Shown: positions 1 to 64,000 of the stretch, piece by piece | Layout of the letters: each line of letters starts with the position of its first letter | How positions within the stretch are numbered: the stretch's first letter is position 1 | Assembly: GCA_963842165.1 (NCBI GenBank) | Contig: CAWJFK010000005.1 | Coordinates: 198,070-262,069, forward strand | Direction: 5' to 3' | Source of the DNA: an uncultured Thermoplasmata archaeon | Lineage (GTDB): Archaea; Thermoplasmatota; Thermoplasmata; Lutacidiplasmatales; UBA184 | Length of the DNA: 64,000 bases | Notes under the pieces: generated by a model | Seen by the model: the letters and a program-made list of their open reading frames with translations, nothing else | Told to the model about the DNA's origin: nothing | Databases searched by the model: none | Program-made: the position numbers and the translations under genes

Positions 1-1263
1 CCGATCTGCCGCCTTCCCGAGTGGGTACGGGCGAGCCCGCTGCCTCGGTGGGAGAGCTTCCCGGCCGAGGAGCTAAGTCCTCGACACTTCGAGGAGGCAC
101 TCTCCTCGCTCTGTCACCTCACCCCGGAGAAGACGTGGGAGGACCGGGGCCTCCTGCTTCAGCAGGAACTCACCGGGGCGTGGCGGGGCCGCTCTCGAGA
201 GCCGGCCGGCGCCTACTACGACATCACGAAACAGGCGTAACTACGGGAAGCATTGTCCCTACGGCCAGTTGGGCCACGACGAGCGGGGCACGGCCCCGGT
301 CGGTGGGGTTCGGGATGGTCGTGTCCCGGGAGCATCACCACCCGATCCTCTGTCGAGTCCTTCCCGGTGGACAGAACGATTCGCTGAGCGTGGCTCCCAC
401 GCTGGAGCTGCTCCAGTCCCAGGGTCTGCGGCATCTGACGCTCGTGATGGACAAGGGGATGACGTTGAAGGCGAACGTGCTCCGAGCGCGCGAGGCGGGC
501 TACCACGTCATCGGGTCGGTCAAGGGGTGGAGCGCCGAGTCGGTGGAGCATGCCTCTCGATGGCCCGGGGAGGAACTGGAGCGCTCGGAGTTCGTGGTCG
601 GGACTTCCCATGGAGGGGCGGTGTATGCGCGGGCGTTCACGGCGCCGCTGCTGGGGCTACCGAAGGTGAGGATCGCGGTGGTGGAGAATCTCTCCCGCAA
701 GGCGGAGGATCGCCAAGCGCGGGACCTTCTGCTTCAGGAGTTGGAGGGACCGGTGGCGAAAGCTCGGTTGGAGGAGATCCGCTCGGAACTGGGCGAGGTC
801 ATCGTCACCGCCCGAGGAAGGAGAGGGTTCCGAGTCGACCCGAAGGCCGTGGAGCGGGAACGGGCGCTGGACGGCCGCTTCCTGCTGTTCAGTACGGTCC
901 TCTCGCTCGACGGGCGAGCGATGTACCGGGAGGTACTTCGCGAAGGATGCGGTGGAGAAGGCGTTCCGCACGAGCAAGGGGGAACTGTCGCTGGGCCCGG
1001 TGAGGTATCGTCGGAAGGATCGGTTGGACGCCTACGCCACGGTGGTCTACGTGGCGTATTTGCTCTGGAGTTGGGCGGAGCGGAGGTTGCAGGAGAAATA
1101 CCCCGAGCGGAGCCTGTCGGAGGCGATGCGCTCCCTCGAGAATCTGGCGTGGGTACGGTTTGGGACCGGGAAATCCGTCCGGGAGTGGGCCACTCGCCTC
1201 ACCACCGAGCAGGAGAAGGTTCTCGCCGCCGTCAGCGCCGTACAGTATGTAGCTACATACTAA
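1..1263 (+). pseudogene. IS1634-family DDE transposase, 5'-truncated by the window and frameshifted
   Basis: Carries YYDITKQ (first D region), LTLVMDKGMT (second D) and YFAKDAVEKAFRTSK (Y-x5-VE..FR..K) motifs, but in different frames. A private extra A makes an in-frame TAA at 238-240, and there is a private extra G near 305. The C-terminal end ...VREWATRLTTEQEKVLAAVSAVQYVATY is intact only in this copy. Confidence 0.8.
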
Positions 1264-1280
1264 CAGGCCGCGAGCTCAGG
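1..1280 (+). mobile_element. IS1634-family (IS4 superfamily) insertion sequence, copy 1; left part cut by the window edge
   Basis: 1-1280 aligns nearly base for base with 38967-40242 and 41419-42694, differing by a few SNPs and 1-nt indels. It has the same right end ...GCGAGCTCAGG followed by TCTGA (1281-1285). Confidence 0.85.
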
Positions 1281-1397
1281 TCTGAACGCTCCTGTGCGAG
1301 GCGTAGCCTCAGGATGTGTTGCACGCTCTATCCCTGGATCTCGAGTTCCAGCGGCCGTTCATGATCGGCGCAACCATGGCGGATCGCTAGACGAAGG

Positions 1398-2130
1398 TCA
1401 CTTGCGTTGGGCTTTTCGCGGGGGCTTGACGTACCCCCCCGCCAGGCGCTTCTCCTTCCCCTCGTAGTACGAATGCTCCGGATGCGCCTTGGGATTGGTA
1501 TCGTCCTTCCACCACATGTATCCGGTGTAGGGGGGTTCTATGTCGTCCTGCCAGAGCATGCAGAGGATCTCGCCCCGATGGAGGTAGTCCTCTTCGAGGA
1601 CATGCCAAATCCCCTCGCGCTCGGTAAAAATCCACTTTCCCCTTGTCGAGCCCACGTCATGCTTCCGGCGGAGCCGGGCTTCGGTCAGGGTGCGGCCGAC
1701 TTCCATCAACTCATGGTCGACCTGTCGGTCCAGCTCACGGAGCCGGTGCGCTCGTCACCCGGTCAAACTTCTTCTCGTTCAGGACCTTGAACAGGGGCTT
1801 GATTGACTGGCGACCGAACATCTTGACCAACCACCAAGTGTAGGCCCCGAGCACATGGAGGTGAACGTTCCGTATCGACCCGAACGTGGCTTCTCTGTTT
1901 CTCGTGAGCACTTCCCAAGGTAGCCGATCGTACAGGTCGAGGTACTTCGCACGGCTCCAACTCTGATACGCGATGATCCGCTGAGTCTCGTTCGCAAACC
2001 CCATGGTACCGCGGTCGCGGAGACGGTCCAACTCTGAATACCTTCCCAACTTCACCTCGTATATCGGCCGAACCTCAGAACGCGCGGCACGACGGGGGCT
2101 AGAACTGTTTGCAAGCACGATTGCGACCAC
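1398..2130 (-). CDS. DinB-family (DinB_2-like) protein, split by one frameshift near 1715-1735
   Basis: ORF 1735-2130 gives the N-terminal half (NVHLHVLGAYTWW). ORF 1398-1709 gives the C-terminal half with HVLEEDYLHRGEI, the typical DinB His...H-RG motif. A paralog lies at 57088-57616. Confidence 0.6.
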
Positions 2131-2337
2131 TCACCGCACTCTGCAAAAGACGCTCGCCGGAAGCATCCAGGGCTGTAAGGATGGGCTGGCCACTAAGATG
2201 TACGAAGTGCGTGGGAGTCGGCTGCTGCAACCAGATCCGCCGAGCTAGGAGGGTCTTAGTCTGCTCGATTTGACCCCTGCTTTAAGTACCCAACTTCAAT
2301 GAACTTTCGGGCGCAGAAGCCCAGAGGATGAGAAAGG

Positions 2338-3078
2338 ATGGCGTTTATTGACGACTTGGGGTTTAGTGTCGCACTGATCCTTGCCGGGGCAGCGGTCCTC
2401 TGCTACGCGTCCCTGCGGGGCTTCTGGCACATGCTCCGGAACGACCCTGCCCAACTGCGGGGGGCCATCAAGGGGTCCGCAATCCCCTCCGGCTTCATCG
2501 GCGCAGTTGCCCTCTCCCTCGGCCTCTTCACGGAGTACACTTGGCCCTACTTGCCGGCCGACGGACTCGGCTCGTATAACATCTTTTTTGGAGATGTCAC
2601 CTGCCTCTTTGGCATGGTCATGCTGGTCTACGCCATCGTCGCGTTCTATGGACTCAAGCTCGAGTACGCGGGCCTGTTCGGGTTCGTCGCGGGCATAATC
2701 ACCGCTTGGTATGGGTACTGGGGGTACACGACCCTGGTAAAGCCCGGTGTCTTCGGATTGACGAAGGACCCCCTCGAGACTTTCCTTCTCTACGGGGCGT
2801 ACGCGGCCGCAGGAGTTCTCTCACTTCCAGCCGCCTTGGTCGTGGATTACTACCTCGAGCACCCGGGACCTACATTCCCGAAGCTCTCGATGAGCAGGAA
2901 GCCCATTACGGACCCGGTCGAGGAGAACAAAGCGACCCCGGTGAGTGGCCGGTACCACGTGCCGTACTGGGTGTACGCGCTGACCGTCTGGTTCCCCATC
3001 TTCATGTTCCTGGCGGCGCTCGCGGCCTGGTTCTACATCGGAGACATCCTGCCGGGCCACCTCTCCAGTCCGCCCTGA
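2338..3078 (+). CDS. Polytopic integral membrane protein (possibly DUF981-like; family uncertain)
   Basis: ATG at 2338. There are 6-7 hydrophobic segments rich in G/A/Y/W. A TTTAAGTA box lies about 55 nt upstream. Stop is TGA. Confidence 0.7.
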   Translation: MAFIDDLGFSVALILAGAAVLCYASLRGFWHMLRNDPAQLRGAIKGSAIPSGFIGAVALSLGLFTEYTWPYLPADGLGSYNIFFGDVTCLFGMVMLVYAIVAFYGLKLEYAGLFGFVAGIITAWYGYWGYTTLVKPGVFGLTKDPLETFLLYGAYAAAGVLSLPAALVVDYYLEHPGPTFPKLSMSRKPITDPVEENKATPVSGRYHVPYWVYALTVWFPIFMFLAALAAWFYIGDILPGHLSSPP

Positions 3079-3222
3079 GGGGTAGGACGCCCAACCGGTT
3101 CAATCGACCGCGAGGGGGGCTGCCCAACCGGGTAGCTCCTCCCTCGCCCCGCCGCTCATGTGCAGCCGTTGCCACCTTGCGCGGGGGCGTCGGGGCAACT
3201 TCGATAGCGGCCCCCCCACCGG

Positions 3223-3994
3223 TCAATGTGTGGAACGTGAGGTTCGAGGAGGCGCCCTCGCGGACGCCGTCCTCCAGCGACCCGGCCTTCCCTGGCTCCG
3301 GAACCCGTAGAGCCCCAGTCCGGCCCTCCCGGAGGGCGTGGCATTCCGCCAACGGGCCCAGTGAGCTAGGGCCGGGCATAGACCTCCGCCCGGTCCATGA
3401 TCGACGATCGCGATCCCGCTTCGGGTCAATCGGGGATCGAGCCGGAAGAACTCCTGCTGGGAACGTCGGTCGTCGTGCGGGACGTCGTAGACGAACAGGT
3501 CCACTCGGTCCAATTCCTCGGTAAAGAGCGGGATGATGTCGGCCTTGTCGCCGATTCGAAGGTCCCACCGTGCGTCGGAGCGACTCCGGCACGGCCCATC
3601 CGGATTCTCGCCCCGTAGGAAGGGACCACGACGGGTTCTTGGATGCTGGTCGCGTCCCAGCGCGGGAGGGGGTCCGCTTGGGTCGGTCGATCGAATGGAG
3701 GGTTCCATGCTCATTCCGCTCGAGCGCCTGCAGTAGGTACGCCGAAGATACTCCCGAGGATACGCCGACCTCGACGACGTGTCGGGGGCGCACCAAACGG
3801 ACAATCGCGTACAGTTCTAGGGGCGCATCTATCTCGATGTAGGAGGCCCGTCCCTCTTTTGCGTGTTCAGCGGAAAGATGGTTGAACAACCGTCGTTCTC
3901 GACCGGCCTCCTGGACGAATCGGTCCGCCGCTCCCAGCTCGCTGGCCGTGAGCCCCGCGACCCACGGCACATCGACGTCGTCCTCGGCGCGCAT
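3223..3994 (-). CDS. Class I SAM-dependent methyltransferase (Methyltransf_24-like), frameshift near 3580
   Basis: N-terminal half has VVEVGVSSGVSSAYLLQAL (SAM-binding GxGxG-type loop). C-terminal half, in another frame, reads RWDLRIGDKADIIPLFTEELDRVDLFVYDVPHD...GIAIVDH. Confidence 0.6.
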
Positions 3995-4020
3995 GGGGTC
4001 AGTTCCTGCGAGGGTCCGTC

Positions 4021-4465
4021 CTACTCGAGAAGTCCCTTCGTATCTCCGATCCACTCCGAGGCGCGTTCCACCTTCGGGCGCGCTGCCAAGATCCGGTTGG
4101 TACGCTGCGTCCAAGCTGAGTTTCTCCGCTCGGTGGAGGTACCAGGCTCCCGCCAGAGGGGACCGACGCACTCCGTGACCACAAAACATCAGCACCGGCT
4201 CGTTCCGGGCGCGTGCGGCCCCGACCGACTTCGCCAGCTTGTCAAGGTTGGCCACGATGGCTCGGTCCGTCGATTCGTCGTAGATCTGGACATGCGTCCC
4301 CTCCGGCATATCGTCGGGCTCCTCATCCAGAACGCAGAATCGGGTTCCTCGGAATTTGGTCGCGTCCCTCCATCCACCGACGAAGACGTCTGGGGCGATT
4401 TCCGAGGGGCCGGCGGGTCGGGAACTCGGGCGCGCGGCGTGCGGGGGCTTCCGAGAGGCTGCCAT
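4021..4465 (-). CDS. Dual-specificity / protein-tyrosine phosphatase, frameshift near 4085
   Basis: Active-site loop is VLMFCGHGVRRSPLAG (C-x5-R-S). After LSLDAAYQ, a frame switch gives RILAARPKVERASEWIGDTKGLLE-stop (TAG complement at 4021-4023). As sequenced, the ORF instead runs on into the methyltransferase. Confidence 0.65.
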
Positions 4466-4585
4466 GATCGCTTCAAGCTCCGACCGACAGATAAGCGACG
4501 CATGTGGGTGGAACACTGACTGTGCAACATATGATTCGCGCAGGGCGGGCTAATCCTCTAAGTCTACCGCGACCCTGTCTCCGCT

Positions 4586-5640
4586 GTGAGAGTCGCCCCC
4601 CGAGTGATGCTCAGCCCGGAGGAACGCGTACATCTTGAACGCCTGTCCCGGATGCGCGACCCCGAGGACCCACGCCGGCTGCGCGCCCGGATCATCTTGG
4701 GCGCGGCCGAGGGGGAGGAGGATATCGAAATCGGCCAGGCCCTGGGGGTCGCGCGCCAGACCGTCGCTCGCTGGCGTCATCGATTCCTCCTCGCCCGTCT
4801 CCGAGGTATCGAACGCACGAATCCACCTCGGCTGACCCGGGGGCGGATCCCCGAGCAGCGCATTCGGTCAGTCGTTCGAGCCACGGTCGCGCATCACCAC
4901 TCGGACAGCCGCCTCCCGAGCCTGCGAAGCCTCGGGCGGTCGTTCGGGGTCAGCCACACCACAATCCGTCGGGTGTGGGAAGAGAACGAGCTCCGTCCGG
5001 TGCGGTTTGAGGCCTGGCCCGCCCGCCCCGATCCCAGTCGCCCGCTTCAGCCGCTGGACGTGATCGGGGTCTACTTGGGTCCGCCCGACTTTGCTGTTGC
5101 CTTCTCCGTCGGACCACCCCTACCTACTCGGGCCGTACCGGCGTCCCCCGTTGGACCCGTCCCCAGTGGTATCGGGCGCTCAACGAGTTGATCGAAGATT
5201 GGGCGGCTCGGCCCGACTCGAGCCGCGTAGGGCACCGCCGGGACTTCTATCGGTTTGTCGCGGAGCTCGGCGAGCTCGGGCGTGATCGGACCAAGATCCA
5301 TGTGATCGCGACCGGGCCCGGAATCACGTCGAGCCATCCACTCCAGCGGTGGCGGGTCCGCCATCCTCGGGTGATGTTCGAATTCCCGGTCATTCATGAG
5401 GACTGGCGCAGTCGTGTAGTCGCTTCACTCTCGGAAATCGGAGGAGCGGAGAGAGGTCCGCGCACCTTTGCGACCCGCGTGGAGTTGGCTCGCGCGATCC
5501 GGCTCTTTCTAGAGAGCTATTCTGACTCGGGAGGCCCCTTCCAATGGGTCGCCTCCCCCAAGGACACGGCGGCCCAGGTCGCGATCGGCCGGTTACGGTA
5601 CGACCTGAGCATTACAGGGCACGCTGGGTTCAAGACCCCG
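4586..5640 (+). pseudogene. Degenerate IS630-family transposase relic (HTH domains kept, DDE residues lost, internal deletion, frameshift near 5188)
   Basis: The N-terminus MRVAPRVMLSPEERVHLERLSR...GQALGVARQTVARWRHRF...GVSHTTIRRVWEENELRP is colinear with IS630 transposases. The expected catalytic D1 (VDEKSQ) region reads SVGPPLP, the D2 region reads IHVIATGP and the E region reads RSRVV. The C-terminus is GGPFQWVASPKD. Confidence 0.6.
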
Positions 5641-5658
5641 AACCCCGTCGATCCTCCG

Positions 5659-6781
5659 ATGAGCGGCCCCAACCGAAGCGCCAGCCGCGTTCGGGCGATG
5701 GCCCGTTCGGTCTTGGTCAAGTCCCTTCGCGTGCGAAAGAACGAGCGGGTGGTCGTGGAAGGCTGGACGGGCACCATGGAGGCGGCGAACGCCTTCGTCC
5801 TCGAGGCGTTGCGTCTGGGGGCCCAGCCGTTGCTCTTGTATCGGGACGAGCCAACCTATTGGGCCGCCGCGACCGAGATCCGCCCGCGGCTCTCGCGCGG
5901 ATAGGAGAGCACGAGCGGGCGGCCCTCGAACGGAGCGACGTCTTCGTCAGCTTCTTTGGCCCAAGCGATCGTGAGCGATTTCATGCGCTTCCGCGCGCCA
6001 CCATGCTCAAGCTCTGCGAGTTTCAGGACTCGCTCTACGATGCGGCGGCGAAGGCCGGGGCCCGGTCGGTTCAGTTGGCCCATGGTCGAGTATCGGAAGC
6101 GTCGGAGAGGATGTACGGGGTCGACCTCGACCGATGGCGCAACGAGCTGATTGACGCGACCTTGGTCGATCCGAAGGAGCTCGAACATCAGGCGCACCGA
6201 TTGGTGCAGCGGCTTCAGGATGGGAAAGAATTGACCGTTCGCCATGCGGGCGGGACCAATCTCCGTCTCGGGCTGCGGGGTCGCGTCCCCGACGCCGCGG
6301 TAGGAAAGGTGCGGGGAACCGACACGAGGAGGAAGTGGAACTTGGTCCAGCTGCCCGCAGGGGTGGTCACGGTCGGGCTGGACGAACGTGTCGCGGACGG
6401 GACGTTCTGCTCGAATGTCACGAACTCCGTGGGCGTCATGGATACGATCGGAGAGGTGAGCGGAGGGCGTTGGACCTTCGAGGACGGTGGTCTGAAACGA
6501 TTCCACTACGATCGAGGCCACCAGTTGTTCGCCCAGAGCTATGGCCGCGCCGGCCCGGCCGGGAGCGGCCCGGGATTCTTTCGATCGGGTTGAACGAACG
6601 GATCGAGATCGCGCCCCTCCTCCAGGACCAGGCCTACGGGGCGGTCACACTGCAATTGGGGAAGAACGATCACGTCGGGGGATCCAACCGCGTCAACTGG
6701 TGGGGCTGGCTCATCCTTCGGGGGGCTGATGTAGCGATCGATGGTGATCCCGTCGTTCGGGGAGGGAAGATCGTTCCGTGA
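5659..6781 (+). CDS. M29-family aminopeptidase (AmpS/aminopeptidase T-like), two frameshifts (near 5885 and 6565)
   Basis: Three consecutive frames give MARSVLVKSLRVRKNERVVVEGW...EALRLGAQP, then ...SDVFVSFFGPSD...ELTVRHAGGTNLRLGL..., then ...ILSIGLNERIEIAPLLQDQAYGAVTLQLGKNDHVGG. Confidence 0.65.
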
Positions 6782-7023
6782 CTGTCGGAAGACGATTCTC
6801 GCCTGTCGGACGCACATCTCGCTCGACGGACGAGCCCTGACCCCTGGAGAGGAAGTAGCCTCTGCTCGGGAAGGCCTCCTTCGATCTGAATGAGGGGTAT
6901 CCCACCGACCCGGACGGCATCGTGGGCCAGGGAAGCACGACCCGCGATTCTTCCCCGCCAGTAGGTGCGAGGGCCATTACACGCTGACGTTGCGTTCCTC
7001 GGCAGATGGCTCGACCAAACCTG

Positions 7024-7410
7024 TCAAGGCGTTGGGGGAGGGGCAACCACAGGGGAGAACGAGATTGCTCGGTACGATCCGGCCCTCCGGCATTGAATCT
7101 GAACGCAGTCTATCCCGCTGAGGGGTGGACGAGTTCCTCCGAACTCGGTCGTCCATGCTTGCAGCAATGAGGAGTGGTGAAGGGATAGGATCCGGAACGT
7201 GCAACGGCCGTTGGGGAACTCTTTCCGAAACTGAGAGATTTCCTCAAACTGTCTGTCGACTCCGCGATACTCGCCGTAAGGGCTGGAAATCTCGATCTCA
7301 GAGGCGCAGGTTTCTTCAAGAAGCCGGCGCCGTTCGACCGAGTCGGGCACGTTCCAAGCCTCGATGAATCTTTCGAAGGTGGCGAAGAATTCGATGTGGG
7401 AAGATGTCAT
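7024..7410 (-). CDS. NTF2-like / SnoaL-like family protein
   Basis: About 125 aa with FERFIEAWNVPDSVERRRLLEE...GEYRGVDRQFEEISQFRKEFPNG, a typical NTF2-fold layout. The C-terminal end is uncertain. Confidence 0.5.
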   Translation of the reverse strand: MTSSHIEFFATFERFIEAWNVPDSVERRRLLEETCASEIEISSPYGEYRGVDRQFEEISQFRKEFPNGRCTFRILSLHHSSLLQAWTTEFGGTRPPLSGIDCVQIQCRRAGSYRAISFSPVVAPPPTP

Positions 7411-7545
7411 TCGGGCGCTGACTGCTCGCGGCGGTTAAGTTGTTTGGCGGGCATCGATACAGTCTTCATTTAGAAGCGCGGACTGTCTGAGGCGAATCCA
7501 TTCGGAGTGAGCAGATGCTACCCCTGACGGAGCGGTACGCGAGGT

Positions 7546-8061
7546 TTGGGCCCCCGTACCGCCAAATGTACATTTCACGTACCGCGTGGGGGAGTTTGTC
7601 TCTCGGCATTCGTGGTGGCCCGGGATAGGCAAGGGCGAATCCTGTTCGGCCGCCCCCGGGTCCATTCTGCCTGGCCAGAACGGGGTTGCCTTCCCCTTTG
7701 GCGGGTCCGAGAGATTCGGAAGAACGGGGAATGGATCCTGCCAGCAAGTCATCTACTGATGGGGGAGGCGCCGGATGATGCTGCGCGGCGGATCGCGCGC
7801 ATTTGGTTGGGCCTGCCAAAAGCCAGACCTCGGTTGGCCGCCATCGACTCAAGTGGCTTTCCTACGGGTGGCCGGTCAGGTTCCGGGAAGACTCGGCGGA
7901 GAGAGCATCATTGGACGCTCGGCTTCGTCTACGAGCTCCGAATCGACCGGCTACCCCAGACGCCTCCGCCGTGGGAAGAACTTCGGTTCTTCCCCAGGGC
8001 CGATGTCGGAACAATGACCATTGGTCGCATGCACCGCGACCTGCTCCCGCTCGTGAAGTAA
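7546..8061 (+). CDS. Nudix-fold protein with a degenerate Nudix box
   Basis: GEWILPASHLLMGEAPDDAARRIARIWLGL aligns to G-x5-E-x7-REUxEExGU, but the REExEE glutamates are replaced (RRIARIW). Confidence 0.5.
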   Translation: MGPRTAKCTFHVPRGGVCLSAFVVARDRQGRILFGRPRVHSAWPERGCLPLWRVREIRKNGEWILPASHLLMGEAPDDAARRIARIWLGLPKARPRLAAIDSSGFPTGGRSGSGKTRRREHHWTLGFVYELRIDRLPQTPPPWEELRFFPRADVGTMTIGRMHRDLLPLVK

Positions 8062-8233
8062 CCAATCTCGATCTGAGTGTAATGTCAATTGCGCACACTA
8101 CCGGCGCGTTGCAAAGGGAACCTTTCGACCGCTCCGAATTGCTCAGCCCCCACCCAATCACCACGCCTCACGGGAGAGGGGCGAACCATCGGAGAGGCAT
8201 CCGGTAACTCGGGGAAGGTCCGTTCAGCAGAGC

Positions 8234-9144
8234 CTACTTCGCTTCGGGGGGCCGCCCGTCCCGTCGGGGTTGCCTACCAATCAGCCGCCCGCGCCGCCAG
8301 AAGAACAGCCCTAGCGAAATTGCTACCGCTCCAAGCGTCGTCCCCACGACGACATACGCGACCGCGGGTGGTAGACCCAAGAGCGTTGGCGGCGCTGGCG
8401 AGATCGTGGACGTGAAGTTGATTGTCACCGCCACTGCGGATCCGGCCACAGTCACGAAACCGGTCGACGGGGAAGCCGAAAATCCGGAGACGTTACCGAG
8501 AGATACGGGTACGTCCCGTTAGGAAGCACGAGAGAAATGGCCGCAGTTGTTGCCGACTGCGTAGTTCCGTTGATGGCTACAGACCAAGTGGTGCCGCTGG
8601 GAAGGCCGTTCTCCATAAAGGTCACCATCGGAGGGGTCAAGGTGACGCAGATGTCGTTATTCAAGATTGGTGATGCCGTGAAGGTGTTGTTCAGGACGTC
8701 ACCGTACCAAATCTCCTCATGACACCAATTGCGGTTGCCGGGCGTTCCGTTCCAAACTTTCCAGGCGAGCTGCCAGACTCCGACCTCAGGGTAGGACCCA
8801 CCCGCCGGAGTGAGGTTCTCGGCGGCCCACTCCGTAGTCCCGTTGACCAATGTTGAACGTAGATCTCCCCATTCGTCAATCAGGTTCTCGAAGAGAGTAG
8901 TCGCACAGAGCTTGTGCCAAATGATCGTGACGTTCTTAGTGTAGTTCGTACCGGTCGTGTTGTAACTCTGGCCCGGCCACTGGCTCAACCCATTTGTCAG
9001 CTCGCAACTTACGTTCAACTCGCTGCTTGGTGGAGTCGAGGGAGACAGGATCGATGGAGAGGCGCGGGTGGGGGTGGGAAGGAGCAGGAGCCCAACGACG
9101 GCGACCGTAATCAGCAGGAACGCGGTGGTGGCGACGCTGCACAT
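8234..9144 (-). CDS. Secreted, sequon-rich surface (glyco)protein with a C-terminal TM anchor, frameshift near 8455-8475
   Basis: Signal/anchor TAFLLITVAVVGLLLLP and many N-x-S/T sites. The FMENGLPSGTTWSVAINGTTQS...LPNGTYPY module is common in archaeal surface proteins. The next frame continues VTVAGSAVAVTINFTSTISP...AYVVVGTTLGAVAISLGLFFWRRGR. Confidence 0.6.
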
Positions 9145-9564
9145 CTAATCCCCGTACGCCGGAAAAATGGATTAGGGCATAGTCCAGTTTGATTGACCCA
9201 GCACTCCCCTCCGTTGCAATTCCGCCCAAGGAACTTCCACCCGAGCCATCTCTTCAGAACAAGTGGTCACGCAATGGAGGATCGTCAGGGCCCCGACAGG
9301 GGACTGAGGTTCCGTTGCTCGGATTTCGTTGTACTCGGGCGTCGTGATATTGGCCGCCGCCTTTGTCATGAAGTCATTCCAACTTCCGCCTGGCTGATTC
9401 AGGCGACGCCGGAGCAACCGCGTTCTCGCGCAACAATCTTTGGACGATCGTCCCCGGGTCTTTGCGCGAACAATCTCGTTAGCGCGTTCATGGTGGTGGC
9501 ACAAACGCATCGGACCTCCAGATCTTGTCGAGTCGGGCCGCCCAAGGGAACATCCTAATCGGGG

Positions 9565-10044
9565 ATGGCCATCCGGAAGATTGTGAAGCGGAGAGCCGAT
9601 CCTCTCAAGGGGGCCCAGCATCGGAAGATCGGAGGCGACCTGTTCAACTACACCTGGTCGCTCCTCGAAAAGAAGAATCGTACCCAAGAAGAAAGGGACG
9701 AGATGGTCCACGCAACCCACGCATCTCGCTATCACTGGGGACGCGCAGGAACCGCTCGCAACCTCTCGATCGGCGAGTGGCAGATCTCCCGCGTGTACGC
9801 AGTCCTAGGGCGGCCCGAACCCGCCATGTACCACGGCCGTCGGGCGCTGGAGATTGCGCAGCGGAGGGGGTTGGGTCGCTTCTACGTCGGCTACGGATAC
9901 GAAGCATTGGCTCGCGGGGCGTCCGTTGCGGGGGAGCGTCGGTCGCGAGACCGCTACCTCCGGGACGCCCGGAGAATCGGCGCCTCTGTGCCTAACCGGG
10001 ACGACAGAAGGATGCTACTGGAGGACCTCGCAACTATCCGATAA
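9565..10044 (+). CDS. Conserved hypothetical protein (helical)
   Basis: ATG ORF of 159 aa with NYTWSLLEKKNRTQEERDEMVHATHASRYHWG...GEWQISRVYAVLGRPEPA. I cannot name a family for it. Confidence 0.5.
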   Translation: MAIRKIVKRRADPLKGAQHRKIGGDLFNYTWSLLEKKNRTQEERDEMVHATHASRYHWGRAGTARNLSIGEWQISRVYAVLGRPEPAMYHGRRALEIAQRRGLGRFYVGYGYEALARGASVAGERRSRDRYLRDARRIGASVPNRDDRRMLLEDLATIR

Positions 10045-10126
10045 TGTCGGGGCGGCTACGATCTTGGGACGAGTTTCCGGGGGCAGGTTGTGGGCCTTTT
10101 AGGGGCTCCCCGCATCGGCGGAGGCT

Positions 10127-10555
10127 ATGCCCCCCAAGAATTCCACGGCCACGGCGGATGCTACGTCTGCGAACTTCGAGGCCCCGTCGATGGGCCTATT
10201 CACCCGCGACGTAAGTCGACTCGTCCGATTCTACGTGGGGCTAGGGTTCCGGGAGACGTACCGGAACTCCAAAGAGGGACCGCCCGACCACGTAGAGGTC
10301 AAGTTGGATGGACTCACGATTGGGATCTCATCCGTCGACGCAGCCGTTTCTACTCACGGCTTGAACCCGAACCTCGGGGGGCGCCCTGTTTACATTCTGC
10401 TTTGGACCCACGACACCGATGCCGCCTACAGTCGAATGACGGCTGGTGGCGCGGTTTCCCTCAGGCCACCCCAGGACTTCCTCTCCAATCTCCGTACGGC
10501 CTGGGTGGCCGATCCTGACGGAAATCCCATCAACATCGCGCACCGCAGACCCTGA
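10127..10555 (+). CDS. VOC / glyoxalase-bleomycin resistance family protein
   Basis: RLVRFYVGLGFRE...HVEVKLDGLTIGI...VADPDGNPINIAH. The start could instead be the internal Met at 10190. Confidence 0.75.
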   Translation: MPPKNSTATADATSANFEAPSMGLFTRDVSRLVRFYVGLGFRETYRNSKEGPPDHVEVKLDGLTIGISSVDAAVSTHGLNPNLGGRPVYILLWTHDTDAAYSRMTAGGAVSLRPPQDFLSNLRTAWVADPDGNPINIAHRRP

Positions 10556-10626
10556 GGGCGGAACGGGCTCTCGGATGGCGTGGCTAGCGATTGAACACGG
10601 GTCGGCATCCTAGAAGGTGATGGGGG

Positions 10627-11184
10627 ATGGCAGCTCCAGAAGAATCGGAGTCGGAGAGCTATCCCGATACCACGATTCGGAGAGTCAATTGGTCGGAGGA
10701 CCTCGAAACCGTCCGCCGCCTGTTCCAAGATTACCGGCAGTGGATCGCGGACCACGCAGAGAGTGCTCTCCCAAGCGATTCGATCCCCCCTCCCGGGCTC
10801 GCTCGCATCGACAAGGAGATCGCCGGGCTCCCCGGAGTTTACGGCCCACCCCGTGGAGATTTCGTTCTCGCATTCAAGCACGAGGCACTCGTGGCATGTG
10901 GGGCTCTCCGAGAACTCGAACCGCGCATCGGGGAGATCAAGCGGATCTACGTCCGGGCCGACCATCGAGGGCCGGGGTTCGGGCCGCGACTCACCCGGGC
11001 GCTTCTCGACCGAGCTCGCGAACTCGGGTTCGAGCGCGTGCGCGTGGACACGCTTCCAACCATGATTGCAGCGATCGAATTCTATCAAGCGATGGGTTTC
11101 AAGCCCATCCCAGCGTACTGGCCGCATCCAGTTCCCGGGGCCCTCTTCTTCGAGTACCAGGTATCTCAGCTTCCTGAGCCGTGA
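10627..11184 (+). CDS. GNAT family N-acetyltransferase
   Basis: GEIKRIYVRADHRGPGFGPRLTRALLDRARELGFERVRVDT...AIEFYQAMGFKPI (acetyl-CoA binding R/Q-x-x-G-x-G/A motif). Confidence 0.85.
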   Translation: MAAPEESESESYPDTTIRRVNWSEDLETVRRLFQDYRQWIADHAESALPSDSIPPPGLARIDKEIAGLPGVYGPPRGDFVLAFKHEALVACGALRELEPRIGEIKRIYVRADHRGPGFGPRLTRALLDRARELGFERVRVDTLPTMIAAIEFYQAMGFKPIPAYWPHPVPGALFFEYQVSQLPEP

Positions 11185-11264
11185 CTTCCCCGGACGAAAG
11201 GCTGCTCGCCCGATTCCCGAGCGGGGCTATGAGGTGACCTACGGTAGGGGTTGGCACTTCAGCC

Positions 11265-12266
11265 ATGGATCAGAGAACGTACTCGCTCCGGCCATTCGCC
11301 GACCCGGATTACCAGGAGGTGGCACGGATCAACGCGATCGCAGTACCGGAGTTCCCCGAAACCGCCGAGGACGCCCGACATTGGAGTGAACTCATCGCTC
11401 GCGAGCCGGGCCGACTGATGAGAAAGCTCATCGTCGAGGAGGTCGGGTCTGGGACCGTAGTCGCGTGGGGGGGCATCACGCACACGCTCTTCAATTTCCA
11501 CCCCCACAAGTACTTCGTTCGCGCGGTCGTTCACCCCTCGCATCGTGGGCGGGGGATCGGCCAGGAGCTCTACAATCGACTCGAGCAGGAGGCGGTGGCC
11601 CGAGGGGCTTTCTGCCTCTGGGGCAGCGTTCGGGAGGACGAGCCCTTCAGCCTCCGTTTTCTCCAACGTCAAGGCTTCGTTTCCCTGCGGAAGACTTGGA
11701 CGTCGCGCCTGAGCCTCGGCGAGTTGGAGCTCTCCAACCTTCCCGACCACTCGAACACCCTATCGTCCCTCGGGATTCGAATCACGACCCTAGCCGCCGA
11801 GGGAGCGGACCGACTCGAGACTCGCCAACGACTTTACGAATTGAGCCGGATCACTTCCGAGGACGCACCCCGGATGGGAGAGTATGAACCCGTCTCGTTC
11901 GAGGATTTCGTCGATATCGACGTCCAGCGCCCCACCGTCCTGCCGGATGCGATCTTCTTGGCCATTTCTGGGGAGAGATTCGTCGGCTGGACCACGCTTC
12001 AACGGTTGCGCGGGCTGCCGGACTCCCTCGACATCGGATTCACGGGAACGCTTCCCGAGTTTCGAGGTCACGGGATCGCATCTGAACTCAAGCGACGCGC
12101 TGTTGAGTACGCACGAGACCACGGATACCGATACATTCTCACCGGGAACGATTCGCTCAATCCGAGGATCTGGGCCATCAATGAGAAGCTGGGGTTCCGC
12201 CGGCTGATCGTGTTCGTTCAAGGCGAGAAGGACCTACGGCCGGCAGCGTCCCCCACGGCCGCCTAG
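11265..12266 (+). CDS. Tandem-domain GNAT acetyltransferase
   Basis: Two GNAT cores: VVHPSHRGRGIGQELYNRLEQEA and GTLPEFRGHGIASELKRRAVEYARDHGY...INEKLGFRR. Confidence 0.8.
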   Translation: MDQRTYSLRPFADPDYQEVARINAIAVPEFPETAEDARHWSELIAREPGRLMRKLIVEEVGSGTVVAWGGITHTLFNFHPHKYFVRAVVHPSHRGRGIGQELYNRLEQEAVARGAFCLWGSVREDEPFSLRFLQRQGFVSLRKTWTSRLSLGELELSNLPDHSNTLSSLGIRITTLAAEGADRLETRQRLYELSRITSEDAPRMGEYEPVSFEDFVDIDVQRPTVLPDAIFLAISGERFVGWTTLQRLRGLPDSLDIGFTGTLPEFRGHGIASELKRRAVEYARDHGYRYILTGNDSLNPRIWAINEKLGFRRLIVFVQGEKDLRPAASPTAA

Positions 12267-12517
12267 TGCTGGCCGGGCACTCGCTGGTCCGAGGGGGTGG
12301 CGGACTCTCCCCCGACCCCCGGGTCAATCGGTTGAGATTCCTCGACCAAGCCACTGGAGTGTTCTGTTTCGATGGATCTTCCGGATCCGTGTAACGTGCG
12401 TTGCGCTCACTGCGGACACGTCTAAGGAAGAAAGTGGGATAGACCCGGCCTCACGCTCCGATGGATTCCCGCTTCCGACCGACACACGGCTAATCTACTC
12501 CGACCCGATGTGAGGGC

Positions 12518-14512
12518 GTGGCCTCGGACCGTCAGCTCGCCGCCATCATGTTCACGGACCTGGCAGGGTTTACTCAGCTCACCCAAGCGAACGAGCCCCT
12601 AGGGATTCGGCTGATTGAGGAACAGGAGGCGCTGATCCGGCCGATTGTCGAAGCCCATCACGGCCGCCACGTCAAATCCATCGGGGACGGACTGCTCATC
12701 GAGCTACCAAATGCCCTGGACGCGGTCGAATGCGCAGTGGAGATCCAACGCCAGGTTCACGAGCGGAACACGGAGCATGAGGCCCAACCATTGCGGGTGA
12801 GAATCGGTCTGCACCTGGGGGACGTCCAGCGTCGGGGCGCGGATATCGTCGGCGACGCCGTAAACGTCGCGTCGCGAATCGAACCTTTAGCGCAACCCGG
12901 CGGCATCTGCCTGTCCGAGCAAGTGTACGCCCAGGTGCGAAACAAGATTCCGTTTCAACTTGAGAGACTCGGCTCGAGAACTCTCAAGGGGGTCCGCGAC
13001 CCGGTGGAGATCTACCAGGTCGTGCTGCCGTGGATGGCGGGCACGGTGACCTCAGGGACCATGCCCCCTACTCGACTTGCCGTTCTACCGCTCTCGAACA
13101 TCAGTCCCGATCCGAACGACGAGTACTTCGCGGATGGCCTCACCGAGGAGCTGATCTCGGTCCTGTCGCGCATTCGGGGTCTGAGAGTGATCGCCCGAAC
13201 CTCGGTGACCCAGTACAAGTCCAGCCCCAAAACGGTCCGTCAGATCAGTTCGGAACTGGCCGTCGGAGCGGTCTTGGAGGGCAGCGTCCGAAGGGCCGGG
13301 ACTCACCTGAGGATTACGCTGCAACTGATCGACGGGGCGACCGAGGAGCACCGATGGGCGGAGACCTACAACCGGGAGCTGCGGGACGTCTTCGAGATTC
13401 AGGCAGAAGTGGCCGAGCGCACAGCCGAAGCGCTGCGCCTCGAACTCCTTGGGACGGAACGCGAAGCTCTCCATCGAGCCCCGACACGAGACATCGAGGC
13501 GTACGAGCTGTACCTGAAGGGGATCGCCGCGTTCCAGCGAACCGCGGACGAGGGCTGGAACCGACGGGGCGTGGACGAAGCCACCCGCTATTTCGAGGCG
13601 GCGATCTCCAAGGACCCGGGCTCGTCGGCTGCGCACTCCAGCCTGGCGAATCTCCTCATCGCGGCGATGGGGGAAGTTTGCTCCCGCACGGAGGTGGAAT
13701 CTCGGGTGCGAGAGCTCGTCGACAAGGGTCTCGCGCTGGGGCCCGATTCCGCTGATGCGCACACGGCGCGCGGGAACTTTGCCCTCCAATTCGAGTCCGA
13801 TTGGGATCGGTCAGAGGCGGAGTTCCTGAAGGCGATATCGTTGAACCCAAGCAACTCAGCGGCCCATGGCTGGTACGGGATTCTCCTTCGGACGCTGGGC
13901 CGATACGACGAGGCGCTCCGGCAGTTCAGACTCGGGGCCGAGGTCGACCCACTGTTCCGACAATTGACGTACTGGCAGATTCGGGTCTTCGAGAGCGCAG
14001 GGGAGCCGAAGCGAGCGCTCGCTGTCGCGACGGAGGCGTTGGCCCGGGACCCTGGCAACCGTTTGCTCCACGCACAGATGGGGATGGCGCTCCTTGCACT
14101 GGGCCGCTCCCAGGAGGCCCGACAACACGCCGACATGGCGGCGGGACCCGTCCGCGACGCCGGCACGGCGGTCGTCCGGGCCGAATTCCTCGCGGCGCTG
14201 GGTGACTCGAGCGAGGCGCTGCGCCTCGTGAAAGATTGGGAGAGAGACCCCGAGCAGTTCTACATCCGAAGGAATTTCATCGCCGCCCTTCTCCTGACCG
14301 TAGGGGAGAAGGAACGGGCCCTGGACCTCCTCGAGAAGGACGCGCGAGAGGGGGAACGGAGTTTGTGGATCGATTTCCGTCGGCCCGTGTTTAACTCGAT
14401 TCGTGATGAACCCCGGTTCGTTTCTCTTCTGAAAGAAATGAGATTGCCGACGGTCGCCCCTGCGCCGATGCGGAGCCTGACCACTAGTGGCAATATCGCC
14501 CGCAATCCCTAA
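12518..14512 (+). CDS. Class III adenylate cyclase domain / TolB-N-like domain / TPR repeat protein (paralog 1)
   Basis: GTG start. Cyclase motifs are IMFTDLAGFT, KSIGDGLLIEL, GLHLGDV and DIVGDAVNVASRIE, so the metal Asp pair, Lys/Asp specificity pair and Asn/Arg are all present. This is followed by LAVLPLSNISPDPNDEYFADGLTEELI and then TPR-like helices. Confidence 0.85.
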   Translation: MASDRQLAAIMFTDLAGFTQLTQANEPLGIRLIEEQEALIRPIVEAHHGRHVKSIGDGLLIELPNALDAVECAVEIQRQVHERNTEHEAQPLRVRIGLHLGDVQRRGADIVGDAVNVASRIEPLAQPGGICLSEQVYAQVRNKIPFQLERLGSRTLKGVRDPVEIYQVVLPWMAGTVTSGTMPPTRLAVLPLSNISPDPNDEYFADGLTEELISVLSRIRGLRVIARTSVTQYKSSPKTVRQISSELAVGAVLEGSVRRAGTHLRITLQLIDGATEEHRWAETYNRELRDVFEIQAEVAERTAEALRLELLGTEREALHRAPTRDIEAYELYLKGIAAFQRTADEGWNRRGVDEATRYFEAAISKDPGSSAAHSSLANLLIAAMGEVCSRTEVESRVRELVDKGLALGPDSADAHTARGNFALQFESDWDRSEAEFLKAISLNPSNSAAHGWYGILLRTLGRYDEALRQFRLGAEVDPLFRQLTYWQIRVFESAGEPKRALAVATEALARDPGNRLLHAQMGMALLALGRSQEARQHADMAAGPVRDAGTAVVRAEFLAALGDSSEALRLVKDWERDPEQFYIRRNFIAALLLTVGEKERALDLLEKDAREGERSLWIDFRRPVFNSIRDEPRFVSLLKEMRLPTVAPAPMRSLTTSGNIARNP

Positions 14513-14562
14513 GGTCCGAACTAACGGGCCAGAACCCCTCGAGTGAATTCTGGCAGGCCGCT

Positions 14563-14585
14563 GGTCGAAGGGTGACTTGCACCCA
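14563..14585 (+). repeat. Intergenic TGCA-box motif copy
   Basis: GGTCGAAGGGTGACTTGCACCCA, 51 nt after the stop of 12518-14512 and 126 nt before ATG 14711. Confidence 0.7.
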
Positions 14586-14710
14586 GCCCGGTTTGACGAC
14601 CTCGTCTGATAGAAACCGCGAGTCCTCGGGGCGGGTACTGCGCCGTTCGGCGGCTACATATTGGAGGACTCGTTACGCGCGCCCGAGGTCGAACCTCCCG
14701 AGAGGAATAC

Positions 14711-15868
14711 ATGGGCACGACGCACGAGACGGAACGGCATTCGAAGTGGTTCACAGGGCGGTCCGGAGCGGCGGCGGCGACCGTCGTGCTTGGGACGTTC
14801 CTTCTTTCGACGCTACTTGGCTCCATGTTGTTTGGTGGGCTGGCAGCGTCTTCATCGGTCGAACGCACGCTCACCCCAATCTCCGGCGGGAGTGGGGCCG
14901 ACGGCTCCGATGCACTGGCCCTCGCCGAGCAATCTCTCCAGGCTGGAGCGGGTTCTTCCTTCCCCCTGCCCGCCTACTTGCCCACGACCCGCGCCGACGC
15001 CATCATGACCTATGACGCGAAAGATGGGTACATCGTCCTCTTTGGGGGGGTCAACAAGTCCGCCGCTCTCCTCAGCGACACTTCGACGTTCGTGGGGGGA
15101 ACTTGGACCAAACTGAGTCCCGCGACCCATCCCTCGGCCCGATTCAACTTCGCGATGAGTTACGACAACAAGGATCATTACGTCGTCCTTTTCGGTGGAG
15201 CGGTGCAATCCGGAGTGTCCAATGACACCTGGAAGTTCGTGGGGGGGAAGTGGACCAAGCTCACTATGGCGCAGTCTCCGCCGGCCCGGTACGACGCCAC
15301 CATGACGTACGACTCGGCGGACGGGTACCTCGTTCTGTTCGGAGGCTACGGGTACTCGGGAGTTCTGAACGACACCTGGACGTTCGTGGGAGGGGTTTGG
15401 ACCAATGTGACCACCTCCCACCATCCGCCCGCCTCCTTCGGGGCGGTCATGAAGTACGACCCCGCGGACGGATACGTGGTGATGTTCGGTGGAAGGGGGA
15501 TTTTCGGCGCGTTCGATTACCTGGGCGGAACTTGGAAGTTTGTGGGTGGGAAGTGGACCAAGCTTTCGCCCGCAACTCACCCGAGCGCGCGGTTCTTCTC
15601 CACCATGGCATACGACCCCAAGGACGGGTACATCGTGCTGTTCGGCGGGTTCAAGGCGTCGGGTGTCCTCGGCGACACCTGGACTTTCTCGGGCGGTGCT
15701 TGGACCAAGCTGACGACCTCCCCAAGTCCCTCCGGTCGGGATTCGGCGAGCATGGCGTACGATGCGAAGGACGGGTATGTCGTCCTCTTCGGAGGCTACG
15801 GAAGCTCGTCGTCCCCGTTGAGCGGAACGTGGACGTACGTCGGGGGAAGCTGGACCAAGCTCCCGTAA
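14711..15868 (+). CDS. Membrane-anchored Kelch-repeat beta-propeller protein
   Basis: N-terminal TM segment AAATVVLGTFLLSTLLGSMLFGGL, then six to seven units of the form M(T/S/A)YDxxDGY(I/V)VLFGG...DTW(T/K)F(V/S)GG.WTKL. Confidence 0.85.
   Translation: MGTTHETERHSKWFTGRSGAAAATVVLGTFLLSTLLGSMLFGGLAASSSVERTLTPISGGSGADGSDALALAEQSLQAGAGSSFPLPAYLPTTRADAIMTYDAKDGYIVLFGGVNKSAALLSDTSTFVGGTWTKLSPATHPSARFNFAMSYDNKDHYVVLFGGAVQSGVSNDTWKFVGGKWTKLTMAQSPPARYDATMTYDSADGYLVLFGGYGYSGVLNDTWTFVGGVWTNVTTSHHPPASFGAVMKYDPADGYVVMFGGRGIFGAFDYLGGTWKFVGGKWTKLSPATHPSARFFSTMAYDPKDGYIVLFGGFKASGVLGDTWTFSGGAWTKLTTSPSPSGRDSASMAYDAKDGYVVLFGGYGSSSSPLSGTWTYVGGSWTKLP
14990..15865 (+). repeat. Internal tandem Kelch repeat units (about 150 nt period)
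   Basis: The peptide WTKLSPATHPSARF occurs twice identically, in the unit before MSYDNKDHY and in the unit before MAYDPKDGY. MTYDAKDGYIVLFGG, MAYDPKDGYIVLFGG and MAYDAKDGYVVLFGG are near-identical. Confidence 0.7.
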
Positions 15869-15968
15869 GGTAGGTCCGACCTCCCCCCTTCGGAGCCGCG
15901 TCGGTCGGATCGTTAGTCTAGCGTTCTCGTCGAACCTAGCTCTACCCTAGGCTCGCTTCAAAGGGAAG

Positions 15969-17012
<1,044 letters not shown>

Positions 17013-17178
17013 CTAAGGCCCTACGAGTGCCGACGCTCGGCATTGCCGGTCAGAAGAACGACTGGGAGTTCGGCCGATTCACACCGCCTAACCATGGGGG
17101 CGAGCGCGACGGCACACGTACCGCGCAAGGGAATGGGGGCGTGGCGGGTTGCCCCCGGCACGGATCACCGAGGGCAGA

Positions 17179-17950
17179 CTAGGGATCTCGCCATCGGGCA
17201 AAGTGCATCGCGATCCCGATGAAAAGGACCGTTAGCAGTACGAGCCCGACGAGCTGGCCTAGGGCCGAGGAGAGGAACGGAGCCCCGGGAACCGGTGTAA
17301 CGGGAAGGCCCGCCGCACTTACCGCGAGCTGGCTGGCGAACGTCGAGGGCGCCAGGTAAGCCACCCAGCGGAAGGGCGCCGGGACCGCTTCCAGAGTGTA
17401 GAAGACGGGAGGCAGTACCGACAAGCTCGTGAACACGACCATTCCGATGGGCCAAATCTCGCGAAGGGTCCGGAAGAATGTCGAGAGCAGAAACCCCAAG
17501 CTCGTGGCCAAGAGCCAGGTGAGGAGAATCACACCGATCAGGGCGAGAAACGTGGACACACTAACCGAGACGACCAGGGTAAGAACGACCAGAAACAGCA
17601 CCAGCGCCGGAATCGTGAAGGTCAGCTCGCTCAGCGCCATGCCGAGCACCCAAGAGATCGGACGCAGCGGGCTCGTGATGAACACCTGCTGCATCTGGCG
17701 CTCGAGCCGCAGGTAGGCGCAGTCGTTCATCATCCCGCTTCCGGTGAAGAGGCACGAGAAGAGCACGCCACCGACCACTCCGAAGGGCAGCTCGGCCCGC
17801 GGAGCGACGAACGTACAGGAAGAAGAGGAAGCTCACCGGCGTCAGGAAGAGCGCAACAAAGACCAACGGACTGCGGACCAGTCCGAGGAAGCCGTTGAAC
17901 CAACAGATTCGAAGGACCGCGTTGGCCTGGGTCCTCCACGTCATGCCCAT
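17179..17950 (-). CDS. ABC-2 type transporter permease, frameshift near 17815
   Basis: The N-terminal frame reads MGMTWRTQANAVLRICWF...FLFFLY. A third frame reads TFVAPRAELPFGVVGGVLFSCLF... and joins ORF 17179-17778, which has multiple TM helices. It overlaps the upstream ATPase gene by 10 nt. Confidence 0.7.
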
Positions 17951-18876
17951 GCACCCCCCGGTTCGTCCTCTTCGATGCTGCGCCCGACCAGGGTGAGGAA
18001 GGCCTCTTCGAGCGTGACGGGCCCGATGCTCACCCCAATCCCGCGCCCGAGGGCGAGGTGCGTAAGCTCCTCGCCTCGGGCTCGCGTGGTCATTACGGTC
18101 AGCCCGCCCTTCTCGGCATATACCTCGCCGTACGGTTCAAGTTCCTTCGCGGTGAACCCGCTCCCGAAATGCAAGCGAACTTCGCGTCGAACTTTGGCCT
18201 TCAGGTCCTCCGCGGCGCCCTTGTAGAGGATGCGCCCGCCCTCAATCACGGCGAGCTCTTCGGAGAGCTGTTCTGCCTCGTCGAGATAGTGGGTGGTCAG
18301 CAGAATCGTTGACCCCTTGCGGGCCGCACGGCGTATGACCTCCCAGACTTGACGCCGGGCAAACGGGTCCATCCCGAGGGTCGGTTCATCCAGGAAGAGG
18401 AACTCGGCTCCCGTGGCCAGCACCATCGCCACGAGGGTCCTCTGCTGCAAGCCCCCCGAGAGCAGCATCGCCGGGATGTGCGCGTAGGTCTCGAGACCCA
18501 TGTCGTGCAGGAGTTCGTCCGCCGTACTCTTGGCAGATTCCGCCGAGGAACCGCGCACCCGGAGGTACTCTTGGATGTGCTCCCGGGGAGTCAGGTGATA
18601 GAACGGCTTCCCTTCCTGGGGGATGATCGCGATCCGCTCACGCACTTCACGCGGACGCGTGATCACATCGATCCCGAACAGTTCGATGGTGCCCGACGTC
18701 GGGAGGAGAAGTCCCGAGGCGATCTTGATGAACGTGGTCTTCCCGGCCCCGTTGCGGCCGAGGAAGCCGAAGAGCTGCCCCTTCCGTATGGTCAGGCTCA
18801 CGTTGTCGAGAGCCCGGGCCGTGCCGTGCCGAGAATGGTAGACCTTCGACAGCGAGCGCGAGACGAGGGCGTCCAT
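17941..18876 (-). CDS. ABC transporter ATP-binding protein
   Basis: Walker A GRNGAGKTT, signature LSGGLQQR, Walker B FLFLDEPTLGMD. Start taken at ATG 18876 (MDALVSR...). The ORF is open up to 18927. Confidence 0.9.
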   Translation of the reverse strand: MDALVSRSLSKVYHSRHGTARALDNVSLTIRKGQLFGFLGRNGAGKTTFIKIASGLLLPTSGTIELFGIDVITRPREVRERIAIIPQEGKPFYHLTPREHIQEYLRVRGSSAESAKSTADELLHDMGLETYAHIPAMLLSGGLQQRTLVAMVLATGAEFLFLDEPTLGMDPFARRQVWEVIRRAARKGSTILLTTHYLDEAEQLSEELAVIEGGRILYKGAAEDLKAKVRREVRLHFGSGFTAKELEPYGEVYAEKGGLTVMTTRARGEELTHLALGRGIGVSIGPVTLEEAFLTLVGRSIEEDEPGGAWA

Positions 18877-18946
18877 GGAGCGTCCTCGATGGCTAGGGTA
18901 GGATAACCTCATCGCGAGAGAAGACACCCATCCCGGCTTACCCCGC

Positions 18947-18970
18947 TGGTTGCAACCTCGATTGCACCCA
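18947..18970 (+). repeat. Intergenic TGCA-box motif copy (near-palindromic)
   Basis: TGGTTGCAA-CCTCGA-TTGCACCCA, in the divergent spacer between the ABC ATPase and SRPBCC genes. Confidence 0.8.
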
Positions 18971-19146
18971 TCGATGTTGGAGGAGACGCCCCCTCTCCGT
19001 CATGGCATAGGGTCGAGATCGACCTGGACGCCCTCGATACGATCACAGGGGTCTGTCACAATCCTTTTCGCCCGGCCCCCATAGCCTCAGCCGAACGGAA
19101 GGGGGATGGTCGTATTCCGAAACGGTGGCCCGGTCCAACCTACGTA

Positions 19147-19590
19147 GTGCACGCGACATTCCGTGCCCCTCTGGAGTTTGTCTTCCGGTGGTGCACGGAT
19201 TACACCCCACAAGACGCGCGATACGAGGAGGACGAATACGAACGCAAGATCCTTCGACGGTCGCCTCGCGAAGTGGTGTATGAGGATCTCTCGGAGGACA
19301 AGGACGGCTGGTTTTGGTCTCGCCACGTGGTTCGGCTGCAACCGCCCCGCCGGTGGCACTCCGACACGGTGGGAAGTCACCGCGCCATGTCCTTGGATTA
19401 CACCCTGTCGAGACTCCCCGGGAACCGTACCCGATTGACGTTGAAGGCACGCCGCCGCCCCTACGGCGTCGGCGGCAAGAATCCGCCGAGATCGCGGTGG
19501 GAGCCCCCCGTAGCGAAGAGCTGGCGGAGTTTTGCTCGGGTCCTTGAAAGGGACTACAAGCGGACGATCTCCAAGAAGGGGCGTAAGTAG
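19147..19590 (+). CDS. SRPBCC (START/polyketide cyclase-like) family protein
   Basis: FRAPLEFVFRWCTDYTPQD... parallels the paralog at 21630-22112 (PRDYAYRWATDYRSND). The start codon (GTG) is uncertain. Confidence 0.5.
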   Translation: MHATFRAPLEFVFRWCTDYTPQDARYEEDEYERKILRRSPREVVYEDLSEDKDGWFWSRHVVRLQPPRRWHSDTVGSHRAMSLDYTLSRLPGNRTRLTLKARRRPYGVGGKNPPRSRWEPPVAKSWRSFARVLERDYKRTISKKGRK

Positions 19591-19728
19591 GATCGTCCCG
19601 GCTTGGGTGCGGCCGTCAGCAGACGTAGGTTGCGTTTCCGGCGACCCTCCAGGGGGTGCTCAGCGGCTTGCTGGTGAGGCCGGAGGGGGAAAGGGTTGGG
19701 CTTGAGCTGAAGAGTCTCCGAGCTCACT

Positions 19729-20049
19729 CTACGGGTAGTACGTGGGCATGTCGCCGGCCATCTTCAGCAGCTCGGGGATGGGTGTCACGAGGTGGAGATT
19801 GCAATCCAGGTACGAGCCCATGCCCGATTGCAGCAGGTAGTCTCGAACCACCTCGGCACTGGGGGCCTCGAACAGCATGAGTGCCATGTGGTTCGGATCG
19901 AGGTGCAGATCAAGCACTACCTTCATGTGTTTCGCTTTGAGCATCTGCTCCGCTCCGCCGTAGGCCTTCATCGCTATCTCGCGCGCGGCCTTACTGGTCA
20001 TCGGGCATCCATTCGCTTCGTGGCGTCCAATTACGGCGTACTGTGGCAT
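19729..20049 (-). CDS. Hypothetical protein (about 106 aa)
   Basis: ATG at 20049 (MPQYAVIGRHEANGCP...). The sequence looks compositionally like a real protein. The upstream part of the 155-aa ORF looks non-coding. Confidence 0.4.
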   Translation of the reverse strand: MPQYAVIGRHEANGCPMTSKAAREIAMKAYGGAEQMLKAKHMKVVLDLHLDPNHMALMLFEAPSAEVVRDYLLQSGMGSYLDCNLHLVTPIPELLKMAGDMPTYYP

Positions 20050-20260
20050 GAGGCGGCCGAGCGCGATCAGAGATAAATTGTTCGCATGTGCTCGATCGGC
20101 GCACCCTTGTTTCCCTTCCGAACAATCTTCGTGGGCATCAACGCCGGCGTTGGAGGCCCGTTCACTCGAATGGACCAACCCGAGCCCGAGAATCATCAGG
20201 CTTAGTGTGAAGCTCCATCCTCTGGGTCCGCTATCGCCCGTACCTCTGCCCTCCTAAGGT

Positions 20261-20308
20261 GAGTGCAAAGTGGGTTGCACCCAGCCTCCCAACGATGCAA
20301 AGGGAACC
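20261..20308 (+). repeat. TGCA-box motif, long three-box form
   Basis: GAGTGCAAAGTGGGTTGCACCCA, then 12 nt, then ATGCAAAGGGAACC. Confidence 0.75.
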
Positions 20309-20650
20309 ATTTCAAGAGATTCACAAGACGGAGAATTCCGCGGAATTGACGGGTTGCGGCAGCTGATTTTCGCTTGCGACCGATCCACCTGTGGAACTCT
20401 TTCACGTGCCTTCACGAGAGAACATCTCGTTGGGGAACGAGTAGGACTTGAACCCCCGGGGGGGTTCGACTAATCAGGGTGACGGGTCGCCCGACCGCTG
20501 TCCAGTTGGGACTTTGAACCGGTCAATAGCCCACTCCTAAGAGGGGTCCCACCCGTGGCGGTACCCGATCGCGGGCGCTGATCGCGGTCTGGTCATCGGT
20601 CGCTCGTGTCCTTCGTGAAGCCTACGTGGAGGCAGCCCACCGCTCAGACA

Positions 20651-21358
20651 TCAAGCCGCAGCGGCCTCAGTCTTTGCTGGTCTCGCTCTCGACAGACTGT
20701 AGACCTTCCATCCGAGCAGAAGAGGGAAGATGACGAAGGTAAGGAAGGCGGGAATGGCGAACGTTGCAGAAGTAACCGCAAAGAGGGCCACCCCGACGAG
20801 CCCAACTACCCCGATTGCCGCGCTCAGTCCGCCCAGCATCGTTCCTACCGCAGGGGCCCCGAACATGGCCACCGCGAGGAGTAGGAAACCGATTGACAGG
20901 AAGATGTACGCGCAGGTATCGAACTGATTGAACATACCCTGCGTTGCCTGCCACACCTGTACTGCCGCGGCCTGCTGAGCGGCGGTCGCGCCGGCCGCAT
21001 GATACTGGTCGGAGATCGGGGCCATGGCAACATTCGGCTCACTCTCGACCCCTAGCACTGCGATGCCGAGAAAGCTCACGACGGTCCCGAACATCGCCGG
21101 GGCGAGGCTCGACTTTCGGAGGGCAAAAAAGAGGGCTAGGAAGAGAGGCATCAACAAGACTGTGCCCACGAGGAAGAGCGTTTGCCCCACAATGATTTGC
21201 GTGCGGAGCCCAGGGAAGTTAATGACCGGTGTCGCTCCGGAAGCGGTAGTCGACGTTCCGATGAACACGACCTGATAGATGATACTCGCAACGAAGATGA
21301 CGGCAGCCACCAACCCCGCGATACCTCCCCATTGCAGGACGCTCTTCTCCTGGTCCAT
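20651..21358 (-). CDS. Integral membrane protein (possibly DUF4386-like; family uncertain)
   Basis: ATG at 21358 (MDQEKSVLQWGGIAGLVAAVIFV...). About six hydrophobic helices. Confidence 0.6.
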   Translation of the reverse strand: MDQEKSVLQWGGIAGLVAAVIFVASIIYQVVFIGTSTTASGATPVINFPGLRTQIIVGQTLFLVGTVLLMPLFLALFFALRKSSLAPAMFGTVVSFLGIAVLGVESEPNVAMAPISDQYHAAGATAAQQAAAVQVWQATQGMFNQFDTCAYIFLSIGFLLLAVAMFGAPAVGTMLGGLSAAIGVVGLVGVALFAVTSATFAIPAFLTFVIFPLLLGWKVYSLSRARPAKTEAAAA

Positions 21359-21603
21359 AAAATCCCAGAGCCAGGAATGGATTACTCCGATAAGCAAGTA
21401 CCTGTGAAGGCGATCGTGCGGACGCGCTGGCCACCGGAGGTTCTTCAGCTTGCAGAGGTTGCGAGACCTTTCAACTGGCCCGCTTTGAATACGGTAGGGC
21501 CTCGGGGAAAGACCCTCCAATTGGCAACAGACCGGGTTCCATAGGCCGGGAGTCCTTAGACCAGGGGTCGACTATCTTCGCGCCGATGCACCTTCGGAAT
21601 TGC

Positions 21604-21628
21604 TGGTGTGCAGGCTGCGTTGCACCCA
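21604..21628 (+). repeat. Intergenic TGCA-box motif copy
   Basis: TGGTGTGCAGGCTGCGTTGCACCCA, ending 2 nt from the stop codon of 21630-22112. Confidence 0.7.
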
Positions 21629-21629
21629 C

Positions 21630-22112
21630 TCACGAGCCGTCCTTCGCGAGTACGTCCGCAAATCGCCTCCAAAGCCGGGAGTCCTCCTGCTTCAACTCGC
21701 GTGTTCTGCGCCTCAAGGACGACGGAGTTGGAGAGCGGGCAGCCTGCTCAACCTGGGATCCGGTAAAGTGGAGCAAACTCGCACTAGTGCCGCGAGGTGA
21801 TAGGTGGTAGAGAAACTGCGAGAACCGGGCCGGCCCACTCAGGTGCGTGGACGTCCAGCTCCAACGATCAGGGAAGAGGTGCACCAGCTTCTTCTTCACG
21901 GTTCGGGCGCCCGGTCGGGAGTTGAAAGGATCCTCGGCGAACGAATCGGTAAGCAGGATTAGGTCCTCGGTCAACCGCTCGACATTCCGCGTCGCCTTGA
22001 GCCCTACACGACTCAGGTCGTTGGAGCGGTAGTCCGTGGCCCAGCGGTAGGCGTAATCCCTGGGGACTGGCGGCTGTGTCGTAAACCGATATGTCAGCCG
22101 TTGGAGGGGCAT
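21630..22112 (-). CDS. SRPBCC family protein (paralog of 19147-19590)
   Basis: MPLQRLTYRFTTQPPVPRDYAYRWATDYRSNDL... Confidence 0.5.
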   Translation of the reverse strand: MPLQRLTYRFTTQPPVPRDYAYRWATDYRSNDLSRVGLKATRNVERLTEDLILLTDSFAEDPFNSRPGARTVKKKLVHLFPDRWSWTSTHLSGPARFSQFLYHLSPRGTSASLLHFTGSQVEQAARSPTPSSLRRRTRELKQEDSRLWRRFADVLAKDGS

Positions 22113-22386
22113 TCGCTAAACCCAGTCGCCTACCGGCAGATAAGTCTCCGGAAGGCAAAGTTGGCCGATTGATCAGGTTAGTGCGATTCCAGGGGAGATT
22201 ACCGAGCAGTCGACCCCCCCTGTAGGGTAGTTAAAACGTTCGAGGTTGACAAGTTCGCTGGGGCTTTCACAGTGGCGACAGATGACTTCGAACCGGTGAG
22301 GGACCTCGCTCGTGGGACCATCCGATGGACGTTCCTCGGTAAGGGATCGTCGGCGTCAGTCAATGGACAGGCGTGAGGGCGGTTCG

Positions 22387-23001
22387 ATGACGCGAAAGAT
22401 CACCGCAAGTCTCTACATGACCATCGACGGCCGCGGCGGGTTCCCGAAGTACCTTGGCTCCGACCGGCCGCAGAAGGAGCCCAACGACTTCTGGCGGGAG
22501 TTTTGGTTCAACCGGTTTGATGATGTGACCACGGTCATCATGGGTCGACGGTCCTTCGTCGGACACCGAGGATTCTGGAGCGAAAAGCATCGGAAGGAGA
22601 GCGACCCCCAGTTCTTCTGGGATTATTCGCGGTACCTCGACAAGGTCGACAAGGTCTGCCTGTCGCACCGTCTGAAGTCTCCCGGATGGGAGAACTCCCG
22701 GATTATGAAGGGCGACCTCTCCAAGATCGTGGCGAAACTGAAACGGGAGAAGGGGGGGAACATTATTGCGGAGGGGGGCCCCCGCCTCATCCTGGAGTTC
22801 ATGCGGCGCCGGTTGGCTGACGACTACTGGTTCATCGTTCAGCCGGTGGTTTGGGGTCAGGGTCCCCAATACTGGGGCTCCATGAAGGAACAGCTCACCC
22901 TCAAGCTCCTCTCGTCGAAGGTTCTCGAGGACGGCGAGTTGCTCCTCCATTACGAGACGGTCCGAAAGGCATTGTCGAAGCAGGATCTCCTGGGTTCGTA
23001 G
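22387..23001 (+). CDS. Dihydrofolate reductase-like / RibD C-terminal domain family protein (paralog 1 of 3)
   Basis: MTRKITASLYMTIDGRGG...VIMGRRSF...GGNIIAEGGPRLILEFMRRRLADDYWFIVQPVVWG. Confidence 0.8.
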   Translation: MTRKITASLYMTIDGRGGFPKYLGSDRPQKEPNDFWREFWFNRFDDVTTVIMGRRSFVGHRGFWSEKHRKESDPQFFWDYSRYLDKVDKVCLSHRLKSPGWENSRIMKGDLSKIVAKLKREKGGNIIAEGGPRLILEFMRRRLADDYWFIVQPVVWGQGPQYWGSMKEQLTLKLLSSKVLEDGELLLHYETVRKALSKQDLLGS

Positions 23002-23046
23002 GCACCGTACTCACATTGAACCCGCTACGGCAGCGCTGGCTTAGGT

Positions 23047-23068
23047 GCGTGCAACAAGCGTTGCACGC
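23047..23068. repeat. TGCA-box motif copy, perfect 8-bp inverted repeat
   Basis: GCGTGCAA-CAAGCG-TTGCACGC, in a convergent spacer (23001 + end, 23103 - end). Confidence 0.75.
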
Positions 23069-23102
23069 TCGGGTAGTCCGACGGTTGGCGCTAGCGGCCC
23101 CC

Positions 23103-23501
23103 TCACCGTGTGGTGATTTGCCGTAGGACCCAGCTGAGGATGCGCTCGGATCTTCGCTTGAGTTCCAACGCTTCCTTCTCGGTGAACACTCGAGCCTCGT
23201 ATTCTACCTGATTCTTCAATTCTAGGACGTCCGCGATCTGTCTGAGCGGTGTGTCGGCGTCCGGAAGATTCAGTTCGCCCACTATGCCCAGCACCCCGCC
23301 GTGACCGTGGCCGCTCCACCGCCTCCCGGCCAAGTGGATCGTGAGTGCATCACAGGCCGAGATCACGGAATGAACCCCTAAGAGTCCGACCGAATTCCAA
23401 GCCCTCTCGGCTGAGGCTCGCTCCATCTGCTGCGAAAACTCCCTTGCCCGGTCGAGGTAGACTATGTGACGAGACTTCGACAGGGATTCGGTCCGTGCCA
23501 T
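23103..23501 (-). CDS. HEPN domain protein (putative toxin partner of the upstream nucleotidyltransferase)
   Basis: 132 aa, helical. The candidate R-x4-H motif is in LAGRRWSGHGH. Its ATG lies 2 nt after the stop of the MNT gene. Confidence 0.7.
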   Translation of the reverse strand: MARTESLSKSRHIVYLDRAREFSQQMERASAERAWNSVGLLGVHSVISACDALTIHLAGRRWSGHGHGGVLGIVGELNLPDADTPLRQIADVLELKNQVEYEARVFTEKEALELKRRSERILSWVLRQITTR

Positions 23502-23503
23502 TG

Positions 23504-24103
23504 CTACCCCTCCCCCACTTCGGGGATGTCGATCCCCTCTTGGTCAATAGCCGCCATGAGGGCGGGATTGGGCGGTCGCCTCACCTTTGACGTGCTGTAA
23601 ATCAATGGCGCCATCGGGTTGCCGAATTTCTTCCATACGCGGTCTCGCGCCCTCGTTAGCGCGTCTTCAATCATAGGTCGCTCGGCAGCGCTCTTGATCT
23701 CTATGAAAACGTCGATATCGCTATCCTGTCGTTCGTCCCCGCGCGCCACCGACCCGAACAGGCGGGCCCTTCGGATCGGCTCTGAGCGGAGTTCCAACGA
23801 GAGTTCGTGAATCAGGTCTTGTCGAAGGCTCGCCTCTCGTTGGAACAGCTGCAGCAGCTGCGGGTAGAGGGCATTCGCTTGGTTCAGGAACCACGCGAAG
23901 GCTCGTCCGTGGACCTCAAAATCGACAACTCCAGCGTCCGATAGATCGTGGAGGTCTCGAGCCGCCTGGGCTGTTGAGACCCGAGCCTCCCCCGCAAGTT
24001 CTCGGCCAGTCCACTGCCTCGCAGGAGCCGAGAGGAGCTTCCTGAGTAAGCGCACCTTAGTGGCGCTGTCGAGCACGGGATCGAGGGCGGACGCGAACTT
24101 CAT
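23504..24103 (-). CDS. Winged-HTH plus minimal nucleotidyltransferase (MNT) domain protein
   Basis: N-terminal wHTH (VRLLRKLLSAPARQWTGRELAGEARVSTAQAARDLHDLSDAGVV) and NTase motif RLFGSVARGDERQDSDIDVFIEI. Confidence 0.75.
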   Translation of the reverse strand: MKFASALDPVLDSATKVRLLRKLLSAPARQWTGRELAGEARVSTAQAARDLHDLSDAGVVDFEVHGRAFAWFLNQANALYPQLLQLFQREASLRQDLIHELSLELRSEPIRRARLFGSVARGDERQDSDIDVFIEIKSAAERPMIEDALTRARDRVWKKFGNPMAPLIYSTSKVRRPPNPALMAAIDQEGIDIPEVGEG

Positions 24104-24274
24104 GGCGCTGAACAGAGACACATGTATCGTAGCGGATACATACGCCTTTGGGTCAGAACCACCCTTCCGACACCCGGCGGAGCTCGTCAGACCGCTCGAG
24201 AGTGGATGCGAGACGCGCTGCAACCAGCTGTGGGCAAGTCTTCGGGCGGTCCGCCCCGTCCACGTGCCTGAGAC

Positions 24275-24556
24275 TCAGTGAGGCGGGGCGGAAGGCGGGA
24301 CGCTCGAGGGAACATTGGCGCTCGCCTGTTTTGGTAAGTAGCGGTAGAGGAGATAGACAAGAATCGCAACGTACAGGATGACTCCCCCGACAATTGCTAT
24401 GAGGGTGTTCTCCCACACGCGTGAGGTTCCGTAGTCCTGCCAGTAACCGAGGAGACCGGAAACCACGATCGTGAAGACGAGACCCAGGGCAATCTGAAGT
24501 GTTGTGGGGCGTCGACGGTAGAACGCTACAGAGATGAGCCCTGGGATGATCATCAT
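24275..24556 (-). CDS. Small membrane protein (3 predicted TM segments)
   Basis: 93 aa: MMIIPGLISVAFY...LGLVFTIVVSGLLGYW...LIAIVGGVILYVAILVYLLY. Confidence 0.45.
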   Translation of the reverse strand: MMIIPGLISVAFYRRRPTTLQIALGLVFTIVVSGLLGYWQDYGTSRVWENTLIAIVGGVILYVAILVYLLYRYLPKQASANVPSSVPPSAPPH

Positions 24557-24848
24557 GCAGAGAGTCCGTTTAGGCGGTATAACGGGGCAACCGTCGGGTT
24601 AAGGCATGCCCCTCGCCCCGCCTTAAGAAAGTCCGGTCTATCTCGAGCGCAAACCTTCACCCCGCGCAGGGAATCGTTGCAATCTAGGATACACCTAAGC
24701 CCGATCCGGCCGCTCAGTACCAGTCCCTGTCCAAGTACGCTAGCGTGCTCACCACGATCGGTCAGGGCTGACCAGGGGGTCCCGGATCAGGCACGTAGGC
24801 GAACGCCAGAGGGCCGCCGGGCTCTCGAGACGCCCGGCCCGGCGACTT

Positions 24849-25984
24849 CTAGCTCACAACGTACACCGTGTTGGTCCCAACGCCCACCACAAACATCTCG
24901 TCGCTGTACTCGTTGTCCGCGATTCCTGCGGGGTACGATCCGGCCGGGAGCTTGATCGTTTTCAGGACGGCCCCGTAGAATCCACCGATTACGCTCACGC
25001 TGTGCGAGCCATAGTTCGTCACATACATGTGGAGATTCGCCGAATCGAAGGCCATTCCGAGGGGGTTGGAACCGACGGAAATTGACGCCGTCCCGCCCGC
25101 GCAGATTGCGCACGTGACGGTCACGTTGCCTGAGCCGTAATCTGCGACAAAGGTGGTGCCCGCATTGGCCAGGAACCCGGCGATGTACGGGTCGTAGGCG
25201 ACGCCGTAGGGGTCGCTTCCTACAGGGACGAACGAGACCGAAGGAGTGATCGCATAGTACCCGAAAAGGCGCTCAGCTCGTTGCTCCCATAGTCGGTCAC
25301 CACCATCTGGTCGTCGAATGGGGAATAGGCAATCTCGGTTGGGACGTGACCACCGATGCTGAAGGTCCCATCGAGCACATACTCGTCCGAGGGAGCCATG
25401 GAAGTGACGGTGCCGTCCCCTTGGTTCGTCACGTACATGAATCCGTCATCCGGATCGTAGGCGATTCCGTGCGGCGCGTTGAAGTGGCAACCAAGGAAAG
25501 AACTGGCGCAACTGGAGTTGCTGATGGTGTCCTTCAACTTCGTGCCGTTGATGATGTAGACCTGATTCAGGGCGCCGTCCACCACATACATTTGGCCGTC
25601 GGAAGGGTCGAACGCCAAACCCCTGGGCGCCGCGCCCGAGGGGAGCGCGATGTTGGTCTTTACGTGGCAGGCCCCGTTGGCCAATGAGTCGTTCAACACA
25701 ACTACATACCCTGATAGAGTGGATACGTACACGTAGTGATTCACGGGATCATACGCGTCAAACACCGGACTTGACTTGACCACACATTTGGCCGTAATTC
25801 CGGTGCTGGGAGGTGGCGGGATTGCGACCCGACCTCCGAGCCCCGGAGGGAAGGAACCAGGGGAGTGGGGTGCGGATATGGGTCCACCGACCCCGATGAC
25901 GGAAGGTGCCAACGCCCCTCCGGCGAGCATGAGGAGAGCAATGGCTGCGCACCCACCTAAGACACCCACTCGTAGAGCGGTCAA
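24849..25984 (-). CDS. Secreted YVTN/YncE-like beta-propeller repeat protein, frameshift near 25255
   Basis: Signal anchor GGCAAIALLMLAGGALA. Repeats are HYVYVSTLSGYVVV, GQMYVVDGALNQVYII, GFMYVTNQGDGTVT and DQMVVTDYGSNELSAF. The next frame continues YYAITPSVSFVPVGSDPYGVAYDP...LHMYVTNYGSHSVSVI. Confidence 0.7.
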
Positions 25985-26522
25985 GGCCTCACCCCGTTCG
26001 AGGGGGATGCCGGACCCTCGGACCGAATTGTGTCACACCGCGTTCTGACCGGAAGAGGTTCGGACCCGTCGAACGACCGCATGCGGCGGTATCTGGATTC
26101 CAATACTTAGACTCGGCCAGACGTGCGGTTTTGGCGCGATCTATTCCCGTGCACTTCCCGCCGCGGGCCCGAACGCGCACCCTGACCGAGGGGTCTCTGA
26201 AGCGAATCTCGGAGCGCCCCTTCGGACGGAGAAACTACATGACCGACACACTTTCGCTCTGTGGACTAACTCGCGTTCGGCCAAGGAAGGTGCAGGATGT
26301 GTTGCACCGGCGGTCGACCAGGTGGTCGGGGGAGTGTGCCTCGCAGTTAAGCGGGCCTCGCCACGGGGGGCTTGAGGGTTGCTTCCAGCGGCAGGGGTAT
26401 GCGGTGCTAATTTGCCTCGCGCATCCGCATGTGCAGTCGGGAGGCCCTGAGTCCGGGAGCGGACGGTGTACTCGCGGGCGTCGAGGCCATCCTCGACGAC
26501 CTCTAGGCTGCGACCAGCAATA

Positions 26523-28124
26523 TCAATCGCTGGGCGAGCCGGTGTACGAGTGCCCACGCACACGCACGACCCGGCCATTCAATCGCTGGTCCGGACCCAA
26601 CGCGCCCTCTTCGCTCCGGTCCAGAAAGCCCGGGCTCTTAGGCAAAGGATGCCACCAGAACGCGACCCGGGAAGAACGAACGGAAAGCCCCTGGCGCTGG
26701 GCTTCGACCACCAGGGCGTTGGCGGCATCGAACGGCACGGTCGTTTCTCGCCGTACCCGGCGCGCCTGGGGTTCGAACACGTCCACCCACTGGCGGTGAA
26801 CTCGTCGCGGGTCACCCTTCGGTAGGACCTTCTCTGGGTCGCCGAGGTACTCGCAAACGTCGAATTTCGCCGAGGGGTCCACCCATCGTACCTGCAGGGC
26901 CGGGCCATTCTTGCGAATGAATGTGAAACCGCCCTCGTCCACCCGGAGCGAGGTCACGAAACTGAGTCGCATTTGCCGATACCAGAGCGCCAGAGGAACG
27001 ATCAGGACCAGAGAAAGGCCTAGCAAGAGCTCCCCGGTGGAAGCATTTCCCCCGAGAAAGCCGTAGAACGATAGCACGCCCATCGCCACGAGAAACCCAG
27101 CCGCCCCGCAGTAGGTGTAGAAGTACACACCTTGCGACGACCGCGTCCCCCTCCGCTCCATGGCGAGGTCAGCATTCAGGTCGAAATTCGCCGGCAAACC
27201 GGTCAGGGGATGCGAGGTCGTGGAGGATTGGACCGTCATTGGACCGGCTGCCGGATTCTGTGTGGGCTCCCTAGGCAACGGCGTACCGAGCGGCTCGAAT
27301 CCCGGCGCACTGAGGGCGACCGCTGTCCCCTCATTCTTAAGGGTCGCCCGCACACTATCCCGCCAAGTGGTGAGCGCCTTTCGCGCGGCACCAAATCCCA
27401 CGAGGGAGCCGATCGCCGCTACCAGTCCAAGGAACACAGGCCACCCCTCAAGCCACGTCGGGTACCGGACGGTCGTTCCGAAGACGAACACGAGCCCGGG
27501 TGCCAAGGTGAATCCGGCAGTCGCAGTCACCCAGCGTCGGAACCTGTACGCAACCGCAGGTCCTGAAACGGGTGCGGCGCGAAGGACCCTTTCGAGAACG
27601 TTAGCTACCGTGACGAGGAGTAGAGCAACAAAAGCCAACGTGACAAGCACGACGGAACTAGCAACACGGAGAGCACCCCAGTACGCCGTCGTATCGCCCG
27701 CGACGGACCCGGCGGCGACTACGAACCCCGTAGAAACATAGCCGAGCAGCCCGGTGACTACACTCAGCGCGGCAAGAAGCGTCGTTTCTCGCCGCGAAAC
27801 TCCAAGCGGCGGCACCAGCGCTGAACTTCTCGCGGCTGCCCAGCCCGCCCGCGAACCGTGGAACGCCGCTATCCACGCGAGGATTGGTAGGAGCAGTATC
27901 AGGATGATGGAGAACTGGGCCGACACAATCCCCGCCTCGAAGAGGCCATGCGGTGGGGTTCCAGCGAAGACCAAGATGACGATGAATAATGGAAGGGTGA
28001 GGTTTAGCAAGGCAAAGAGGGCCAACGCGAGGACCGCCATGGTTAGGGATCGATAGTAGAGATTGAGGATGTGGCTTAGGTCGTCCAGTGATGAATCGGA
28101 GGTGGTTGACTCAACTGTGATCAC
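26523..28124 (-). CDS. Large polytopic membrane protein with a C-terminal soluble domain (no family assigned)
   Basis: 533-aa ORF with at least 10 hydrophobic segments. Its C-terminal region, about 150 aa and starting at LRVDEGGFTFIRKNGPALQVRWVDPSAKFDV, resembles the C-terminal part of 62222-62866. Confidence 0.55.
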   Translation of the reverse strand: MITVESTTSDSSLDDLSHILNLYYRSLTMAVLALALFALLNLTLPLFIVILVFAGTPPHGLFEAGIVSAQFSIILILLLPILAWIAAFHGSRAGWAAARSSALVPPLGVSRRETTLLAALSVVTGLLGYVSTGFVVAAGSVAGDTTAYWGALRVASSVVLVTLAFVALLLVTVANVLERVLRAAPVSGPAVAYRFRRWVTATAGFTLAPGLVFVFGTTVRYPTWLEGWPVFLGLVAAIGSLVGFGAARKALTTWRDSVRATLKNEGTAVALSAPGFEPLGTPLPREPTQNPAAGPMTVQSSTTSHPLTGLPANFDLNADLAMERRGTRSSQGVYFYTYCGAAGFLVAMGVLSFYGFLGGNASTGELLLGLSLVLIVPLALWYRQMRLSFVTSLRVDEGGFTFIRKNGPALQVRWVDPSAKFDVCEYLGDPEKVLPKGDPRRVHRQWVDVFEPQARRVRRETTVPFDAANALVVEAQRQGLSVRSSRVAFWWHPLPKSPGFLDRSEEGALGPDQRLNGRVVRVRGHSYTGSPSD

Positions 28125-28451
28125 GTTCGCAACCTTGGACAGCGATGCTGAGGTACCGCCTGATCGCCAGGTAGATCTGGAACCAATTTACGCTTGGGGC
28201 GGAGGACGACTATGATCGCAATTGCGAATCACCTGTCTCTGATCCGAGGCGCGGCGAGAAGTTGATTGGCTGTGGAGACGGTAGTTGAAATCTCGGTTGC
28301 ACACCCGAGACGGAAACCCTCTCGTCCCCCCCCAATTTGCACGTCGAGATCCGAGGGATGCGCGGCCTCGGAGCTTGGGCAGTTATATCCTAAACCACGA
28401 TTCGCATTCGAAGGAGGGTCGAGGACCCATCCCGGCCGAATGCCAGGAGAC

Positions 28452-29225
28452 ATGGTTGCGAAAAGGCACAGGCGAGAGACCCGGCAGCGGGAATCATCGA
28501 CCAGCCGGCCACCAGAGGACGAAGCCGATGGCCTTCAGGGGCTTCACACGGGCCAAGAAGATCTCGCCGAGGGCCGACTTCTAATCGCCACCCTGCGCGC
28601 CCGCCTTCCAAGAACCGTCGGAATCGGGATGTTCACGTCGAGACACCCGGAGACCTCAATCGAAGTCTTGAACCGCTCCGATGTCAGCAAGGACGTTTCG
28701 GTATCAGACTATTGGATCAGCGGTCATCCCCCGGGAATCTGGACACGAGAGATCGCAACCTATCCCGACGTACTGAAGGTCGATTGCCTCAGCGAGGTTG
28801 GGGAAGGATGTCTCTACCGGATTACCTTCCGGAACCCGCCAGTCATTCCTCTGTTCCGAGAGCTTGGGATACCGATTCATTTTCCTCTTCGCATTCAAGC
28901 AGGCTTCATTCGTTGGGAGGTCGTGGCGAGACGTTCCGAGGCACAAGCCATTCTGACACACTTCCGGAAGACTGATTCGGGTTTCCAGGTCGTTTCCATC
29001 CGCCGTCAGCGATTGCGTAGCCACCTCCCATTGTTCACCCAAGCCCAGAACCAGTTGCTGGTTCAGGCGATGGCCGCGGGCTACTTCGCGGTCCCACGCG
29101 GGATCACGCTTACTGCCCTGGCTGGTAAGCTGGGTAAGAGCAAGTCCTCGCTATCCGAGATGATGGCGAACATCGAGAAGAAACTCCTTGAAAGCACATT
29201 GAACTCCACTTCTTTCTCGCCCTAG
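28452..29225 (+). CDS. HTH_10 (Bat-type) DNA-binding regulator; start uncertain
   Basis: The C-terminus LFTQAQNQLLVQAMAAGYFAVPRGITLTALAGKLGKSKSSLSEMMANIEKKLL matches the archaeal bacterio-opsin-activator HTH pattern (Y/F-F-x-x-P-R...L...LG-I/K-S...). Possible starts are 28440, 28452 and 28629. Confidence 0.65.
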   Translation: MVAKRHRRETRQRESSTSRPPEDEADGLQGLHTGQEDLAEGRLLIATLRARLPRTVGIGMFTSRHPETSIEVLNRSDVSKDVSVSDYWISGHPPGIWTREIATYPDVLKVDCLSEVGEGCLYRITFRNPPVIPLFRELGIPIHFPLRIQAGFIRWEVVARRSEAQAILTHFRKTDSGFQVVSIRRQRLRSHLPLFTQAQNQLLVQAMAAGYFAVPRGITLTALAGKLGKSKSSLSEMMANIEKKLLESTLNSTSFSP

Positions 29226-29276
29226 TCAAGGCGGGGGATGACCCGCATGGAAGATTCTCAGGCGGAGGCTGCAGTG

Positions 29277-29300
29277 TAACTGCAACGGCGGTTGCACCCA
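29277..29300 (+). repeat. Intergenic TGCA-box motif copy
   Basis: TAACTGCAACGGCGGTTGCACCCA. Confidence 0.75.
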
Positions 29301-29449
29301 TTGAACACTCACGCCCCGAACCGGAGCGATTTCATGCGATTGTGGGTGCGCCCAATCACCGTCTACGATACCTATTGGCGATTCCCTCCGGTTGAGGGCG
29401 GAGCGTCCGTCCCATAGGTCCATAACCCTCTCAGAACATCGTTACTCTG

Positions 29450-30250
29450 ATGGCAACCCAGTTCTGCGCGAATTGTGGCACTTCATTGCCCTTTGACGCC
29501 CAGTTTTGCTCGAAGTGCGGGAAACCGGTCGTCGCGACTCCGTCAACTTCTGAAGTGACGGGTCCACAAGCATCTCCCCTTCCCAGTGGCGGGTACCCGC
29601 CCCCCATATCGGCAACCTCCACCATCTCGCCGGCGGCCGGCTCCGCGTCCGCCGGTGGGCTGGGTGAGCTTCTCGGGTTGCGGGGCCATGCGAACTTCCT
29701 GGTTCAGCACGAGGTCCTTTCGCTCGGACACAGCTATCGAGTAATGGACCCTGGTAAGAATTCCCTGTTCACGGTTAGGGGCGATGCTGGAAAGAATCTT
29801 GGCGGGAATGCCCTAAGCAGTCTGATGGGCGGTTCCGGCTCCTACTTGGGACGCATGGCGGCCCGAAGTGTGGACATGACATACTCGTTGGTTAACGCCC
29901 AGGGCGCTGTTCTCGGGTCGATCCATAAGGAGGGGGGTGCGAACCGCTCCCGATTCACGTTGGTGGATTCCGTCGGCCAGCCCCAGGTAGTCATCATCCT
30001 GGAGCGGGGGCTTGTGGGCGGAATCACCGCTACCGCGACGTCCCCCGACGGACGGCCGATGCTGCAGACCGGCGGAAACTTGGTACGTCACAACTTCATG
30101 ATCAAGGATCCCGGGGGAAGGGAGCTCGCGAAGGTTCACGAGGCGTGGGTCGCCGTGCGGGATACGTACAATATCGACATGATCGGGGACATTGACCCCC
30201 TCTACCCTCTGGTCTTCACGATTCTCATCGATTTTGAGAAGGTCAAGTAA
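29450..30250 (+). CDS. Zinc-ribbon plus LURP-one-related (LOR/tubby-like, DUF567) domain protein
   Basis: N-terminus FCANCGTSLPFDAQFCSKCG (CxxC-x10-CxxC), a P/S-rich linker, then a beta-rich domain ending DPLYPLVFTILIDFEKVK. Confidence 0.65.
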   Translation: MATQFCANCGTSLPFDAQFCSKCGKPVVATPSTSEVTGPQASPLPSGGYPPPISATSTISPAAGSASAGGLGELLGLRGHANFLVQHEVLSLGHSYRVMDPGKNSLFTVRGDAGKNLGGNALSSLMGGSGSYLGRMAARSVDMTYSLVNAQGAVLGSIHKEGGANRSRFTLVDSVGQPQVVIILERGLVGGITATATSPDGRPMLQTGGNLVRHNFMIKDPGGRELAKVHEAWVAVRDTYNIDMIGDIDPLYPLVFTILIDFEKVK

Positions 30251-30393
30251 TCGAGACTGTGGGAAGTCAAGTGGGTCCCGGGTTGCGGCCCGAACCGCCT
30301 CGCCTCGAGTTCCCTTCCTATTCCGGAGAGCGTGGTCTGTCACCTTGGCCCTGAGGGCCTTGCCGTTCGAGGGCAAATGGGTGCAAACGGCCC

Positions 30394-31174
30394 TCAGCAA
30401 CCACCTGTGACGTCGACTGAACGTCGATCCGCTACTCTTGTAATAGTAGGTAGTTCCCCCGAAGATCGCGGAGATGATCGAGGAGCCGCACGTGTTATCC
30501 GAGGGATGCCAGGTGAACGTGCAGGTGCCTTTCGAAGAGAGGGTGCACGTCCCCTTGTTCGAGAACGATCCTCCTCCCGAGCTCGAGAAGTGGAGCTTCC
30601 CGGCGGGGTATTTCGAGTTGTTCCAAAGGTTGGTGACTTTTGCGGTGCAGGTCGTCTTGCCTGCGACGTTGACGCTCGCCGGGGAGCAGGACAAGGTGGT
30701 CGAGGTCGGTGCAGCTTTGGTAAACTCAACGACGATCGTCCCGTTGTCGGTCGTGTAAGTGTAGGTGCATCCCCCGCCCCGGCCACTGTGACCATGGCAG
30801 GTGATGGTGTAGTTGGAGTCTGTGATCCCGTAGATGACCTTCCCGGTGTTCAGGTCCGTACCGAAAAAATTGCCGATCGTCCAGTAGGTGTAGGTACCGT
30901 TGAGCCTCTCGATGAAGGTCCAGTACGTGAGATTAGTGGATGTCTTCAGTTCCCCGGGGAGCTTCACTGACATCGATCCGGCGTGAAGGTAACCGCTACT
31001 GGTCCCGTTCGCCCAGCCCTTGCCGGCCGAAGTATTGAAGGCGAAGTCGCAACTCCAGTTCGAGCTGCACGTCGTGATTACCCCGTTCATTGGGGCGGTG
31101 GCCCCTGCAGCGGGCAGCAGGGCGAGAAGGAGCAAACCGACGGTACCCACCAAGCCGACCCTCAAGAGTCGCAT
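30394..31174 (-). CDS. Secreted Cys/Thr/Gly-rich Ig-like domain protein, probable frameshift near 30415
   Basis: Signal peptide MRLLRVGLVGTVGLLLLALLPAAGATAP. Contains TSTTLSCSPASVNVAGKTTCTAKVTN...GTCTLSSKGTCTFTW. A frame switch after SGSTFS gives VDVTGGC-stop at 30394. The 472-aa run-on ORF overlaps the + gene 29450-30250. Confidence 0.55.
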
Positions 31175-31361
31175 GCTTTTGGCAGAAATGGGGGTGGTTA
31201 AACGAACCCCCCCCGTTCCGGAAGCGGTCAATCGAGGAGGGCCAACGGCGATTGCACCAACCTGCCCCCGCGGTAATCAGAGATTTGGGTGCTGAGGGGC
31301 CTCGCTCCTGACGAGAAACGACAGTTTGAATAACGGCAATTTCCTGTCCCCTCGAGAGCCC

Positions 31362-31652
31362 ATGCCGGCTTACGTAGTTGCGGACGTGCAATGGCACGAC
31401 GAGGTGCAGCATGCGAAGGAGAGCGAAGACTTCCTTCAGATCCTGGAAAGATTCGGTGGTCGGTTCCTCGTGTCGTCCAAGAATCCAGAGACGGTCGAAG
31501 GACGCATGAAGTTCCGGACCTTGGTGATCCTCGAATTCCCAAGCAAGCAAGCGTTCCGATCGTGGTACGATTCAAAGGAGTACGCTACAAACAAGTCGAT
31601 TCGCCTGAAGTTCGCAGACACTAATGCCGTAGTAGCCGATACCGGGGATTGA
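31362..31652 (+). CDS. DUF1330 domain protein (paralog 1)
   Basis: MPAYVVADVQWHDEVQHAKE...FGGRFLV...LVILEFPSKQAFRSWYDSKEY. The paralog is at 54614-54910. Confidence 0.8.
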   Translation: MPAYVVADVQWHDEVQHAKESEDFLQILERFGGRFLVSSKNPETVEGRMKFRTLVILEFPSKQAFRSWYDSKEYATNKSIRLKFADTNAVVADTGD

Positions 31653-31770
31653 TTCCCCTCTCACCGAGCCGCCCATAGTTGGGTCGCTGAGATCGCCGGG
31701 GTTTGTTCGCAAGGCAGGGCGAGAAGTCTTGCCTCGTAGGCCACACGATTCCCGATATGATCGGCGACGG

Positions 31771-31794
31771 CTGATGCAAGCGCGATTGCACCCA
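31771..31794 (+). repeat. Intergenic TGCA-box motif copy
   Basis: CTGATGCAAGCGCGATTGCACCCA, in a convergent spacer. Confidence 0.75.
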
Positions 31795-31930
31795 CCACAT
31801 GAGATCAATCGACGTTGTGTCCGGATGTGGCCGAGCCAGCATTCGCACTTGATTCTGGTGGCAGGGCACGTATCGTCCTAGCTCGTCGCCCCCCGCGAAA
31901 CTCCAGGTACAAAGCGAGTGGAACGCCTTG

Positions 31931-32911
31931 TCAGGCTGTGGCCCCCGATTGCACGGTTATGACCAGTTTTCCTTGTGCGTGACCCGTTTCAAGATAGCGA
32001 ATCGCGTCAGGAACCTGGCCCAACGGGTAGCGCCTCTCAACGACAGGCACGAGCTTGCCGGATTCGAGAAGGGCATTCAAGAAGACTAGGTCCTGTTGTG
32101 TTACCTTCGCCACCATGCCACCTAACTTCTTGCCACCGCCTCCCGAGAGGAGCGGCCACGCGAGCTTTCCACCTAGCATTTGAGCAAGTGAGCCTCCACC
32201 GATCATCACACAGATTCCCCCGGGACTCAACGCCCGCTTGTACGTGGAAAGTGGATGATATCCGTTAACCACCAGAATCAAGTCATACCGCTGCGCGCTT
32301 TGAGTGAAGTTCTCTTTGGTGTAGTCAATAACCTTGTCCGCCCCGAGCGAGCGCGCCTGGTCGAGGTTCCTCGTGCTGCAAACGGCGGTCACTTCAGCTC
32401 CGAAGGATTTGGCAATCTGCACCGCGAACGTGCCGACCCCACCCGACGCACCAAGAATCAAGACCTTCTGCCCTGACTGAATGTGTCCCTCGTTGCGAAG
32501 ACCCTGTAGGGCGGTGATCGCTGCCACCGGCACCGCTGCTGCATCGTCGAACGTCAAGTTGGCCGGCTTCGATATCAATGCGTCCTCACGAACAGCATGG
32601 TATTCTGCAAACCCCCCCAATCTGCTCCCGAATACCTCATCACCAGGATGAAACCGCTTTACATTCCTGCCAACCGCTTCCACTTCCCCCGCAAAATCAG
32701 CACCGAGGATCGTCTTCTTTGGTCTCAAGAGCCCAAACCCCATGAAGCGAACCAAGAACGGCTTAGCTCGAAGAACATGCCAGTCAAGCGCGTTCAGGGA
32801 TGCCGATCGAACCCTTACTAGCACCTCATCGTCTTTGGGAGTAGGTCTCTCGATTTCTTTGAGCTGAAGAACGTCTGGGGGACCGTACTTTGAGTAAACA
32901 ACTGCTTTCAT
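31931..32911 (-). CDS. NAD(P)-dependent MDR-family oxidoreductase (quinone oxidoreductase/alcohol dehydrogenase-like)
   Basis: MKAVVYSKYGPPDVLQLKEIERPTP...GQKVLILGASGGVGTFAVQIAK...HAQGKLVITV. Confidence 0.9.
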   Translation of the reverse strand: MKAVVYSKYGPPDVLQLKEIERPTPKDDEVLVRVRSASLNALDWHVLRAKPFLVRFMGFGLLRPKKTILGADFAGEVEAVGRNVKRFHPGDEVFGSRLGGFAEYHAVREDALISKPANLTFDDAAAVPVAAITALQGLRNEGHIQSGQKVLILGASGGVGTFAVQIAKSFGAEVTAVCSTRNLDQARSLGADKVIDYTKENFTQSAQRYDLILVVNGYHPLSTYKRALSPGGICVMIGGGSLAQMLGGKLAWPLLSGGGGKKLGGMVAKVTQQDLVFLNALLESGKLVPVVERRYPLGQVPDAIRYLETGHAQGKLVITVQSGATA

Positions 32912-33150
32912 TCAGGTTTCACTCTCTGATTGATAGGAGCTTGGTTGATCTCGACTCGCAAGCGCTACACTTCCGAAGAGTCCTCCCTCCTTGAGGTTTG
33001 GCTCTGTCGAATTCTTACAATCTACACGCCTGGAAAATAGACCGTAGGTTTCTCCCCAAACGGCGGTTGCCATTGCCCCCCGCAAGCGTTCGGTCGAGGG
33101 GGCATCTCCGATGAGTTCGACCCACATGTCCGGCGCGCCGTCCCGAGGGA

Positions 33151-33699
33151 CTAGCCCCATGTGTCGCAGACCTGCCGGTAGATGCGCATGGGGGACAACT
33201 TCGCGTCAATGAACTCGAACCCGCACGCCTTGGCTTTAGCCGGCCATTCGCGGGTTGCCTTCCTGACCCACTTCCGTTGAGCCTGTTGGCTATCCCTACC
33301 CCAATCGTTGTCGCGGGTCGGGCCGTTCAGTCGCGCCCGGATTACCGACCAGGTCGCGCGCAAGAAGATCCGGCGGTCGAAGAGGTGGGTAAGATCGAGG
33401 TCGAACATGTTGTCCGAGGCACCGAAGAGCACGACGTTTGGGTTCCGAGCCAAGAACCGCTTCAGAACAGCCTCATTCCAAAAGAAGCGCCAATCCTCGA
33501 TTCGTCGCCACTGATTCTTGGTAATGTGGCGGAGAGGGCGCCCCTGTAGGTCTACGGGACCTCCAAGGCCGCGGATCTCGTCTCCGTCGACGGCATTCAC
33601 ACCGCGTTCGCGGAAGATGCGACTGAGGGTACTCTTTCCGGAGCCCGAGGGACCGGTGATCAGGATGCGGCCCTCAAGGCCAAAGTTAGACCTCGCCAC
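33151..33699 (-). CDS. P-loop NTPase / kinase-like protein
   Basis: Walker A ILITGPSGSGKSTL. 182 aa, with no other recognisable domain. Confidence 0.7.
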   Translation of the reverse strand: MARSNFGLEGRILITGPSGSGKSTLSRIFRERGVNAVDGDEIRGLGGPVDLQGRPLRHITKNQWRRIEDWRFFWNEAVLKRFLARNPNVVLFGASDNMFDLDLTHLFDRRIFLRATWSVIRARLNGPTRDNDWGRDSQQAQRKWVRKATREWPAKAKACGFEFIDAKLSPMRIYRQVCDTWG

Positions 33700-33866
33700 A
33701 CCGCTCCAACGAACTCATGGCGATAAGCCCTACACGGACCCCCTCGATGTCAAGAGGCCCGTTCTCTCGGGCACTACCAGAACTCACACTTCGTCGGAGG
33801 AAGGTGAGTAGCGGTAGCGATGGGTACGTCGACACTTTTAGAGGGGACGGCGGTTCGCGTCCGACC

Positions 33867-34289
33867 ATGCAGTTCAGGATGGCTTACGCCGGGATTCGCG
33901 TGAAGAACATCGAGGACTCGCTTCGTTTCTACACCGAGATCCTGGGAATGCAGGTGGTTGAGCCTCTCCAGCCGACCCCGCCGACCGAGGGCCAGGTTGT
34001 GACTCTCCGCAGCGCGGGGTCGACGCAGCTTCTGGAGCTCAACTGGTATGGGGCAGGGAGCAGGTTCGGGACTCCTTACTCGAACGGGGAGGACCTCGAT
34101 CTCCTGGCGTTTGAATGCGATGACCTGGCCAAGGCTATCGGAGAACTCGAGAGGCGAGGGGTCGAGGTCATGGTCCGCCCGAAGGAGATTGGGGAGGAGG
34201 CAGGCTGGAACGAGGCCTTCGTGAAGGACCCGAACGGAATCTGGATCGAATTACTTCAAGCGAGGCAGAAACCGCCGGCTTCCGGTTGA
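33867..34289 (+). CDS. VOC family protein (glyoxalase I-like)
   Basis: MAYAGIRVKNIEDSLRFYTEILGMQV...DLLAFECDDLAKAIGELERRGVEV...FVKDPNGIWIELLQ. Confidence 0.8.
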   Translation: MQFRMAYAGIRVKNIEDSLRFYTEILGMQVVEPLQPTPPTEGQVVTLRSAGSTQLLELNWYGAGSRFGTPYSNGEDLDLLAFECDDLAKAIGELERRGVEVMVRPKEIGEEAGWNEAFVKDPNGIWIELLQARQKPPASG

Positions 34290-34908
34290 GTCGGATCGGG
34301 TCTGGCGTCCAAGACGGACACTTCACCGGAAGTGGGCAGCCGAGTGGGCGCAAGTTCCAATGTAGTCGCTGATGCCCTCGCCTAGAACGAGTACGGTTCG
34401 CCAAAACTTTGGTCGCAGACGGCACTTCATTCCTGTGGAGCCGTTGCGGGCTGCCTAAGCCGCTGATCAATCTACGGAGGCCCTGTCATTGGCAATTCGG
34501 CCAGCGAGACTACACTTCCGAATTTTCCAAGCCCGTGAGGTGGAGCCTGAGCTGTAAGGTAAGCGTGACGAATCGCTACGGCCTGCGCCAGCTGTGGGGG
34601 ACCAATGACGACAACTGACAAGCCAATTGTCAGGCCTACTCGGGAGGAGCTCGAGCGACTCTTGGCAAGTTTTGAGGAACTAAGCAAGAAGATGAAGGAA
34701 TCCTAGGAACAGCTACAACAGCTCTTCAAGCGCCTCGAGAATGAGAAGTGGTAGCGGGCAAGGGCCACCATGTAGCATGGCTCGCCCTTTCTGGGAGACG
34801 ACCTGAGCTATCGGATGGGATACAGCCTCGCCGTTGACCGGAGGAACATGGAGATCCCCGAACGAGTAGCCTCGACTTGCCCCGAACACGGGACACCGAG
34901 GACTTCAC

Positions 34909-35607
34909 ATGACGGCGACTGAGGACTTGTTTACGCCGATCCACAAGGCGTTGCGGTCGATGATCTACAGTCTTGGCGGCCGCCTTCAGACCGTGGACTT
35001 TACAGACAAGGCCGCGTCGGGGGTCGTCCTCGCGGACCTGCAGCACGAGTTCGCGAACGCCGTCTCGGGCACGTGCGTTCTATGTCTCCTCCACAGTCAT
35101 GCAGGCTCCGAGGAGGCAGGTATCTTTCCTTCGATGGAATCGATCGATCCAAGCCTAATCCGCACACTCCTCGAGGACCATCAGGAAATCCGCCGACGAT
35201 TGGTCACCCTGACGACGATGGCCGAGGAGCTCCAAGCGACCGAAACGCCCCAGCGACGGTTAGAATGGGGTGCTCGCGTCAACCGAGAAGCAAACGAGTT
35301 CTTCGCCTTTTACCTCGCACACATGAACAAGGAGGAGGTTACGATCGTGCCAGCGATGAAGGACCACTTCACGGATGATCAGATGCGGGCGATGCAGGGC
35401 GCGATCATGGGAGCGATGCCGCCAGAGAGGCTAGCGAACTACCTCAGATGGATGCTACCGTCGCTCAATCTTGGCGAGCTCACCGGAACGATGGCCGGCG
35501 TGAAACACGGAGCCTCGCCCGAGTTCCTCAAATTCGTGATGGGAGTGGGGGCGGCGAACGTGGATTCTGCCCGATGGACCCTGGTGCGAGAGCGGGTCGG
35601 ATTCTAA
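34909..35607 (+). CDS. Hemerythrin-like domain protein
   Basis: IHKALRSMI...LCLLHSHAGSEE...LLEDHQEIRRRL...FFAFYLAHMNKEEVTIVPAM (H/E metal-ligand helices typical of hemerythrin HHE domains). Confidence 0.7.
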   Translation: MTATEDLFTPIHKALRSMIYSLGGRLQTVDFTDKAASGVVLADLQHEFANAVSGTCVLCLLHSHAGSEEAGIFPSMESIDPSLIRTLLEDHQEIRRRLVTLTTMAEELQATETPQRRLEWGARVNREANEFFAFYLAHMNKEEVTIVPAMKDHFTDDQMRAMQGAIMGAMPPERLANYLRWMLPSLNLGELTGTMAGVKHGASPEFLKFVMGVGAANVDSARWTLVRERVGF

Positions 35608-35750
35608 CGGCGCCTTCGCGAGTTTGGACTCGCGCGGGTTAGTCAGCTCACCCTTTGCGGAGGCGGGCCGCTGAGTGGGCGCAACTACCCTTGCAGCCAG
35701 TGAACTCGAACCTACCCATCCGATCAATCTCGCCGCGTCTGGTCAATCCT

Positions 35751-37688
35751 TCACTGCTGGATTCGGTATCGACGCAAGGCTTGCTCGAACCGTGGGTCGG
35801 CTCGCATTCTTTCGTATAGCGGGTGAATCCGGAGTCCGTATAGGTTGAACGTTCGACTCTCGAGCGCTCGGAACAACCACTCGTAGAACAAATCCGGTTC
35901 GTCTAGGGCCGCACACAGTGGAACGATCTCGCCTGCGAGGGCCTTTCCTTCCTCCCAAGCGCGGGTTAGCAATCCCAATGCACGGACGCCCTCCTCCCGA
36001 TTTCCCAATGCGGCGTGAAGCGAACCGGGAATCCAAATGCGGTCGATTTCAGAGGCGATACCACCCTTTGCGGTGAGTTCGTCAAACATTCGAGCAGTGG
36101 CCAACGCCTCTTCTCTCCGATTTCTGCGAAGGTAGAAGATCGCTTTGCTGAACAGAATCCAATCGGAGAGAGCGCCGCCGAGCTCGAGAGCACGATCCCA
36201 ACGCCGGAGGGCATCTTCGTCGCGGCCACGGAAGGTGCAGTACATTGCGGCCAATTGCACGATGGCCGGGGACGCTGGATCCGCCTCCTCGGCACGTGAG
36301 ATCTCCTCATCGGCTTCGTCGAAGCGGCCGGTCTTCGCGAGAAACATGTGATACCAATGGTGGGCCGTTGCGTAGCTAGGCGCTAGTTCGATGGCCCGGC
36401 GAATTTCACGCTCGCCTGAATCCCACTCGTACTGTTGATCGAACACAAACCCAAGCGACGCATGGGCTTCAGCGAGGTCCGGGTTCAGTTCGACCGCCCT
36501 CAAAGCCGCCGCCATGGCCTTCGGTCCCCCATCCACCCAGGGAATCTCGTTCCGATCGAGGAGGACCGAATAGCAATCCGCGATCCCTGAGTAGGCTTGG
36601 CTGAATGCTGGATCGATCGTCACAGCCTCCTTGAAGGACTCGAGCGCTGCTTCGACGGACGGGGATGCACGAGTGTTCCACTGGCTTCGCCCTTTAAGGT
36701 ATAGGGAATAGGCTTCCATGTCCCGAGTCGGAGGGCGATCCTTCCCGGGAATTCTCCCAAGTTTGACGCCGAGCGAACCGGCGACATTCTTCGCAATCTC
36801 AGTTTGAATCTCGAAGATATCTACCAACTTACGATCGAACTGCTCCGCCCATACGTGCTCCTGGCTGCCCGAATCGATCAGTTGAGCAGTAATCCGAATT
36901 CGGGAACCCGCCCTACGTACGCTGCCCTCGAGCACGGCGCCCACGTGCAGGTCTCGACCGATCTCCTCCACCGTCCTCGAACTCCCCTTGTAGCGCATCA
37001 CAGAGGTTCTCGCCACAACTCGAAGGCCAGAGACGCGGGACAGTTCTGTGATGATTTCCTCGGTCAGACCGTCTGCAAAGTACTCGTCATGAACGTCGGG
37101 GCTCATGTTGAGAAAAGGAAGGACGGCAAGCCGTGTGGGGTCAGAACCCTGCGATTCACCTCGGCGGACGGTCCAAGGCAACACCACCCGATAGAGTTCC
37201 GGCGGGGTCCGCAGACCTTTGAGCGGCCGGGGAGGGAGCCTCTCCAAGAGGTCGGCAATCTTGTTCCATACCTGTTCACGAACCGCACCGGACACGCAGA
37301 TCCCGCCTGGTTCTGCCATCGGCTCGATTCGCGCCGCAATGTTGACGGCGTCCCCCAGTATGTCAGAGCCGCGCTGTTCGACGTCGCCTAGATGAATGCC
37401 AATGCGAATCTGGATGGGGCCTAGACTTGCCTGCTCGTTCCTGGAGCGCATCCGACGCTGAATGTCGATTGCACACCGGGTTGCCTTCAGCGCGCTACTG
37501 AACTCGACAAGGAAGCCGTCTCCCGTGGCCTTGACCGCCCTACCCTCATGGGTGACCAGGACGGGGCGAATCAGCTCCTCAATCTCCTGCAGTGTCTCTA
37601 GTGTTCGTGCCTCATCGACCTGTGCGGAGGAGGTGTAACCCACCATGTCGGTGAACATGATGGCTGCAAGTCGGCGGGTCGAGGCCAC
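35751..37688 (-). CDS. Class III adenylate cyclase / TolB-N-like / TPR protein (paralog 2)
   Basis: GTG start. IMFTDMVGYT, KATGDGFLVEF, GIHLGDV, DILGDAVNIAARIE, then LAVLPFLNMSPDVHDEYFADGLTEEII and TPR-like repeats. Confidence 0.85.
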   Translation of the reverse strand: MASTRRLAAIMFTDMVGYTSSAQVDEARTLETLQEIEELIRPVLVTHEGRAVKATGDGFLVEFSSALKATRCAIDIQRRMRSRNEQASLGPIQIRIGIHLGDVEQRGSDILGDAVNIAARIEPMAEPGGICVSGAVREQVWNKIADLLERLPPRPLKGLRTPPELYRVVLPWTVRRGESQGSDPTRLAVLPFLNMSPDVHDEYFADGLTEEIITELSRVSGLRVVARTSVMRYKGSSRTVEEIGRDLHVGAVLEGSVRRAGSRIRITAQLIDSGSQEHVWAEQFDRKLVDIFEIQTEIAKNVAGSLGVKLGRIPGKDRPPTRDMEAYSLYLKGRSQWNTRASPSVEAALESFKEAVTIDPAFSQAYSGIADCYSVLLDRNEIPWVDGGPKAMAAALRAVELNPDLAEAHASLGFVFDQQYEWDSGEREIRRAIELAPSYATAHHWYHMFLAKTGRFDEADEEISRAEEADPASPAIVQLAAMYCTFRGRDEDALRRWDRALELGGALSDWILFSKAIFYLRRNRREEALATARMFDELTAKGGIASEIDRIWIPGSLHAALGNREEGVRALGLLTRAWEEGKALAGEIVPLCAALDEPDLFYEWLFRALESRTFNLYGLRIHPLYERMRADPRFEQALRRYRIQQ

Positions 37689-37915
37689 ACGTCGAAGACA
37701 GCAATGGTTACATTAAACCCCGGGGCGAGAGACGAGCTTGAGCCCGGTGGGTGCATTCGCGGTGCGCGAAGCCCTCTCCGAGATGATTTCGTTCGCGCAG
37801 ATGACGACCCAAGATTCCTAACGCGATTGGAGCGAATGATCTTCCTCTAGGTTCCGGCCGCTCGACCGCGCCAGTCATTCGAAAACCCTCCCCTTGCCGA
37901 AGGGGTCCAGGGGAG

Positions 37916-37940
37916 TAGGTGCAAGGTCCTGATGCACCCA
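37916..37940 (+). repeat. Intergenic TGCA-box motif copy
   Basis: TAGGTGCAAGGTCCTGATGCACCCA (spacer one nt longer than usual). Confidence 0.7.
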
Positions 37941-38097
37941 CGTAAGTGAATGGCGCGATGAACCTACCCCCAGAACCCGGTCAATCGACCTAGGAAGCCC
38001 CCTCGACGCCTCAATTTGGCAACTCAGAAGTTGGAAACCGAGCCCATCTTTCATTTCCTTACCTAAGCTTATGTAAGGGAACTATGCTATCGCGTTT

Positions 38098-38538
38098 GTG
38101 CAACCCTACGACCCCCAAAGACCTGCGACTCCGGAAACCTTTGCAGGTCGGCAAGACTTGGTTACCTTCGTCGGAAACGCGATCGAGGTGGGCAAGACAC
38201 TCCACCGGGGAAGTGCCGTCCTGTTGTGCGGGTACCGAGGTAGTGGCAAGACTTCCGCGCTCAGGAAGATTCAGTCGGTGGTCCGTGCGGCAACCCCGAG
38301 AGCAATCATCGTTGAGGTACCTCTGAGGGTCCCGAGTTCGGAGGCCATGTTGGTCCACGGTATCGCAGAGATGGTTCGAGGGCAGGTTGCCGCCCAGTCC
38401 GGACTGAATGCGCGAATGAAACAGGCGCTCGAACGCCTGAACTCGGTGACCGTGCTCGGCAGTGGGATTGGGATGACCCGGGCCCATCCCGTCTCCCCGT
38501 CGGCGTTGCTTGGTGTTTGGAAGGATGCTCTGACCTGA
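38098..38538 (+). pseudogene. AAA ATPase (PF01637/AAA_16-like) N-terminal fragment, truncated by IS insertion
   Basis: Walker A is LLCGYRGSGKTSAL. The reading frame runs into the IS left end and stops at 38536-38538. Confidence 0.75.
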
Positions 38539-40242
38539 TCTCCACGCCCGTTAGTTGCTAGCTCCCTTCCCGGACCCCTCCTTCTCCTCGAGGATCCGCA
38601 CTGTTCGACCGGCAGGTTCATTAGGAACATACGCACTACATAGTACGTATGGCGTTCCCTCGGGTCATCACCACGCGCGGCCGACACTATCTCCAGCAGG
38701 TCGAGTCGGTCTGGGACCCGAAGAAGAAGCGCTCCGTCACCCGGGTCCTCGCCCATCTCGGCCCCTGCGATGAGGGCGGCAAGCTCCTGCGCCCGCCTCG
38801 GGCCCGGGTGGAGAGCGTTCACTCCTCGTTTCCGGTCGGTCCTCTCGCCGTGCTGTATGCCGCGGCCCGTGAGCTCCGGGTGCGCGAGCATCTCCAGAGG
38901 GTTCTTCCGGGGGCTCTTACCGAGCTGATCCTGTGTCTCGCCCTGAACCAGGCCACGGCCCGCGTCCCGATCTGCCGCCTTCCCGAGTGGGTACGGGCGA
39001 GCCCGCTGCCTCGGTGGGAGAGCTTCCCGGCCGAGGAGCTAAGTCCTCGACACTTCGAGGAGGCACTCTCCTCGCTCTGTCACCTCACCCCGGAGAAGAC
39101 GTGGGAGGACCGGGGCCTCCTGCTTCAGCAGGAACTCACCGGGGCGTGGCGGGGCCGCTCTCGAGAGCCGGCGGCGCCTACTACGACATCACGAAACAGG
39201 CGTACTACGGGAAGCATTGTCCCTACGGCCAGTTGGGCCACGACGAGCGGGGCACGGCCCCGGTCGTGGGGTTCGGGATGGCCGTGTCCCGGGAGCATCA
39301 CCACCCGATCCTCTGTCGAGTCCTTCCCGGTGGACAGAACGATTCGCTGAGCGTGGCTCCCACGCTGGAGCTGCTCCAGTCCCAGGGTCTGCGGCATCTG
39401 ACGCTCGTGATGGACAAGGGGATGACGTCGAAGGCGAACGTGCTCCGAGCGCGCGAGGCGGGCTACCACGTCATCGGGTCGGTCAAGGGGTGGAGCGCCG
39501 AGTCGGTGGAGCATGCCTCTCGATGGCCCGGGGAGGAACTGGAGCGCTCGGAGTTCGTGGTCGGGACTTCCCATGGAGGGGCGGTGTATGCGCGGGCGTT
39601 CACGGCGCCGCTGCTGGGGCTACCGAAGGTGAGGATCGCGGTGGTGGAGAATCTCTCCCGCAAGGCGGAGGATCGCCAAGCGCGGGACCTTCTGCTTCAG
39701 GAGTTGGAGGGACCGGTGGCGAAAGCTCGGTTGGAGGAGATCCGCTCGGAACTGGGCGAGGTCATCGTCACCGCCCGAGGAAGGAGAGGGTTCCGAGTCG
39801 ACCCGAAGGCCGTGGAGCGGGAACGGGCGCTGGACGGCCGCTTCCTGCTGTTCAGTACGGTCCTCTCGCTCGACGGGCGAGCGATGTACCGGGAGGTACT
39901 TCGCGAAGGATGCGGTGGAGAAGGCGTTCCGCACGAGCAAGGGGGAACTGTCGCTGGGCCCGGTGAGGTATCGTCGGAAGGATCGGTTGGACGCCTACGC
40001 CACGGTGGTCTACGTGGCGTATTTGCTCTGGAGTTGGGCGGAGCGGAGGTTGCAGGAGAAATACCCCGAGCGGAGCCTGTCGGAGGCGATGCGCTCCCTC
40101 GAGAATCTGGCGTGGGTACGGTTTGGGACGGGAAATCCGTCCGGGAGTGGGCCACTCGCCTCACCACCGAGCAGGAGAAGGTTCTCGCCGCCGTCAGCGC
40201 CGTACAGTATGTAGCTACATACTAACAGGCCGCGAGCTCAGG
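38534..40242 (+). mobile_element. IS1634-family insertion sequence, copy 2 (1,709 bp), inserted in the AAA ATPase gene
   Basis: Imperfect terminal inverted repeats CCTGATCTC (left) and GAGCTCAGG (right). Flanked by direct TCTGA at 38529-38533 and 40243-40247. More than 99% identical by eye to copy 3. Confidence 0.9.
38649..40225 (+). pseudogene. IS1634-family DDE transposase (copy 2), multiply frameshifted
   Basis: Carries a private 1-nt deletion (GAGCCGGC-GGCGCC near 39170), the frameshift shared by all copies at 39878-39897, and a 1-nt loss near 40130 relative to copy 1. Confidence 0.85.
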
Positions 40243-40246
40243 TCTG

Positions 40247-40948
40247 ATGGTACTGGGTGGCCTCCCAATGCTATGCATCTGTGTAGACGACGCCGAACTC
40301 CTGAAGTCCGGTGAGATTGGGATCCTCAAGACCATGGTCGAGTCGGATTCGCCGGTCCCTCTCCTAATCTGTGTCGCCGGCGGACCCGAGCTCCTAGAGA
40401 AACTTTCACAAAGAGAGGCCTCACCAATTCTCAGGGCTTTTTCTGGGGCGAACTTCGATATCGGCCAATTCACTCTTGAGGAGACGAGAGAGGCACTTGA
40501 AGCTCCGCTGAGGGCGGCTAAGGGCACGTCTCGGTGGGAGCAGAAAGCGGTAGACACCATTCAGCGCCTGACGCACGGCTATCCATATCTGGTTCAGTGC
40601 TTCGCGGCGGCAACCTATCGAGAGGGTCAACGCCTCAAGGAAGATGATGTTGAGAAGGCCATTCCAGCTGCGCTGGGCTTGGCTTCAAGTTGGCTGGAGC
40701 GAGAGATCCCCGAAGCTTCTGACGAGGACATTCGCGCGTTTGCTAAGATTGCCGGTTTGGGCAAGAGCGAGCTCCGAAGTGTTGATGCCCTCCGTCTCGG
40801 AATCAATCACATCTATCTCTCACGGCTCGCGAAGCTAGGTGTCCTGAAGCGACTAGCCCGTGGTCACTATGAACTGCGCATGGCTCCTGCAATCGCATAC
40901 TTTCACGCGCTCCAGACGCGGCCTGGACGTCTCTTGACGTGGACTTGA
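40247..40948 (+). pseudogene. AAA ATPase C-terminal fragment (Walker B plus winged helix)
   Basis: Begins ...LPMLCICVDDAELL (Walker B hhhhDD-x-E) and ends with the wHTH-like LSRLAKLGVLKRLARGHYEL. It is in frame with 38098-38533 once the IS and one TCTGA are removed. Confidence 0.75.
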
Positions 40949-40985
40949 TGCATGGCCAGGTTGCCGCACGAGTTTCCGTCTCTGA

Positions 40986-42694
40986 CCTGATCTCCACGCC
41001 CGTTAGTTGCTAGCTTCCTTCCCGGACCCCTCCTTCTCCTCGAGGATCCGCACTGTTCGACCGGCAGGTTCATTAGGAACATACGCACTACATAGTACGT
41101 ATGGCGTTCCCTCGGGTCATCACCACGCGCGGCCGACACTATCTCCAGCAGGTCGAGTCGGTCTGGGACCCGAAGAAGAAGCGCTCCGTCACCCGGGTCC
41201 TCGCCCATCTCGGCCCCTGCGATGAGGGCGGCAAGCTCCTGCGCCCGCCTCGGGCCCGGGTGGAGAGCGTTCACTCCTCGTTTCCGGTCGGTCCTCTCGC
41301 CGTGCTGTATGCCGCGGCCCGTGAGCTCCGGGTGCGCGAGCATCTCCAGAGGGTTCTTCCGGGGGCTCCTACCGAGCTGATCCTGTGTCTCGCCCTGAAC
41401 CAGGCCACGGCCCGCGTCCCGATCTGCCGCCTTCCCGAGTGGGTACGGGCGAGCCCGCTGCCTCGGTGGGAGAGCTTCCCGGCCGAGGAGCTAAGTCCTC
41501 GACACTTCGAGGAGGCACTCTCCTCGCTCTGTCACCTCACCCCGGAGAAGACGTGGGAGGACCGGGGCCTCCTGCTTCAGCAGGAACTCACCGGGGCGTG
41601 GCGGGGCCGCTCTCGAGAGCCGGCCGGCGCCTACTACGACATCACGAAACAGGCGTACCACGGGAAGCATTGTCCCTACGGCCAGTTCGGCCACGACGAG
41701 CGGGGCACGGCCCCGGTCGTGGGGTTCGGGATGGCCGTGTCCCGGGAGCATCACCACCCGATCCTCTGTCGAGTCCTTCCCGGTGGACAGAACGATTCGC
41801 TGAGCGTGGCTCCCACGCTGGAGCTGCTCCAGTCCCAGGGTCTGCGGCATCTGACGCTCGTGATGGACAAGGGGATGACGTCGAAGGCGAACGTGCTCCG
41901 AGCGCGCGAGGCGGGCTACCACGTCATCGGGTCGGTCAAGGGGTGGAGCGCCGAGTCGGTGGAGCATGCCTCTCGATGGCCCGGGGAGGAACTGGAGCGC
42001 TCGGAGTTCGTGGTCGGGACTTCCCATGGAGGGGCGGTGTATGCGCGGGCGTTCACGGCGCCGCTGCTGGGGCTACCGAAGGTGAGGATCGCGGTGGTGG
42101 AGAATCTCTCCCGCAAGGCGGAGGATCGCCAAGCGCGGGACCTTCTGCTTCAGGAGTTGGAGGGACCGGTGGCGAAAGCTCGGTTGGAGGAGATCCGCTC
42201 GGAACTGGGCGAGGTCATCGTCACCGCCCGAGGAAGGAGAGGGTTCCGAGTCGACCCGAAGGCCGTGGAGCGGGAACGGGCGCTGGACGGCCGCTTCCTG
42301 CTGTTCAGTACGGTCCTCTCGCTCGACGGGCGAGCGATGTACCGGGAGGTACTTCGCGAAGGATGCGGTGGAGAAGGCGTTCCGCACGAGCAAGGGGGAA
42401 CTGTCGCTGGGCCCGGTGAGGTATCGTCGGAAGGATCGGTTGGACGCCTACGCCACGGTGGTCTACGTGGCGTATTTGCTCTGGAGTTGGGCGGAGCGGA
42501 GGTTGCAGGAGAAATACCCCGAGCGGAGCCTGTCGGAGGCGATGCGCTCCCTCGAGAATCTGGCGTGGGTACGGTTTCGGACGGGAAATCGTCCGGGAGT
42601 GGGCCACTCGCCTCACCACCGAGCAGGAGAAGGTTCTCGCCGCCGTCAGCGCCGTACAGTATGTAGCTACATACTAACAGGCCGCGAGCTCAGG
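40986..42694 (+). mobile_element. IS1634-family insertion sequence, copy 3 (1,709 bp)
   Basis: Same ends as copy 2. Flanked by TCTGA at 40981-40985 and 42695-42699. Same orientation as copies 1 and 2. Confidence 0.9.
41101..42677 (+). pseudogene. IS1634-family DDE transposase (copy 3), frameshifted
   Basis: This is the longest N-terminal frame (41101 to about 42340) and contains MAFPRVITTRGRHYLQQVESVWDPKKKRSVTRVLAHLG, YYDITKQAYHG and LVMDKGMTSKAN. The YFAKDAVEKAFRTSK motif is in the +1 frame. There are further 1-nt losses near 42580-42595. Confidence 0.85.
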
Positions 42695-42826
42695 TCTGAC
42701 AATCTGAGGGTGATCACAGGTTGACTGAGAGGACATTATCCAGCTGAAGCCGCCCGGGAACCCATACGGACCGGCCACCGGAATGTTGAGTAACCTTAGG
42801 TAAGGTTGCGCAAGGCCACGGCATAC

Positions 42827-42874
42827 GAGGTGCAATATCGAATGCACCCACTTCCACCCTTGCAAAGGGAACCC
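42827..42874 (+). repeat. TGCA-box motif, long three-box form
   Basis: GAGGTGCAATATCGAATGCACCCA, then 8 nt, then CTTGCAAAGGGAACCC. Confidence 0.75.
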
Positions 42875-43035
42875 TTCTCAGGAATGGGTATGGCCGAACG
42901 CGGTCAGATTCCTCGCCTGACCCCGACAACGAAGAGCATGCGGAGCTTGTCGAGTGGATTGGCGACGGCCCCTTCGACCCCGAAGCCTTCGACGCGTACG
43001 TCCTTGCGCTAGCTGCTGTCCCACGGACGCGGAAG

Positions 43036-43698
43036 TCAGCCCCGAACCGTACGGGCTTTCCGGGCACTTCCGCTCGGCCCGCGGCTAGTCCCCCGCGGCA
43101 GAAGCAGCAAGTCGGCCGCTTCCTCTGCTTCCCTGAGAAGCGTCTTGCGCGCCGTGCCCATTTTCGCCCGCACGGTCAAACCACGGACAAGGTCAGTGAC
43201 TTGGCTCGCCCGCGCGGCTACAGGAAAGTCCGACGGGATTTCTCCCGCGCTGATCCCGTCCCGGAAACGAAGTTCCACCATCGCCACGCCGCCAGCCGTA
43301 GCGTTCTGTAGGAACTGCCGGACCTCTGCGTCGTCCACAAGCGGCGCGACGCACACGAGAAGACAACCCGCAGGGCAGCCTTCCTCGGTCGCACTCTCGA
43401 CGGCGTACCTCAGGAAGCTGGCGAGCGAGTCGCGAAGAGGCTGCGGCGAGAAGATTGCCTTCGCAGCGACAGCGCCCTTCTTCTCTGCGTACGCCCTGAG
43501 GACGCGCAGGAATAACGTCCGCTTGTTCCCGAAGACTGCATACAGGCTCGGCCGACCAACGCCCATCCCGGCGACGAGATCGTCGATCGTCACTCCGTCG
43601 TAGCCCTTCGACCAGAACACCTGGGTCGCCTTTTGCAGCGCTTCCAGCTCGTCGAAGCTGCGCGGTCGTCCACGCGGCCTAGTGGTATTGTGAATCAT
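43036..43698 (-). CDS. TetR/AcrR family transcriptional regulator
   Basis: RPRGRPRSFDELEALQKATQVFWSKGYDGVTIDDLVAGMGVGRPSLYAVFGNKRTLF. Divergent from the SDR gene. Confidence 0.85.
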   Translation of the reverse strand: MIHNTTRPRGRPRSFDELEALQKATQVFWSKGYDGVTIDDLVAGMGVGRPSLYAVFGNKRTLFLRVLRAYAEKKGAVAAKAIFSPQPLRDSLASFLRYAVESATEEGCPAGCLLVCVAPLVDDAEVRQFLQNATAGGVAMVELRFRDGISAGEIPSDFPVAARASQVTDLVRGLTVRAKMGTARKTLLREAEEAADLLLLPRGTSRGPSGSARKARTVRG

Positions 43699-43873
43699 AT
43701 AGTTCAAAACTCCTTGCACCTGACCATCTGCTCTTTTTAACTGCTGTGTCACGACTTGTTGACGAGGGGCCTGACCGACACGGACATTTTGGGCACGGAT
43801 CCCGCCCTCAAGTAGGTTCGGGCACAGCATCTCTTATTATAGTACCAATCAGTTCCTAATTGGTAAGGCCACC

Positions 43874-44870
43874 ATGTCGTCGCGAGGAAACCATCCAAGA
43901 CACTCGACAGCTCTCGTCACCGGCACCACCTCCGGGCTCGGTTACGCGGCAGCCAGTATGCTCGCCGCCCAGGGCTGCCGCCAGGTCATCGTCACGGGCC
44001 GCACCCTGGCCCGGGTCCAGAAAACGGCCTCTCAGCTCGCAGCTGAGACAAAGACACAGGTCTTCACGCCGCTGGAGCTGGATCTGGGCTCGCCGACAAG
44101 CGTTCAGTCCGCTCTAGCCGAGCTGGTCAAGCTTGGTCGACCGATCGATTTTCTTCTGCTCAACGCGGGGATGCTCGGCGGCAAGGAGCGCGTGGTCACC
44201 GCGGCAGGGAATTGAGGCGGCTCAGGCCCCACTAATCGGCCATCATCAACTGACTATGGGGTTGCTCCGCGCCAACCTGCTTAGCCCCGGCGCGCGGATT
44301 GTTATCGCTGGCTCGGAAGCTGCCCGAGGGGACGTGCCCATGTTCAGCTACACCGACGTGGCGGACCTCGCGGTCACTCATCACCAGGGTGACCGAACTG
44401 CCGCCGTGGAAGCCCTGTTGCGCGGCGGGTCGAACGTGAAGTACCGACCCAACCGGGCGTTCGCCGACGCGAAGCTCATCGTCGCTTGGTGGGCCGCTGC
44501 ACTGGCGCGCCGCCTACCCTCCGGCATGGCCGTATACGCCGTCTCGCCCGGTGCCGCGCCCGACACCCAGGCGGTGCGGAACGCTGGGTCGGCCACGAAG
44601 TGGCTGTTGATTCCGCTGACAAAGCTCATCCCCGGCATGTCTCACACGCCGGAGACCGCGGCTCGTCGCTACCTCCAGGCATCGGAGTTCGGAACCGACG
44701 TCTCGGGCCAATTCTTCGCCTCGGCCCCCAAGAAGCTCACAGGCCCAATCGAGGCGATGCGCCACCCGCACTTTCACGATCGCGCCAACCAGGAAGCCGC
44801 GTGGCAGGCCGTCGTCAAGGTCTCCGGCGTCGACTTCCCCTCCGCAGCACCCTCGAGCGCTGTGTCCTGA
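43874..44870 (+). CDS. SDR family oxidoreductase, frameshift near 44208
   Basis: TALVTGTTSGLGYAAA (TGxxxGxG), LLLNAGM, then in the next frame GIEAAQAPLIGHHQLTMGLL...IVIAGSEAA...YRPNRAFADAKL (Y-x3-K). An extra A in GGGAATTGAG creates the stop at 44213. Confidence 0.75.
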
Positions 44871-45001
44871 GCGAACACCCGATCGCGCTGAGTTGAACGT
44901 GGTGACCCGAATGAGCCGGCGAGTCCTGGGTCGCCCTTCCCGCGCTTCGATCTCGTCGAGGCTGGACGGTGGCCCACGTGGCGCTCAGCTGAGCGACGGC
45001 T

Positions 45002-45232
45002 CTATCGGGGCTGAACACGCACCACTACGATACTTGGGACCGTGAGGATGGTCCATCCGACGGAGAGACCCCCGATGACCCAGACGGTCGAGGTGCCAGC
45101 GGAGAAACCACGGTCGAAATTGCTCGCTGCCGCCCAGCACGCGAATACAAACCCGGACTCGACGGTCAGGAAGAGCGCATGAATCGGCGCGAGCGTTTTG
45201 AAGTGGTCCGGATTACTGTCTTGAAAATCCAC
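45002..45232 (-). CDS. Small two-TM membrane protein (hypothetical)
   Basis: 76-aa ORF with two hydrophobic stretches. Supported only by ORF length and composition. Confidence 0.3.
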   Translation of the reverse strand: MDFQDSNPDHFKTLAPIHALFLTVESGFVFACWAAASNFDRGFSAGTSTVWVIGGLSVGWTILTVPSIVVVRVQPR

Positions 45233-45540
45233 GGCCTAGGTGATTTGTCGGGAGACCCAAAGGGTTGCACGGGCTTGGCGAGTATTCGAAACGAGCCCTC
45301 CGAAACTGGACCAACTAAGTCTGTCCCTCTCGGACACTGAGCTACAAGACCCACCAGGGAGGTTTGACAAGTCCTCCCTTTGAGAATGGTCGCCCGCCCG
45401 AGAGGAGATTCCCCTCCTTGGAAAGGGACCGGTAATCGACTGGCCGCCATCCGCGAACCGGCTTGCCTACTTTCGAATGACTATCCTCTGCATTGGGAGG
45501 ACCTCTTTGCAAGTGGTGCCGCACCGTATTCCGTTCGGGG

Positions 45541-45564
45541 TGGGTGCAAGGAGACTTTCAACCA
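45541..45564 (-). repeat. Intergenic TGCA-box motif copy, opposite orientation
   Basis: TGGGTGCAAGGAGACTTTCAACCA on the + strand. The reverse complement reads TGGTTGAAAGTCTCCTTGCACCCA. Confidence 0.7.
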
Positions 45565-45666
45565 CCAAGGGGTACAATGATGCTCCAGGGAACGAGCCGA
45601 GAGCACCGCACCGAACTGCCCTCGGGTTTCAAGGGGTAGTTCCCTAAGCCGAGCCCTAGGGGTCGG

Positions 45667-46389
45667 CTATGCTGGTTCTCTGGTCGCGCGAGGCATCGCA
45701 CTCTCGACCATTTTCGTGAAGCGATCCCAGCGGATGCGGTTTGCCTGGCTTTCCGGGCGGCCTTGCATCAATCTCGACAACGTATCAACATACGTCTTGG
45801 GATCCCTGGTTCTATCCAGAACGAAGCGGAACTTGCTCTTTGCAGCCGCCCCAGAATAGCGTTCAAACAATTCACGCACTTCCACGAGGTCGACTTTCTG
45901 ACCCATGACACTAAAGAGATCCGTGAGGTCGTGAGGGCGTCCCGCCAAGAGCTTTGTCGCCCAGAGCCCTTCTATTCGAACGGCGCTTACTGGCCTGACA
46001 AGAGGCCCCGAAAGCAGCTCCAGTCGAGTGAGGCTGGGACCCTGCAGCAACCACTCCTCAGGGATTGTCACTCCGGAGTCCCTGTCGCGCACCCCTCCGA
46101 TCATTAGGTCGAGTGTGATGTTTCGATAGCCCCATCGTTGAACCGCAACTGGAGTTTCCCCCAAGAGAGATACCCGATTGGCTGACTTGGAAATCAGGTG
46201 GTGGGCGGCTAGCCATGCGATCCAATCCTCACTACTTGCGGAGGGGACGACGATGTCCACATCAACTGAGTAGCGCGGGGTCCCGTAAGCCGCGACGGCA
46301 TAACCCCCCACGAGTACGCCAGATAGTCGACTAGGCCAAGTTTCCAGGAGTTGGACTACTTGGCGTTCGCGTTCATCTGCGTCGATCAT
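45667..46389 (-). CDS. abiEii: Nucleotidyltransferase AbiEii/AbiGii-like toxin (type IV TA / abortive infection)
   Basis: VLVGGYAVAAYGTPRYSVDVDIVV NTase motif. About 240 aa. It overlaps the stop of the upstream wHTH gene. Confidence 0.7.
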   Translation of the reverse strand: MIDADERERQVVQLLETWPSRLSGVLVGGYAVAAYGTPRYSVDVDIVVPSASSEDWIAWLAAHHLISKSANRVSLLGETPVAVQRWGYRNITLDLMIGGVRDRDSGVTIPEEWLLQGPSLTRLELLSGPLVRPVSAVRIEGLWATKLLAGRPHDLTDLFSVMGQKVDLVEVRELFERYSGAAAKSKFRFVLDRTRDPKTYVDTLSRLMQGRPESQANRIRWDRFTKMVESAMPRATREPA

Positions 46390-46945
46390 GCACGAGCTCC
46401 TCGGCATTCGCGAAGATGGCCGGATGTGCCCGAATGAGTTCCAGGACCTCGAATCGAGGAATCACCGGCTCACCACTGTGAAACGTGACCTTCACATGCT
46501 CGACGGGGAGGAGTTCGATCCGTGGCCCAATCCGTTTCCTCGAGCTTCGTGATAGGCCCCTTGAGTGGAGGTAATCGTCCCAGCTGGCCAGGGAGGTCCG
46601 AGGAACCGCCAAAGTATAGCGACGGACGAAGACCGAAGGGGATGTTCGGTACCTTCCATCGGTCCACACTTCGACCGCGCTCGCGCCTGCCCAAGCCTTC
46701 GGGCTGGGGCCCTTCAGAAGAATCTCTCGGACCCTGCGCCACTCAAACCGCCTGAAGTCTGGCCGCTCCGCAGGGCTCAATCGCCGGTATCGACCCCTCC
46801 CGACTCGGGCAACGTAGCCGCGGGCCTTCAGATCACTCAGCAGTTTGCTGGCACGCGGATTCGCAACGCGTGTCGCGAAATCTCGTACGGTGAATTCGGA
46901 CGCACCGTACAGATGATCAATCGCGTCGAGGTAGGCGAGTACCAT
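46373..46945 (-). CDS. abiEi: AbiEi-like antitoxin / wHTH transcriptional regulator
   Basis: N-terminal wHTH FTVRDFATRVANPRASKLLSDLKARGYVARVGRGRYRRL. An AT-rich box ATATATTTAAAG lies just upstream (46965-46976). Confidence 0.6.
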   Translation of the reverse strand: MVLAYLDAIDHLYGASEFTVRDFATRVANPRASKLLSDLKARGYVARVGRGRYRRLSPAERPDFRRFEWRRVREILLKGPSPKAWAGASAVEVWTDGRYRTSPSVFVRRYTLAVPRTSLASWDDYLHSRGLSRSSRKRIGPRIELLPVEHVKVTFHSGEPVIPRFEVLELIRAHPAIFANAEELVHDRRR

Positions 46946-47213
46946 ACACACTTATCATCGGAACATATATTTAAAGTTATGTGGATGGGTGATCTAGTCG
47001 ATCGATTTAGGATCCGCTACCGAGCATCGGGGTCAGGAAAGCGCACTAAGGGGGCCGACCCGCGTGAAAAGGTGTAACGCGACTTACACCCAGAGTGGGT
47101 GAACGTTTCGTTCTACCCAAGGCAGGGTCTGTTCTCGTAAGGGCAACGCGTCCTGCGCCCAACCTAGCACCAAGCCTCCAATACAAGGTCGGGCCTAGCC
47201 TGCCTTGAGGGCC

Positions 47214-47426
47214 ATGTTGGGGAAAGAGAACTGTCCCCATTGCGGGCAGGCAATGGAAATCGGCACGCTCGGAACCATGTCGTACGTCGCTGGCGCCGCT
47301 TGGTACAAGGAACGGTCAGCACTGGCGCTCAACGGAGAAACCATCGTGAAGGCTCCGCTCGGGGGCATGATCTGGTTAGATGGGCATCGATGCGCTCGAT
47401 GTCACCTGCTCCAAGTGCGCTACTGA
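47214..47426 (+). CDS. Small zinc-ribbon protein (70 aa)
   Basis: CPHCGQ...(43 aa)...CARCH, i.e. paired CxxC motifs. Confidence 0.45.
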   Translation: MLGKENCPHCGQAMEIGTLGTMSYVAGAAWYKERSALALNGETIVKAPLGGMIWLDGHRCARCHLLQVRY

Positions 47427-47544
47427 TCAATGCTACTGAAAGTGCGTGCACCGAATGCCCTACACCTGCCCGGGAGGCGAGCATGGGGCCGGCACCGAGA
47501 AAGGGGCAACGTCGATTTCACCCACGCCGGTTCCTGTCGCAGAT

Positions 47545-47633
47545 GGCTGCATGCTTCAATGCACCCAGATCGCTTCCGATGAGTGCAAGCGCGTTTGCAC
47601 CTACTGTGGCAAGGGTGAATACTCTTGCAACCA
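47545..47633 (+). repeat. Cluster of three adjacent TGCA-box copies
   Basis: GGCTGCATGCTTCAATGCACCCA (47545-47567), GAGTGCAAGCGCGTTTGCACCTA (47581-47603) and GGTGAATACTCTTGCAACCA (47614-47633). Confidence 0.7.
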
Positions 47634-48094
47634 TCCTAACGGTTGGACTGGCGGGCAAAGAGTGGGTTGAACCCTAGGATCCGCTTACACAATCTGGCTG
47701 TATCTGCTTCTCACTCGAATATACAAGGCTGCGGGCAAGTCTTCCGACGGTTAGTGTTTCGAGGTCGGCCAGAGAATCGGGGTGGATCCGATCAGGCTCG
47801 CCTTCACCACGGAATTAAGTACTACCAAAGCACGAATCATACTCGATGCAGACCTGGCTCGAATTCGCCCTGGTGATGGTACCTATTGGATTTGCAATTG
47901 GGCTGCTCTCGCCTTGGATTGCGCGCGCCGATTATCGTTGGCGAGTGCTTCATGCGCCGAGACCCCCACAAGGAGCTCTGGCCGATTCTAAATCCGGAAC
48001 GGACCGCCACTAGCCGCCCATTCTCGTTCAGCCGGACTTCTAGCATAACTGCCCAGACCTTTGGCTATCAACCACCGCCGAGGGTAGCCTGTAC

Positions 48095-49342
48095 TCAGCC
48101 CATCTTGAGGTCGCCGGGGCCAAGGGGACGATTCCGCCGGACCATTAGGCTGCCAGATCTTGCCAAGAGGAGCCCCGAAAAGATCGGGATTATCGCCGCG
48201 AAGCAAAGGTACCATCCTATTGACGGTCCCCATGACGCGCTCTCCGTCGAACCGGTGAGAAGCGACTCGCCGCAACCTGATCCGGTGCACGAACCAAGAA
48301 ATGAGGATCTTGGGGACGGGCCAGCCGATGAGTTCCCCGAACCGTTTGACTCTGAGGCGAGGACACTAGGTTGCTCCAGCACCAAGATTGTGGGGGCTAT
48401 GACGGTAAGGAGCAGAACTGTTACTATCAGCGCCCCCACTAACCCTGATTGGTATCTTCGGCCAGCGAACGCCAAACATGCGCCGACAATTCCGAGTATG
48501 ACCCCTAGAATCACGATGATTGCGACTGCCGTGTAAAGAGTGCCGAGAGAATTCAGGCCAGATTGGGAGTATGGTCCCGTCGGAGAGCTGGATTGAGAGC
48601 AGTAGACGGTGCCGGCGCAGGTGATAGTTACGGTGATTTGATTGAGGGGGTAGTACGTTGCGGAGCCGGTCTCTGTAAAGGATGTCCCCAGAATCGTAGC
48701 TGAGACTGTATCAGTAACTCCGTACCAACCCACAAACAGCGTCAGAATCAAGAGGCCCACTCCCGCAAGAATCAACACCCCTCCAAGAATTGACCGCCGG
48801 CTCGGTCTAGATCTTGGTTGCCCGTATGACGATGGCCTTCCGAGGTTGGCGCGGCTCGAAGCACCATACATGCCCAGGGTGTCGGCCCGGACGGCGGACG
48901 GCTCGGTTTCCACTGGAGGCTCGGGGAGGAACGGTTCCCTGCCAGTCCGAAGCGGGACTCCGCACTTCCAGCAGAATGCTCCGGTTGTGTCGACCGCTGC
49001 ACCGCAGTTACCACAGACCGGCGTCTGCGGGCTACCCAGGTGAGGGGCAGCCGCCGGACGGATTACTTGCCCCTGATCAGCGCTTCTTGGTATGGCCGCG
49101 GATGCAGTTACCCCCGGTGGGACCACGCTCCGCGGCGGGGACGGCGCATCGTCCTCGCGAATAATCGGAACTCCGCACTTCCAACATTTTGTACCGTCGA
49201 CTTCGACTTCTGCCCCGCAGTTCTCGCATCGGGGAGTGGGAGTGGGCCCTTGGTCCAGCGGAGATCCACAATGGGAACAGAACGGCCAGGCCGGATGGAC
49301 TTCCGCTTGGCACCTTGGACACAGAAGGGATCCGGGCGCCAT
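48095..49342 (-). CDS. Multi-zinc-ribbon N-terminus plus polytopic membrane domain protein
   Basis: Three double-CxxC ribbons (CPRCQ...CSHCG; CENCG...CWKCG; CGNCG...CWKCG), a P/S-rich linker, then about 5 TM helices. Confidence 0.65.
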   Translation of the reverse strand: MAPGSLLCPRCQAEVHPAWPFCSHCGSPLDQGPTPTPRCENCGAEVEVDGTKCWKCGVPIIREDDAPSPPRSVVPPGVTASAAIPRSADQGQVIRPAAAPHLGSPQTPVCGNCGAAVDTTGAFCWKCGVPLRTGREPFLPEPPVETEPSAVRADTLGMYGASSRANLGRPSSYGQPRSRPSRRSILGGVLILAGVGLLILTLFVGWYGVTDTVSATILGTSFTETGSATYYPLNQITVTITCAGTVYCSQSSSPTGPYSQSGLNSLGTLYTAVAIIVILGVILGIVGACLAFAGRRYQSGLVGALIVTVLLLTVIAPTILVLEQPSVLASESNGSGNSSAGPSPRSSFLGSCTGSGCGESLLTGSTESASWGPSIGWYLCFAAIIPIFSGLLLARSGSLMVRRNRPLGPGDLKMG

Positions 49343-49476
49343 TCTCTACCCGATTCAATCTTTGTCCCTCCCAGCAGATAAATCAGTCGTCCAGTAAGCT
49401 GGCTGTTATCGAGGTTTCATGAGGTGGTAGAACACACAGAAACGCATCATTTCCTTCAATCAGCCCGTATCGTGTT

Positions 49477-49540
49477 GTGTGCAAAATCGATTACACCCAT
49501 GCTTTGTCCTGTTCGAAGTGGGTGCACGAGGCGTGCACCC
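49477..49540. repeat. Two adjacent TGCA-box copies
   Basis: GTGTGCAAAATCGATTACACCCA (49477-49499) and TGGGTGCACGAGGCGTGCACCC (49519-49540). Confidence 0.7.
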
Positions 49541-49662
49541 TCCTTAGATTCTACCGATTGCAGATCTACACTCCGGCGGTATCTTCAGGCTAGCCTTCCG
49601 CCCGAGCACCACGAGTGTCCTAGGTCCGAGTTGCGGATCCGTACGTGCGCGCGCAGTCTCGC

Positions 49663-50448
49663 CTACTCCTCTCGCACAGCCAGTCGAGATATCTCGGACC
49701 ACGAAATTTCACCCCGATATCCGTCGGAACGGGTGACTGTCATTGTGCTTCCAATCCCATCCAATACGGCATACTCTGACGGTGAATTCTGCTCGTCCCG
49801 ACTCCTCGTGGAAAGGACCAACCTGATTCGATGTCCTCGTAAGTTGGTCGCGGTGAAGACCGCCTCCTGTAATCGCATCCTTCCATGGAAAGTCTCACGG
49901 ACGACGAGGTAGCCTAGGAACAACATGATCAGAGCGTTGAATAGGTCAGTCCCAGCAGGGGGCGCCTGGACGTATGCGATGAGACCAGTCGAGTCTATTG
50001 CGAAGAATGCCAGCAGTGACACCGCCCAAGCGGGCCCAAGTCGCGAGATCATTCCGTAAAAGAAGGCGGGCTTGTTCCAAAGTGATCCCGGATCTGCGTT
50101 TGGAGTCGACAGTGCCTTCAAGCCATCGCGCTCAAGAAAGATGAGGCACCACTGCACCACGATGGTTGGGAACAGAACCCCATTCAGTGCGGTAGAGAAC
50201 GAAATGGCCCCGGCCTGCGCTAGGGCTGCGTTCAGTAGGCCGAAGGCAATTGGGCCGTAGATGGCGAGCTCGAAAAATACCCAGGCAACGCGGCCAAGCC
50301 CTCCCGGACTGAGGGTGCGGAACACTTCGTTGACTGTTCTACTGTAACGAGAGAGGACCTTAAGCGCGGTGCCCCGTGAGTATCCCCCCAGGCGAAGTGA
50401 GCCACTAGTACCCGAGAAGCGTGATGAGGCCTGAAAGTACCGCTGCAA
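49663..50448 (-). CDS. Hypothetical membrane protein
   Basis: 261-aa ORF with 5-6 hydrophobic segments and a polar C-terminal tail of about 70 aa. The start is uncertain. Confidence 0.45.
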   Translation of the reverse strand: MQRYFQASSRFSGTSGSLRLGGYSRGTALKVLSRYSRTVNEVFRTLSPGGLGRVAWVFFELAIYGPIAFGLLNAALAQAGAISFSTALNGVLFPTIVVQWCLIFLERDGLKALSTPNADPGSLWNKPAFFYGMISRLGPAWAVSLLAFFAIDSTGLIAYVQAPPAGTDLFNALIMLFLGYLVVRETFHGRMRLQEAVFTATNLRGHRIRLVLSTRSRDEQNSPSEYAVLDGIGSTMTVTRSDGYRGEISWSEISRLAVREE

Positions 50449-51198
50449 CGACCGGAATTACAATCGAGGCGACCTCGTCGCTCATGAACGCGCCACTCTC
50501 GACTCAGTCCATACAACTTTGGGCAGCTGGGGCATAGACAAGATGGCACTTGGATCCGACGGATACCACAGGGTTACTTTCGGAAGATACCCGCCGGCCG
50601 CGGCCACGTCCGGCGCCTCGCGTATGCGACTCGCCGCCATTTTGGGGGACGAGGAGGTAAGCGTTCGAGCCAGTTGAATTCTTACGTCACTCTCTGGAAT
50701 TGCTTTCTCCTAGCAAACACGAACTGCGACGCCCGGAATCGACTCAATCGGCACGTATGTGAAATGGACCTTTCACCCACTCCGCCACCTGAGTCTTGTT
50801 AGGATCCAACTGAGCCCGCGTGAAGGGGGCTAGGTACCCATTGGGGAAATATTGCACTACCCCCATTGTCCGCGCTAAGGCGGTACCCAATCTACCCCAC
50901 GCGGCGATCCCTGAGCGTGTTCGAGACCCGTTTCGACATATCGGTCCGCGAGTTCGGGCCGGGCACCGACGAGACGGTCAGGGCCAAGTTCATGGAGGGA
51001 CTCTTGGGGGCGCTCGAGCGATGATATCGTCACCATCGATTCGATACTCGAGATGGAACCGGTCATCCCCGCCGTATGCTGCTGGTGTTCGAGGGCGACG
51101 AAGATTTGAGCGAGTCGACAGGATTGGCGATCGCGCTTACTGGTGCCCGCATAATCCATATCCTCCAGTCGAATGCGGTAATCTGAAGGGTGCGAACG

Positions 51199-52320
51199 AT
51201 GGCGAAGGATCAGAAGGTCCGAATCCTGGTAGGAACGCGCAAGGGAGCTTTCGTCATCACCAGCGACCGTCGACGAAGGAGCTGGAAAATCGGGCCCTCC
51301 GCGCTCGAATCGACCGATGTCTACCACGTGGCGGCTGACCCCCGACATCCGGGACGCCTATACGCCGCCGCGAACAGCGAGTTCTGGGGCCCGATGGTCC
51401 AGCAGTCGCTCGACTGGGGAAAGACGTGGAACGAGACGGCGACCCCGCATTCACCCATAAGCAAGGACCGGCCGCATGGAGACGGCCCGGTGCCTGCAGG
51501 ACCAGTGGTTCATCTCTGGCACTTCGAGCCGGGCCTCCCCGAGGACCCGGACGTGCTCTACCTCGGCGCCGACCCGCACCTGCTCTTCCGGAGCAACGAC
51601 CTCGGGTCGAGCTGGGAAGCGGTCGAGAGCATCAATCACCACCCAGACCGAAAGAAATGGAATCCGGGCAATGGGGGCCCGTGTCTGCACACGGTCCTGC
51701 TGGACCCTCGAGATGCCCGCCGTATGTATATCGGCATGTCGGCGGTAGGGACGCTTCGGTCGGAGGACGGAGGGCGAAGCTGGACGCCGACCAACAAGAA
51801 CGTCGAGTGCCCGTTCCTTCCTGAGGGGAGGCGATTCCCGGAGGTAGGGCAGTGCGTACACAAGGTCGCGATCGACGCAGCGAATCCTGACACGTTCTAT
51901 CGTCAGGACCACGGAGGGATCTACGTCTCCCACGACCGGATGGACTCGTGGACGCGGATCGGGAAACCGCTCGGTGACGATTTCGGCTTCGCGGTCGCTT
52001 CGCCGGCCGCTCGTCCGGGCCTCGCGTATTTTGTTCGATTGGACGGCTTTCGAACCACGGCCCAGCACTTCCAAGTCCAGGAGTGGAATGACAAGACTCG
52101 CCGCTGGAAGATGCTGGTCCGGCCGAACACCTTCCCAGGCAAGTTCAACGTCCTTCGCGAGGGGATCGCCACTGACGCCCTCGACGCTCCCGGGATCTAC
52201 GTCGGCACGACCACCGGTCAGTTGTTCGTCAGTCCGGATGGGGGAAAGTCCTGGCAGGTCCTACCGTACGTGTTTCCTCCGATCCGGTCGGTAAGCATCG
52301 CAAGTCCCAGCGCGAGGTAA
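51199..52320 (+). CDS. BNR/Asp-box repeat beta-propeller protein (sialidase-fold, Ycf48-like)
   Basis: Four Asp-boxes: SLDWGKTW, SNDLGSSW, SEDGGRSW and SPDGGKSW. Confidence 0.75.
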   Translation: MAKDQKVRILVGTRKGAFVITSDRRRRSWKIGPSALESTDVYHVAADPRHPGRLYAAANSEFWGPMVQQSLDWGKTWNETATPHSPISKDRPHGDGPVPAGPVVHLWHFEPGLPEDPDVLYLGADPHLLFRSNDLGSSWEAVESINHHPDRKKWNPGNGGPCLHTVLLDPRDARRMYIGMSAVGTLRSEDGGRSWTPTNKNVECPFLPEGRRFPEVGQCVHKVAIDAANPDTFYRQDHGGIYVSHDRMDSWTRIGKPLGDDFGFAVASPAARPGLAYFVRLDGFRTTAQHFQVQEWNDKTRRWKMLVRPNTFPGKFNVLREGIATDALDAPGIYVGTTTGQLFVSPDGGKSWQVLPYVFPPIRSVSIASPSAR

Positions 52321-52706
52321 GCGGTCTGCCCGGGTCTTCGCGATCCGACGTCCGCCTCAGGACGACTTCTGGTGCACGTTGAAGCTGTCCCCTCGCTTGC
52401 TGGGACGGTATCTGAGGGAGTCGTTTGCGATTCTAAGGACGACGTCTGAGACGCCAGTCGCGACCGAGCTTTCTCCCTGAGGTGGAAGATCGTCCTTCGG
52501 CCCACCCCGAGCCGGACGGCGACCTCCCTCGCGCTTCCGTTGGACGCGTCCGGGTCGATTTCCAGACCCAACCTGGATTGGAGAGATTCCAGACGGTTTC
52601 AATGACCTCGCACCCAAGGCCGGGCGAGGGCGCGCGACACGGGGCGCTGAGTTGTCCCTCGAACCGGAGGAGCTGGGTTCTAGGACACGCCCGAGCTTCG
52701 AGTAGG

Positions 52707-53333
52707 CTAGTCTCTCGACCCGTCTCTCCCGGATGTGGCATAGCGCAAGTAGACAGCGCCTGACCGAAAGGCTCGCGACTCCAACAACCGGAAGTCGTGC
52801 CGACCGGGAGCTCCGGGTGGGACGACGTCGTCGTGATGATCCAGAGTGGGCTCCATGTGGAAGAGCGGGAGTCCTCGTCCGATGATGCTCGGAGACACCG
52901 TCAGGCAGAGCTCGTCCGCGAGATCCTGGGCGAGTACGGACTGAACGAGCTGCACACCGCCCGCGACTATCATATTCTTGCCGGGAAGGGATTTCAGTCG
53001 AGTAATCTCGTCCTCGACTGACCCGCGGACTATCCGGGAGTTGGACCACGTGGCGGTCTGGAGCGTCTTGGAGAATACGACCTTCTCCACCCTGGTGGAG
53101 AACCGAGCGAAGGCCCGCCAATGTTCGTTGTCAGCGTCGACTTGACCGGGCCAGAACCCCGCCCAGCCCTCGTAGGTTCTTCTTCCAAGCAAGAGGGTAT
53201 CGACTTCATCCATCGGTCCAGTCCACATTGCCTGCCAAAACTCACGATCCGCTTCTGGGTCGTCCGGGCCCGCGGCGAGCGCGGCAAATCCATCCAGAGT
53301 CATGTACATGGTGATCAGAACCTTCCTCGGCAT
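52707..53333 (-). CDS. Dihydrofolate reductase-like / RibD_C family protein (paralog 2)
   Basis: MPRKVLITMYMTLDGFAA...LLLGRRTYEGW...NMIVAGGVQLVQSVLAQDLADELCLTVSPSIIG. Confidence 0.8.
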   Translation of the reverse strand: MPRKVLITMYMTLDGFAALAAGPDDPEADREFWQAMWTGPMDEVDTLLLGRRTYEGWAGFWPGQVDADNEHWRAFARFSTRVEKVVFSKTLQTATWSNSRIVRGSVEDEITRLKSLPGKNMIVAGGVQLVQSVLAQDLADELCLTVSPSIIGRGLPLFHMEPTLDHHDDVVPPGAPGRHDFRLLESRAFRSGAVYLRYATSGRDGSRD

Positions 53334-53407
53334 CGCTCGACTCCCCCCCGGGCATGGAAGGTTCGATATTAGGGATTCGAGGACCTCCCCGGGAGAAACG
53401 TCCGTGA

Positions 53408-53431
53408 TAGGTGCAAAGGGCCATACACCCA
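53408..53431 (+). repeat. Intergenic TGCA-box motif copy
   Basis: TAGGTGCAAAGGGCCATACACCCA. A close relative, TAGGTGCGAGGGCCATTACACGCT, lies at 6962-6985. Confidence 0.7.
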
Positions 53432-53688
53432 ACCGCGGCCGGAGGATTTGATTGCTCTCGGGAGTTACCCACTGGCGAGAGATTTCGTCTTTGGCAAGGG
53501 GTCCCTTAACAAAATCCGAGGAATGGGTGTAACAGTCCTTGCACCTACAGGACCGGAACGATGGCGTATCCGATCCTCAGATTCGTTTCCAGCCGGTTCG
53601 AAGAGGGCTTTTAGCTGGTTCTTGTCTCTTGAGCGAGATGGGGACCCCCGGGACGAACACTTGGGACGAACGCCGGGTTTGGGAGGCG

Positions 53689-54460
53689 ATGGTTGCATGG
53701 CGGTGGGTCCCCCCGGCGTCACGCCGGTTTACGACCGACCGCTTCGATTTGATTGTAACACCGGGCTCGGTACAGCTTGACCACGGTGTATGGGTTTCAC
53801 GTCGAGGATCCGGAGAAAGTCGATGCTGCCTTGGACGAAGTTGAAGCTCTGGCCCGCTCGAACCAAGCCACGGGTGCTCGATTCCAGATCTTACCAACCA
53901 CTCAACCCCTGGACTTGGCGGAACGCCTCGAGCGAAGGGGGTACTTGGCCGTTGACGAGGGGGAAGTACTCGTCTACGACATCCGCGACGAGTCCGGTCG
54001 AGCCCGGCTCCCTGAATTCCCCGTCCCCGCCGAAATCTCGGCAAAAGAAGTGAGGAGCGACGAGGAGTACGTGGCGTTCGTAGGGCTCAACGCTCCAATC
54101 TGGGACATGCCCGAGCCGCCCGCGGAGACCCGAAGGGGTTTGGAGACAGATTTTCGCAAGCGAGTGACGGAGACCGGCCATTCGGGCCGCTACGTGGTCT
54201 GGCAGGCATCCACGCCGATCGGGCACGGTGGAATGGAGGTGGTGGGGCCCGTCGCCCGTTTCTGGGGGTCCGGCATTCTACCCGCGTATCGGAACCGGGG
54301 TGCATATGGAGCCCTCGTTCGCACGCGATGCGAGGACGCAGTCCGACAGGGGGCCGAGATCGCCCTCGTGACCGCACGGGTCGGCACCTCGGGACCAATC
54401 CTAAAGCGGCGTGGCTTCCGAGTCGTGGGGCCCATTCGCAATTTCGAAGTCCGCTGGTAG
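53689..54460 (+). CDS. GNAT family acetyltransferase; a possible frameshift near 53775 joins an upstream N-terminal segment
   Basis: Core WGSGILPAYRNRGAYGALVRTRCEDAVRQGAEIALV...ILKRRGFRVVG. The clean ORF is 53777-54460. The upstream frame reads ...FTTDRFDLIVTPGSVQL. Confidence 0.6.
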
Positions 54461-54477
54461 GACGAGTGCAAGACGGT

Positions 54478-54500
54478 GGTTGAAAGGTTGATTGCACCCA
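54478..54500 (+). repeat. Intergenic TGCA-box motif copy
   Basis: GGTTGAAAGGTTGATTGCACCCA, 18 nt after the GNAT stop in a convergent spacer. Confidence 0.75.
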
Positions 54501-54613
54501 TTCGAGCTCTCGTTAACTTTGCTCGTCCGGAAAGGGGTCCCCTAGCTATGACTCAGTAATGATCCGGAACAGGTCCGACCCACTTCAATTCCACAGCGAT
54601 TTATCACCCAGGT

Positions 54614-54910
54614 TCAATCTGTTCCTGGGATGATTGCTGCATTCAGGTCGGCGAACTCCCGGATTATCGCCAGCAGGGGTGCGAATTCCGGTGATCCGTA
54701 CCAAGACCGAAAGGCCGCTGAACTAGGGAATTCGAATACCTCCAAGGTTCGGGGTTTCCACCGGCCCTCGAGAATCTCCGGTTCGGGGCTCGCAGCCAGT
54801 ACCCGACCGCCAAACTTCTCAAGAACGGAGAAGAACGGTTCAACAACTTTCGCGTGCTGACCCTCGTCGTGCCACTTTATGTCCACGACCAGGTAGGCAG
54901 GCACGGTCAA
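54614..54910 (-). CDS. DUF1330 domain protein (paralog 2)
   Basis: TTG start. MTVPAYLVVDIKWHDEGQHAK...FGGRVLA...LEVFEFPSSAAFRSWYGSPEF. Confidence 0.8.
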   Translation of the reverse strand: MTVPAYLVVDIKWHDEGQHAKVVEPFFSVLEKFGGRVLAASPEPEILEGRWKPRTLEVFEFPSSAAFRSWYGSPEFAPLLAIIREFADLNAAIIPGTD

Positions 54911-54992
54911 TCAATTCCTCAAGGGAAGCCCCGTATCTATACCCTCCTTCAGCCGGCGTGGTCAATTCGGTTCTCTCCGGCGATTGGCAAGG

Positions 54993-56919
54993 TCAAGCGA
55001 GCTTAGCCTTCTTCAACAACGCCTCAAACCTCGGATCCCTCCGAACGTGCTCAAACACTGGATCAAGCCGTAAGTCGTGGAAAGCGATGTACGTGGGGCC
55101 TTCGACGGCGTGCTCCAGCCGGCGTAGGCTTTCCTCCACGTCTCCGAGTGCGGCGTACATCCAGGCGAACGACCATGTGCCGAAGCCGGGCTCCGGCAGC
55201 GACTCTTCCTCTAGAAGCAGCGCTCGGCACTTCTCGTTCTCACCGGAGAACGCACAGTACACCGCGCGAAGCCACCGCTTAGAGTCGGGGTCGGATTGAA
55301 GATTCTCTAGTCGTGAGATTTCCTTTAGAAAGAGGTCGGTTTCCCCCTGAATCCGGTAGTAGGAAGCCAAGTTTCCATGATAGGTTTCACCGTCGGGCTG
55401 CAATTCTCCCAACTTCTGAATCCGGGCAAACGCCTCTTCAAACTTTCCCAGCCAAGTGAGTAGATGAGCATGGTGCGAGAGGTTCCAAGGGGAAAGTGGA
55501 TCGGATGCCTCGGCCAGCGCCCACTCTGAGAGCGCCTCCCCAATCCGAACCTGCCACGAGAGCAACTCTGGCGTACCAGTGATGCGCCTGCGAGTAGCTC
55601 GGGTTTAACGAAAGGGCGCGTTTGAACTCCTTTTCGGCTCCGGCCCAGTCCCAGTCGAGCCAGAGGGTGGCCGCCGAGGATGCATGGGCCTCGGCGAGAT
55701 TCGGGTCGAGTTCGATCGCCCGTTCTGCCAATCGTCGGCCGGTCTCTTTCTGCTCCTTCGCTGACATCCCGAGTTGGGACGACCCATACAGACGAACGAG
55801 GTCAGACAGACCGGAATAGGCAGAAGCGTTCTGGAAATCCAAGGTGATTGCGAGATCGAACTGCTCATGAGCCGCTTTCCAAGAAACTGTGTTCTCTTGA
55901 TGCATGAGGGTGCGTCCCTTCAGGTAGGCGAGGTAGGAATCCGGCCGCACTGTGGGCGTGTTGTCTAGCCTGGCCCCTTCGGTGGGCTGGAGTTCGACCC
56001 TCAGGCTTTCCGCAACCAGTTTGGCAATCTCGGCTTGAACTGAGAACACATCATCAAGTTCCCGGTCGTAAGTCTTCGCCCAGAGATGCCTGTCTGAACG
56101 GGCGTCGATCAGCTGCGCGGTGATCCTTAACCGGTTCCCGGCTTTCCGCACGCTCCCCTCAAGGATGGAGGTGACGCCCAGTTCCGTTCCGATCTGGGAG
56201 GCCGACTTGGGTGTGGCCTTGTACAGCATCACCGAGGTACGAGAAATGACACGAAGCTCTCGCAACTGGGAGAGGACAGTAATCAGCTCCTCGGTGAGCC
56301 CATCAGCAAAGTACTCGTCTTTGGGGTCTGGGCTAATGTTGGAAAAGGGAAGGACAGCGATACCGGCTGGACTGGAGCTCTCCGAGCTGGCCCCGCCCAG
56401 GGCCCGAGGAGGAACCACACGGTATAGGGACAACGGCGTTCTCAATCCCTTGAACTCCATTGGCGGAAGCTTCTCGATTCCTTCCGATACTTTGTTCCAC
56501 ACCTGTTCGTGCACGGCGTTCGAGATGCAGATACCGTCGGGTTCGGCGGCGGCTTGGATTCTAGACGCGATGTTCACCGCATCGCCGAAGATGTCGCTCC
56601 CCTGCTCCTCGACGTCTCCCAAGTGGATGCCAATGCGGAGATGGAAGGGAGCGGCCCCGGGTCCTGCGTTGCGCCCAGAGACTCTCCGCTGGATCTCTAC
56701 GGCGCATTGAGTCGCCCGCAGAGCGCTGTCGAATTCGACCAGAAACCCATCCCCCATCGACTTGATCTCGCGCCCTTGGTGGGCGGTAAGAACGGAGCGG
56801 ACGAGTGCCGCTTGCTCCTCGCGGAGCTTGAGCGCCGCGGCCTCGTTGAGCTGCGCCGCGGCGGTCGAGCCGACCATGTCAGTAAACATGATGGCGGAGA
56901 GTCGACGAACTGAGGCCAC
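54993..56919 (-). CDS. Class III adenylate cyclase / TolB-N-like / TPR protein (paralog 3), frameshift near 55560
   Basis: GTG start. IMFTDMVGST, KSMGDGFLVEF, GIHLGDV, DIFGDAVNIASRIQ, then IAVLPFSNISPDPKDEYFADGLTEELI. After ...SQAHHWYARVAL the TPR region continues in ORF 54993-55565 (SWQVRIGEALSEW...). Confidence 0.8.
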
Positions 56920-57087
56920 GGCTCGAAAGCCGCTTCTGTTAGATTAAGGCCCTGCAGGCGCCATGGGTTGCCCGAAAGGGGCCGGTTTGCTAATGACCGG
57001 GTCGCCAGATGGGGGGTCTGTAGACCCATCCATTGAAGTGCGTGCAACAGTTGTTGCATACAGGTCGCGCGTTGAACTCGCTCGCCG

Positions 57088-57616
57088 CTACGAAGGTGGG
57101 TCCTTGATCCGGCCCACCGTGTGGGCCCACCTGACCCAACTCAGGACCGGCGGGTTGACGTCGATCTGCCAGAGCAGTGCATTGAGTTCACCCCGATGCT
57201 GGAGCTCTTCTTCGACCAGATGCCAGAACGCTTCTCGTACCGGGACCTGACAGTTGTGGTCCGACCCCCGCCCCTTCACGCGGGTGATCGGTACGGGAGA
57301 GATCGGCTTCGGTCAGCTCCGCCATGACCCGGTGGATCTGGGTCTGGATGTACGTCTCGTCCTTCTTCAGAACGTCGATGGTGGGCGGACCTTCCGATTC
57401 ACCTTCTTGCGGAGGGAAGGGAAACGTTGCGCAGTCCTTCATCCAGAAGTAGAGAGCACCTTGAGAGTGCGCGAAGATATCGAGTATGGAAGGGAACGAC
57501 GTGCCCCGGTCGCGTGTCAGCTCTGCTTGAGGCAGTTTCGCGAGCGCCTCAAGGTAGCCCCGATGCGCGTCGGCGATGTAGGCGAACCACGCACGAATCA
57601 ACTCTACTTCGGACAT
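57088..57616 (-). CDS. DinB-family protein, frameshift near 57270
   Basis: The N-terminal ORF carries ADAHRGYLEAL...ILDIFAHSQGALYFW. The C-terminal ORF carries FWHLVEEELQHRGELNALLWQ. Confidence 0.65.
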
Positions 57617-57629
57617 ACGAGCCCCCGCG

Positions 57630-57986
57630 CTAGGTGGAGTCCTTGATTAGGGCGCCGAATGACGACTTGCGTTTGATTTTGCCGTTCTCCAGCTCGAAGA
57701 TGTTGACGTAGCGGACCGAGAGAGAGCTGCCGTCCTTCTTGGTCACGTGAGCCGTACCCTCGGCAACCACTACGTTGTTCTCCTCGGTCAGTCGATGGAC
57801 CGAGCCACGGAGTTCGTCGTCTCCGTAGTTCTTGAGGTGGGCTTCCTTCCCTCTCGTGATGACTCCCGACGGAGGGACTCCGTCGCCCCACTCTACCCAC
57901 TCTACGTCGTCCGCAAGGAACGGACCGAGCTTCGACTTGTCCGTGGTGGCCAGGTAGGCTTCGATGAGCTTCTTGTTCGCGCTCAT
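57630..57986 (-). CDS. SnoaL-like / NTF2 family protein
   Basis: MSANKKLIEAYLATTDKSKLGPFLADDVEWVEWGDG...VNIFELENGKIKR. Confidence 0.7.
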   Translation of the reverse strand: MSANKKLIEAYLATTDKSKLGPFLADDVEWVEWGDGVPPSGVITRGKEAHLKNYGDDELRGSVHRLTEENNVVVAEGTAHVTKKDGSSLSVRYVNIFELENGKIKRKSSFGALIKDST

Positions 57987-58254
57987 TACCCCCAAAACTA
58001 CCCGACTGGACTATAACGCCTCGCGTCGCGCGACGCGAGCACCTTAGGAACGGCCAGAACTCGTAAGCTGTCTGCCAGCGGTTCGGTCGCCTCCGCACGG
58101 AGCTCGCCAGGTGTGACTTCTAAGAAACGCGTGGTGCGGTTCGAGCGTACCCGAAACTTACCCACTCCTTCACGTAACACCGCGGTCCGTTTGCGCGACT
58201 GGTCTCTAGGGAGGGGGGTGTCTAAAGGGGGGTAGATCGACCAATTCGCCAAAG

Positions 58255-58278
58255 TGGTTGCAACAGACCTTGCACTCA
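58255..58278 (+). repeat. Intergenic TGCA-box motif copy
   Basis: TGGTTGCAACAGACCTTGCACTCA. Confidence 0.7.
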
Positions 58279-58335
58279 TTCGCCACGGGTCCCCCTGGCG
58301 GCGATCGCAGCTCTCGATATGGCAAGACGCGCCCG

Positions 58336-58686
58336 TCATCCTTTCGGAAACTTCGCGCTCCTCAATCTCCGCTCGATACGGGGCATCTCAACGGTCACGA
58401 AACGCCAAGCGTCCTCCGGGTCAAAAGCCTCGTATTCGTGTACCAGGCCATGACTGCGGAGGTCGTGCAGTCGGTCCCAGTCAATGCCGCCATTGGCCTT
58501 GTGGAATGCGGGTGAGAGCCGATCGGCCGACTCGCAGAGAACGATCAGGTCGAGTCTCAGCGCCTTCTGATCCTTGCCCTGCCTCGCGATCGCTTCGAAT
58601 CCCTCAGCGGCGTCGACCTTCGTCTCCTCGATCGCTTCCAACATCCGTGCCGCATGCACGCGGTCCCGGCTTCGTGTGTCGCTCAA
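58336..58686 (-). CDS. hepT: HepT-like (DUF86, HEPN superfamily) toxin
   Basis: The TTG start overlaps the mntA stop (TTGA). Contains RDRVHAARMLEAIEE... and the HEPN-like HDLRSHGLVHEY. Confidence 0.7.
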   Translation of the reverse strand: MSDTRSRDRVHAARMLEAIEETKVDAAEGFEAIARQGKDQKALRLDLIVLCESADRLSPAFHKANGGIDWDRLHDLRSHGLVHEYEAFDPEDAWRFVTVEMPRIERRLRSAKFPKG

Positions 58687-59108
58687 AGGGGGACGGCCTC
58701 CGAAATCACCTGCGGCTGGACCAGCCAATGCAGGGACTGCTCGGAGACAAGGTCGACCTCCCGGGCTAGCAGTCGCTTGAGCGCATGCTCAAGACCCCAC
58801 CGATCGAACTTTTTCGCCACCGGGTCCACCAGGATGTCCACGTCCGAGGACTCCTTGGCTGACTTACGCGCCACCGAGCCGAAGACCCTCACATCCCGGG
58901 CCCCGTACTTTTGGGCGAGAAGCAGTACCGTCTCTCTCTTGGAGCCAATTACTTCGTCGATTCCGAGGCCCGACCCATAGCTGGGTACAGATAGCCGAGG
59001 CTCGGCGTAGTGCGGTGACTTGCATCGGGCGCAGATGCGGACGGGCCGCCAGCGGGGACGCCAAACAAGCCCGCAGCGATAGCAATGCTCCTCGCGTTGG
59101 GACGCCAT
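58683..59108 (-). CDS. mntA: MntA-like nucleotidyltransferase antitoxin with an N-terminal zinc ribbon
   Basis: NTase motif VRVFGSVARKSAKESSDVDILVD, preceded by CYRCG...(14 aa)...CARCK. Confidence 0.75.
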   Translation of the reverse strand: MASQREEHCYRCGLVWRPRWRPVRICARCKSPHYAEPRLSVPSYGSGLGIDEVIGSKRETVLLLAQKYGARDVRVFGSVARKSAKESSDVDILVDPVAKKFDRWGLEHALKRLLAREVDLVSEQSLHWLVQPQVISEAVPL

Positions 59109-59205
59109 CGGCGAAAGTAAGAATTCAAGGGCAGATAAGAACTTACTTTCGCAACCTCCCGCGACTCCCCCCCGGAGCGGTCCTGGGTTGATCTGGACCT
59201 TACAC

Positions 59206-59535
59206 TCACCTGATTCTGGCCAGGGAATCCTTCGATACGGCCTGCCGACGTGGCGGCAGCAAGTGGTGCAGGATCGAATAGACACTGTCCCTACGCCCGA
59301 ATACCACCATCACGACTTCAGCCCCCTCGATTGCGAATATCGCCCGAAAGGGCGGGATGCGTAGGGTCCAGACATTTTGATAGCCGTATAGTTGGTGGAT
59401 GTCGAGATCGCCGCTCCCTCGGCGAGGGTCCCGCTCCAGTCCATCAAACGCACGGTTGAACTCGAGCTGAACCCGACGCGGAAGCGCAGCGAAACTTCGA
59501 TCGGCCGTGGGGGCGAATGTAAGATGAAACCTCAT
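59206..59535 (-). CDS. RelE/ParE-family type II toxin
   Basis: FAPTADRSFAALPRRVQLEFNRAFDGLERDPR...VWTLRIPPFRAIFAIEGAEVVMVVFGRRDSVY. There is a 4-nt ATGA overlap with the upstream small ORF. Confidence 0.65.
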   Translation of the reverse strand: MRFHLTFAPTADRSFAALPRRVQLEFNRAFDGLERDPRRGSGDLDIHQLYGYQNVWTLRIPPFRAIFAIEGAEVVMVVFGRRDSVYSILHHLLPPRRQAVSKDSLARIR

Positions 59536-59759
59536 CGGCCCGACAAACGGTGTCGCCGTCGGAAGCCATCCAGGTCCATACGAGGGGTGAGCTCGATCGC
59601 ACGATGCAAATCCCTGCGGAAGTAGTCAGGGGGAATCTCGTCCATTAGGTCCGCGATGGCCTCCGCCGCACTCTTCCCACCGATCTGGTAATCTCGTAGC
59701 CGTCGGCGGAGCGAAGCTGGCAACGTGACGGTGGTTGGTGGATCGATCACGGCTTGCAC
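59532..59759 (-). CDS. Putative cognate antitoxin (75 aa)
   Basis: Called only from position and translational coupling to the RelE-like gene. Confidence 0.45.
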   Translation of the reverse strand: MQAVIDPPTTVTLPASLRRRLRDYQIGGKSAAEAIADLMDEIPPDYFRRDLHRAIELTPRMDLDGFRRRHRLSGR

Positions 59760-59937
59760 GACCCTCCTATAGGTCCAATAGGACTAATAGTTTTCACTTT
59801 GGGAGGGGTGGTGGACGAAGGGGGCGGTCCGGGGGTCGTGTATCCGAACTGAGACTGAGCGCCGGAAATTCAACCGCCGTGTTGAGCCGAAGCCTGCAAG
59901 CCGGCGCAAGAGACCTTGCACCCGGCGACTTTTCGAC

Positions 59938-60351
59938 TTACTGTTCCCAATGACGCCACAGGACGTTAATGATCTTCCAGTTCCCGTCGACCTTGGCCAA
60001 AGAAAGGTAATCGACCCCCCACGTAGCGGCCGTTCGCACAACCGCCATATCCTTGAATCGGTCGAGAATCCTTACCTCGGCCCTGCGTGCTGCCAACGGG
60101 GCCCGTCTGTCGCCTTTCCTCCTACCTCCCCACCCAGCCTGGACATCGTGAATCAATTTCGAGGCGGGGTACTCGTAAACCCTAGTGCGCCCGGTCTTGG
60201 GATTGGTCCATGCCGTGCGTTTGGCGAGCTTGGGATGCAAAGCGCGCTTCATTCGGTGGCCTTCCCACGAGTAACATGACTCCACGTAGTCGAGGACTGC
60301 TTTTCGGATCGCGCCTTGCTCGGAATTGGAACTGGGCCGCCCGTGAGCCAT
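59938..60351 (-). CDS. NTF2-like (putative lumazine-binding type) protein
   Basis: IRKAVLDYVESCYSWEGHRMKRALHPKLAKR...VRILDRFKDMAVVRTAATWGVDYLSLAKVDGNWKIINVLW. Confidence 0.55.
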   Translation of the reverse strand: MAHGRPSSNSEQGAIRKAVLDYVESCYSWEGHRMKRALHPKLAKRTAWTNPKTGRTRVYEYPASKLIHDVQAGWGGRRKGDRRAPLAARRAEVRILDRFKDMAVVRTAATWGVDYLSLAKVDGNWKIINVLWRHWEQ

Positions 60352-60432
60352 ATCCAGGGGAGTGATTCCGGCTGATATGCTGGATCGGTAGAACAGACCT
60401 TTGATCCACCAAAGCTGCAAGCAGACGAGTCG

Positions 60433-60456
60433 TGGTTGCAAGACCGATTGCACCCA
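60433..60456 (+). repeat. Intergenic TGCA-box motif copy (near-palindromic)
   Basis: TGGTTGCAA-GACCGA-TTGCACCCA. It differs from the 18947 copy only in the spacer. Confidence 0.8.
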
Positions 60457-60536
60457 CTCGGGAAATGAGGTCAGATATGGCCTCATCTTCCCCTCACTTC
60501 GAGATTCAACCCCAGATGTCCCTCACCTGGAGCTCT

Positions 60537-61100
60537 TCAAAGGTGCCCTGTAGGTCGGTACGTGATGGACAGGACCCCATTCTCATTCCGGATTAAGTCG
60601 ACGATCTTCATCTTCTGCGATCCGAACTCGCCGTCAAAGAGCCGTGCGCCCGTACCCGCGACGATAGGAAACAGCATGAGGTGGAGTCGGTCGAGAAGAT
60701 TGTTCTGGATCAGAGAGCGAACGAGAGAAGGACTCCCATGTACCCCGATGGTCTTCCCACGCTGTGACTTGAGTTTGAGAATGGACTTCCGAAAGTCACC
60801 CGATACCACGGTCGCGTTACCGGCAGTGCCCCAGGGGACTTCCTTCAACGAATTGGTCACAACGTACTTTTGCACCGCGTTAATGTGATCGGCGAACGGC
60901 TGGATCTTCGAGGACGGCCAAAACTGCGACCACGCGTCGTACGTCTTGCGGCCCAAGAGCATCGCGTCTTCCTGAGTGAGCTGCCAGGACATGTCCTTCG
61001 CGACCTGACCGTTGGACATCCGAAAAACGGCTTCGTGCACGGCCTCAAATGTCACGACTCCATCAAGAGTAATGATCAGGTGCGCAGCGACTTCTCTCAT
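60537..61100 (-). CDS. Dihydrofolate reductase-like / RibD_C family protein (paralog 3)
   Basis: MREVAAHLIITLDGVV...MLLGRKTYDAW...TIGVHGSPSLVRSLIQNNLLDRLHLMLFPIVAG. Confidence 0.8.
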   Translation of the reverse strand: MREVAAHLIITLDGVVTFEAVHEAVFRMSNGQVAKDMSWQLTQEDAMLLGRKTYDAWSQFWPSSKIQPFADHINAVQKYVVTNSLKEVPWGTAGNATVVSGDFRKSILKLKSQRGKTIGVHGSPSLVRSLIQNNLLDRLHLMLFPIVAGTGARLFDGEFGSQKMKIVDLIRNENGVLSITYRPTGHL

Positions 61101-61492
61101 ATGCTGGACCTCTCGACCTGTCGAGACTCCCACTTCATACCGACTTTGATCATGGACTCCTCTAATAGACCGACTCGGGCTCGACCTGATAGGAACATCG
61201 TGTCAAAGCGGCTTCGGGAACCCGCATCGGGGTGCTGACAACAGCTCAGCGGTCACGCTCCCCTCGTGAGTGTGTGCAAGACTACTTGCACGTCCCCTTG
61301 ACGCGAATTCTTGGCAATGACATGGGCAAGAATCGACGGTACCATGGTTTGGGCTGGCAATCGTCAGGTCTCGCCTTCCTAGCCCTCGCGGCAATTCGTT
61401 AGAAGATTGAGGTGAGCCCCGGCCCACAGCCCAGTGTTCACCGCCCGAATGGGGACGAAGCTTGATATCGCATGCGCGCATGCATTTCTGGC

Positions 61493-61690
61493 ATGGCCGG
61501 AGCCGACACGTCCGTAAGGGTCTCGCGAGAGACGTTGTGCGACCTCGAGCAGCTTCGCTTGGCGTTCCATGTTCGCACGGCCGACGAGACGATTCGCAAG
61601 TTGATCCAAGAACGACGATCGCGTGCCCTGGACCGACTGTTCGGGAGCGCGAAGCGCCTATGCGCCGTTCCGGGAGGAAGACCGTCTTGA
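61493..61690 (+). CDS. Putative VapB-like antitoxin
   Basis: 65-aa ORF MAGADTSVRVSRETLCDLEQLRLAFHVRTADETIRKLIQERR, overlapping the start of the PIN gene. Confidence 0.45.
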   Translation: MAGADTSVRVSRETLCDLEQLRLAFHVRTADETIRKLIQERRSRALDRLFGSAKRLCAVPGGRPS

Positions 61691-62094
61691 TTCTCACTAT
61701 TGACACGTTTGCGTGGGTCGAAATGATGCGGGGCACCCCACTCGGCAATCGAGCCAGGCAGGCTATGAAGGATTGTGATACGTGCGTCACCCCATCCATC
61801 GTGCTGGCTGAGGTGGCCTCCAAGTGCCTACGCCTTGGTCTCGCGGACCCCCTCATACGGGATGAACTCTACGCGATTCACGAAGCCTCGACGATCGTAT
61901 CCATCGACGACTCGATTGCCACCGCGGCTGCCCACGCCACCAAGGAACTCAGGCAGGACAGCCGTACGTCAAAGCTGGGAGACCCTGGCCTTGCAGACGG
62001 GCTGGTTCTCGCCACCGCGCGTGTGCTAGGCGCAAAGTTGCTCACCGGGGATCCCCACTTCCGCGCCTGCGAAGAAACCCTCTGGTTGGCCTAA
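61660..62094 (+). CDS. vapC: PIN-domain VapC-like toxin
   Basis: VLILTIDTFAWVEMMRGT (first acidic residue), IVLAEV, ...LADGLVLATARVLGAKLLTGDPHF (C-terminal Asp). Confidence 0.75.
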   Translation: MRRSGRKTVLILTIDTFAWVEMMRGTPLGNRARQAMKDCDTCVTPSIVLAEVASKCLRLGLADPLIRDELYAIHEASTIVSIDDSIATAAAHATKELRQDSRTSKLGDPGLADGLVLATARVLGAKLLTGDPHFRACEETLWLA

Positions 62095-62221
62095 CCTGGC
62101 GTGGGGAGTGGGATCACTCCGTTGCCACGGTCTAGGGGTGCAACGGACCTTTCACACCCTGCCGAGGAATCATCAACCGCGGCACTCAATAGGATGTTCA
62201 ACGGATACACAAGGGGTCCCG

Positions 62222-62866
62222 CTACCCGGGTTTCTGCTGCCGCCCCAAGTACTCGATTCGAAGGGCCGTGACCCCTTCGGCAAGTGGAATCCTGGGGTGT
62301 TCGTCGATGCGAGAGCCAGCATTCCGAGCGCACTCCAAGAGATGGGGGATACACTCTGGAGGCAGAAGCAGTGTGAACGGGGTCCATAGGGTCCAGGAGT
62401 AGATCACAAGCCGAAACGGTGATGGTTCGGGGCGTCTCGATGGCCCCCCCTTTCTGTTCCTCGAATCGTAGATTGTGAACTTGAGCCTGGCATTCTCCCA
62501 AGGGAATTCGGCTACTTTGTTGTTCGTGTAAGTGACCCGCAAGCCTGCGTTGTTGACGGCAAGTTTACCCGGACTTGGCCCCCTCCAACTCCACCAAGAA
62601 CTTACGAACACAAAGAGTGCTAACGCGCCGAACGCAATCGCAAATACCTCCAGTTCGGGGTAGTAAGTTGACGGCGTGACTTGAGTGCAGCCGCCCTTCG
62701 CGCATACGGTTAGGGTATGGGGTGGGACGAATAGTATGTTGTAGATAAGCTCGGCAGCAAGTACCGCAAATAAAACCCCGACGCCGATGAAGATGTAGGA
62801 ACCCGTCCGATTGAGTCTATGCTTAGGCGCTGCGAGGTCGCGCACGTCGTACTCTCTTGTAACCAT
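62222..62866 (-). CDS. Two-TM membrane protein with a C-terminal domain related to that of 26523-28124
   Basis: TM segments YIFIGVGVLFAVLAAELIYNILFV and VFAIAFGALALFVFVSSWW, then LAVNNAGLRVTYTNNKVAEFPWENARLKFTI. Confidence 0.5.
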   Translation of the reverse strand: MVTREYDVRDLAAPKHRLNRTGSYIFIGVGVLFAVLAAELIYNILFVPPHTLTVCAKGGCTQVTPSTYYPELEVFAIAFGALALFVFVSSWWSWRGPSPGKLAVNNAGLRVTYTNNKVAEFPWENARLKFTIYDSRNRKGGPSRRPEPSPFRLVIYSWTLWTPFTLLLPPECIPHLLECARNAGSRIDEHPRIPLAEGVTALRIEYLGRQQKPG

Positions 62867-63015
62867 TCGGGACTCCGTGCTAGCGTGCGTGGCCCCTTAG
62901 AGGTAAAGGGTGTAATCGACCCTGCAAGCAGGCCCAAGGGGATGGCGGCACCCCCGGCCCAATCCTCCGCGCGCTTCGAGTCGGGATGTGACACCCAAAA
63001 AGGCGGGCGAACGCC

Positions 63016-63336
63016 CTACTTCATCATCGCCGCGCGAGCCTTGGCGATGGCGATGTTGTTCTCGATCGGGGCGGGGAACTTCACGGTCTGATGGACCTCG
63101 AAAGTAACGAACGGAGCCCATTGCTGGGTCAGCATCAGCAACTTCTCGTGCGAGATGTCGCCGCTGATGAAGTATCCTCGGTCGCCCTCGAGAAACGCGT
63201 GGGATTCCTCGAGGTCGCCGCTCTGCACCTGCGACTTGTACAAGGCTACAAAAGCCTCGAACATTTGGGCCTGGACGTTTGGGTCGGGTGGCAGAAGCTC
63301 GCCTCGGAAGTGCCAGAGACCGAAGTAGACGGGCAT
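63016..63336 (-). CDS. Hypothetical protein (106 aa)
   Basis: Clean ATG ORF with protein-like composition. No family recognised. Confidence 0.45.
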   Translation of the reverse strand: MPVYFGLWHFRGELLPPDPNVQAQMFEAFVALYKSQVQSGDLEESHAFLEGDRGYFISGDISHEKLLMLTQQWAPFVTFEVHQTVKFPAPIENNIAIAKARAAMMK

Positions 63337-63475
63337 GCACCCAATACTGGTTCAAGCTACTTAGAACCTCGGCTGCGAAGCACTGGCCGGCGAGCCCCCG
63401 ACCGCTTTCACCCAACCCCGGAATGCTCGCAGTATGGGTCCGATCACCTTAGACTAGTCGAACCCTGTCGGAACC

Positions 63476-64000
63476 CTAGGCCACCGAGATGGCGACGTTG
63501 CCCTTCTTGTGTCCGCTGTCGACATACCGGTGGGCGTCGGGGATCTTCTCGAATAGGTAGATTCGGTCAATGACGGGTCTCAACTTGCCAGCCGCGATCA
63601 GCTCGGTGAGGACTCTCAATTCGTCGACCTTTTCCTTCGAGGACCCAAACACTACTCGCGTGTGCCCTGTCTTCGAGATCCAGGGCCCTCGGATCATGTC
63701 GGATAAACGAGGGTTGGCGAGAAGGCAACAACCGTTCGGCTTTAGCGACCGGAGGAAGTGCGAGAGTGGGATCTTCCCCGTGACATCCAGGATCACGTCG
63801 TAGACCTGGCCGTTCCTCGTGAAGTCCTCTTGGGCGAAATCGATAAGCCGGTCTGCGCCTATCGAACGCACCATCTCCAGTTTGTCCGCGCTGTCCACCG
63901 CTGTTACATCGGCTCTGTAGTACTTGGCGAGTTGGACAGCCATAGTGCCGATGCTTCCGCCCGCGCCGTTGATTAGTACCCTCGCGCCAGGTTGGAGTTT
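63476..64000 (-). CDS. MDR-family NAD(P)-dependent oxidoreductase, N-terminus beyond the window
   Basis: ...GAGGSIGTMAVQLAKYYRADVTAV...GKLRPVIDRIYLFEKIPDAHRYVDSGHKKGNVAISV. The ORF is open to the window end. Confidence 0.8.
   Translation of the reverse strand, partial: KLQPGARVLINGAGGSIGTMAVQLAKYYRADVTAVDSADKLEMVRSIGADRLIDFAQEDFTRNGQVYDVILDVTGKIPLSHFLRSLKPNGCCLLANPRLSDMIRGPWISKTGHTRVVFGSSKEKVDELRVLTELIAAGKLRPVIDRIYLFEKIPDAHRYVDSGHKKGNVAISVA

Follow-up and report, generated by a model that had tools for sequence, protein, structure and literature searches.

A 24-bp near-palindrome that probably bounds mobile gene cassettes in a soil/peat Thermoplasmata archaeon

The 64-kb stretch of DNA analysed here (the window) derives from a soil/peat Thermoplasmata archaeon. 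Distributed among its open reading frames (ORFs) are 40 sites of a 24-bp near-palindrome, TGGGTGCAA-N6-TTGCACCCA, in which 9-bp inverted arms surround a 6-bp spacer; each site scores at least 15 bits with an iterated position weight matrix (PWM). Coordinates are given here without strand and, where available, with the PWM score in bits. Sites lie at 2106..2129 (21.5), 6962..6985 (17.7), 8074..8097 (24.7), 12386..12409 (19.4), 14562..14585 (21.1), 20260..20283 (29.1), 24674..24697 (18.3), 26287..26310 (17.2), 31237..31260 (18.0), 34345..34368 (15.2), 42827..42850 (26.9), 45541..45564 (29.3), 49476..49499 (22.4), 50756..50779 (26.1), 53408..53431 (22.1), 53524..53547 (30.0), 57039..57062 (22.2), 58255..58278 (29.5), 59901..59924 (20.6), 61271..61294 (24.9) and 62907..62930 (20.4), and the others are described below.

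An earlier note on this DNA had recognized a family of extragenic imperfect palindromes, and the family is real: the motif avoids coding sequence and is strongly enriched over shuffles. The core GGTGCAA-N6-TTGCACC, with up to 3 mismatches, is matched 32 times in the window vs 2 in Markov shuffles, and the regular expression proposed in the note 12 times vs 0.02 expected. A recount of the exact 8-mer TGCACCCA gave the same 12 copies on the + strand, and 16 on both strands vs 1.6 expected. As a control of similar G+C content, unrelated soil-bacterial loci totalling 1.42 Mb were scanned with the same PWM and yielded 4 sites of at least 15 bits and 15 of at least 13 bits, a background density of ~0.7 per 64 kb. 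Related DNA is also rich in the motif (228 sites in 469 kb, 51 non-redundant metagenomic contigs, ~0.5 per kb). Thus coding exclusion, enrichment over shuffles and presence far outside the window, the points on which the note had staked the motif, all speak for it. Thirty-four of its 39 listed positions were confirmed, while 30378, 37916, 43700, 49519 and 52594 were not supported as standard sites: 30378 has a single arm only, and 37916 is a variant with a 7-nt spacer accompanying the weak site 37943..37966 (16.7). Six sites (24203, 37943, 47138, 47501, 53524 and 60385) were missing from that list.

The symmetrised logo reads T-G-G-G-T-G-C-A-A in each arm, with low information in the 6-nt spacer and no conservation outside the arms. 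The better conservation of the right half noted earlier is not a true asymmetry, since the consensus itself is palindromic and symmetric; the effect results from the way near-palindromes get oriented. Spacers are rarely self-complementary (1/268), but they recur as distinct types, as had been claimed (148 identical spacer pairs vs 38 expected). In a more distant relative (L227/L228) both arms have changed together, to TCGGTGCAA..TTGCACCGA. A search of Rfam returned no matching family and, in agreement with the earlier note, no previously described element was found to have this consensus.

One candidate of the earlier note was an RNA 3'-end hairpin. The consensus is able to fold into a hairpin (9-bp stem, 6-nt loop), in RNA or DNA, and numerous copies follow genes, so that a role in forming transcript 3' ends, in termination or in transcript stability has to be considered. 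Window sites do show a slight excess of paired arm cells (74.4% vs 72.3% in shuffles; 12 of 500 shuffles), but their outer four pairs are unpaired in 32–42% of copies. Over 141 sites, 888 Watson-Crick pairs were seen vs 881 expected (z = 0.9), the larger, unbiased set of 101 sites shows no excess (z = -0.5), and no compensatory covariation between the arms was found. The arms thus vary independently, which favours recognition by a protein and disfavours a selected hairpin. Archaeal termination depends on oligo-T tracts, which also counts against this reading, as do the absence of an Rfam family and the occupation of 8/13 divergent spacers, where 3' ends are not expected. We regard a hairpin function as hardly credible.

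With rough gene calls, 36/40 window sites are intergenic and the remaining 4 fall inside doubtful N-terminal ORF extensions; with independent gene calls, 30/30 sites in related contigs are intergenic. Of intergenic spacers of at least 60 nt, 33/61 contain a site, usually one each, so that the earlier wording 'almost every spacer' was overstated. Occupancy is equal in tandem (17/35), divergent (8/13, e.g. 18947..18970, 30.2) and convergent spacers (8/13, e.g. 31771..31794, 23.1, spacer class GCGCGA; 35676..35699, 27.1; 54477..54500, 34.8; and 62135..62158, 20.3). The motif is therefore no promoter or terminator element; the earlier note had already rejected a core promoter. A spacer either has a site or does not: no degenerate remnants were found in site-less spacers, and no trace of the motif is present in ~45% of comparable spacers. 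Related contigs include one housekeeping region and one large-gene region that are free of sites.

Several features are what might be expected of an abundant dimeric DNA-binding protein (nucleoid-associated, boundary/insulator or global regulator) marking transcription-unit borders, with modules carrying the site in their flank: the palindrome is symmetric, its half-sites vary independently, it is strictly intergenic, occurs mostly once per occupied spacer irrespective of gene orientation and, in a distant relative, has undergone concerted change of both arms. The earlier note had likewise proposed a global operator or chromatin site. The site-free spacers and regions argue against such a role, as does the comparison of metagenome assemblies, where synteny breaks exactly within the motif. 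Among cross-contig, non-redundant site pairs, one flank only was common in 62 and both flanks in 1; over the 20 nt next to the core, identity reached at least 60% on the common side in 19/62 pairs and on the other side in 1/62. At 21605..21628 (21.1), for instance, the right flank is homologous to contig L211 as far as the arm and the left flank is unrelated. A DNA-binding protein leaves unexplained why homology ends inside 24 bp and not anywhere in spacers of 150–400 nt, nor does it account for the hybrid sites and the spacer sharing among neighbours described below; we find it distinctly unlikely.

The clean comparison of empty and filled states comes from one locus, paralogous genes at different places being possible for the other junctions. 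This locus, leading from a RibD_C gene to a 93-aa gene, occurs in three states among the contigs compared: empty, with a single site (L211, L215 and L183); extended by 1.16 kb in the window; and extended by 6.16 kb in L224. The window insert is a HEPN/MNT toxin-antitoxin (TA) cassette identified with Pfam (23070..24202, minus strand, genes 23103-23501 and 23504-24223), bounded by sites at 23046..23069 and 24203..24226. L224 holds three modules, including the same cassette inverted, and in L139 the cassette lies between two sites with flanks unrelated to the window. The left arm and spacer CAAGCG of 23046..23069 recur at the site on the RibD_C side in L211, L215 and L224, so this spacer remains with RibD_C in four contigs, whereas the right arm belongs to the TA cassette. 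Conversely, the left arm and spacer GACGCG of 24203..24226 travel with the cassette (window, L139 and L224), and the right arm, CTGCAACCA, matches that of the empty site. The far arm at cassette sites differs according to the neighbour. Further module boundaries are shared: an HTH_10 module is delimited by 28282..28305 (24.6; boundary common to L215) and 29277..29300 (28.8; common to L102), and the site 60433..60456 (30.6) is a boundary, common to L204, of a RibD_C module (60537-61133) with which its spacer is co-inherited.

Spacers of consecutive sites are alike in direct orientation (mean identity 2.70 vs 1.72 for random pairs; at least 5/6 identical in 30/186 vs 2.7%), and in inverted orientation they are the same as random (1.76). 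This similarity, together with arms that act like protein-recognised ends, would suit modules that are non-autonomous transposons with terminal inverted repeats TTGCACCCA...TGGGTGCAA, N6 being a 6-bp target-site duplication common to abutting elements. The MNT-end spacer GA[C/A]GCG, however, stays constant with its arm in three unrelated contexts (window, L139 and L224) and the other-end spacer is that of the host, contrary to what a target duplication would give. In addition, the two spacers flanking the cassette in L139 agree at 1/6 positions, and IS1634, the sole DDE transposase seen, possesses ends of its own. Such transposons are very unlikely. In the window the flanking spacers, CAAGCG and GACGCG, are 4/6 identical. 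Canonical tyrosine recombinases require overlap identity, and such non-identical partner spacers (4/6 in the best case) count against a tyrosine-recombinase reading.

Five intact paralogous tyrosine recombinase genes are located inside arrays of five motif-rich relatives, and a recombinase fragment in L155 adjoins sites; none was found in the 64-kb window. All five match Pfam Phage_integrase (5/5). Their best NCBIfam match is archaeal XerA, at 66–77 bits and far under the cutoff of 220, and the L224 recombinase, the sole one searched against PDB, matched P. abyssi XerA best. They form a distinct, array-encoded Xer-like family, tied to the site only through co-location.

Of the three functions proposed in the earlier note none fits best, and a REP-like family stays as a weaker rival. 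Here a selfish or domesticated extragenic palindrome would be spread in trans by a RAYT-type (IS200/IS605-like) transposase, with rearrangements incidental and repeats acting as hot spots. High copy number, a variable central loop, a GT[GA]G start in many sites and closely packed doublets and triplets would all fit, and copies related by descent would also show no compensatory change. Sites 25–45 nt apart account for 26/216 gaps; the window has triplets at 47069..47092 (20.4), 47096..47119 (17.2) and 47138..47161 (15.4), and at 47501..47524 (23.5), 47544..47567 (19.1) and 47580..47603 (27.3), and the weak site 60385..60408 (16.8) forms a doublet with 60433. These clusters recall those of REP/BIME, and a simple cassette model would not lead one to expect them. 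On the other hand, flanks and spacers are unrelated between copies, which are therefore not recent duplicates. A Pfam scan detected no Y1/RAYT gene among ~70 window ORFs, nor was any present among the called genes of L222-L230 with precomputed Pfam matches, together only a minor fraction of any genome. The spread of REPs would predict neither a cassette that holds on to one arm and its spacer across three contexts, nor neighbouring spacers alike in direct orientation, nor array-internal Xer-like recombinase genes, and we consider it unlikely.

The comparative evidence points to an option absent from the earlier note: gene cassettes bounded by a site for site-specific recombination. Judging from sequence comparison, the motif is probably a dif-like core site of mobile gene cassettes, most likely served by a tyrosine-recombinase system; recombination would be enzymatic and conservative, with the array Xer-like recombinase as the presumed catalyst. 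Each 9-bp arm would bind one recombinase monomer, and strands would be exchanged across the asymmetric 6-bp spacer as the overlap region. Sites would separate the transcription units of long accessory-gene arrays in this soil/peat lineage, delimiting modules of one or a few genes. Such a module, or cassette, would end in a single arm on one side and in the other arm plus the module's own spacer on the opposite side. Once excised, a cassette would be a circle bearing a single complete site, with a single hybrid site remaining in the chromosome, and re-insertion at a different site, in either orientation, may reshuffle the array. If true, small gene cassettes are inserted into the Thermoplasmata chromosome, excised from it and inverted within it by this system.

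A cassette system in this form has not been described before. It resembles integrons and the dif (pdif) modules of Acinetobacter, and the motif has the same arm-spacer-arm architecture as Xer/dif and other simple tyrosine-recombinase sites. The inner arm reads CAA-N6-TTG, in contrast to the archaeal dif hallmark TAA-N6-TTA. Finally, dif sites are organised as 11-6-11 (PMC2958812), their arms of 11 bp differing from the 9-bp arms of the motif.

The 24-bp palindrome recurring between the genes of the window is real and its frequency lies far beyond chance. The exact 8-mer TGCACCCA occurs 12 times on the + strand, precisely the number counted by hand in an earlier note, and 16 times on both strands, against 1.6 expected. 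The regular expression proposed in that note finds 12 matches in the window for 0.02 expected, and GGTGCAA-N6-TTGCACC, with up to 3 mismatches allowed, finds 32 compared with 2 in Markov shuffles. An iterated position weight matrix (PWM) converged on 40 window sites, every one scoring at least 15 bits. Of 39 positions listed previously, 34 were recovered, those at 30378, 37916, 43700, 49519 and 52594 lack support, and six sites had been overlooked (24203, 37943, 47138, 47501, 53524 and 60385). The symmetrised logo reads T-G-G-G-T-G-C-A-A, six weakly constrained bases and the reverse complement. The arms are thus 9 bp long, with a weak tenth position, the central spacer is fixed at 6 nt, and conservation ends at the 24-bp border, with none outside. 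The only clear spacing variant in the window, at 37916-37940, carries a 7-nt centre (GGTGCAA-GGTCCTG-ATGCACCCA). The right half had been described as better conserved; this is no property of the site, since a near-palindrome can be oriented either way and the choice by itself generates an apparently better right arm, and site polarity as read from PWM orientation was dropped for the same reason.

The earlier note had allowed for a motif restricted to this window, and this is not the case. Metagenomes scanned with TGGKTGMAANNNNNNTTGCACCCA yielded 120 stretches, many of them from peat or soil, with 57-63% G+C (the window has about 60%) and several extra copies each. Together with contigs reached via RibD_C homologues, these stretches form a non-redundant comparison set of 51 contigs (469 kb) containing 228 sites, at 0.49 per kb and a median neighbour distance of 1.24 kb; the motif is thus a feature of the whole lineage. 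It seems not to cover genomes throughout. Zero sites are present in a stretch of housekeeping genes on a further Thermoplasmata contig of the same sample (L229), and zero in 21.6 kb of large helicase genes on a 2.3-Mb contig (L230, sample ERZ25039587). Some variants of the site are lineage-specific. In a relative represented by a 2.18-Mb contig (L222), sites are fewer and weaker, of the GGTGCGA type and scoring 14-19 bits (e.g. 6245-6268 and 7469-7492), as if decaying or retuned. As a negative control, 1.42 Mb of unrelated soil-bacterial loci, found through an aldo/keto reductase gene at 70-80% identity, contained 4 sites of at least 15 bits and 15 of at least 13 bits, against 40 in the 64-kb window. 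Viral contigs scanned with the motif gave 11 single matches, which is chance level.

The genes among which the sites lie are mostly small and accessory. The window encodes GNAT acetyltransferases, a glyoxalase, three RibD_C proteins, SnoaL and DinB-like proteins, toxin-antitoxin (TA) genes of the PIN, HEPN/MNT and AbiE types, TetR and HTH_10 regulators, an ABC transporter and three adenylate-cyclase-TPR paralogues (12518-14512 (+), 35751-37688 (-) and 55438-56919 (-)); no tRNA gene or Rfam match was found in it. The adenylate-cyclase-TPR proteins are the most recurrent cargo, being encoded also in L224 (12466-14418), L163 (10493-12607), L128 and L179. Among the Pfam families found in the window, HTH_10, DUF981 and DUF7577 are archaeal, and NCBI names the transposase and RibD_C homologues 'Thermoplasmata archaeon'. 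That transposase belongs to a 1,722-bp IS1634-family element present in three window copies (1-1285, cut; 38528-40247; 40980-42699), which are about 99% identical to each other and 99.6% identical to L230 9880-11601, the copy surrounded by the site-free helicase genes. Two of them, 732 nt apart, bracket an AbiEi-like gene (40247-40948). The element was rejected as a lineage marker: contigs with a 70%-identical transposase (L081-L090) hold no site copy at up to 2 mismatches, and a PWM scan of their 120 kb gave only 5 weak matches of at least 13 bits. The aldo/keto reductase gene used for the control (15969-16958 (-)) lies in a multi-gene module between the sites at 14562 and 18947. Its protein is 70-80% identical to those encoded by genes of Acidobacteriota, Verrucomicrobiota, Myxococcota, Planctomycetota, Cyanobacteria and others, which suggests a recent cross-domain transfer.

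With respect to genes, 36 of the 40 window sites are intergenic according to our own rough gene calls, the other four falling in doubtful N-terminal extensions of open reading frames, and all 30 sites in related contigs with independent gene calls are intergenic. The statement that almost every intergenic spacer has a copy was too strong, as only 33 of the 61 intergenic spacers of at least 60 nt contain one. Occupancy is alike in tandem (17/35), divergent (8/13) and convergent (8/13) spacers, and site-less spacers of the window retain no degenerate remnant (best PWM score at most 10). An intergenic spacer therefore either has the motif or lacks it completely, whatever the gene orientation, which excludes a promoter-specific or terminator-specific role; the promoter reading was rejected on spacer-type occupancy, in keeping with the earlier view that the motif is not a core promoter element. 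A function resembling that of DNA uptake sequences was also considered and rejected, because half-sites are hardly ever found alone: of the 16 TGCACCCA matches, only about 2 are neither part of a listed paired copy nor next to one. Some sites are also clustered in tight doublets or triplets 25-45 nt apart (26 of 216 gaps). A gene-poor intergenic spacer of 1.1 kb (46952-48094) carries six sites arranged as two triplets (47069/47096/47138 and 47501/47544/47580). Between these triplets lies a segment of about 340 nt, perhaps a tiny cassette or a non-coding RNA. Part of it (47203-47428) has 77.5% identity to L138 3477-3703, a stretch that also has sites on either side.

An RNA 3'-end hairpin was one of three functions proposed for the motif, and such a hairpin or terminator should leave compensatory changes in the arms. 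These are absent. Deviations in the two arms are statistically independent, with 888 Watson-Crick pairs against 881 expected over 141 sites (z = 0.9) and z = -0.5 in the 101 sites whose discovery did not depend on the search pattern, and pairs of changes that would keep the arms complementary arise at the chance rate. Among the 40 window copies, 74.4% of cells are paired compared with 72.3% in shuffles, and pairing fails at the four outer positions in 32-42% of copies. In a more distant relative (L227/L228) both arms are altered together, to TCGGTGCAA..TTGCACCGA (e.g. 4238-4261 and 18890-18913). What is conserved is the sequence of two half-sites at a fixed spacing and not their pairing, which points to recognition by a dimeric protein.

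Comparison of the window with related contigs revealed that homology comes in gene-sized blocks, many of which end inside a site, and that window modules are found elsewhere in other orders and with other neighbours. Non-redundant pairs of sites were compared between contigs wherever one or both 150-nt flanks were homologous: only one flank is shared in 62 of these pairs, and both flanks in a single pair. In 19 of these 62, identity reaches at least 60% in the 20 nt abutting the core on the shared side, against 1 of 62 on the other side. Random breaks would rarely fall in a site, since intergenic spacers measure 150-400 nt and the site 24 bp. Some of the one-flank pairs are surely paralogues, so that their number overstates mobility, but the position of the break is still informative. 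Assembly chimeras are an unlikely source of these junctions, given that copies share no more than about 10 identical bases and that the same states recur in contigs of several samples.

The most informative locus extends, in the window, from a RibD_C gene (22312-23001) to a gene encoding a 93-aa protein (24275-24556), and was found in three states. The locus holds just one site, TGGGTGCAA-CAAGCG-TTGCAACCA, in three relatives (L211, L215 and L183), of which L183 has CCAGCG as the spacer. The window has two sites, at 23046 and 24203, around a HEPN/MNT pair of 1.16 kb (23070..24202 (-)), hereafter the TA cassette. In L224 the locus spans 6.16 kb and comprises three site-bounded modules, namely, in this order, one with DinB, recombinase and adenylate cyclase genes, one with the same TA pair in inverted orientation and one with a YdjM gene. 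The first window site consists of the RibD_C arm, CAAGCG and a foreign right arm, and the second of a foreign left arm, GACGCG and the arm of the 93-aa gene. The TA cassette is also present in L139, between unrelated flanks, and in all three contexts it has a right arm of its own at the start and, at the end, a left arm of its own followed by GA[C/A]GCG, while the adjoining arm varies with the neighbour. The ends of the cassette share direct polarity, so that excision would restore exactly the empty site of L211. Such a structure would result if a circular cassette bearing one complete site had recombined into a chromosomal site through a crossover at one spacer edge. In three contigs (L102 ~6842, L157 ~619 and L215 ~896), a conserved CTTATAGCTATCGGCGGA containing a TATA-box-like core stops 5-7 nt short of the site, on the side of the module, which suggests that some modules bring their own promoter, placed right at the boundary.

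The central spacers carry a related signal. In 186 pairs of consecutive sites on the same contig and at least 200 nt apart, spacers compared in direct orientation have a mean identity of 2.70 versus 1.72 for random pairs, and 16% are identical at five or more of the six positions versus 2.7%; in inverted orientation the mean identity is 1.76, no better than random. Some spacers form recurrent classes (GCGCGA, n=10; CGCGTC, n=6; CAAGCG, n=5). Identical spacer pairs number 148 for 38 expected, of which flank homology explains only 8, and just 1 of 268 spacers is self-complementary. Similar overlaps on either side of an inserted segment are what conservative site-specific integration would produce. 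Duplication of a target site upon insertion also predicts that neighbouring spacers are alike, but this model is contradicted by the TA cassette, which keeps a specific spacer of its own in three contexts, and by the two spacers flanking it in L139, which share only 1 of 6 positions. For the preferred reading, site-specific integration, the best-resolved partner spacers match at 4 of 6 positions only. Partner sites of the Xer/dif type share their overlap, and its asymmetry sets their polarity.

A two-armed site with a 6-bp central region has the simple layout of a tyrosine-recombinase core site, in which inverted binding arms stand 6-8 bp apart. No tyrosine recombinase is encoded in the window. 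A loose pattern combined with tblastn found one Xer-like tyrosine recombinase in each of five related motif-rich contigs (L128 6533-7588; L163 9436-10407; L179 3733-4749; L204 268-1275; L224 11361-12332), amounting to about one intact gene per 90 kb of array sequence, and a fragment abutting two sites in L155. Four of these five relatives also have an adenylate-cyclase-TPR gene, either in the module of the recombinase gene or in one nearby. Identity among the five proteins is 49-79%; they share the catalytic signature HDLRRT...[Y/F]GH...Y and all match Pfam Phage_integrase. Among NCBIfam models, archaeal XerA fits them best, at 66-77 bits for a cutoff of 220, and integron-integrase models score lower still (27-42 bits, cutoffs 265-435); the best solved relative of the L224 enzyme, the only one searched, is Pyrococcus abyssi XerA. 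They thus form a distinct Xer-like family and are not XerA orthologues. From their co-location with the sites, we infer that these recombinases act on the motif.

The commonest exact match in the metagenomes, TGGGTGCAA-[A/C/G]CTCAG-TTGCACCCA, lies beside an integrase gene and looked like direct proof of such a partnership. The named homologues of this integrase are from Sulfotelmatobacter and Terriglobales, both Acidobacteria, so that the search pattern had caught a different organism with the same palindrome, and these loci were not used. In L152, a perfect copy (10081-10104) is followed by a third TGCACCCA and stands 112 nt past the 3' end of a gene for a 470-aa tyrosine integrase (10216-11628(-)). 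The same arrangement is seen in L115, L125, L133, L140, L142, L144, L153, L156, L159, L178, L192, L206 and L209. The integrase-side flank is conserved and the opposite one different in every contig; this copy looks like the end of an integrative element.

Taken together, these comparisons, all of them drawn from metagenome assemblies, make it probable that the motif is a dif-like recombination site bounding mobile gene cassettes in a Thermoplasmata lineage, with both recombination and protein-DNA contact being predicted. None of the three functions first envisaged (a REP-like palindrome family, an operator for a global DNA-binding or chromatin protein, and an RNA hairpin) is the best fit, and a recombination site is better supported. 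Dimers of the recombinase would occupy the arms and bring into synapsis two sites whose spacers are similar, and strands would be exchanged at the edge of the spacer. Modules could then leave as circles and integrate at a different site, or be flipped where the sites on either side have opposite polarity. Where spacers match only in part, one possibility is that, as in integrons, only one strand is exchanged and replication resolves the product. The doublets and triplets, as well as the roughly 45% of intergenic spacers that have no site, are left unexplained by the cassette model. More tentatively, and with rather less confidence, a lineage of soil and peat Thermoplasmata may practise integron-like gene shuffling on a chromosomal scale, using minimal 24-bp dif-like sites and private Xer-like recombinases. 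There might then be hundreds to thousands of sites per genome, most accessory genes might be excisable, invertible and exchangeable cassettes, spacer classes might act as compatibility groups, and bacterial genes might be taken up by this route.

If true, this would be a third independent route to gene cassettes built on a tyrosine recombinase and short repeats, after integrons and the dif modules of Acinetobacter, and the first to use simple dif-like sites in archaeal chromosomes. It would explain the very fluid accessory gene sets of these uncultured soil and peat archaea, and help to explain their acquisition of bacterial genes such as the aldo/keto reductase gene of the array. The tolerance of the recombinases for overlap mismatches and the partitioning of the cassette pool by spacer classes would become testable, and the compact site with its matching recombinases could serve as a tool. 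The motif is a ready marker for such arrays in metagenomes.

Known systems resemble this one to different degrees. REP/BIME elements, associated with RAYT transposases, and the dRS3/NIME repeats of Neisseria are short extragenic palindromes that have a variable centre, exist in hundreds of copies, occur in clusters and are linked to rearrangement breakpoints and insertion of foreign DNA. A family of this kind is a weaker rival explanation. The high copy number, extragenic location, imperfect symmetry and clustering of the motif fit, but no RAYT (Y1 transposase) was seen among some 70 window open reading frames and the annotated genes of L222-L230, a small part of the genome, and a cognate RAYT gene is typically flanked by REPs; nor was a Piv-type gene seen. 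Moreover, the arms are here recognized as sequence at a fixed 6-bp spacing, and are accompanied by cassette-specific spacers and tyrosine recombinases.

The archaeal chromosomal dif site, on which XerA acts (PMC2958812; PMC8371274), is also intergenic, with inverted arms around a 6-bp spacer (11-6-11; PMC2958812), and XerA is the known family nearest to the recombinases described here. However, dif is a single dimer-resolution site per chromosome, whereas the present motif recurs about every 1.2 kb, and its inner arms read CAA-N6-TTG instead of the archaeal hallmark TAA-N6-8-TTA. The recombinases, far below the XerA cutoff, also set the two apart.

Integron cassette arrays, bacterial and archaeal (PMC9668308), likewise consist of small accessory genes separated by recombination sites. 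Here too a cassette would comprise its cargo and one site, its loss leaving one hybrid site, as judged by comparing empty and filled sites, and the predicted crossover lies at one edge of the central region, beside the TTG...-type arm. The cargo is also integron-like (TA pairs, GNATs, glyoxalases, DinB and SnoaL), including one gene of apparent bacterial origin. In contrast, attC sites are 55-140 nt long and recombine as a folded single strand with R''/L''/L'/R' boxes, whereas the motif is a 24-bp palindrome of the double-strand type, is not conserved outside its arms, shows no structural covariation and matches no Rfam family. IntI, which has a specific extra domain, is missing, the recombinases scoring far below its models, and no attI/Pc platform was seen. 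Furthermore, integron cassettes are co-oriented downstream of such a platform, whereas both strands carry genes here and L224 has a cassette in inverted orientation.

The pdif/dif modules of Acinetobacter plasmids depend on Xer recombinases (PMC6449649, PMC13141974, PMC12907356). In both systems, many short dif-like palindromes, with arms around a 6-bp spacer, flank modules of one or a few accessory genes, TA pairs included; the same module is found in different contexts, and adjacent modules share a site. The differences lie in the host, which is archaeal here, in the replicons (contigs of 0.17-2.2 Mb, the window coming from one of 397 kb, versus small plasmids) and in the arms (9 bp and CAA-N6-TTG versus 11 bp and TAA-N6-TTA). 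In addition, pdif relies on the host XerC/XerD, whereas dedicated Xer-like paralogues reside inside the present arrays. The pdif sites around a module are inverted, XerC/D being followed by XerD/C, whereas the ends of the resolved cassette, and neighbouring spacers generally, are in direct orientation here. Searches of the literature, incomplete as the searchable part is, returned neither the sequence nor a comparable archaeal system. The closest known systems are thus the pdif/dif modules of Acinetobacter and the cassette arrays of integrons: the present one works like both and is a member of neither.

Follow-up and report, generated by a model that had tools for sequence, protein, structure and literature searches.

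The 64-kb window analysed here (contig C5, positions 198070-262069) contains genes whose two halves lie in adjacent frames, which raises the question of whether the organism has lost these genes or whether its assembly has miswritten them. The metagenome-assembled genome (MAG) that holds the window, G000, is a species representative of 2.15 Mb in 30 contigs. Our comparisons with related genomes lead us to assign a probability of about 0.9 to the reading that a metagenome assembly of long-read type, left unpolished or built at thin coverage, introduced the frameshifts as consensus errors, and that they are not mutations of the organism.

Split genes and IS copies in the window

With a GC content of 0.58-0.64 against 0.68, its three IS copies and its non-syntenic genes, the window is an atypical region, in which it would be no surprise to find real pseudogenes. 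When the window was compared with five relatives at the DNA level, only a 2-kb patch (42940-44940), which is 93-94% identical to other species, was close enough for base-level comparison. The remainder was 65-75% identical and non-syntenic, and we therefore used a frame-aware comparison at the protein level.

All 12 genes named in the original prediction were found to be split between adjacent frames of the same strand. We placed 13 shifts firmly and one ambiguously, each with a net change of +1 or -1 (Table 1). A comparison with sibling MAGs had been proposed, and relatives indeed carry intact ORFs where the window genes are split: both DinB genes, the methyltransferase, HTH-M29, surface protein, ABC-2 permease, NHL/YVTN propeller, SDR and GNAT genes each gave two abutting HSPs in different frames against intact single ORFs.

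Table 1 Positions of shifts and IS copies in the window
Feature	Position	Strand	Observation
DinB-family gene (1401-2055), shift zone	1745..1756	-	net +1; intact ORFs of five relatives align in frames -2 then -3
Methyltransf_24 gene (3277-3994), shift zone	3570..3575	-	net +1; G015 248-aa ORF aligns in frames -1 then -2
Dual-specificity phosphatase (about 4021-4495), shift zone	4099..4100	-	net +1; at GTACC; three-frame translation against G015 and G010
HTH-M29 ORF (4583-6775), possible third shift	5168..5179	+	net -1; ambiguous; relatives have one 740-756-aa ORF
M29 aminopeptidase part, shift zone	5878..5886	+	net -1; three relatives align in frames 1 then 3
M29 aminopeptidase part, second shift zone	6555..6556	+	net -1; three relatives align in frames 3 then 2; context GCCGGCCCGGCCGG
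Surface protein (8237-9144), shift zone	8501..8502	-	net -1; 312-aa ORFs of G090 and G007 align in frames -2 then -1
ABC-2 permease (17182-17947), shift zone	17809..17811	-	net +1; adjoins CTGTAC; G003 and G023 ORFs align in frames -1 then -2
NHL/YVTN propeller gene (24855-26113), shift zone	25256..25262	-	net -1; at GGGTAC; G015 421-aa ORF aligns in frames -1 then -3
Secreted protein (30397-31183), shift zone	30419..30422	-	net +1; 9 codons before stop
SDR gene (43874-44870), extra base	44205..44205	+	G011, G003 and G010 (93-95% identity) all without one base here
GNAT gene (53539-54457), shift zone	53769..53770	+	net +1; at GGTAC; G102 306-aa ORF (86% identity) aligns in frames 1 then 2
Cyclase / C-terminal TPR part (54996-56919), approximate shift zone	55545..55573	-	net +1; against the window's own intact paralogue
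Second DinB/MST gene (57091-57664), shift zone	57285..57285	-	net +1; G011 199-aa ORF aligns in frames -1 then -2
IS copy, starts 441 nt before the window	1..1286	.	two private 1-nt insertions; shared extra C
IS copy	38528..40248	.	two private 1-nt deletions (GG to G); shared extra C
IS copy	40977..42699	.	14-nt mismatch patch and 2-nt gap; shared extra C

The domain content of the pieces was examined using Pfam. Pieces of the first DinB gene cover complementary parts of the DinB profile (4-62 and 81-161), those of the methyltransferase cover positions 1-34 and 39-103 of Methyltransf_24, and those of the second DinB/MST gene cover 8-94 and 115-143 of its profile. NHL matches lie in both pieces of the propeller gene, ABC2_membrane (profile 52-205) in the second piece of the permease, and adh_short in the first piece of the SDR gene, where only positions 2-89 of 195 are covered. 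The cyclase gene has Cyclase and TPR matches in one piece and TPR in the other; residues 1-446 of its paralogue align in one frame and residues 455-643 to the other piece (E 3e-7). Pfam gave no match for the pieces of the M29, surface and secreted proteins, and their splits were settled by the intact ORFs of relatives. Near the ends of genes, the final 25 codons of the phosphatase lie in the +1 frame and match the C-termini of G015 and G010. Relatives of the secreted protein finish in SSGST..VTGGC and a stop; the equivalent tail in the window is in the next frame, and the ORF as assembled continues to 29813.

Some details of the original prediction changed. Both shifts predicted in the M29 aminopeptidase could be placed, but the gene is part of what is in relatives an HTH-M29 ORF of ~740 aa, with its start near 4583; the possible third shift falls within a linker of poor conservation, at the same place as an overlap of stop and start (5188-5191). 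In the SDR gene, the lesion had been described as an extra A in GGGAATTGAG. It is instead an extra C between G and A, and the intact G011 copy also has GGGAATTGAG.

An alignment of six IS copies bore out the private 1-nt indels reported for these elements, which are carried by three copies in or beside the window. Between copies, 1-nt indels are about as many as substitutions. One extra C is common to all three window copies and looks inherited. In an accessory region so low in GC and rich in IS copies, some lesions, though a minority, may be real, this shared C being an example.

Frameshifts across the genome

We searched G000 using the intact ORFs of five relatives as queries, with reciprocal runs as a control. 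Raw counts of frame changes also gave shifts in clean relatives; these were mirror images of the G000 shifts, caused by off-frame read-through in the query aligning to the off-frame of the subject, and most of them disappeared after a check of codon-position GC in the query. With this phase check, which decides whether a shift belongs to the query or to the subject and is imperfect for short HSPs, we counted 93 unique frame changes on 19 contigs of G000, within 332 kb of DNA covered by orthologues (0.28 per kb). The reciprocal test gave 0.038-0.039 per kb in G011, G005 and G022, 0.056 in G003 and 0.10 in G010. Every contig tested has one-base indels in its coding DNA, at roughly one per 3.5 kb, with per-contig rates mostly of 0.15-0.42 per kb and 0.17 on the contig of the window. 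ORF-length statistics had no discriminating power in these GC-rich genomes.

The window itself, with 13-14 shifts in 64 kb (about 0.22-0.26 per kb), matches the genome average. This bears on a mixed case, in which the genome-wide shifts are errors and several of the 12 broken genes are real pseudogenes in an island that was acquired horizontally and is decaying. Three IS copies carrying a common indel, low GC, non-syntenic content and the 2-kb patch resembling other species would all fit such an island, but at this density no excess is left for island decay to explain. The contexts of the window shifts also match those found genome-wide, and the SDR shift is private to the G000 assembly; we consider the mixed case improbable.

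Around 30% of the conserved genes of G000 are broken, including indispensable ones. The shift in RNA polymerase subunit B lies at about 9893 on C2, that in TFB at about 11063 on C26 and the two in RtcB at about 8846 and 9466 on C1. Also broken are the tetraether synthase Tes, ATP synthase C, Rrp41, SMC, family-B DNA polymerase, glycerol-1-phosphate dehydrogenase and aIF1/SUI1. Identity is 97% on either side of the shift in TFB, and orthologues at about 85% DNA identity have single gaps at TFB, Rrp41, SUI1 and rpoB. The occurrence of the same one-base shifts in about a third of all genes, RNA polymerase among them, means that they are almost certainly sequencing or assembly errors.

The alternative of genuine mass pseudogenisation, through reductive evolution or in a mutator lineage with hundreds of real frameshifts, takes the deposited sequence at its word; the shifts are present there, and the window does hold IS copies, accessory genes and an indel common to three of those copies. 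Such a process would, however, have inactivated RNA polymerase B, TFB, RtcB, PolB, glycerol-1-phosphate dehydrogenase and others, with essential genes not spared. The direction of the shifts in G000 (71 net +1 and 22 net -1) is an insertion bias that runs counter to the deletion bias of prokaryotic pseudogenes, reportedly established by Mira, Ochman and Moran in 2001. Nor did we find the expected decay: interior in-frame stops were not in excess (0.145 per kb in G000 and 0.20-0.44 in controls), and conservation was not lost past the shifts, where identity to orthologues was 72.4% downstream and 70.0% upstream. In size, G000 is among the largest genomes of its genus and is not reduced.

Redundant parts of the assembly also disagree with each other, and they do so by indels. 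The overlapping ends of contigs C3 and C20 differ by 14 indels and 8 mismatches over 946 nt, and between C4 and C15 a 7.2-kb stretch has 78 gaps, 71 of them of 1 nt. Gaps in self-alignments measured 1 nt in 132 cases, 2 nt in five, 3 nt in two and 4 nt in one. On all these grounds we regard mass pseudogenisation as very unlikely. Marker completeness of G000 is 68.8%; other assemblies in the genus, of 2-10 contigs, score 74-94%. The original prediction had favoured uncorrected long-read or low-coverage assembly error, and this explanation is upheld by the genome-wide rate, the broken essential genes, the lack of the extra SDR base in relatives at 93-95% identity, the insertion bias, the absence of a nonsense excess, the contig-end indels and the low completeness. 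A long-read platform would be indicated by the contiguity, by the low marker completeness and by the way redundant contigs disagree mostly through indels.

Sequence context of the shifts

Where they could be localised, the shifts had been placed in short homopolymers or simple runs. This detail proved weak, and most shifts are not in homopolymers: the longest runs touched by zones in the window are of 1-3 nt, a length at which a short homopolymer says little, and the true sequence signal lies at CCGG and GTAC. Across G000, CCGG was found at 60 of 106 zones (29.6 expected) and GTAC at 21 of 106 (7.8 expected), and none of 2,000 shuffles reached either observed count. Homopolymers of at least 4 nt touch 27.4% of zones, with 16.5% expected. 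Window zones have the same contexts, with 4 of 13 at GTAC and several at CCGG. In the same analysis CGCG, GGCC, GCGC, GATC and TCGA were not enriched at G000 shift zones; enrichment of GATC had been suspected by eye and was rejected (16 observed, 18.4 expected). Flank composition across all GTAC sites did not separate G000 from its relatives, too few sites being affected. Classic nanopore errors are homopolymer deletions; the insertion excess and mild homopolymer enrichment differ from that pattern, which weakens any assignment of platform and pipeline.

G000 encodes several N6/N4 DNA methyltransferases. The consensus errors would be context-dependent (CCGG, GTAC), perhaps because DNA methylation disturbs base-calling or because the consensus was drawn from mixed strains. 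Real indels could also arise at such sites if CCGG and GTAC were mutational hot spots, for example through error-prone repair at restriction-modification targets, and the assembly would then have captured a heavily pseudogenised or heterogeneous lineage; we think this extremely unlikely. Zones that are non-random and rich in two motifs might further suggest programmed or tolerated ribosomal frameshifting at a recurrent signal. Against such recoding, +1 and -1 shifts are both present, the motifs are palindromic tetramers found on either strand with no slippery heptamer, no shift is seen at these sites in the orthologues of relatives, and indels of this kind also distinguish two assemblies of a single locus. 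Recoding is barely credible as an explanation.

Consequences and comparison with known systems

With assembly error as the preferred reading, these results serve as a warning about data quality and are no finding in biology. In G000, about one gene model in three is split, truncated or falsely fused, the phosphatase-methyltransferase read-through ORF in the window being an example of false fusion, and the completeness of 69% probably understates a nearly complete genome. Other genomes of high contiguity in the genus, G003 and G010 at the least, are affected by a milder form of the same problem. Before a pseudogene, missing pathway, novel small ORF or gene fusion is called from G000, a 1-nt error should be excluded. 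Clustering at CCGG and GTAC provides a cheap flag for suspect sites and may hint at the methylation motifs of the organism.

Genomes in reductive evolution, such as those of Mycobacterium leprae and recent endosymbionts, spare essential genes and accumulate deletions, nonsense codons and sequence decay. G000 resembles them in its high fraction of interrupted genes, but has no sparing of essential genes, deletion bias, nonsense excess or decay. Modification-linked nanopore errors described so far are chiefly mismatches and not indels (PMC10687267). The lesions of G000 differ from these in being indels, and methylation of CCGG and GTAC is hypothetical here; they are alike in concentrating at short specific motifs, in a genome that encodes N6/N4 methyltransferases. 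Work on long-read MAGs ties indels to truncated ORFs and lowered CheckM completeness (PMC8103633; PMC9262707). Compared with unpolished long-read MAGs, G000 departs in its ~3:1 ratio of insertions to deletions, in its mild enrichment of homopolymers and in having CCGG and GTAC as the strongest signal. It is like unpolished nanopore or PacBio CLR MAGs in its genome-wide single-base indels, its many split genes and its low completeness despite long contigs, and, as in those assemblies, errors are commoner at contig ends and in low-coverage duplicates (PMC8103633; PMC9262707).

Genes split between frames in the window

For each of the 12 genes that the original prediction had described as split by 1-nt frameshifts, we translated every surrounding frame, scanned the pieces against Pfam and ran uninterrupted ORFs from the homologous loci of relatives against the window using tblastn. 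The splits were borne out by translations, Pfam halves and relatives' ORFs, and had been somewhat understated. Separate pieces matched successive parts of the DinB (4–62 and 81–161), Methyltransf_24 (1–34 and 39–103) and DinB/MST (8–94 and 115–143) profiles; the first adh_short piece covered just 2–89 of 195 profile positions, and the second ABC2_membrane piece covered 52–205. For nine genes (DinB1, methyltransferase, HTH-M29, surface protein, ABC-2 permease, NHL/YVTN propeller, SDR, GNAT and DinB2), one relative ORF produced two abutting HSPs on the same strand in different frames. The phosphatase seemed intact by tblastn, but its final 25 residues (RILAARPKVERASEWIGDTKGLLE*), which match the C termini of the phosphatase in relatives G015 and G010, are found one frame over. 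The assembled phosphatase and methyltransferase form a single read-through ORF of 504 aa, a false fusion produced by the shift at 4099–4100. The shift in the secreted protein falls 9 codons ahead of the conserved ...VTGGC stop and therefore adds ~200 spurious codons of run-on, and the C-terminal TPR region of the cyclase aligns to residues 455–643 of an intact paralogue within the window.

Scanning along each gene for the positions that best join the two halves defined zones for 13 shifts that are firm and for one, at 5168–5179, that is ambiguous; conservation is weak in the linker where the latter falls, and a stop overlaps a start at the same place. Five of the shifts are net −1 and the remaining eight or nine net +1. 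The extra SDR base, previously given as an A in GGGAATTGAG, is instead a C at 44205 (GCGG-C-AGGG); GGGAATTGAG also occurs in the intact SDR copy of relative G011. The M29 aminopeptidase corresponds to the C-terminal part of a 740–756-aa ORF in three relatives, with N-terminal helix-turn-helix domains, an unusual fusion.

Shift rate across the genome and its relatives

The source genome (G000; 2.15 Mb, 30 contigs, GC 0.68) has a marker completeness of just 68.84% despite being one of the larger, more contiguous genomes of its genus; in the window (C5:198070-262069), GC is lower (0.58–0.64). Stop-to-stop ORFs with coding-type codon-position GC (~1 Mb from G011, G003, G010, G005 and G022) were aligned to all of G000, and adjacent HSPs that changed frame were counted. 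Shifts in the relatives from raw counts were rejected as mirror images of G000's own, and a filter required the query ORF to hold its GC3 phase on either side of the shift. After filtering, G000 showed 0.21–0.43 shifts per kb whichever query set was used, versus 0.038–0.039 for G011, G005 and G022, 0.056 for G003 and 0.10 for G010. The merged set comprised 93 unique shifts in 332 kb on 19 contigs (0.28 per kb), with 0.17 per kb on contig C5, which carries the window. About 30% of matched ORFs had a shift. At 13–14 shifts in 64 kb, the window is at the genome average and is not special.

Two of the relatives have frameshifts of their own: these include, in G003 (83% complete in 4 contigs), a phosphatase with its CX5R motif out of frame and, in G010 (78% complete in 2 contigs), an SDR with two extra bases. 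A quality problem seems to be common to the highly contiguous genomes of the genus. The G011 cyclase-TPR paralogue has one in-frame stop between ORFs 1416–2741 and 2745–3434.

Essential genes and the character of the lesions

Shifts interrupt RNA polymerase subunit B, RtcB (twice), tetraether synthase, ATP synthase subunit C, methylmalonyl-CoA mutase, exosome Rrp41, TFB, SMC, family-B DNA polymerase, glycerol-1-phosphate dehydrogenase and aIF1/SUI1. Inactivation of these genes would leave a free-living archaeon unable to function. TFB is 97% identical to its G005 orthologue on either side of the shift, and across shifts orthologue identity is 70.0% upstream and 72.4% downstream, which we take as equal. 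DNA alignments at ~85% identity revealed single isolated gaps at TFB, Rrp41, SUI1, rpoB and a thiolase, several of them inserted bases without a homopolymer. Interior in-frame stops were not in excess (0.145 per kb in G000 versus 0.20–0.44 in controls). Real prokaryotic pseudogenes show a deletion bias; G000 shows the opposite (71 net +1 versus 22 net −1). Genuine mass pseudogenisation, the alternative initially held open, therefore fails on three defining expectations: that essential genes be spared, that nonsense codons and decay be present, and that deletions predominate. Recoding by ribosomal frameshifting is excluded because shift directions are mixed and orthologues are unshifted.

Redundant sequence within the assembly carries similar differences. 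A 946-nt contig-end overlap (C3/C20) has 14 indels versus just 8 mismatches, and the 7.2-kb contig C15, apparently a strain variant that was poorly resolved, duplicates part of C4 at 92% identity with 78 gaps, 71 of 1 nt. The genome has six copies of a 1.72-kb IS that encodes a ~533-aa DDE transposase; among them, 1-nt indels are about as numerous as substitutions. The three intact copies have no indels among them and keep the 533-aa ORF; the three in or beside the window do have 1-nt private indels, as had been noted, in which one base of a 1–2-nt run is doubled or lost, or a 14-nt patch is garbled. An extra C common to these three and absent from the intact copies may be a real, inherited difference, possibly a sub-lineage marker.

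Coordinates of features in the window, the source genome and relatives
Feature	Location	Remark
IS copy	window 1-1286	in/beside window
IS copy	window 38528-40248	in/beside window
IS copy	window 40977-42699	in/beside window
IS copy	C5:185059-186786	intact
IS copy	C22:60475-62205	intact
IS copy	C23:195903-197638	intact
Read-through ORF	3002-4516	window 3074-4549, -
M29 aminopeptidase	window 4583-6775	
265-aa gene + SDR gene	window 42940-44940	adjoins IS copies
Contig-end overlap	C3:11043-11982 / C20:56548-57484	
Duplicated contig	C15:3-7161 / C4:7958-15107	
N6/N4 methyltransferase	C5:24087-24751	split
N6/N4 methyltransferase	C23:20111-20829	split
G003 phosphatase	G003:C3:888000-894000	L067
G010 SDR	G010:C1:304115-308980	L004
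G011 cyclase-TPR paralogue	G011:C12:19500-24000	L074

Genome-wide rate, broken essential genes, lesion character and contig redundancy all support the assembly-artefact reading favoured in the original prediction. Judged from sequence, the frameshifts as a set, though not necessarily each single indel, are very probably uncorrected long-read or low-coverage assembly errors (a probability of roughly 0.9); a few lesions in the IS-rich island could be real. The 2-kb patch with the 265-aa and SDR genes, which adjoins the IS copies, is 93–94% identical to G011, G003 and G010; since the core genes of these relatives are only ~70–75% identical to those of G000, members of the genus may have exchanged this patch horizontally in recent times.

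Sequence context of the shifts

The placement in short homopolymers that had been noted did not hold for the window, where zones touch no homopolymer >3 nt; genome-wide, a mild effect stands (runs of ≥4 nt touch 27% of zones versus 16.5% expected), but the main context is CCGG and GTAC. CCGG occurs in 60 of 106 zones (29.6 expected) and GTAC in 21 (7.8 expected), mostly as GGTAC/GTACC (16 versus 3.9), counts that were each reached in 0 of 2,000 shuffles within coding ORFs. The counts for CGCG, GGCC, GCGC, GATC and TCGA matched expectation. In the window, GTAC marks four zones out of 13 (4099, 17809, 25256 and 53769). That the shifts favour particular motifs indicates a process that is systematic and depends on sequence context.

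Several DNA methyltransferases of the N6/N4 type are encoded in G000, where no C5-type enzyme was found; two N6/N4 genes are themselves split. Given the motif-specific shifts and these genes, we conjecture that CCGG and GTAC may be methylated and that such methylation may have caused the shifts by disturbing base-calling. This stays a conjecture because published modification-linked errors are chiefly mismatches (PMC10687267). Inserted bases may alternatively stem from the merging of several strains into one consensus: at the SDR site, relatives have either C or A, and the window has 'CA'. The same syndrome, with its effect on completeness, has been described in studies of long-read MAGs (PMC8103633; PMC9262707).
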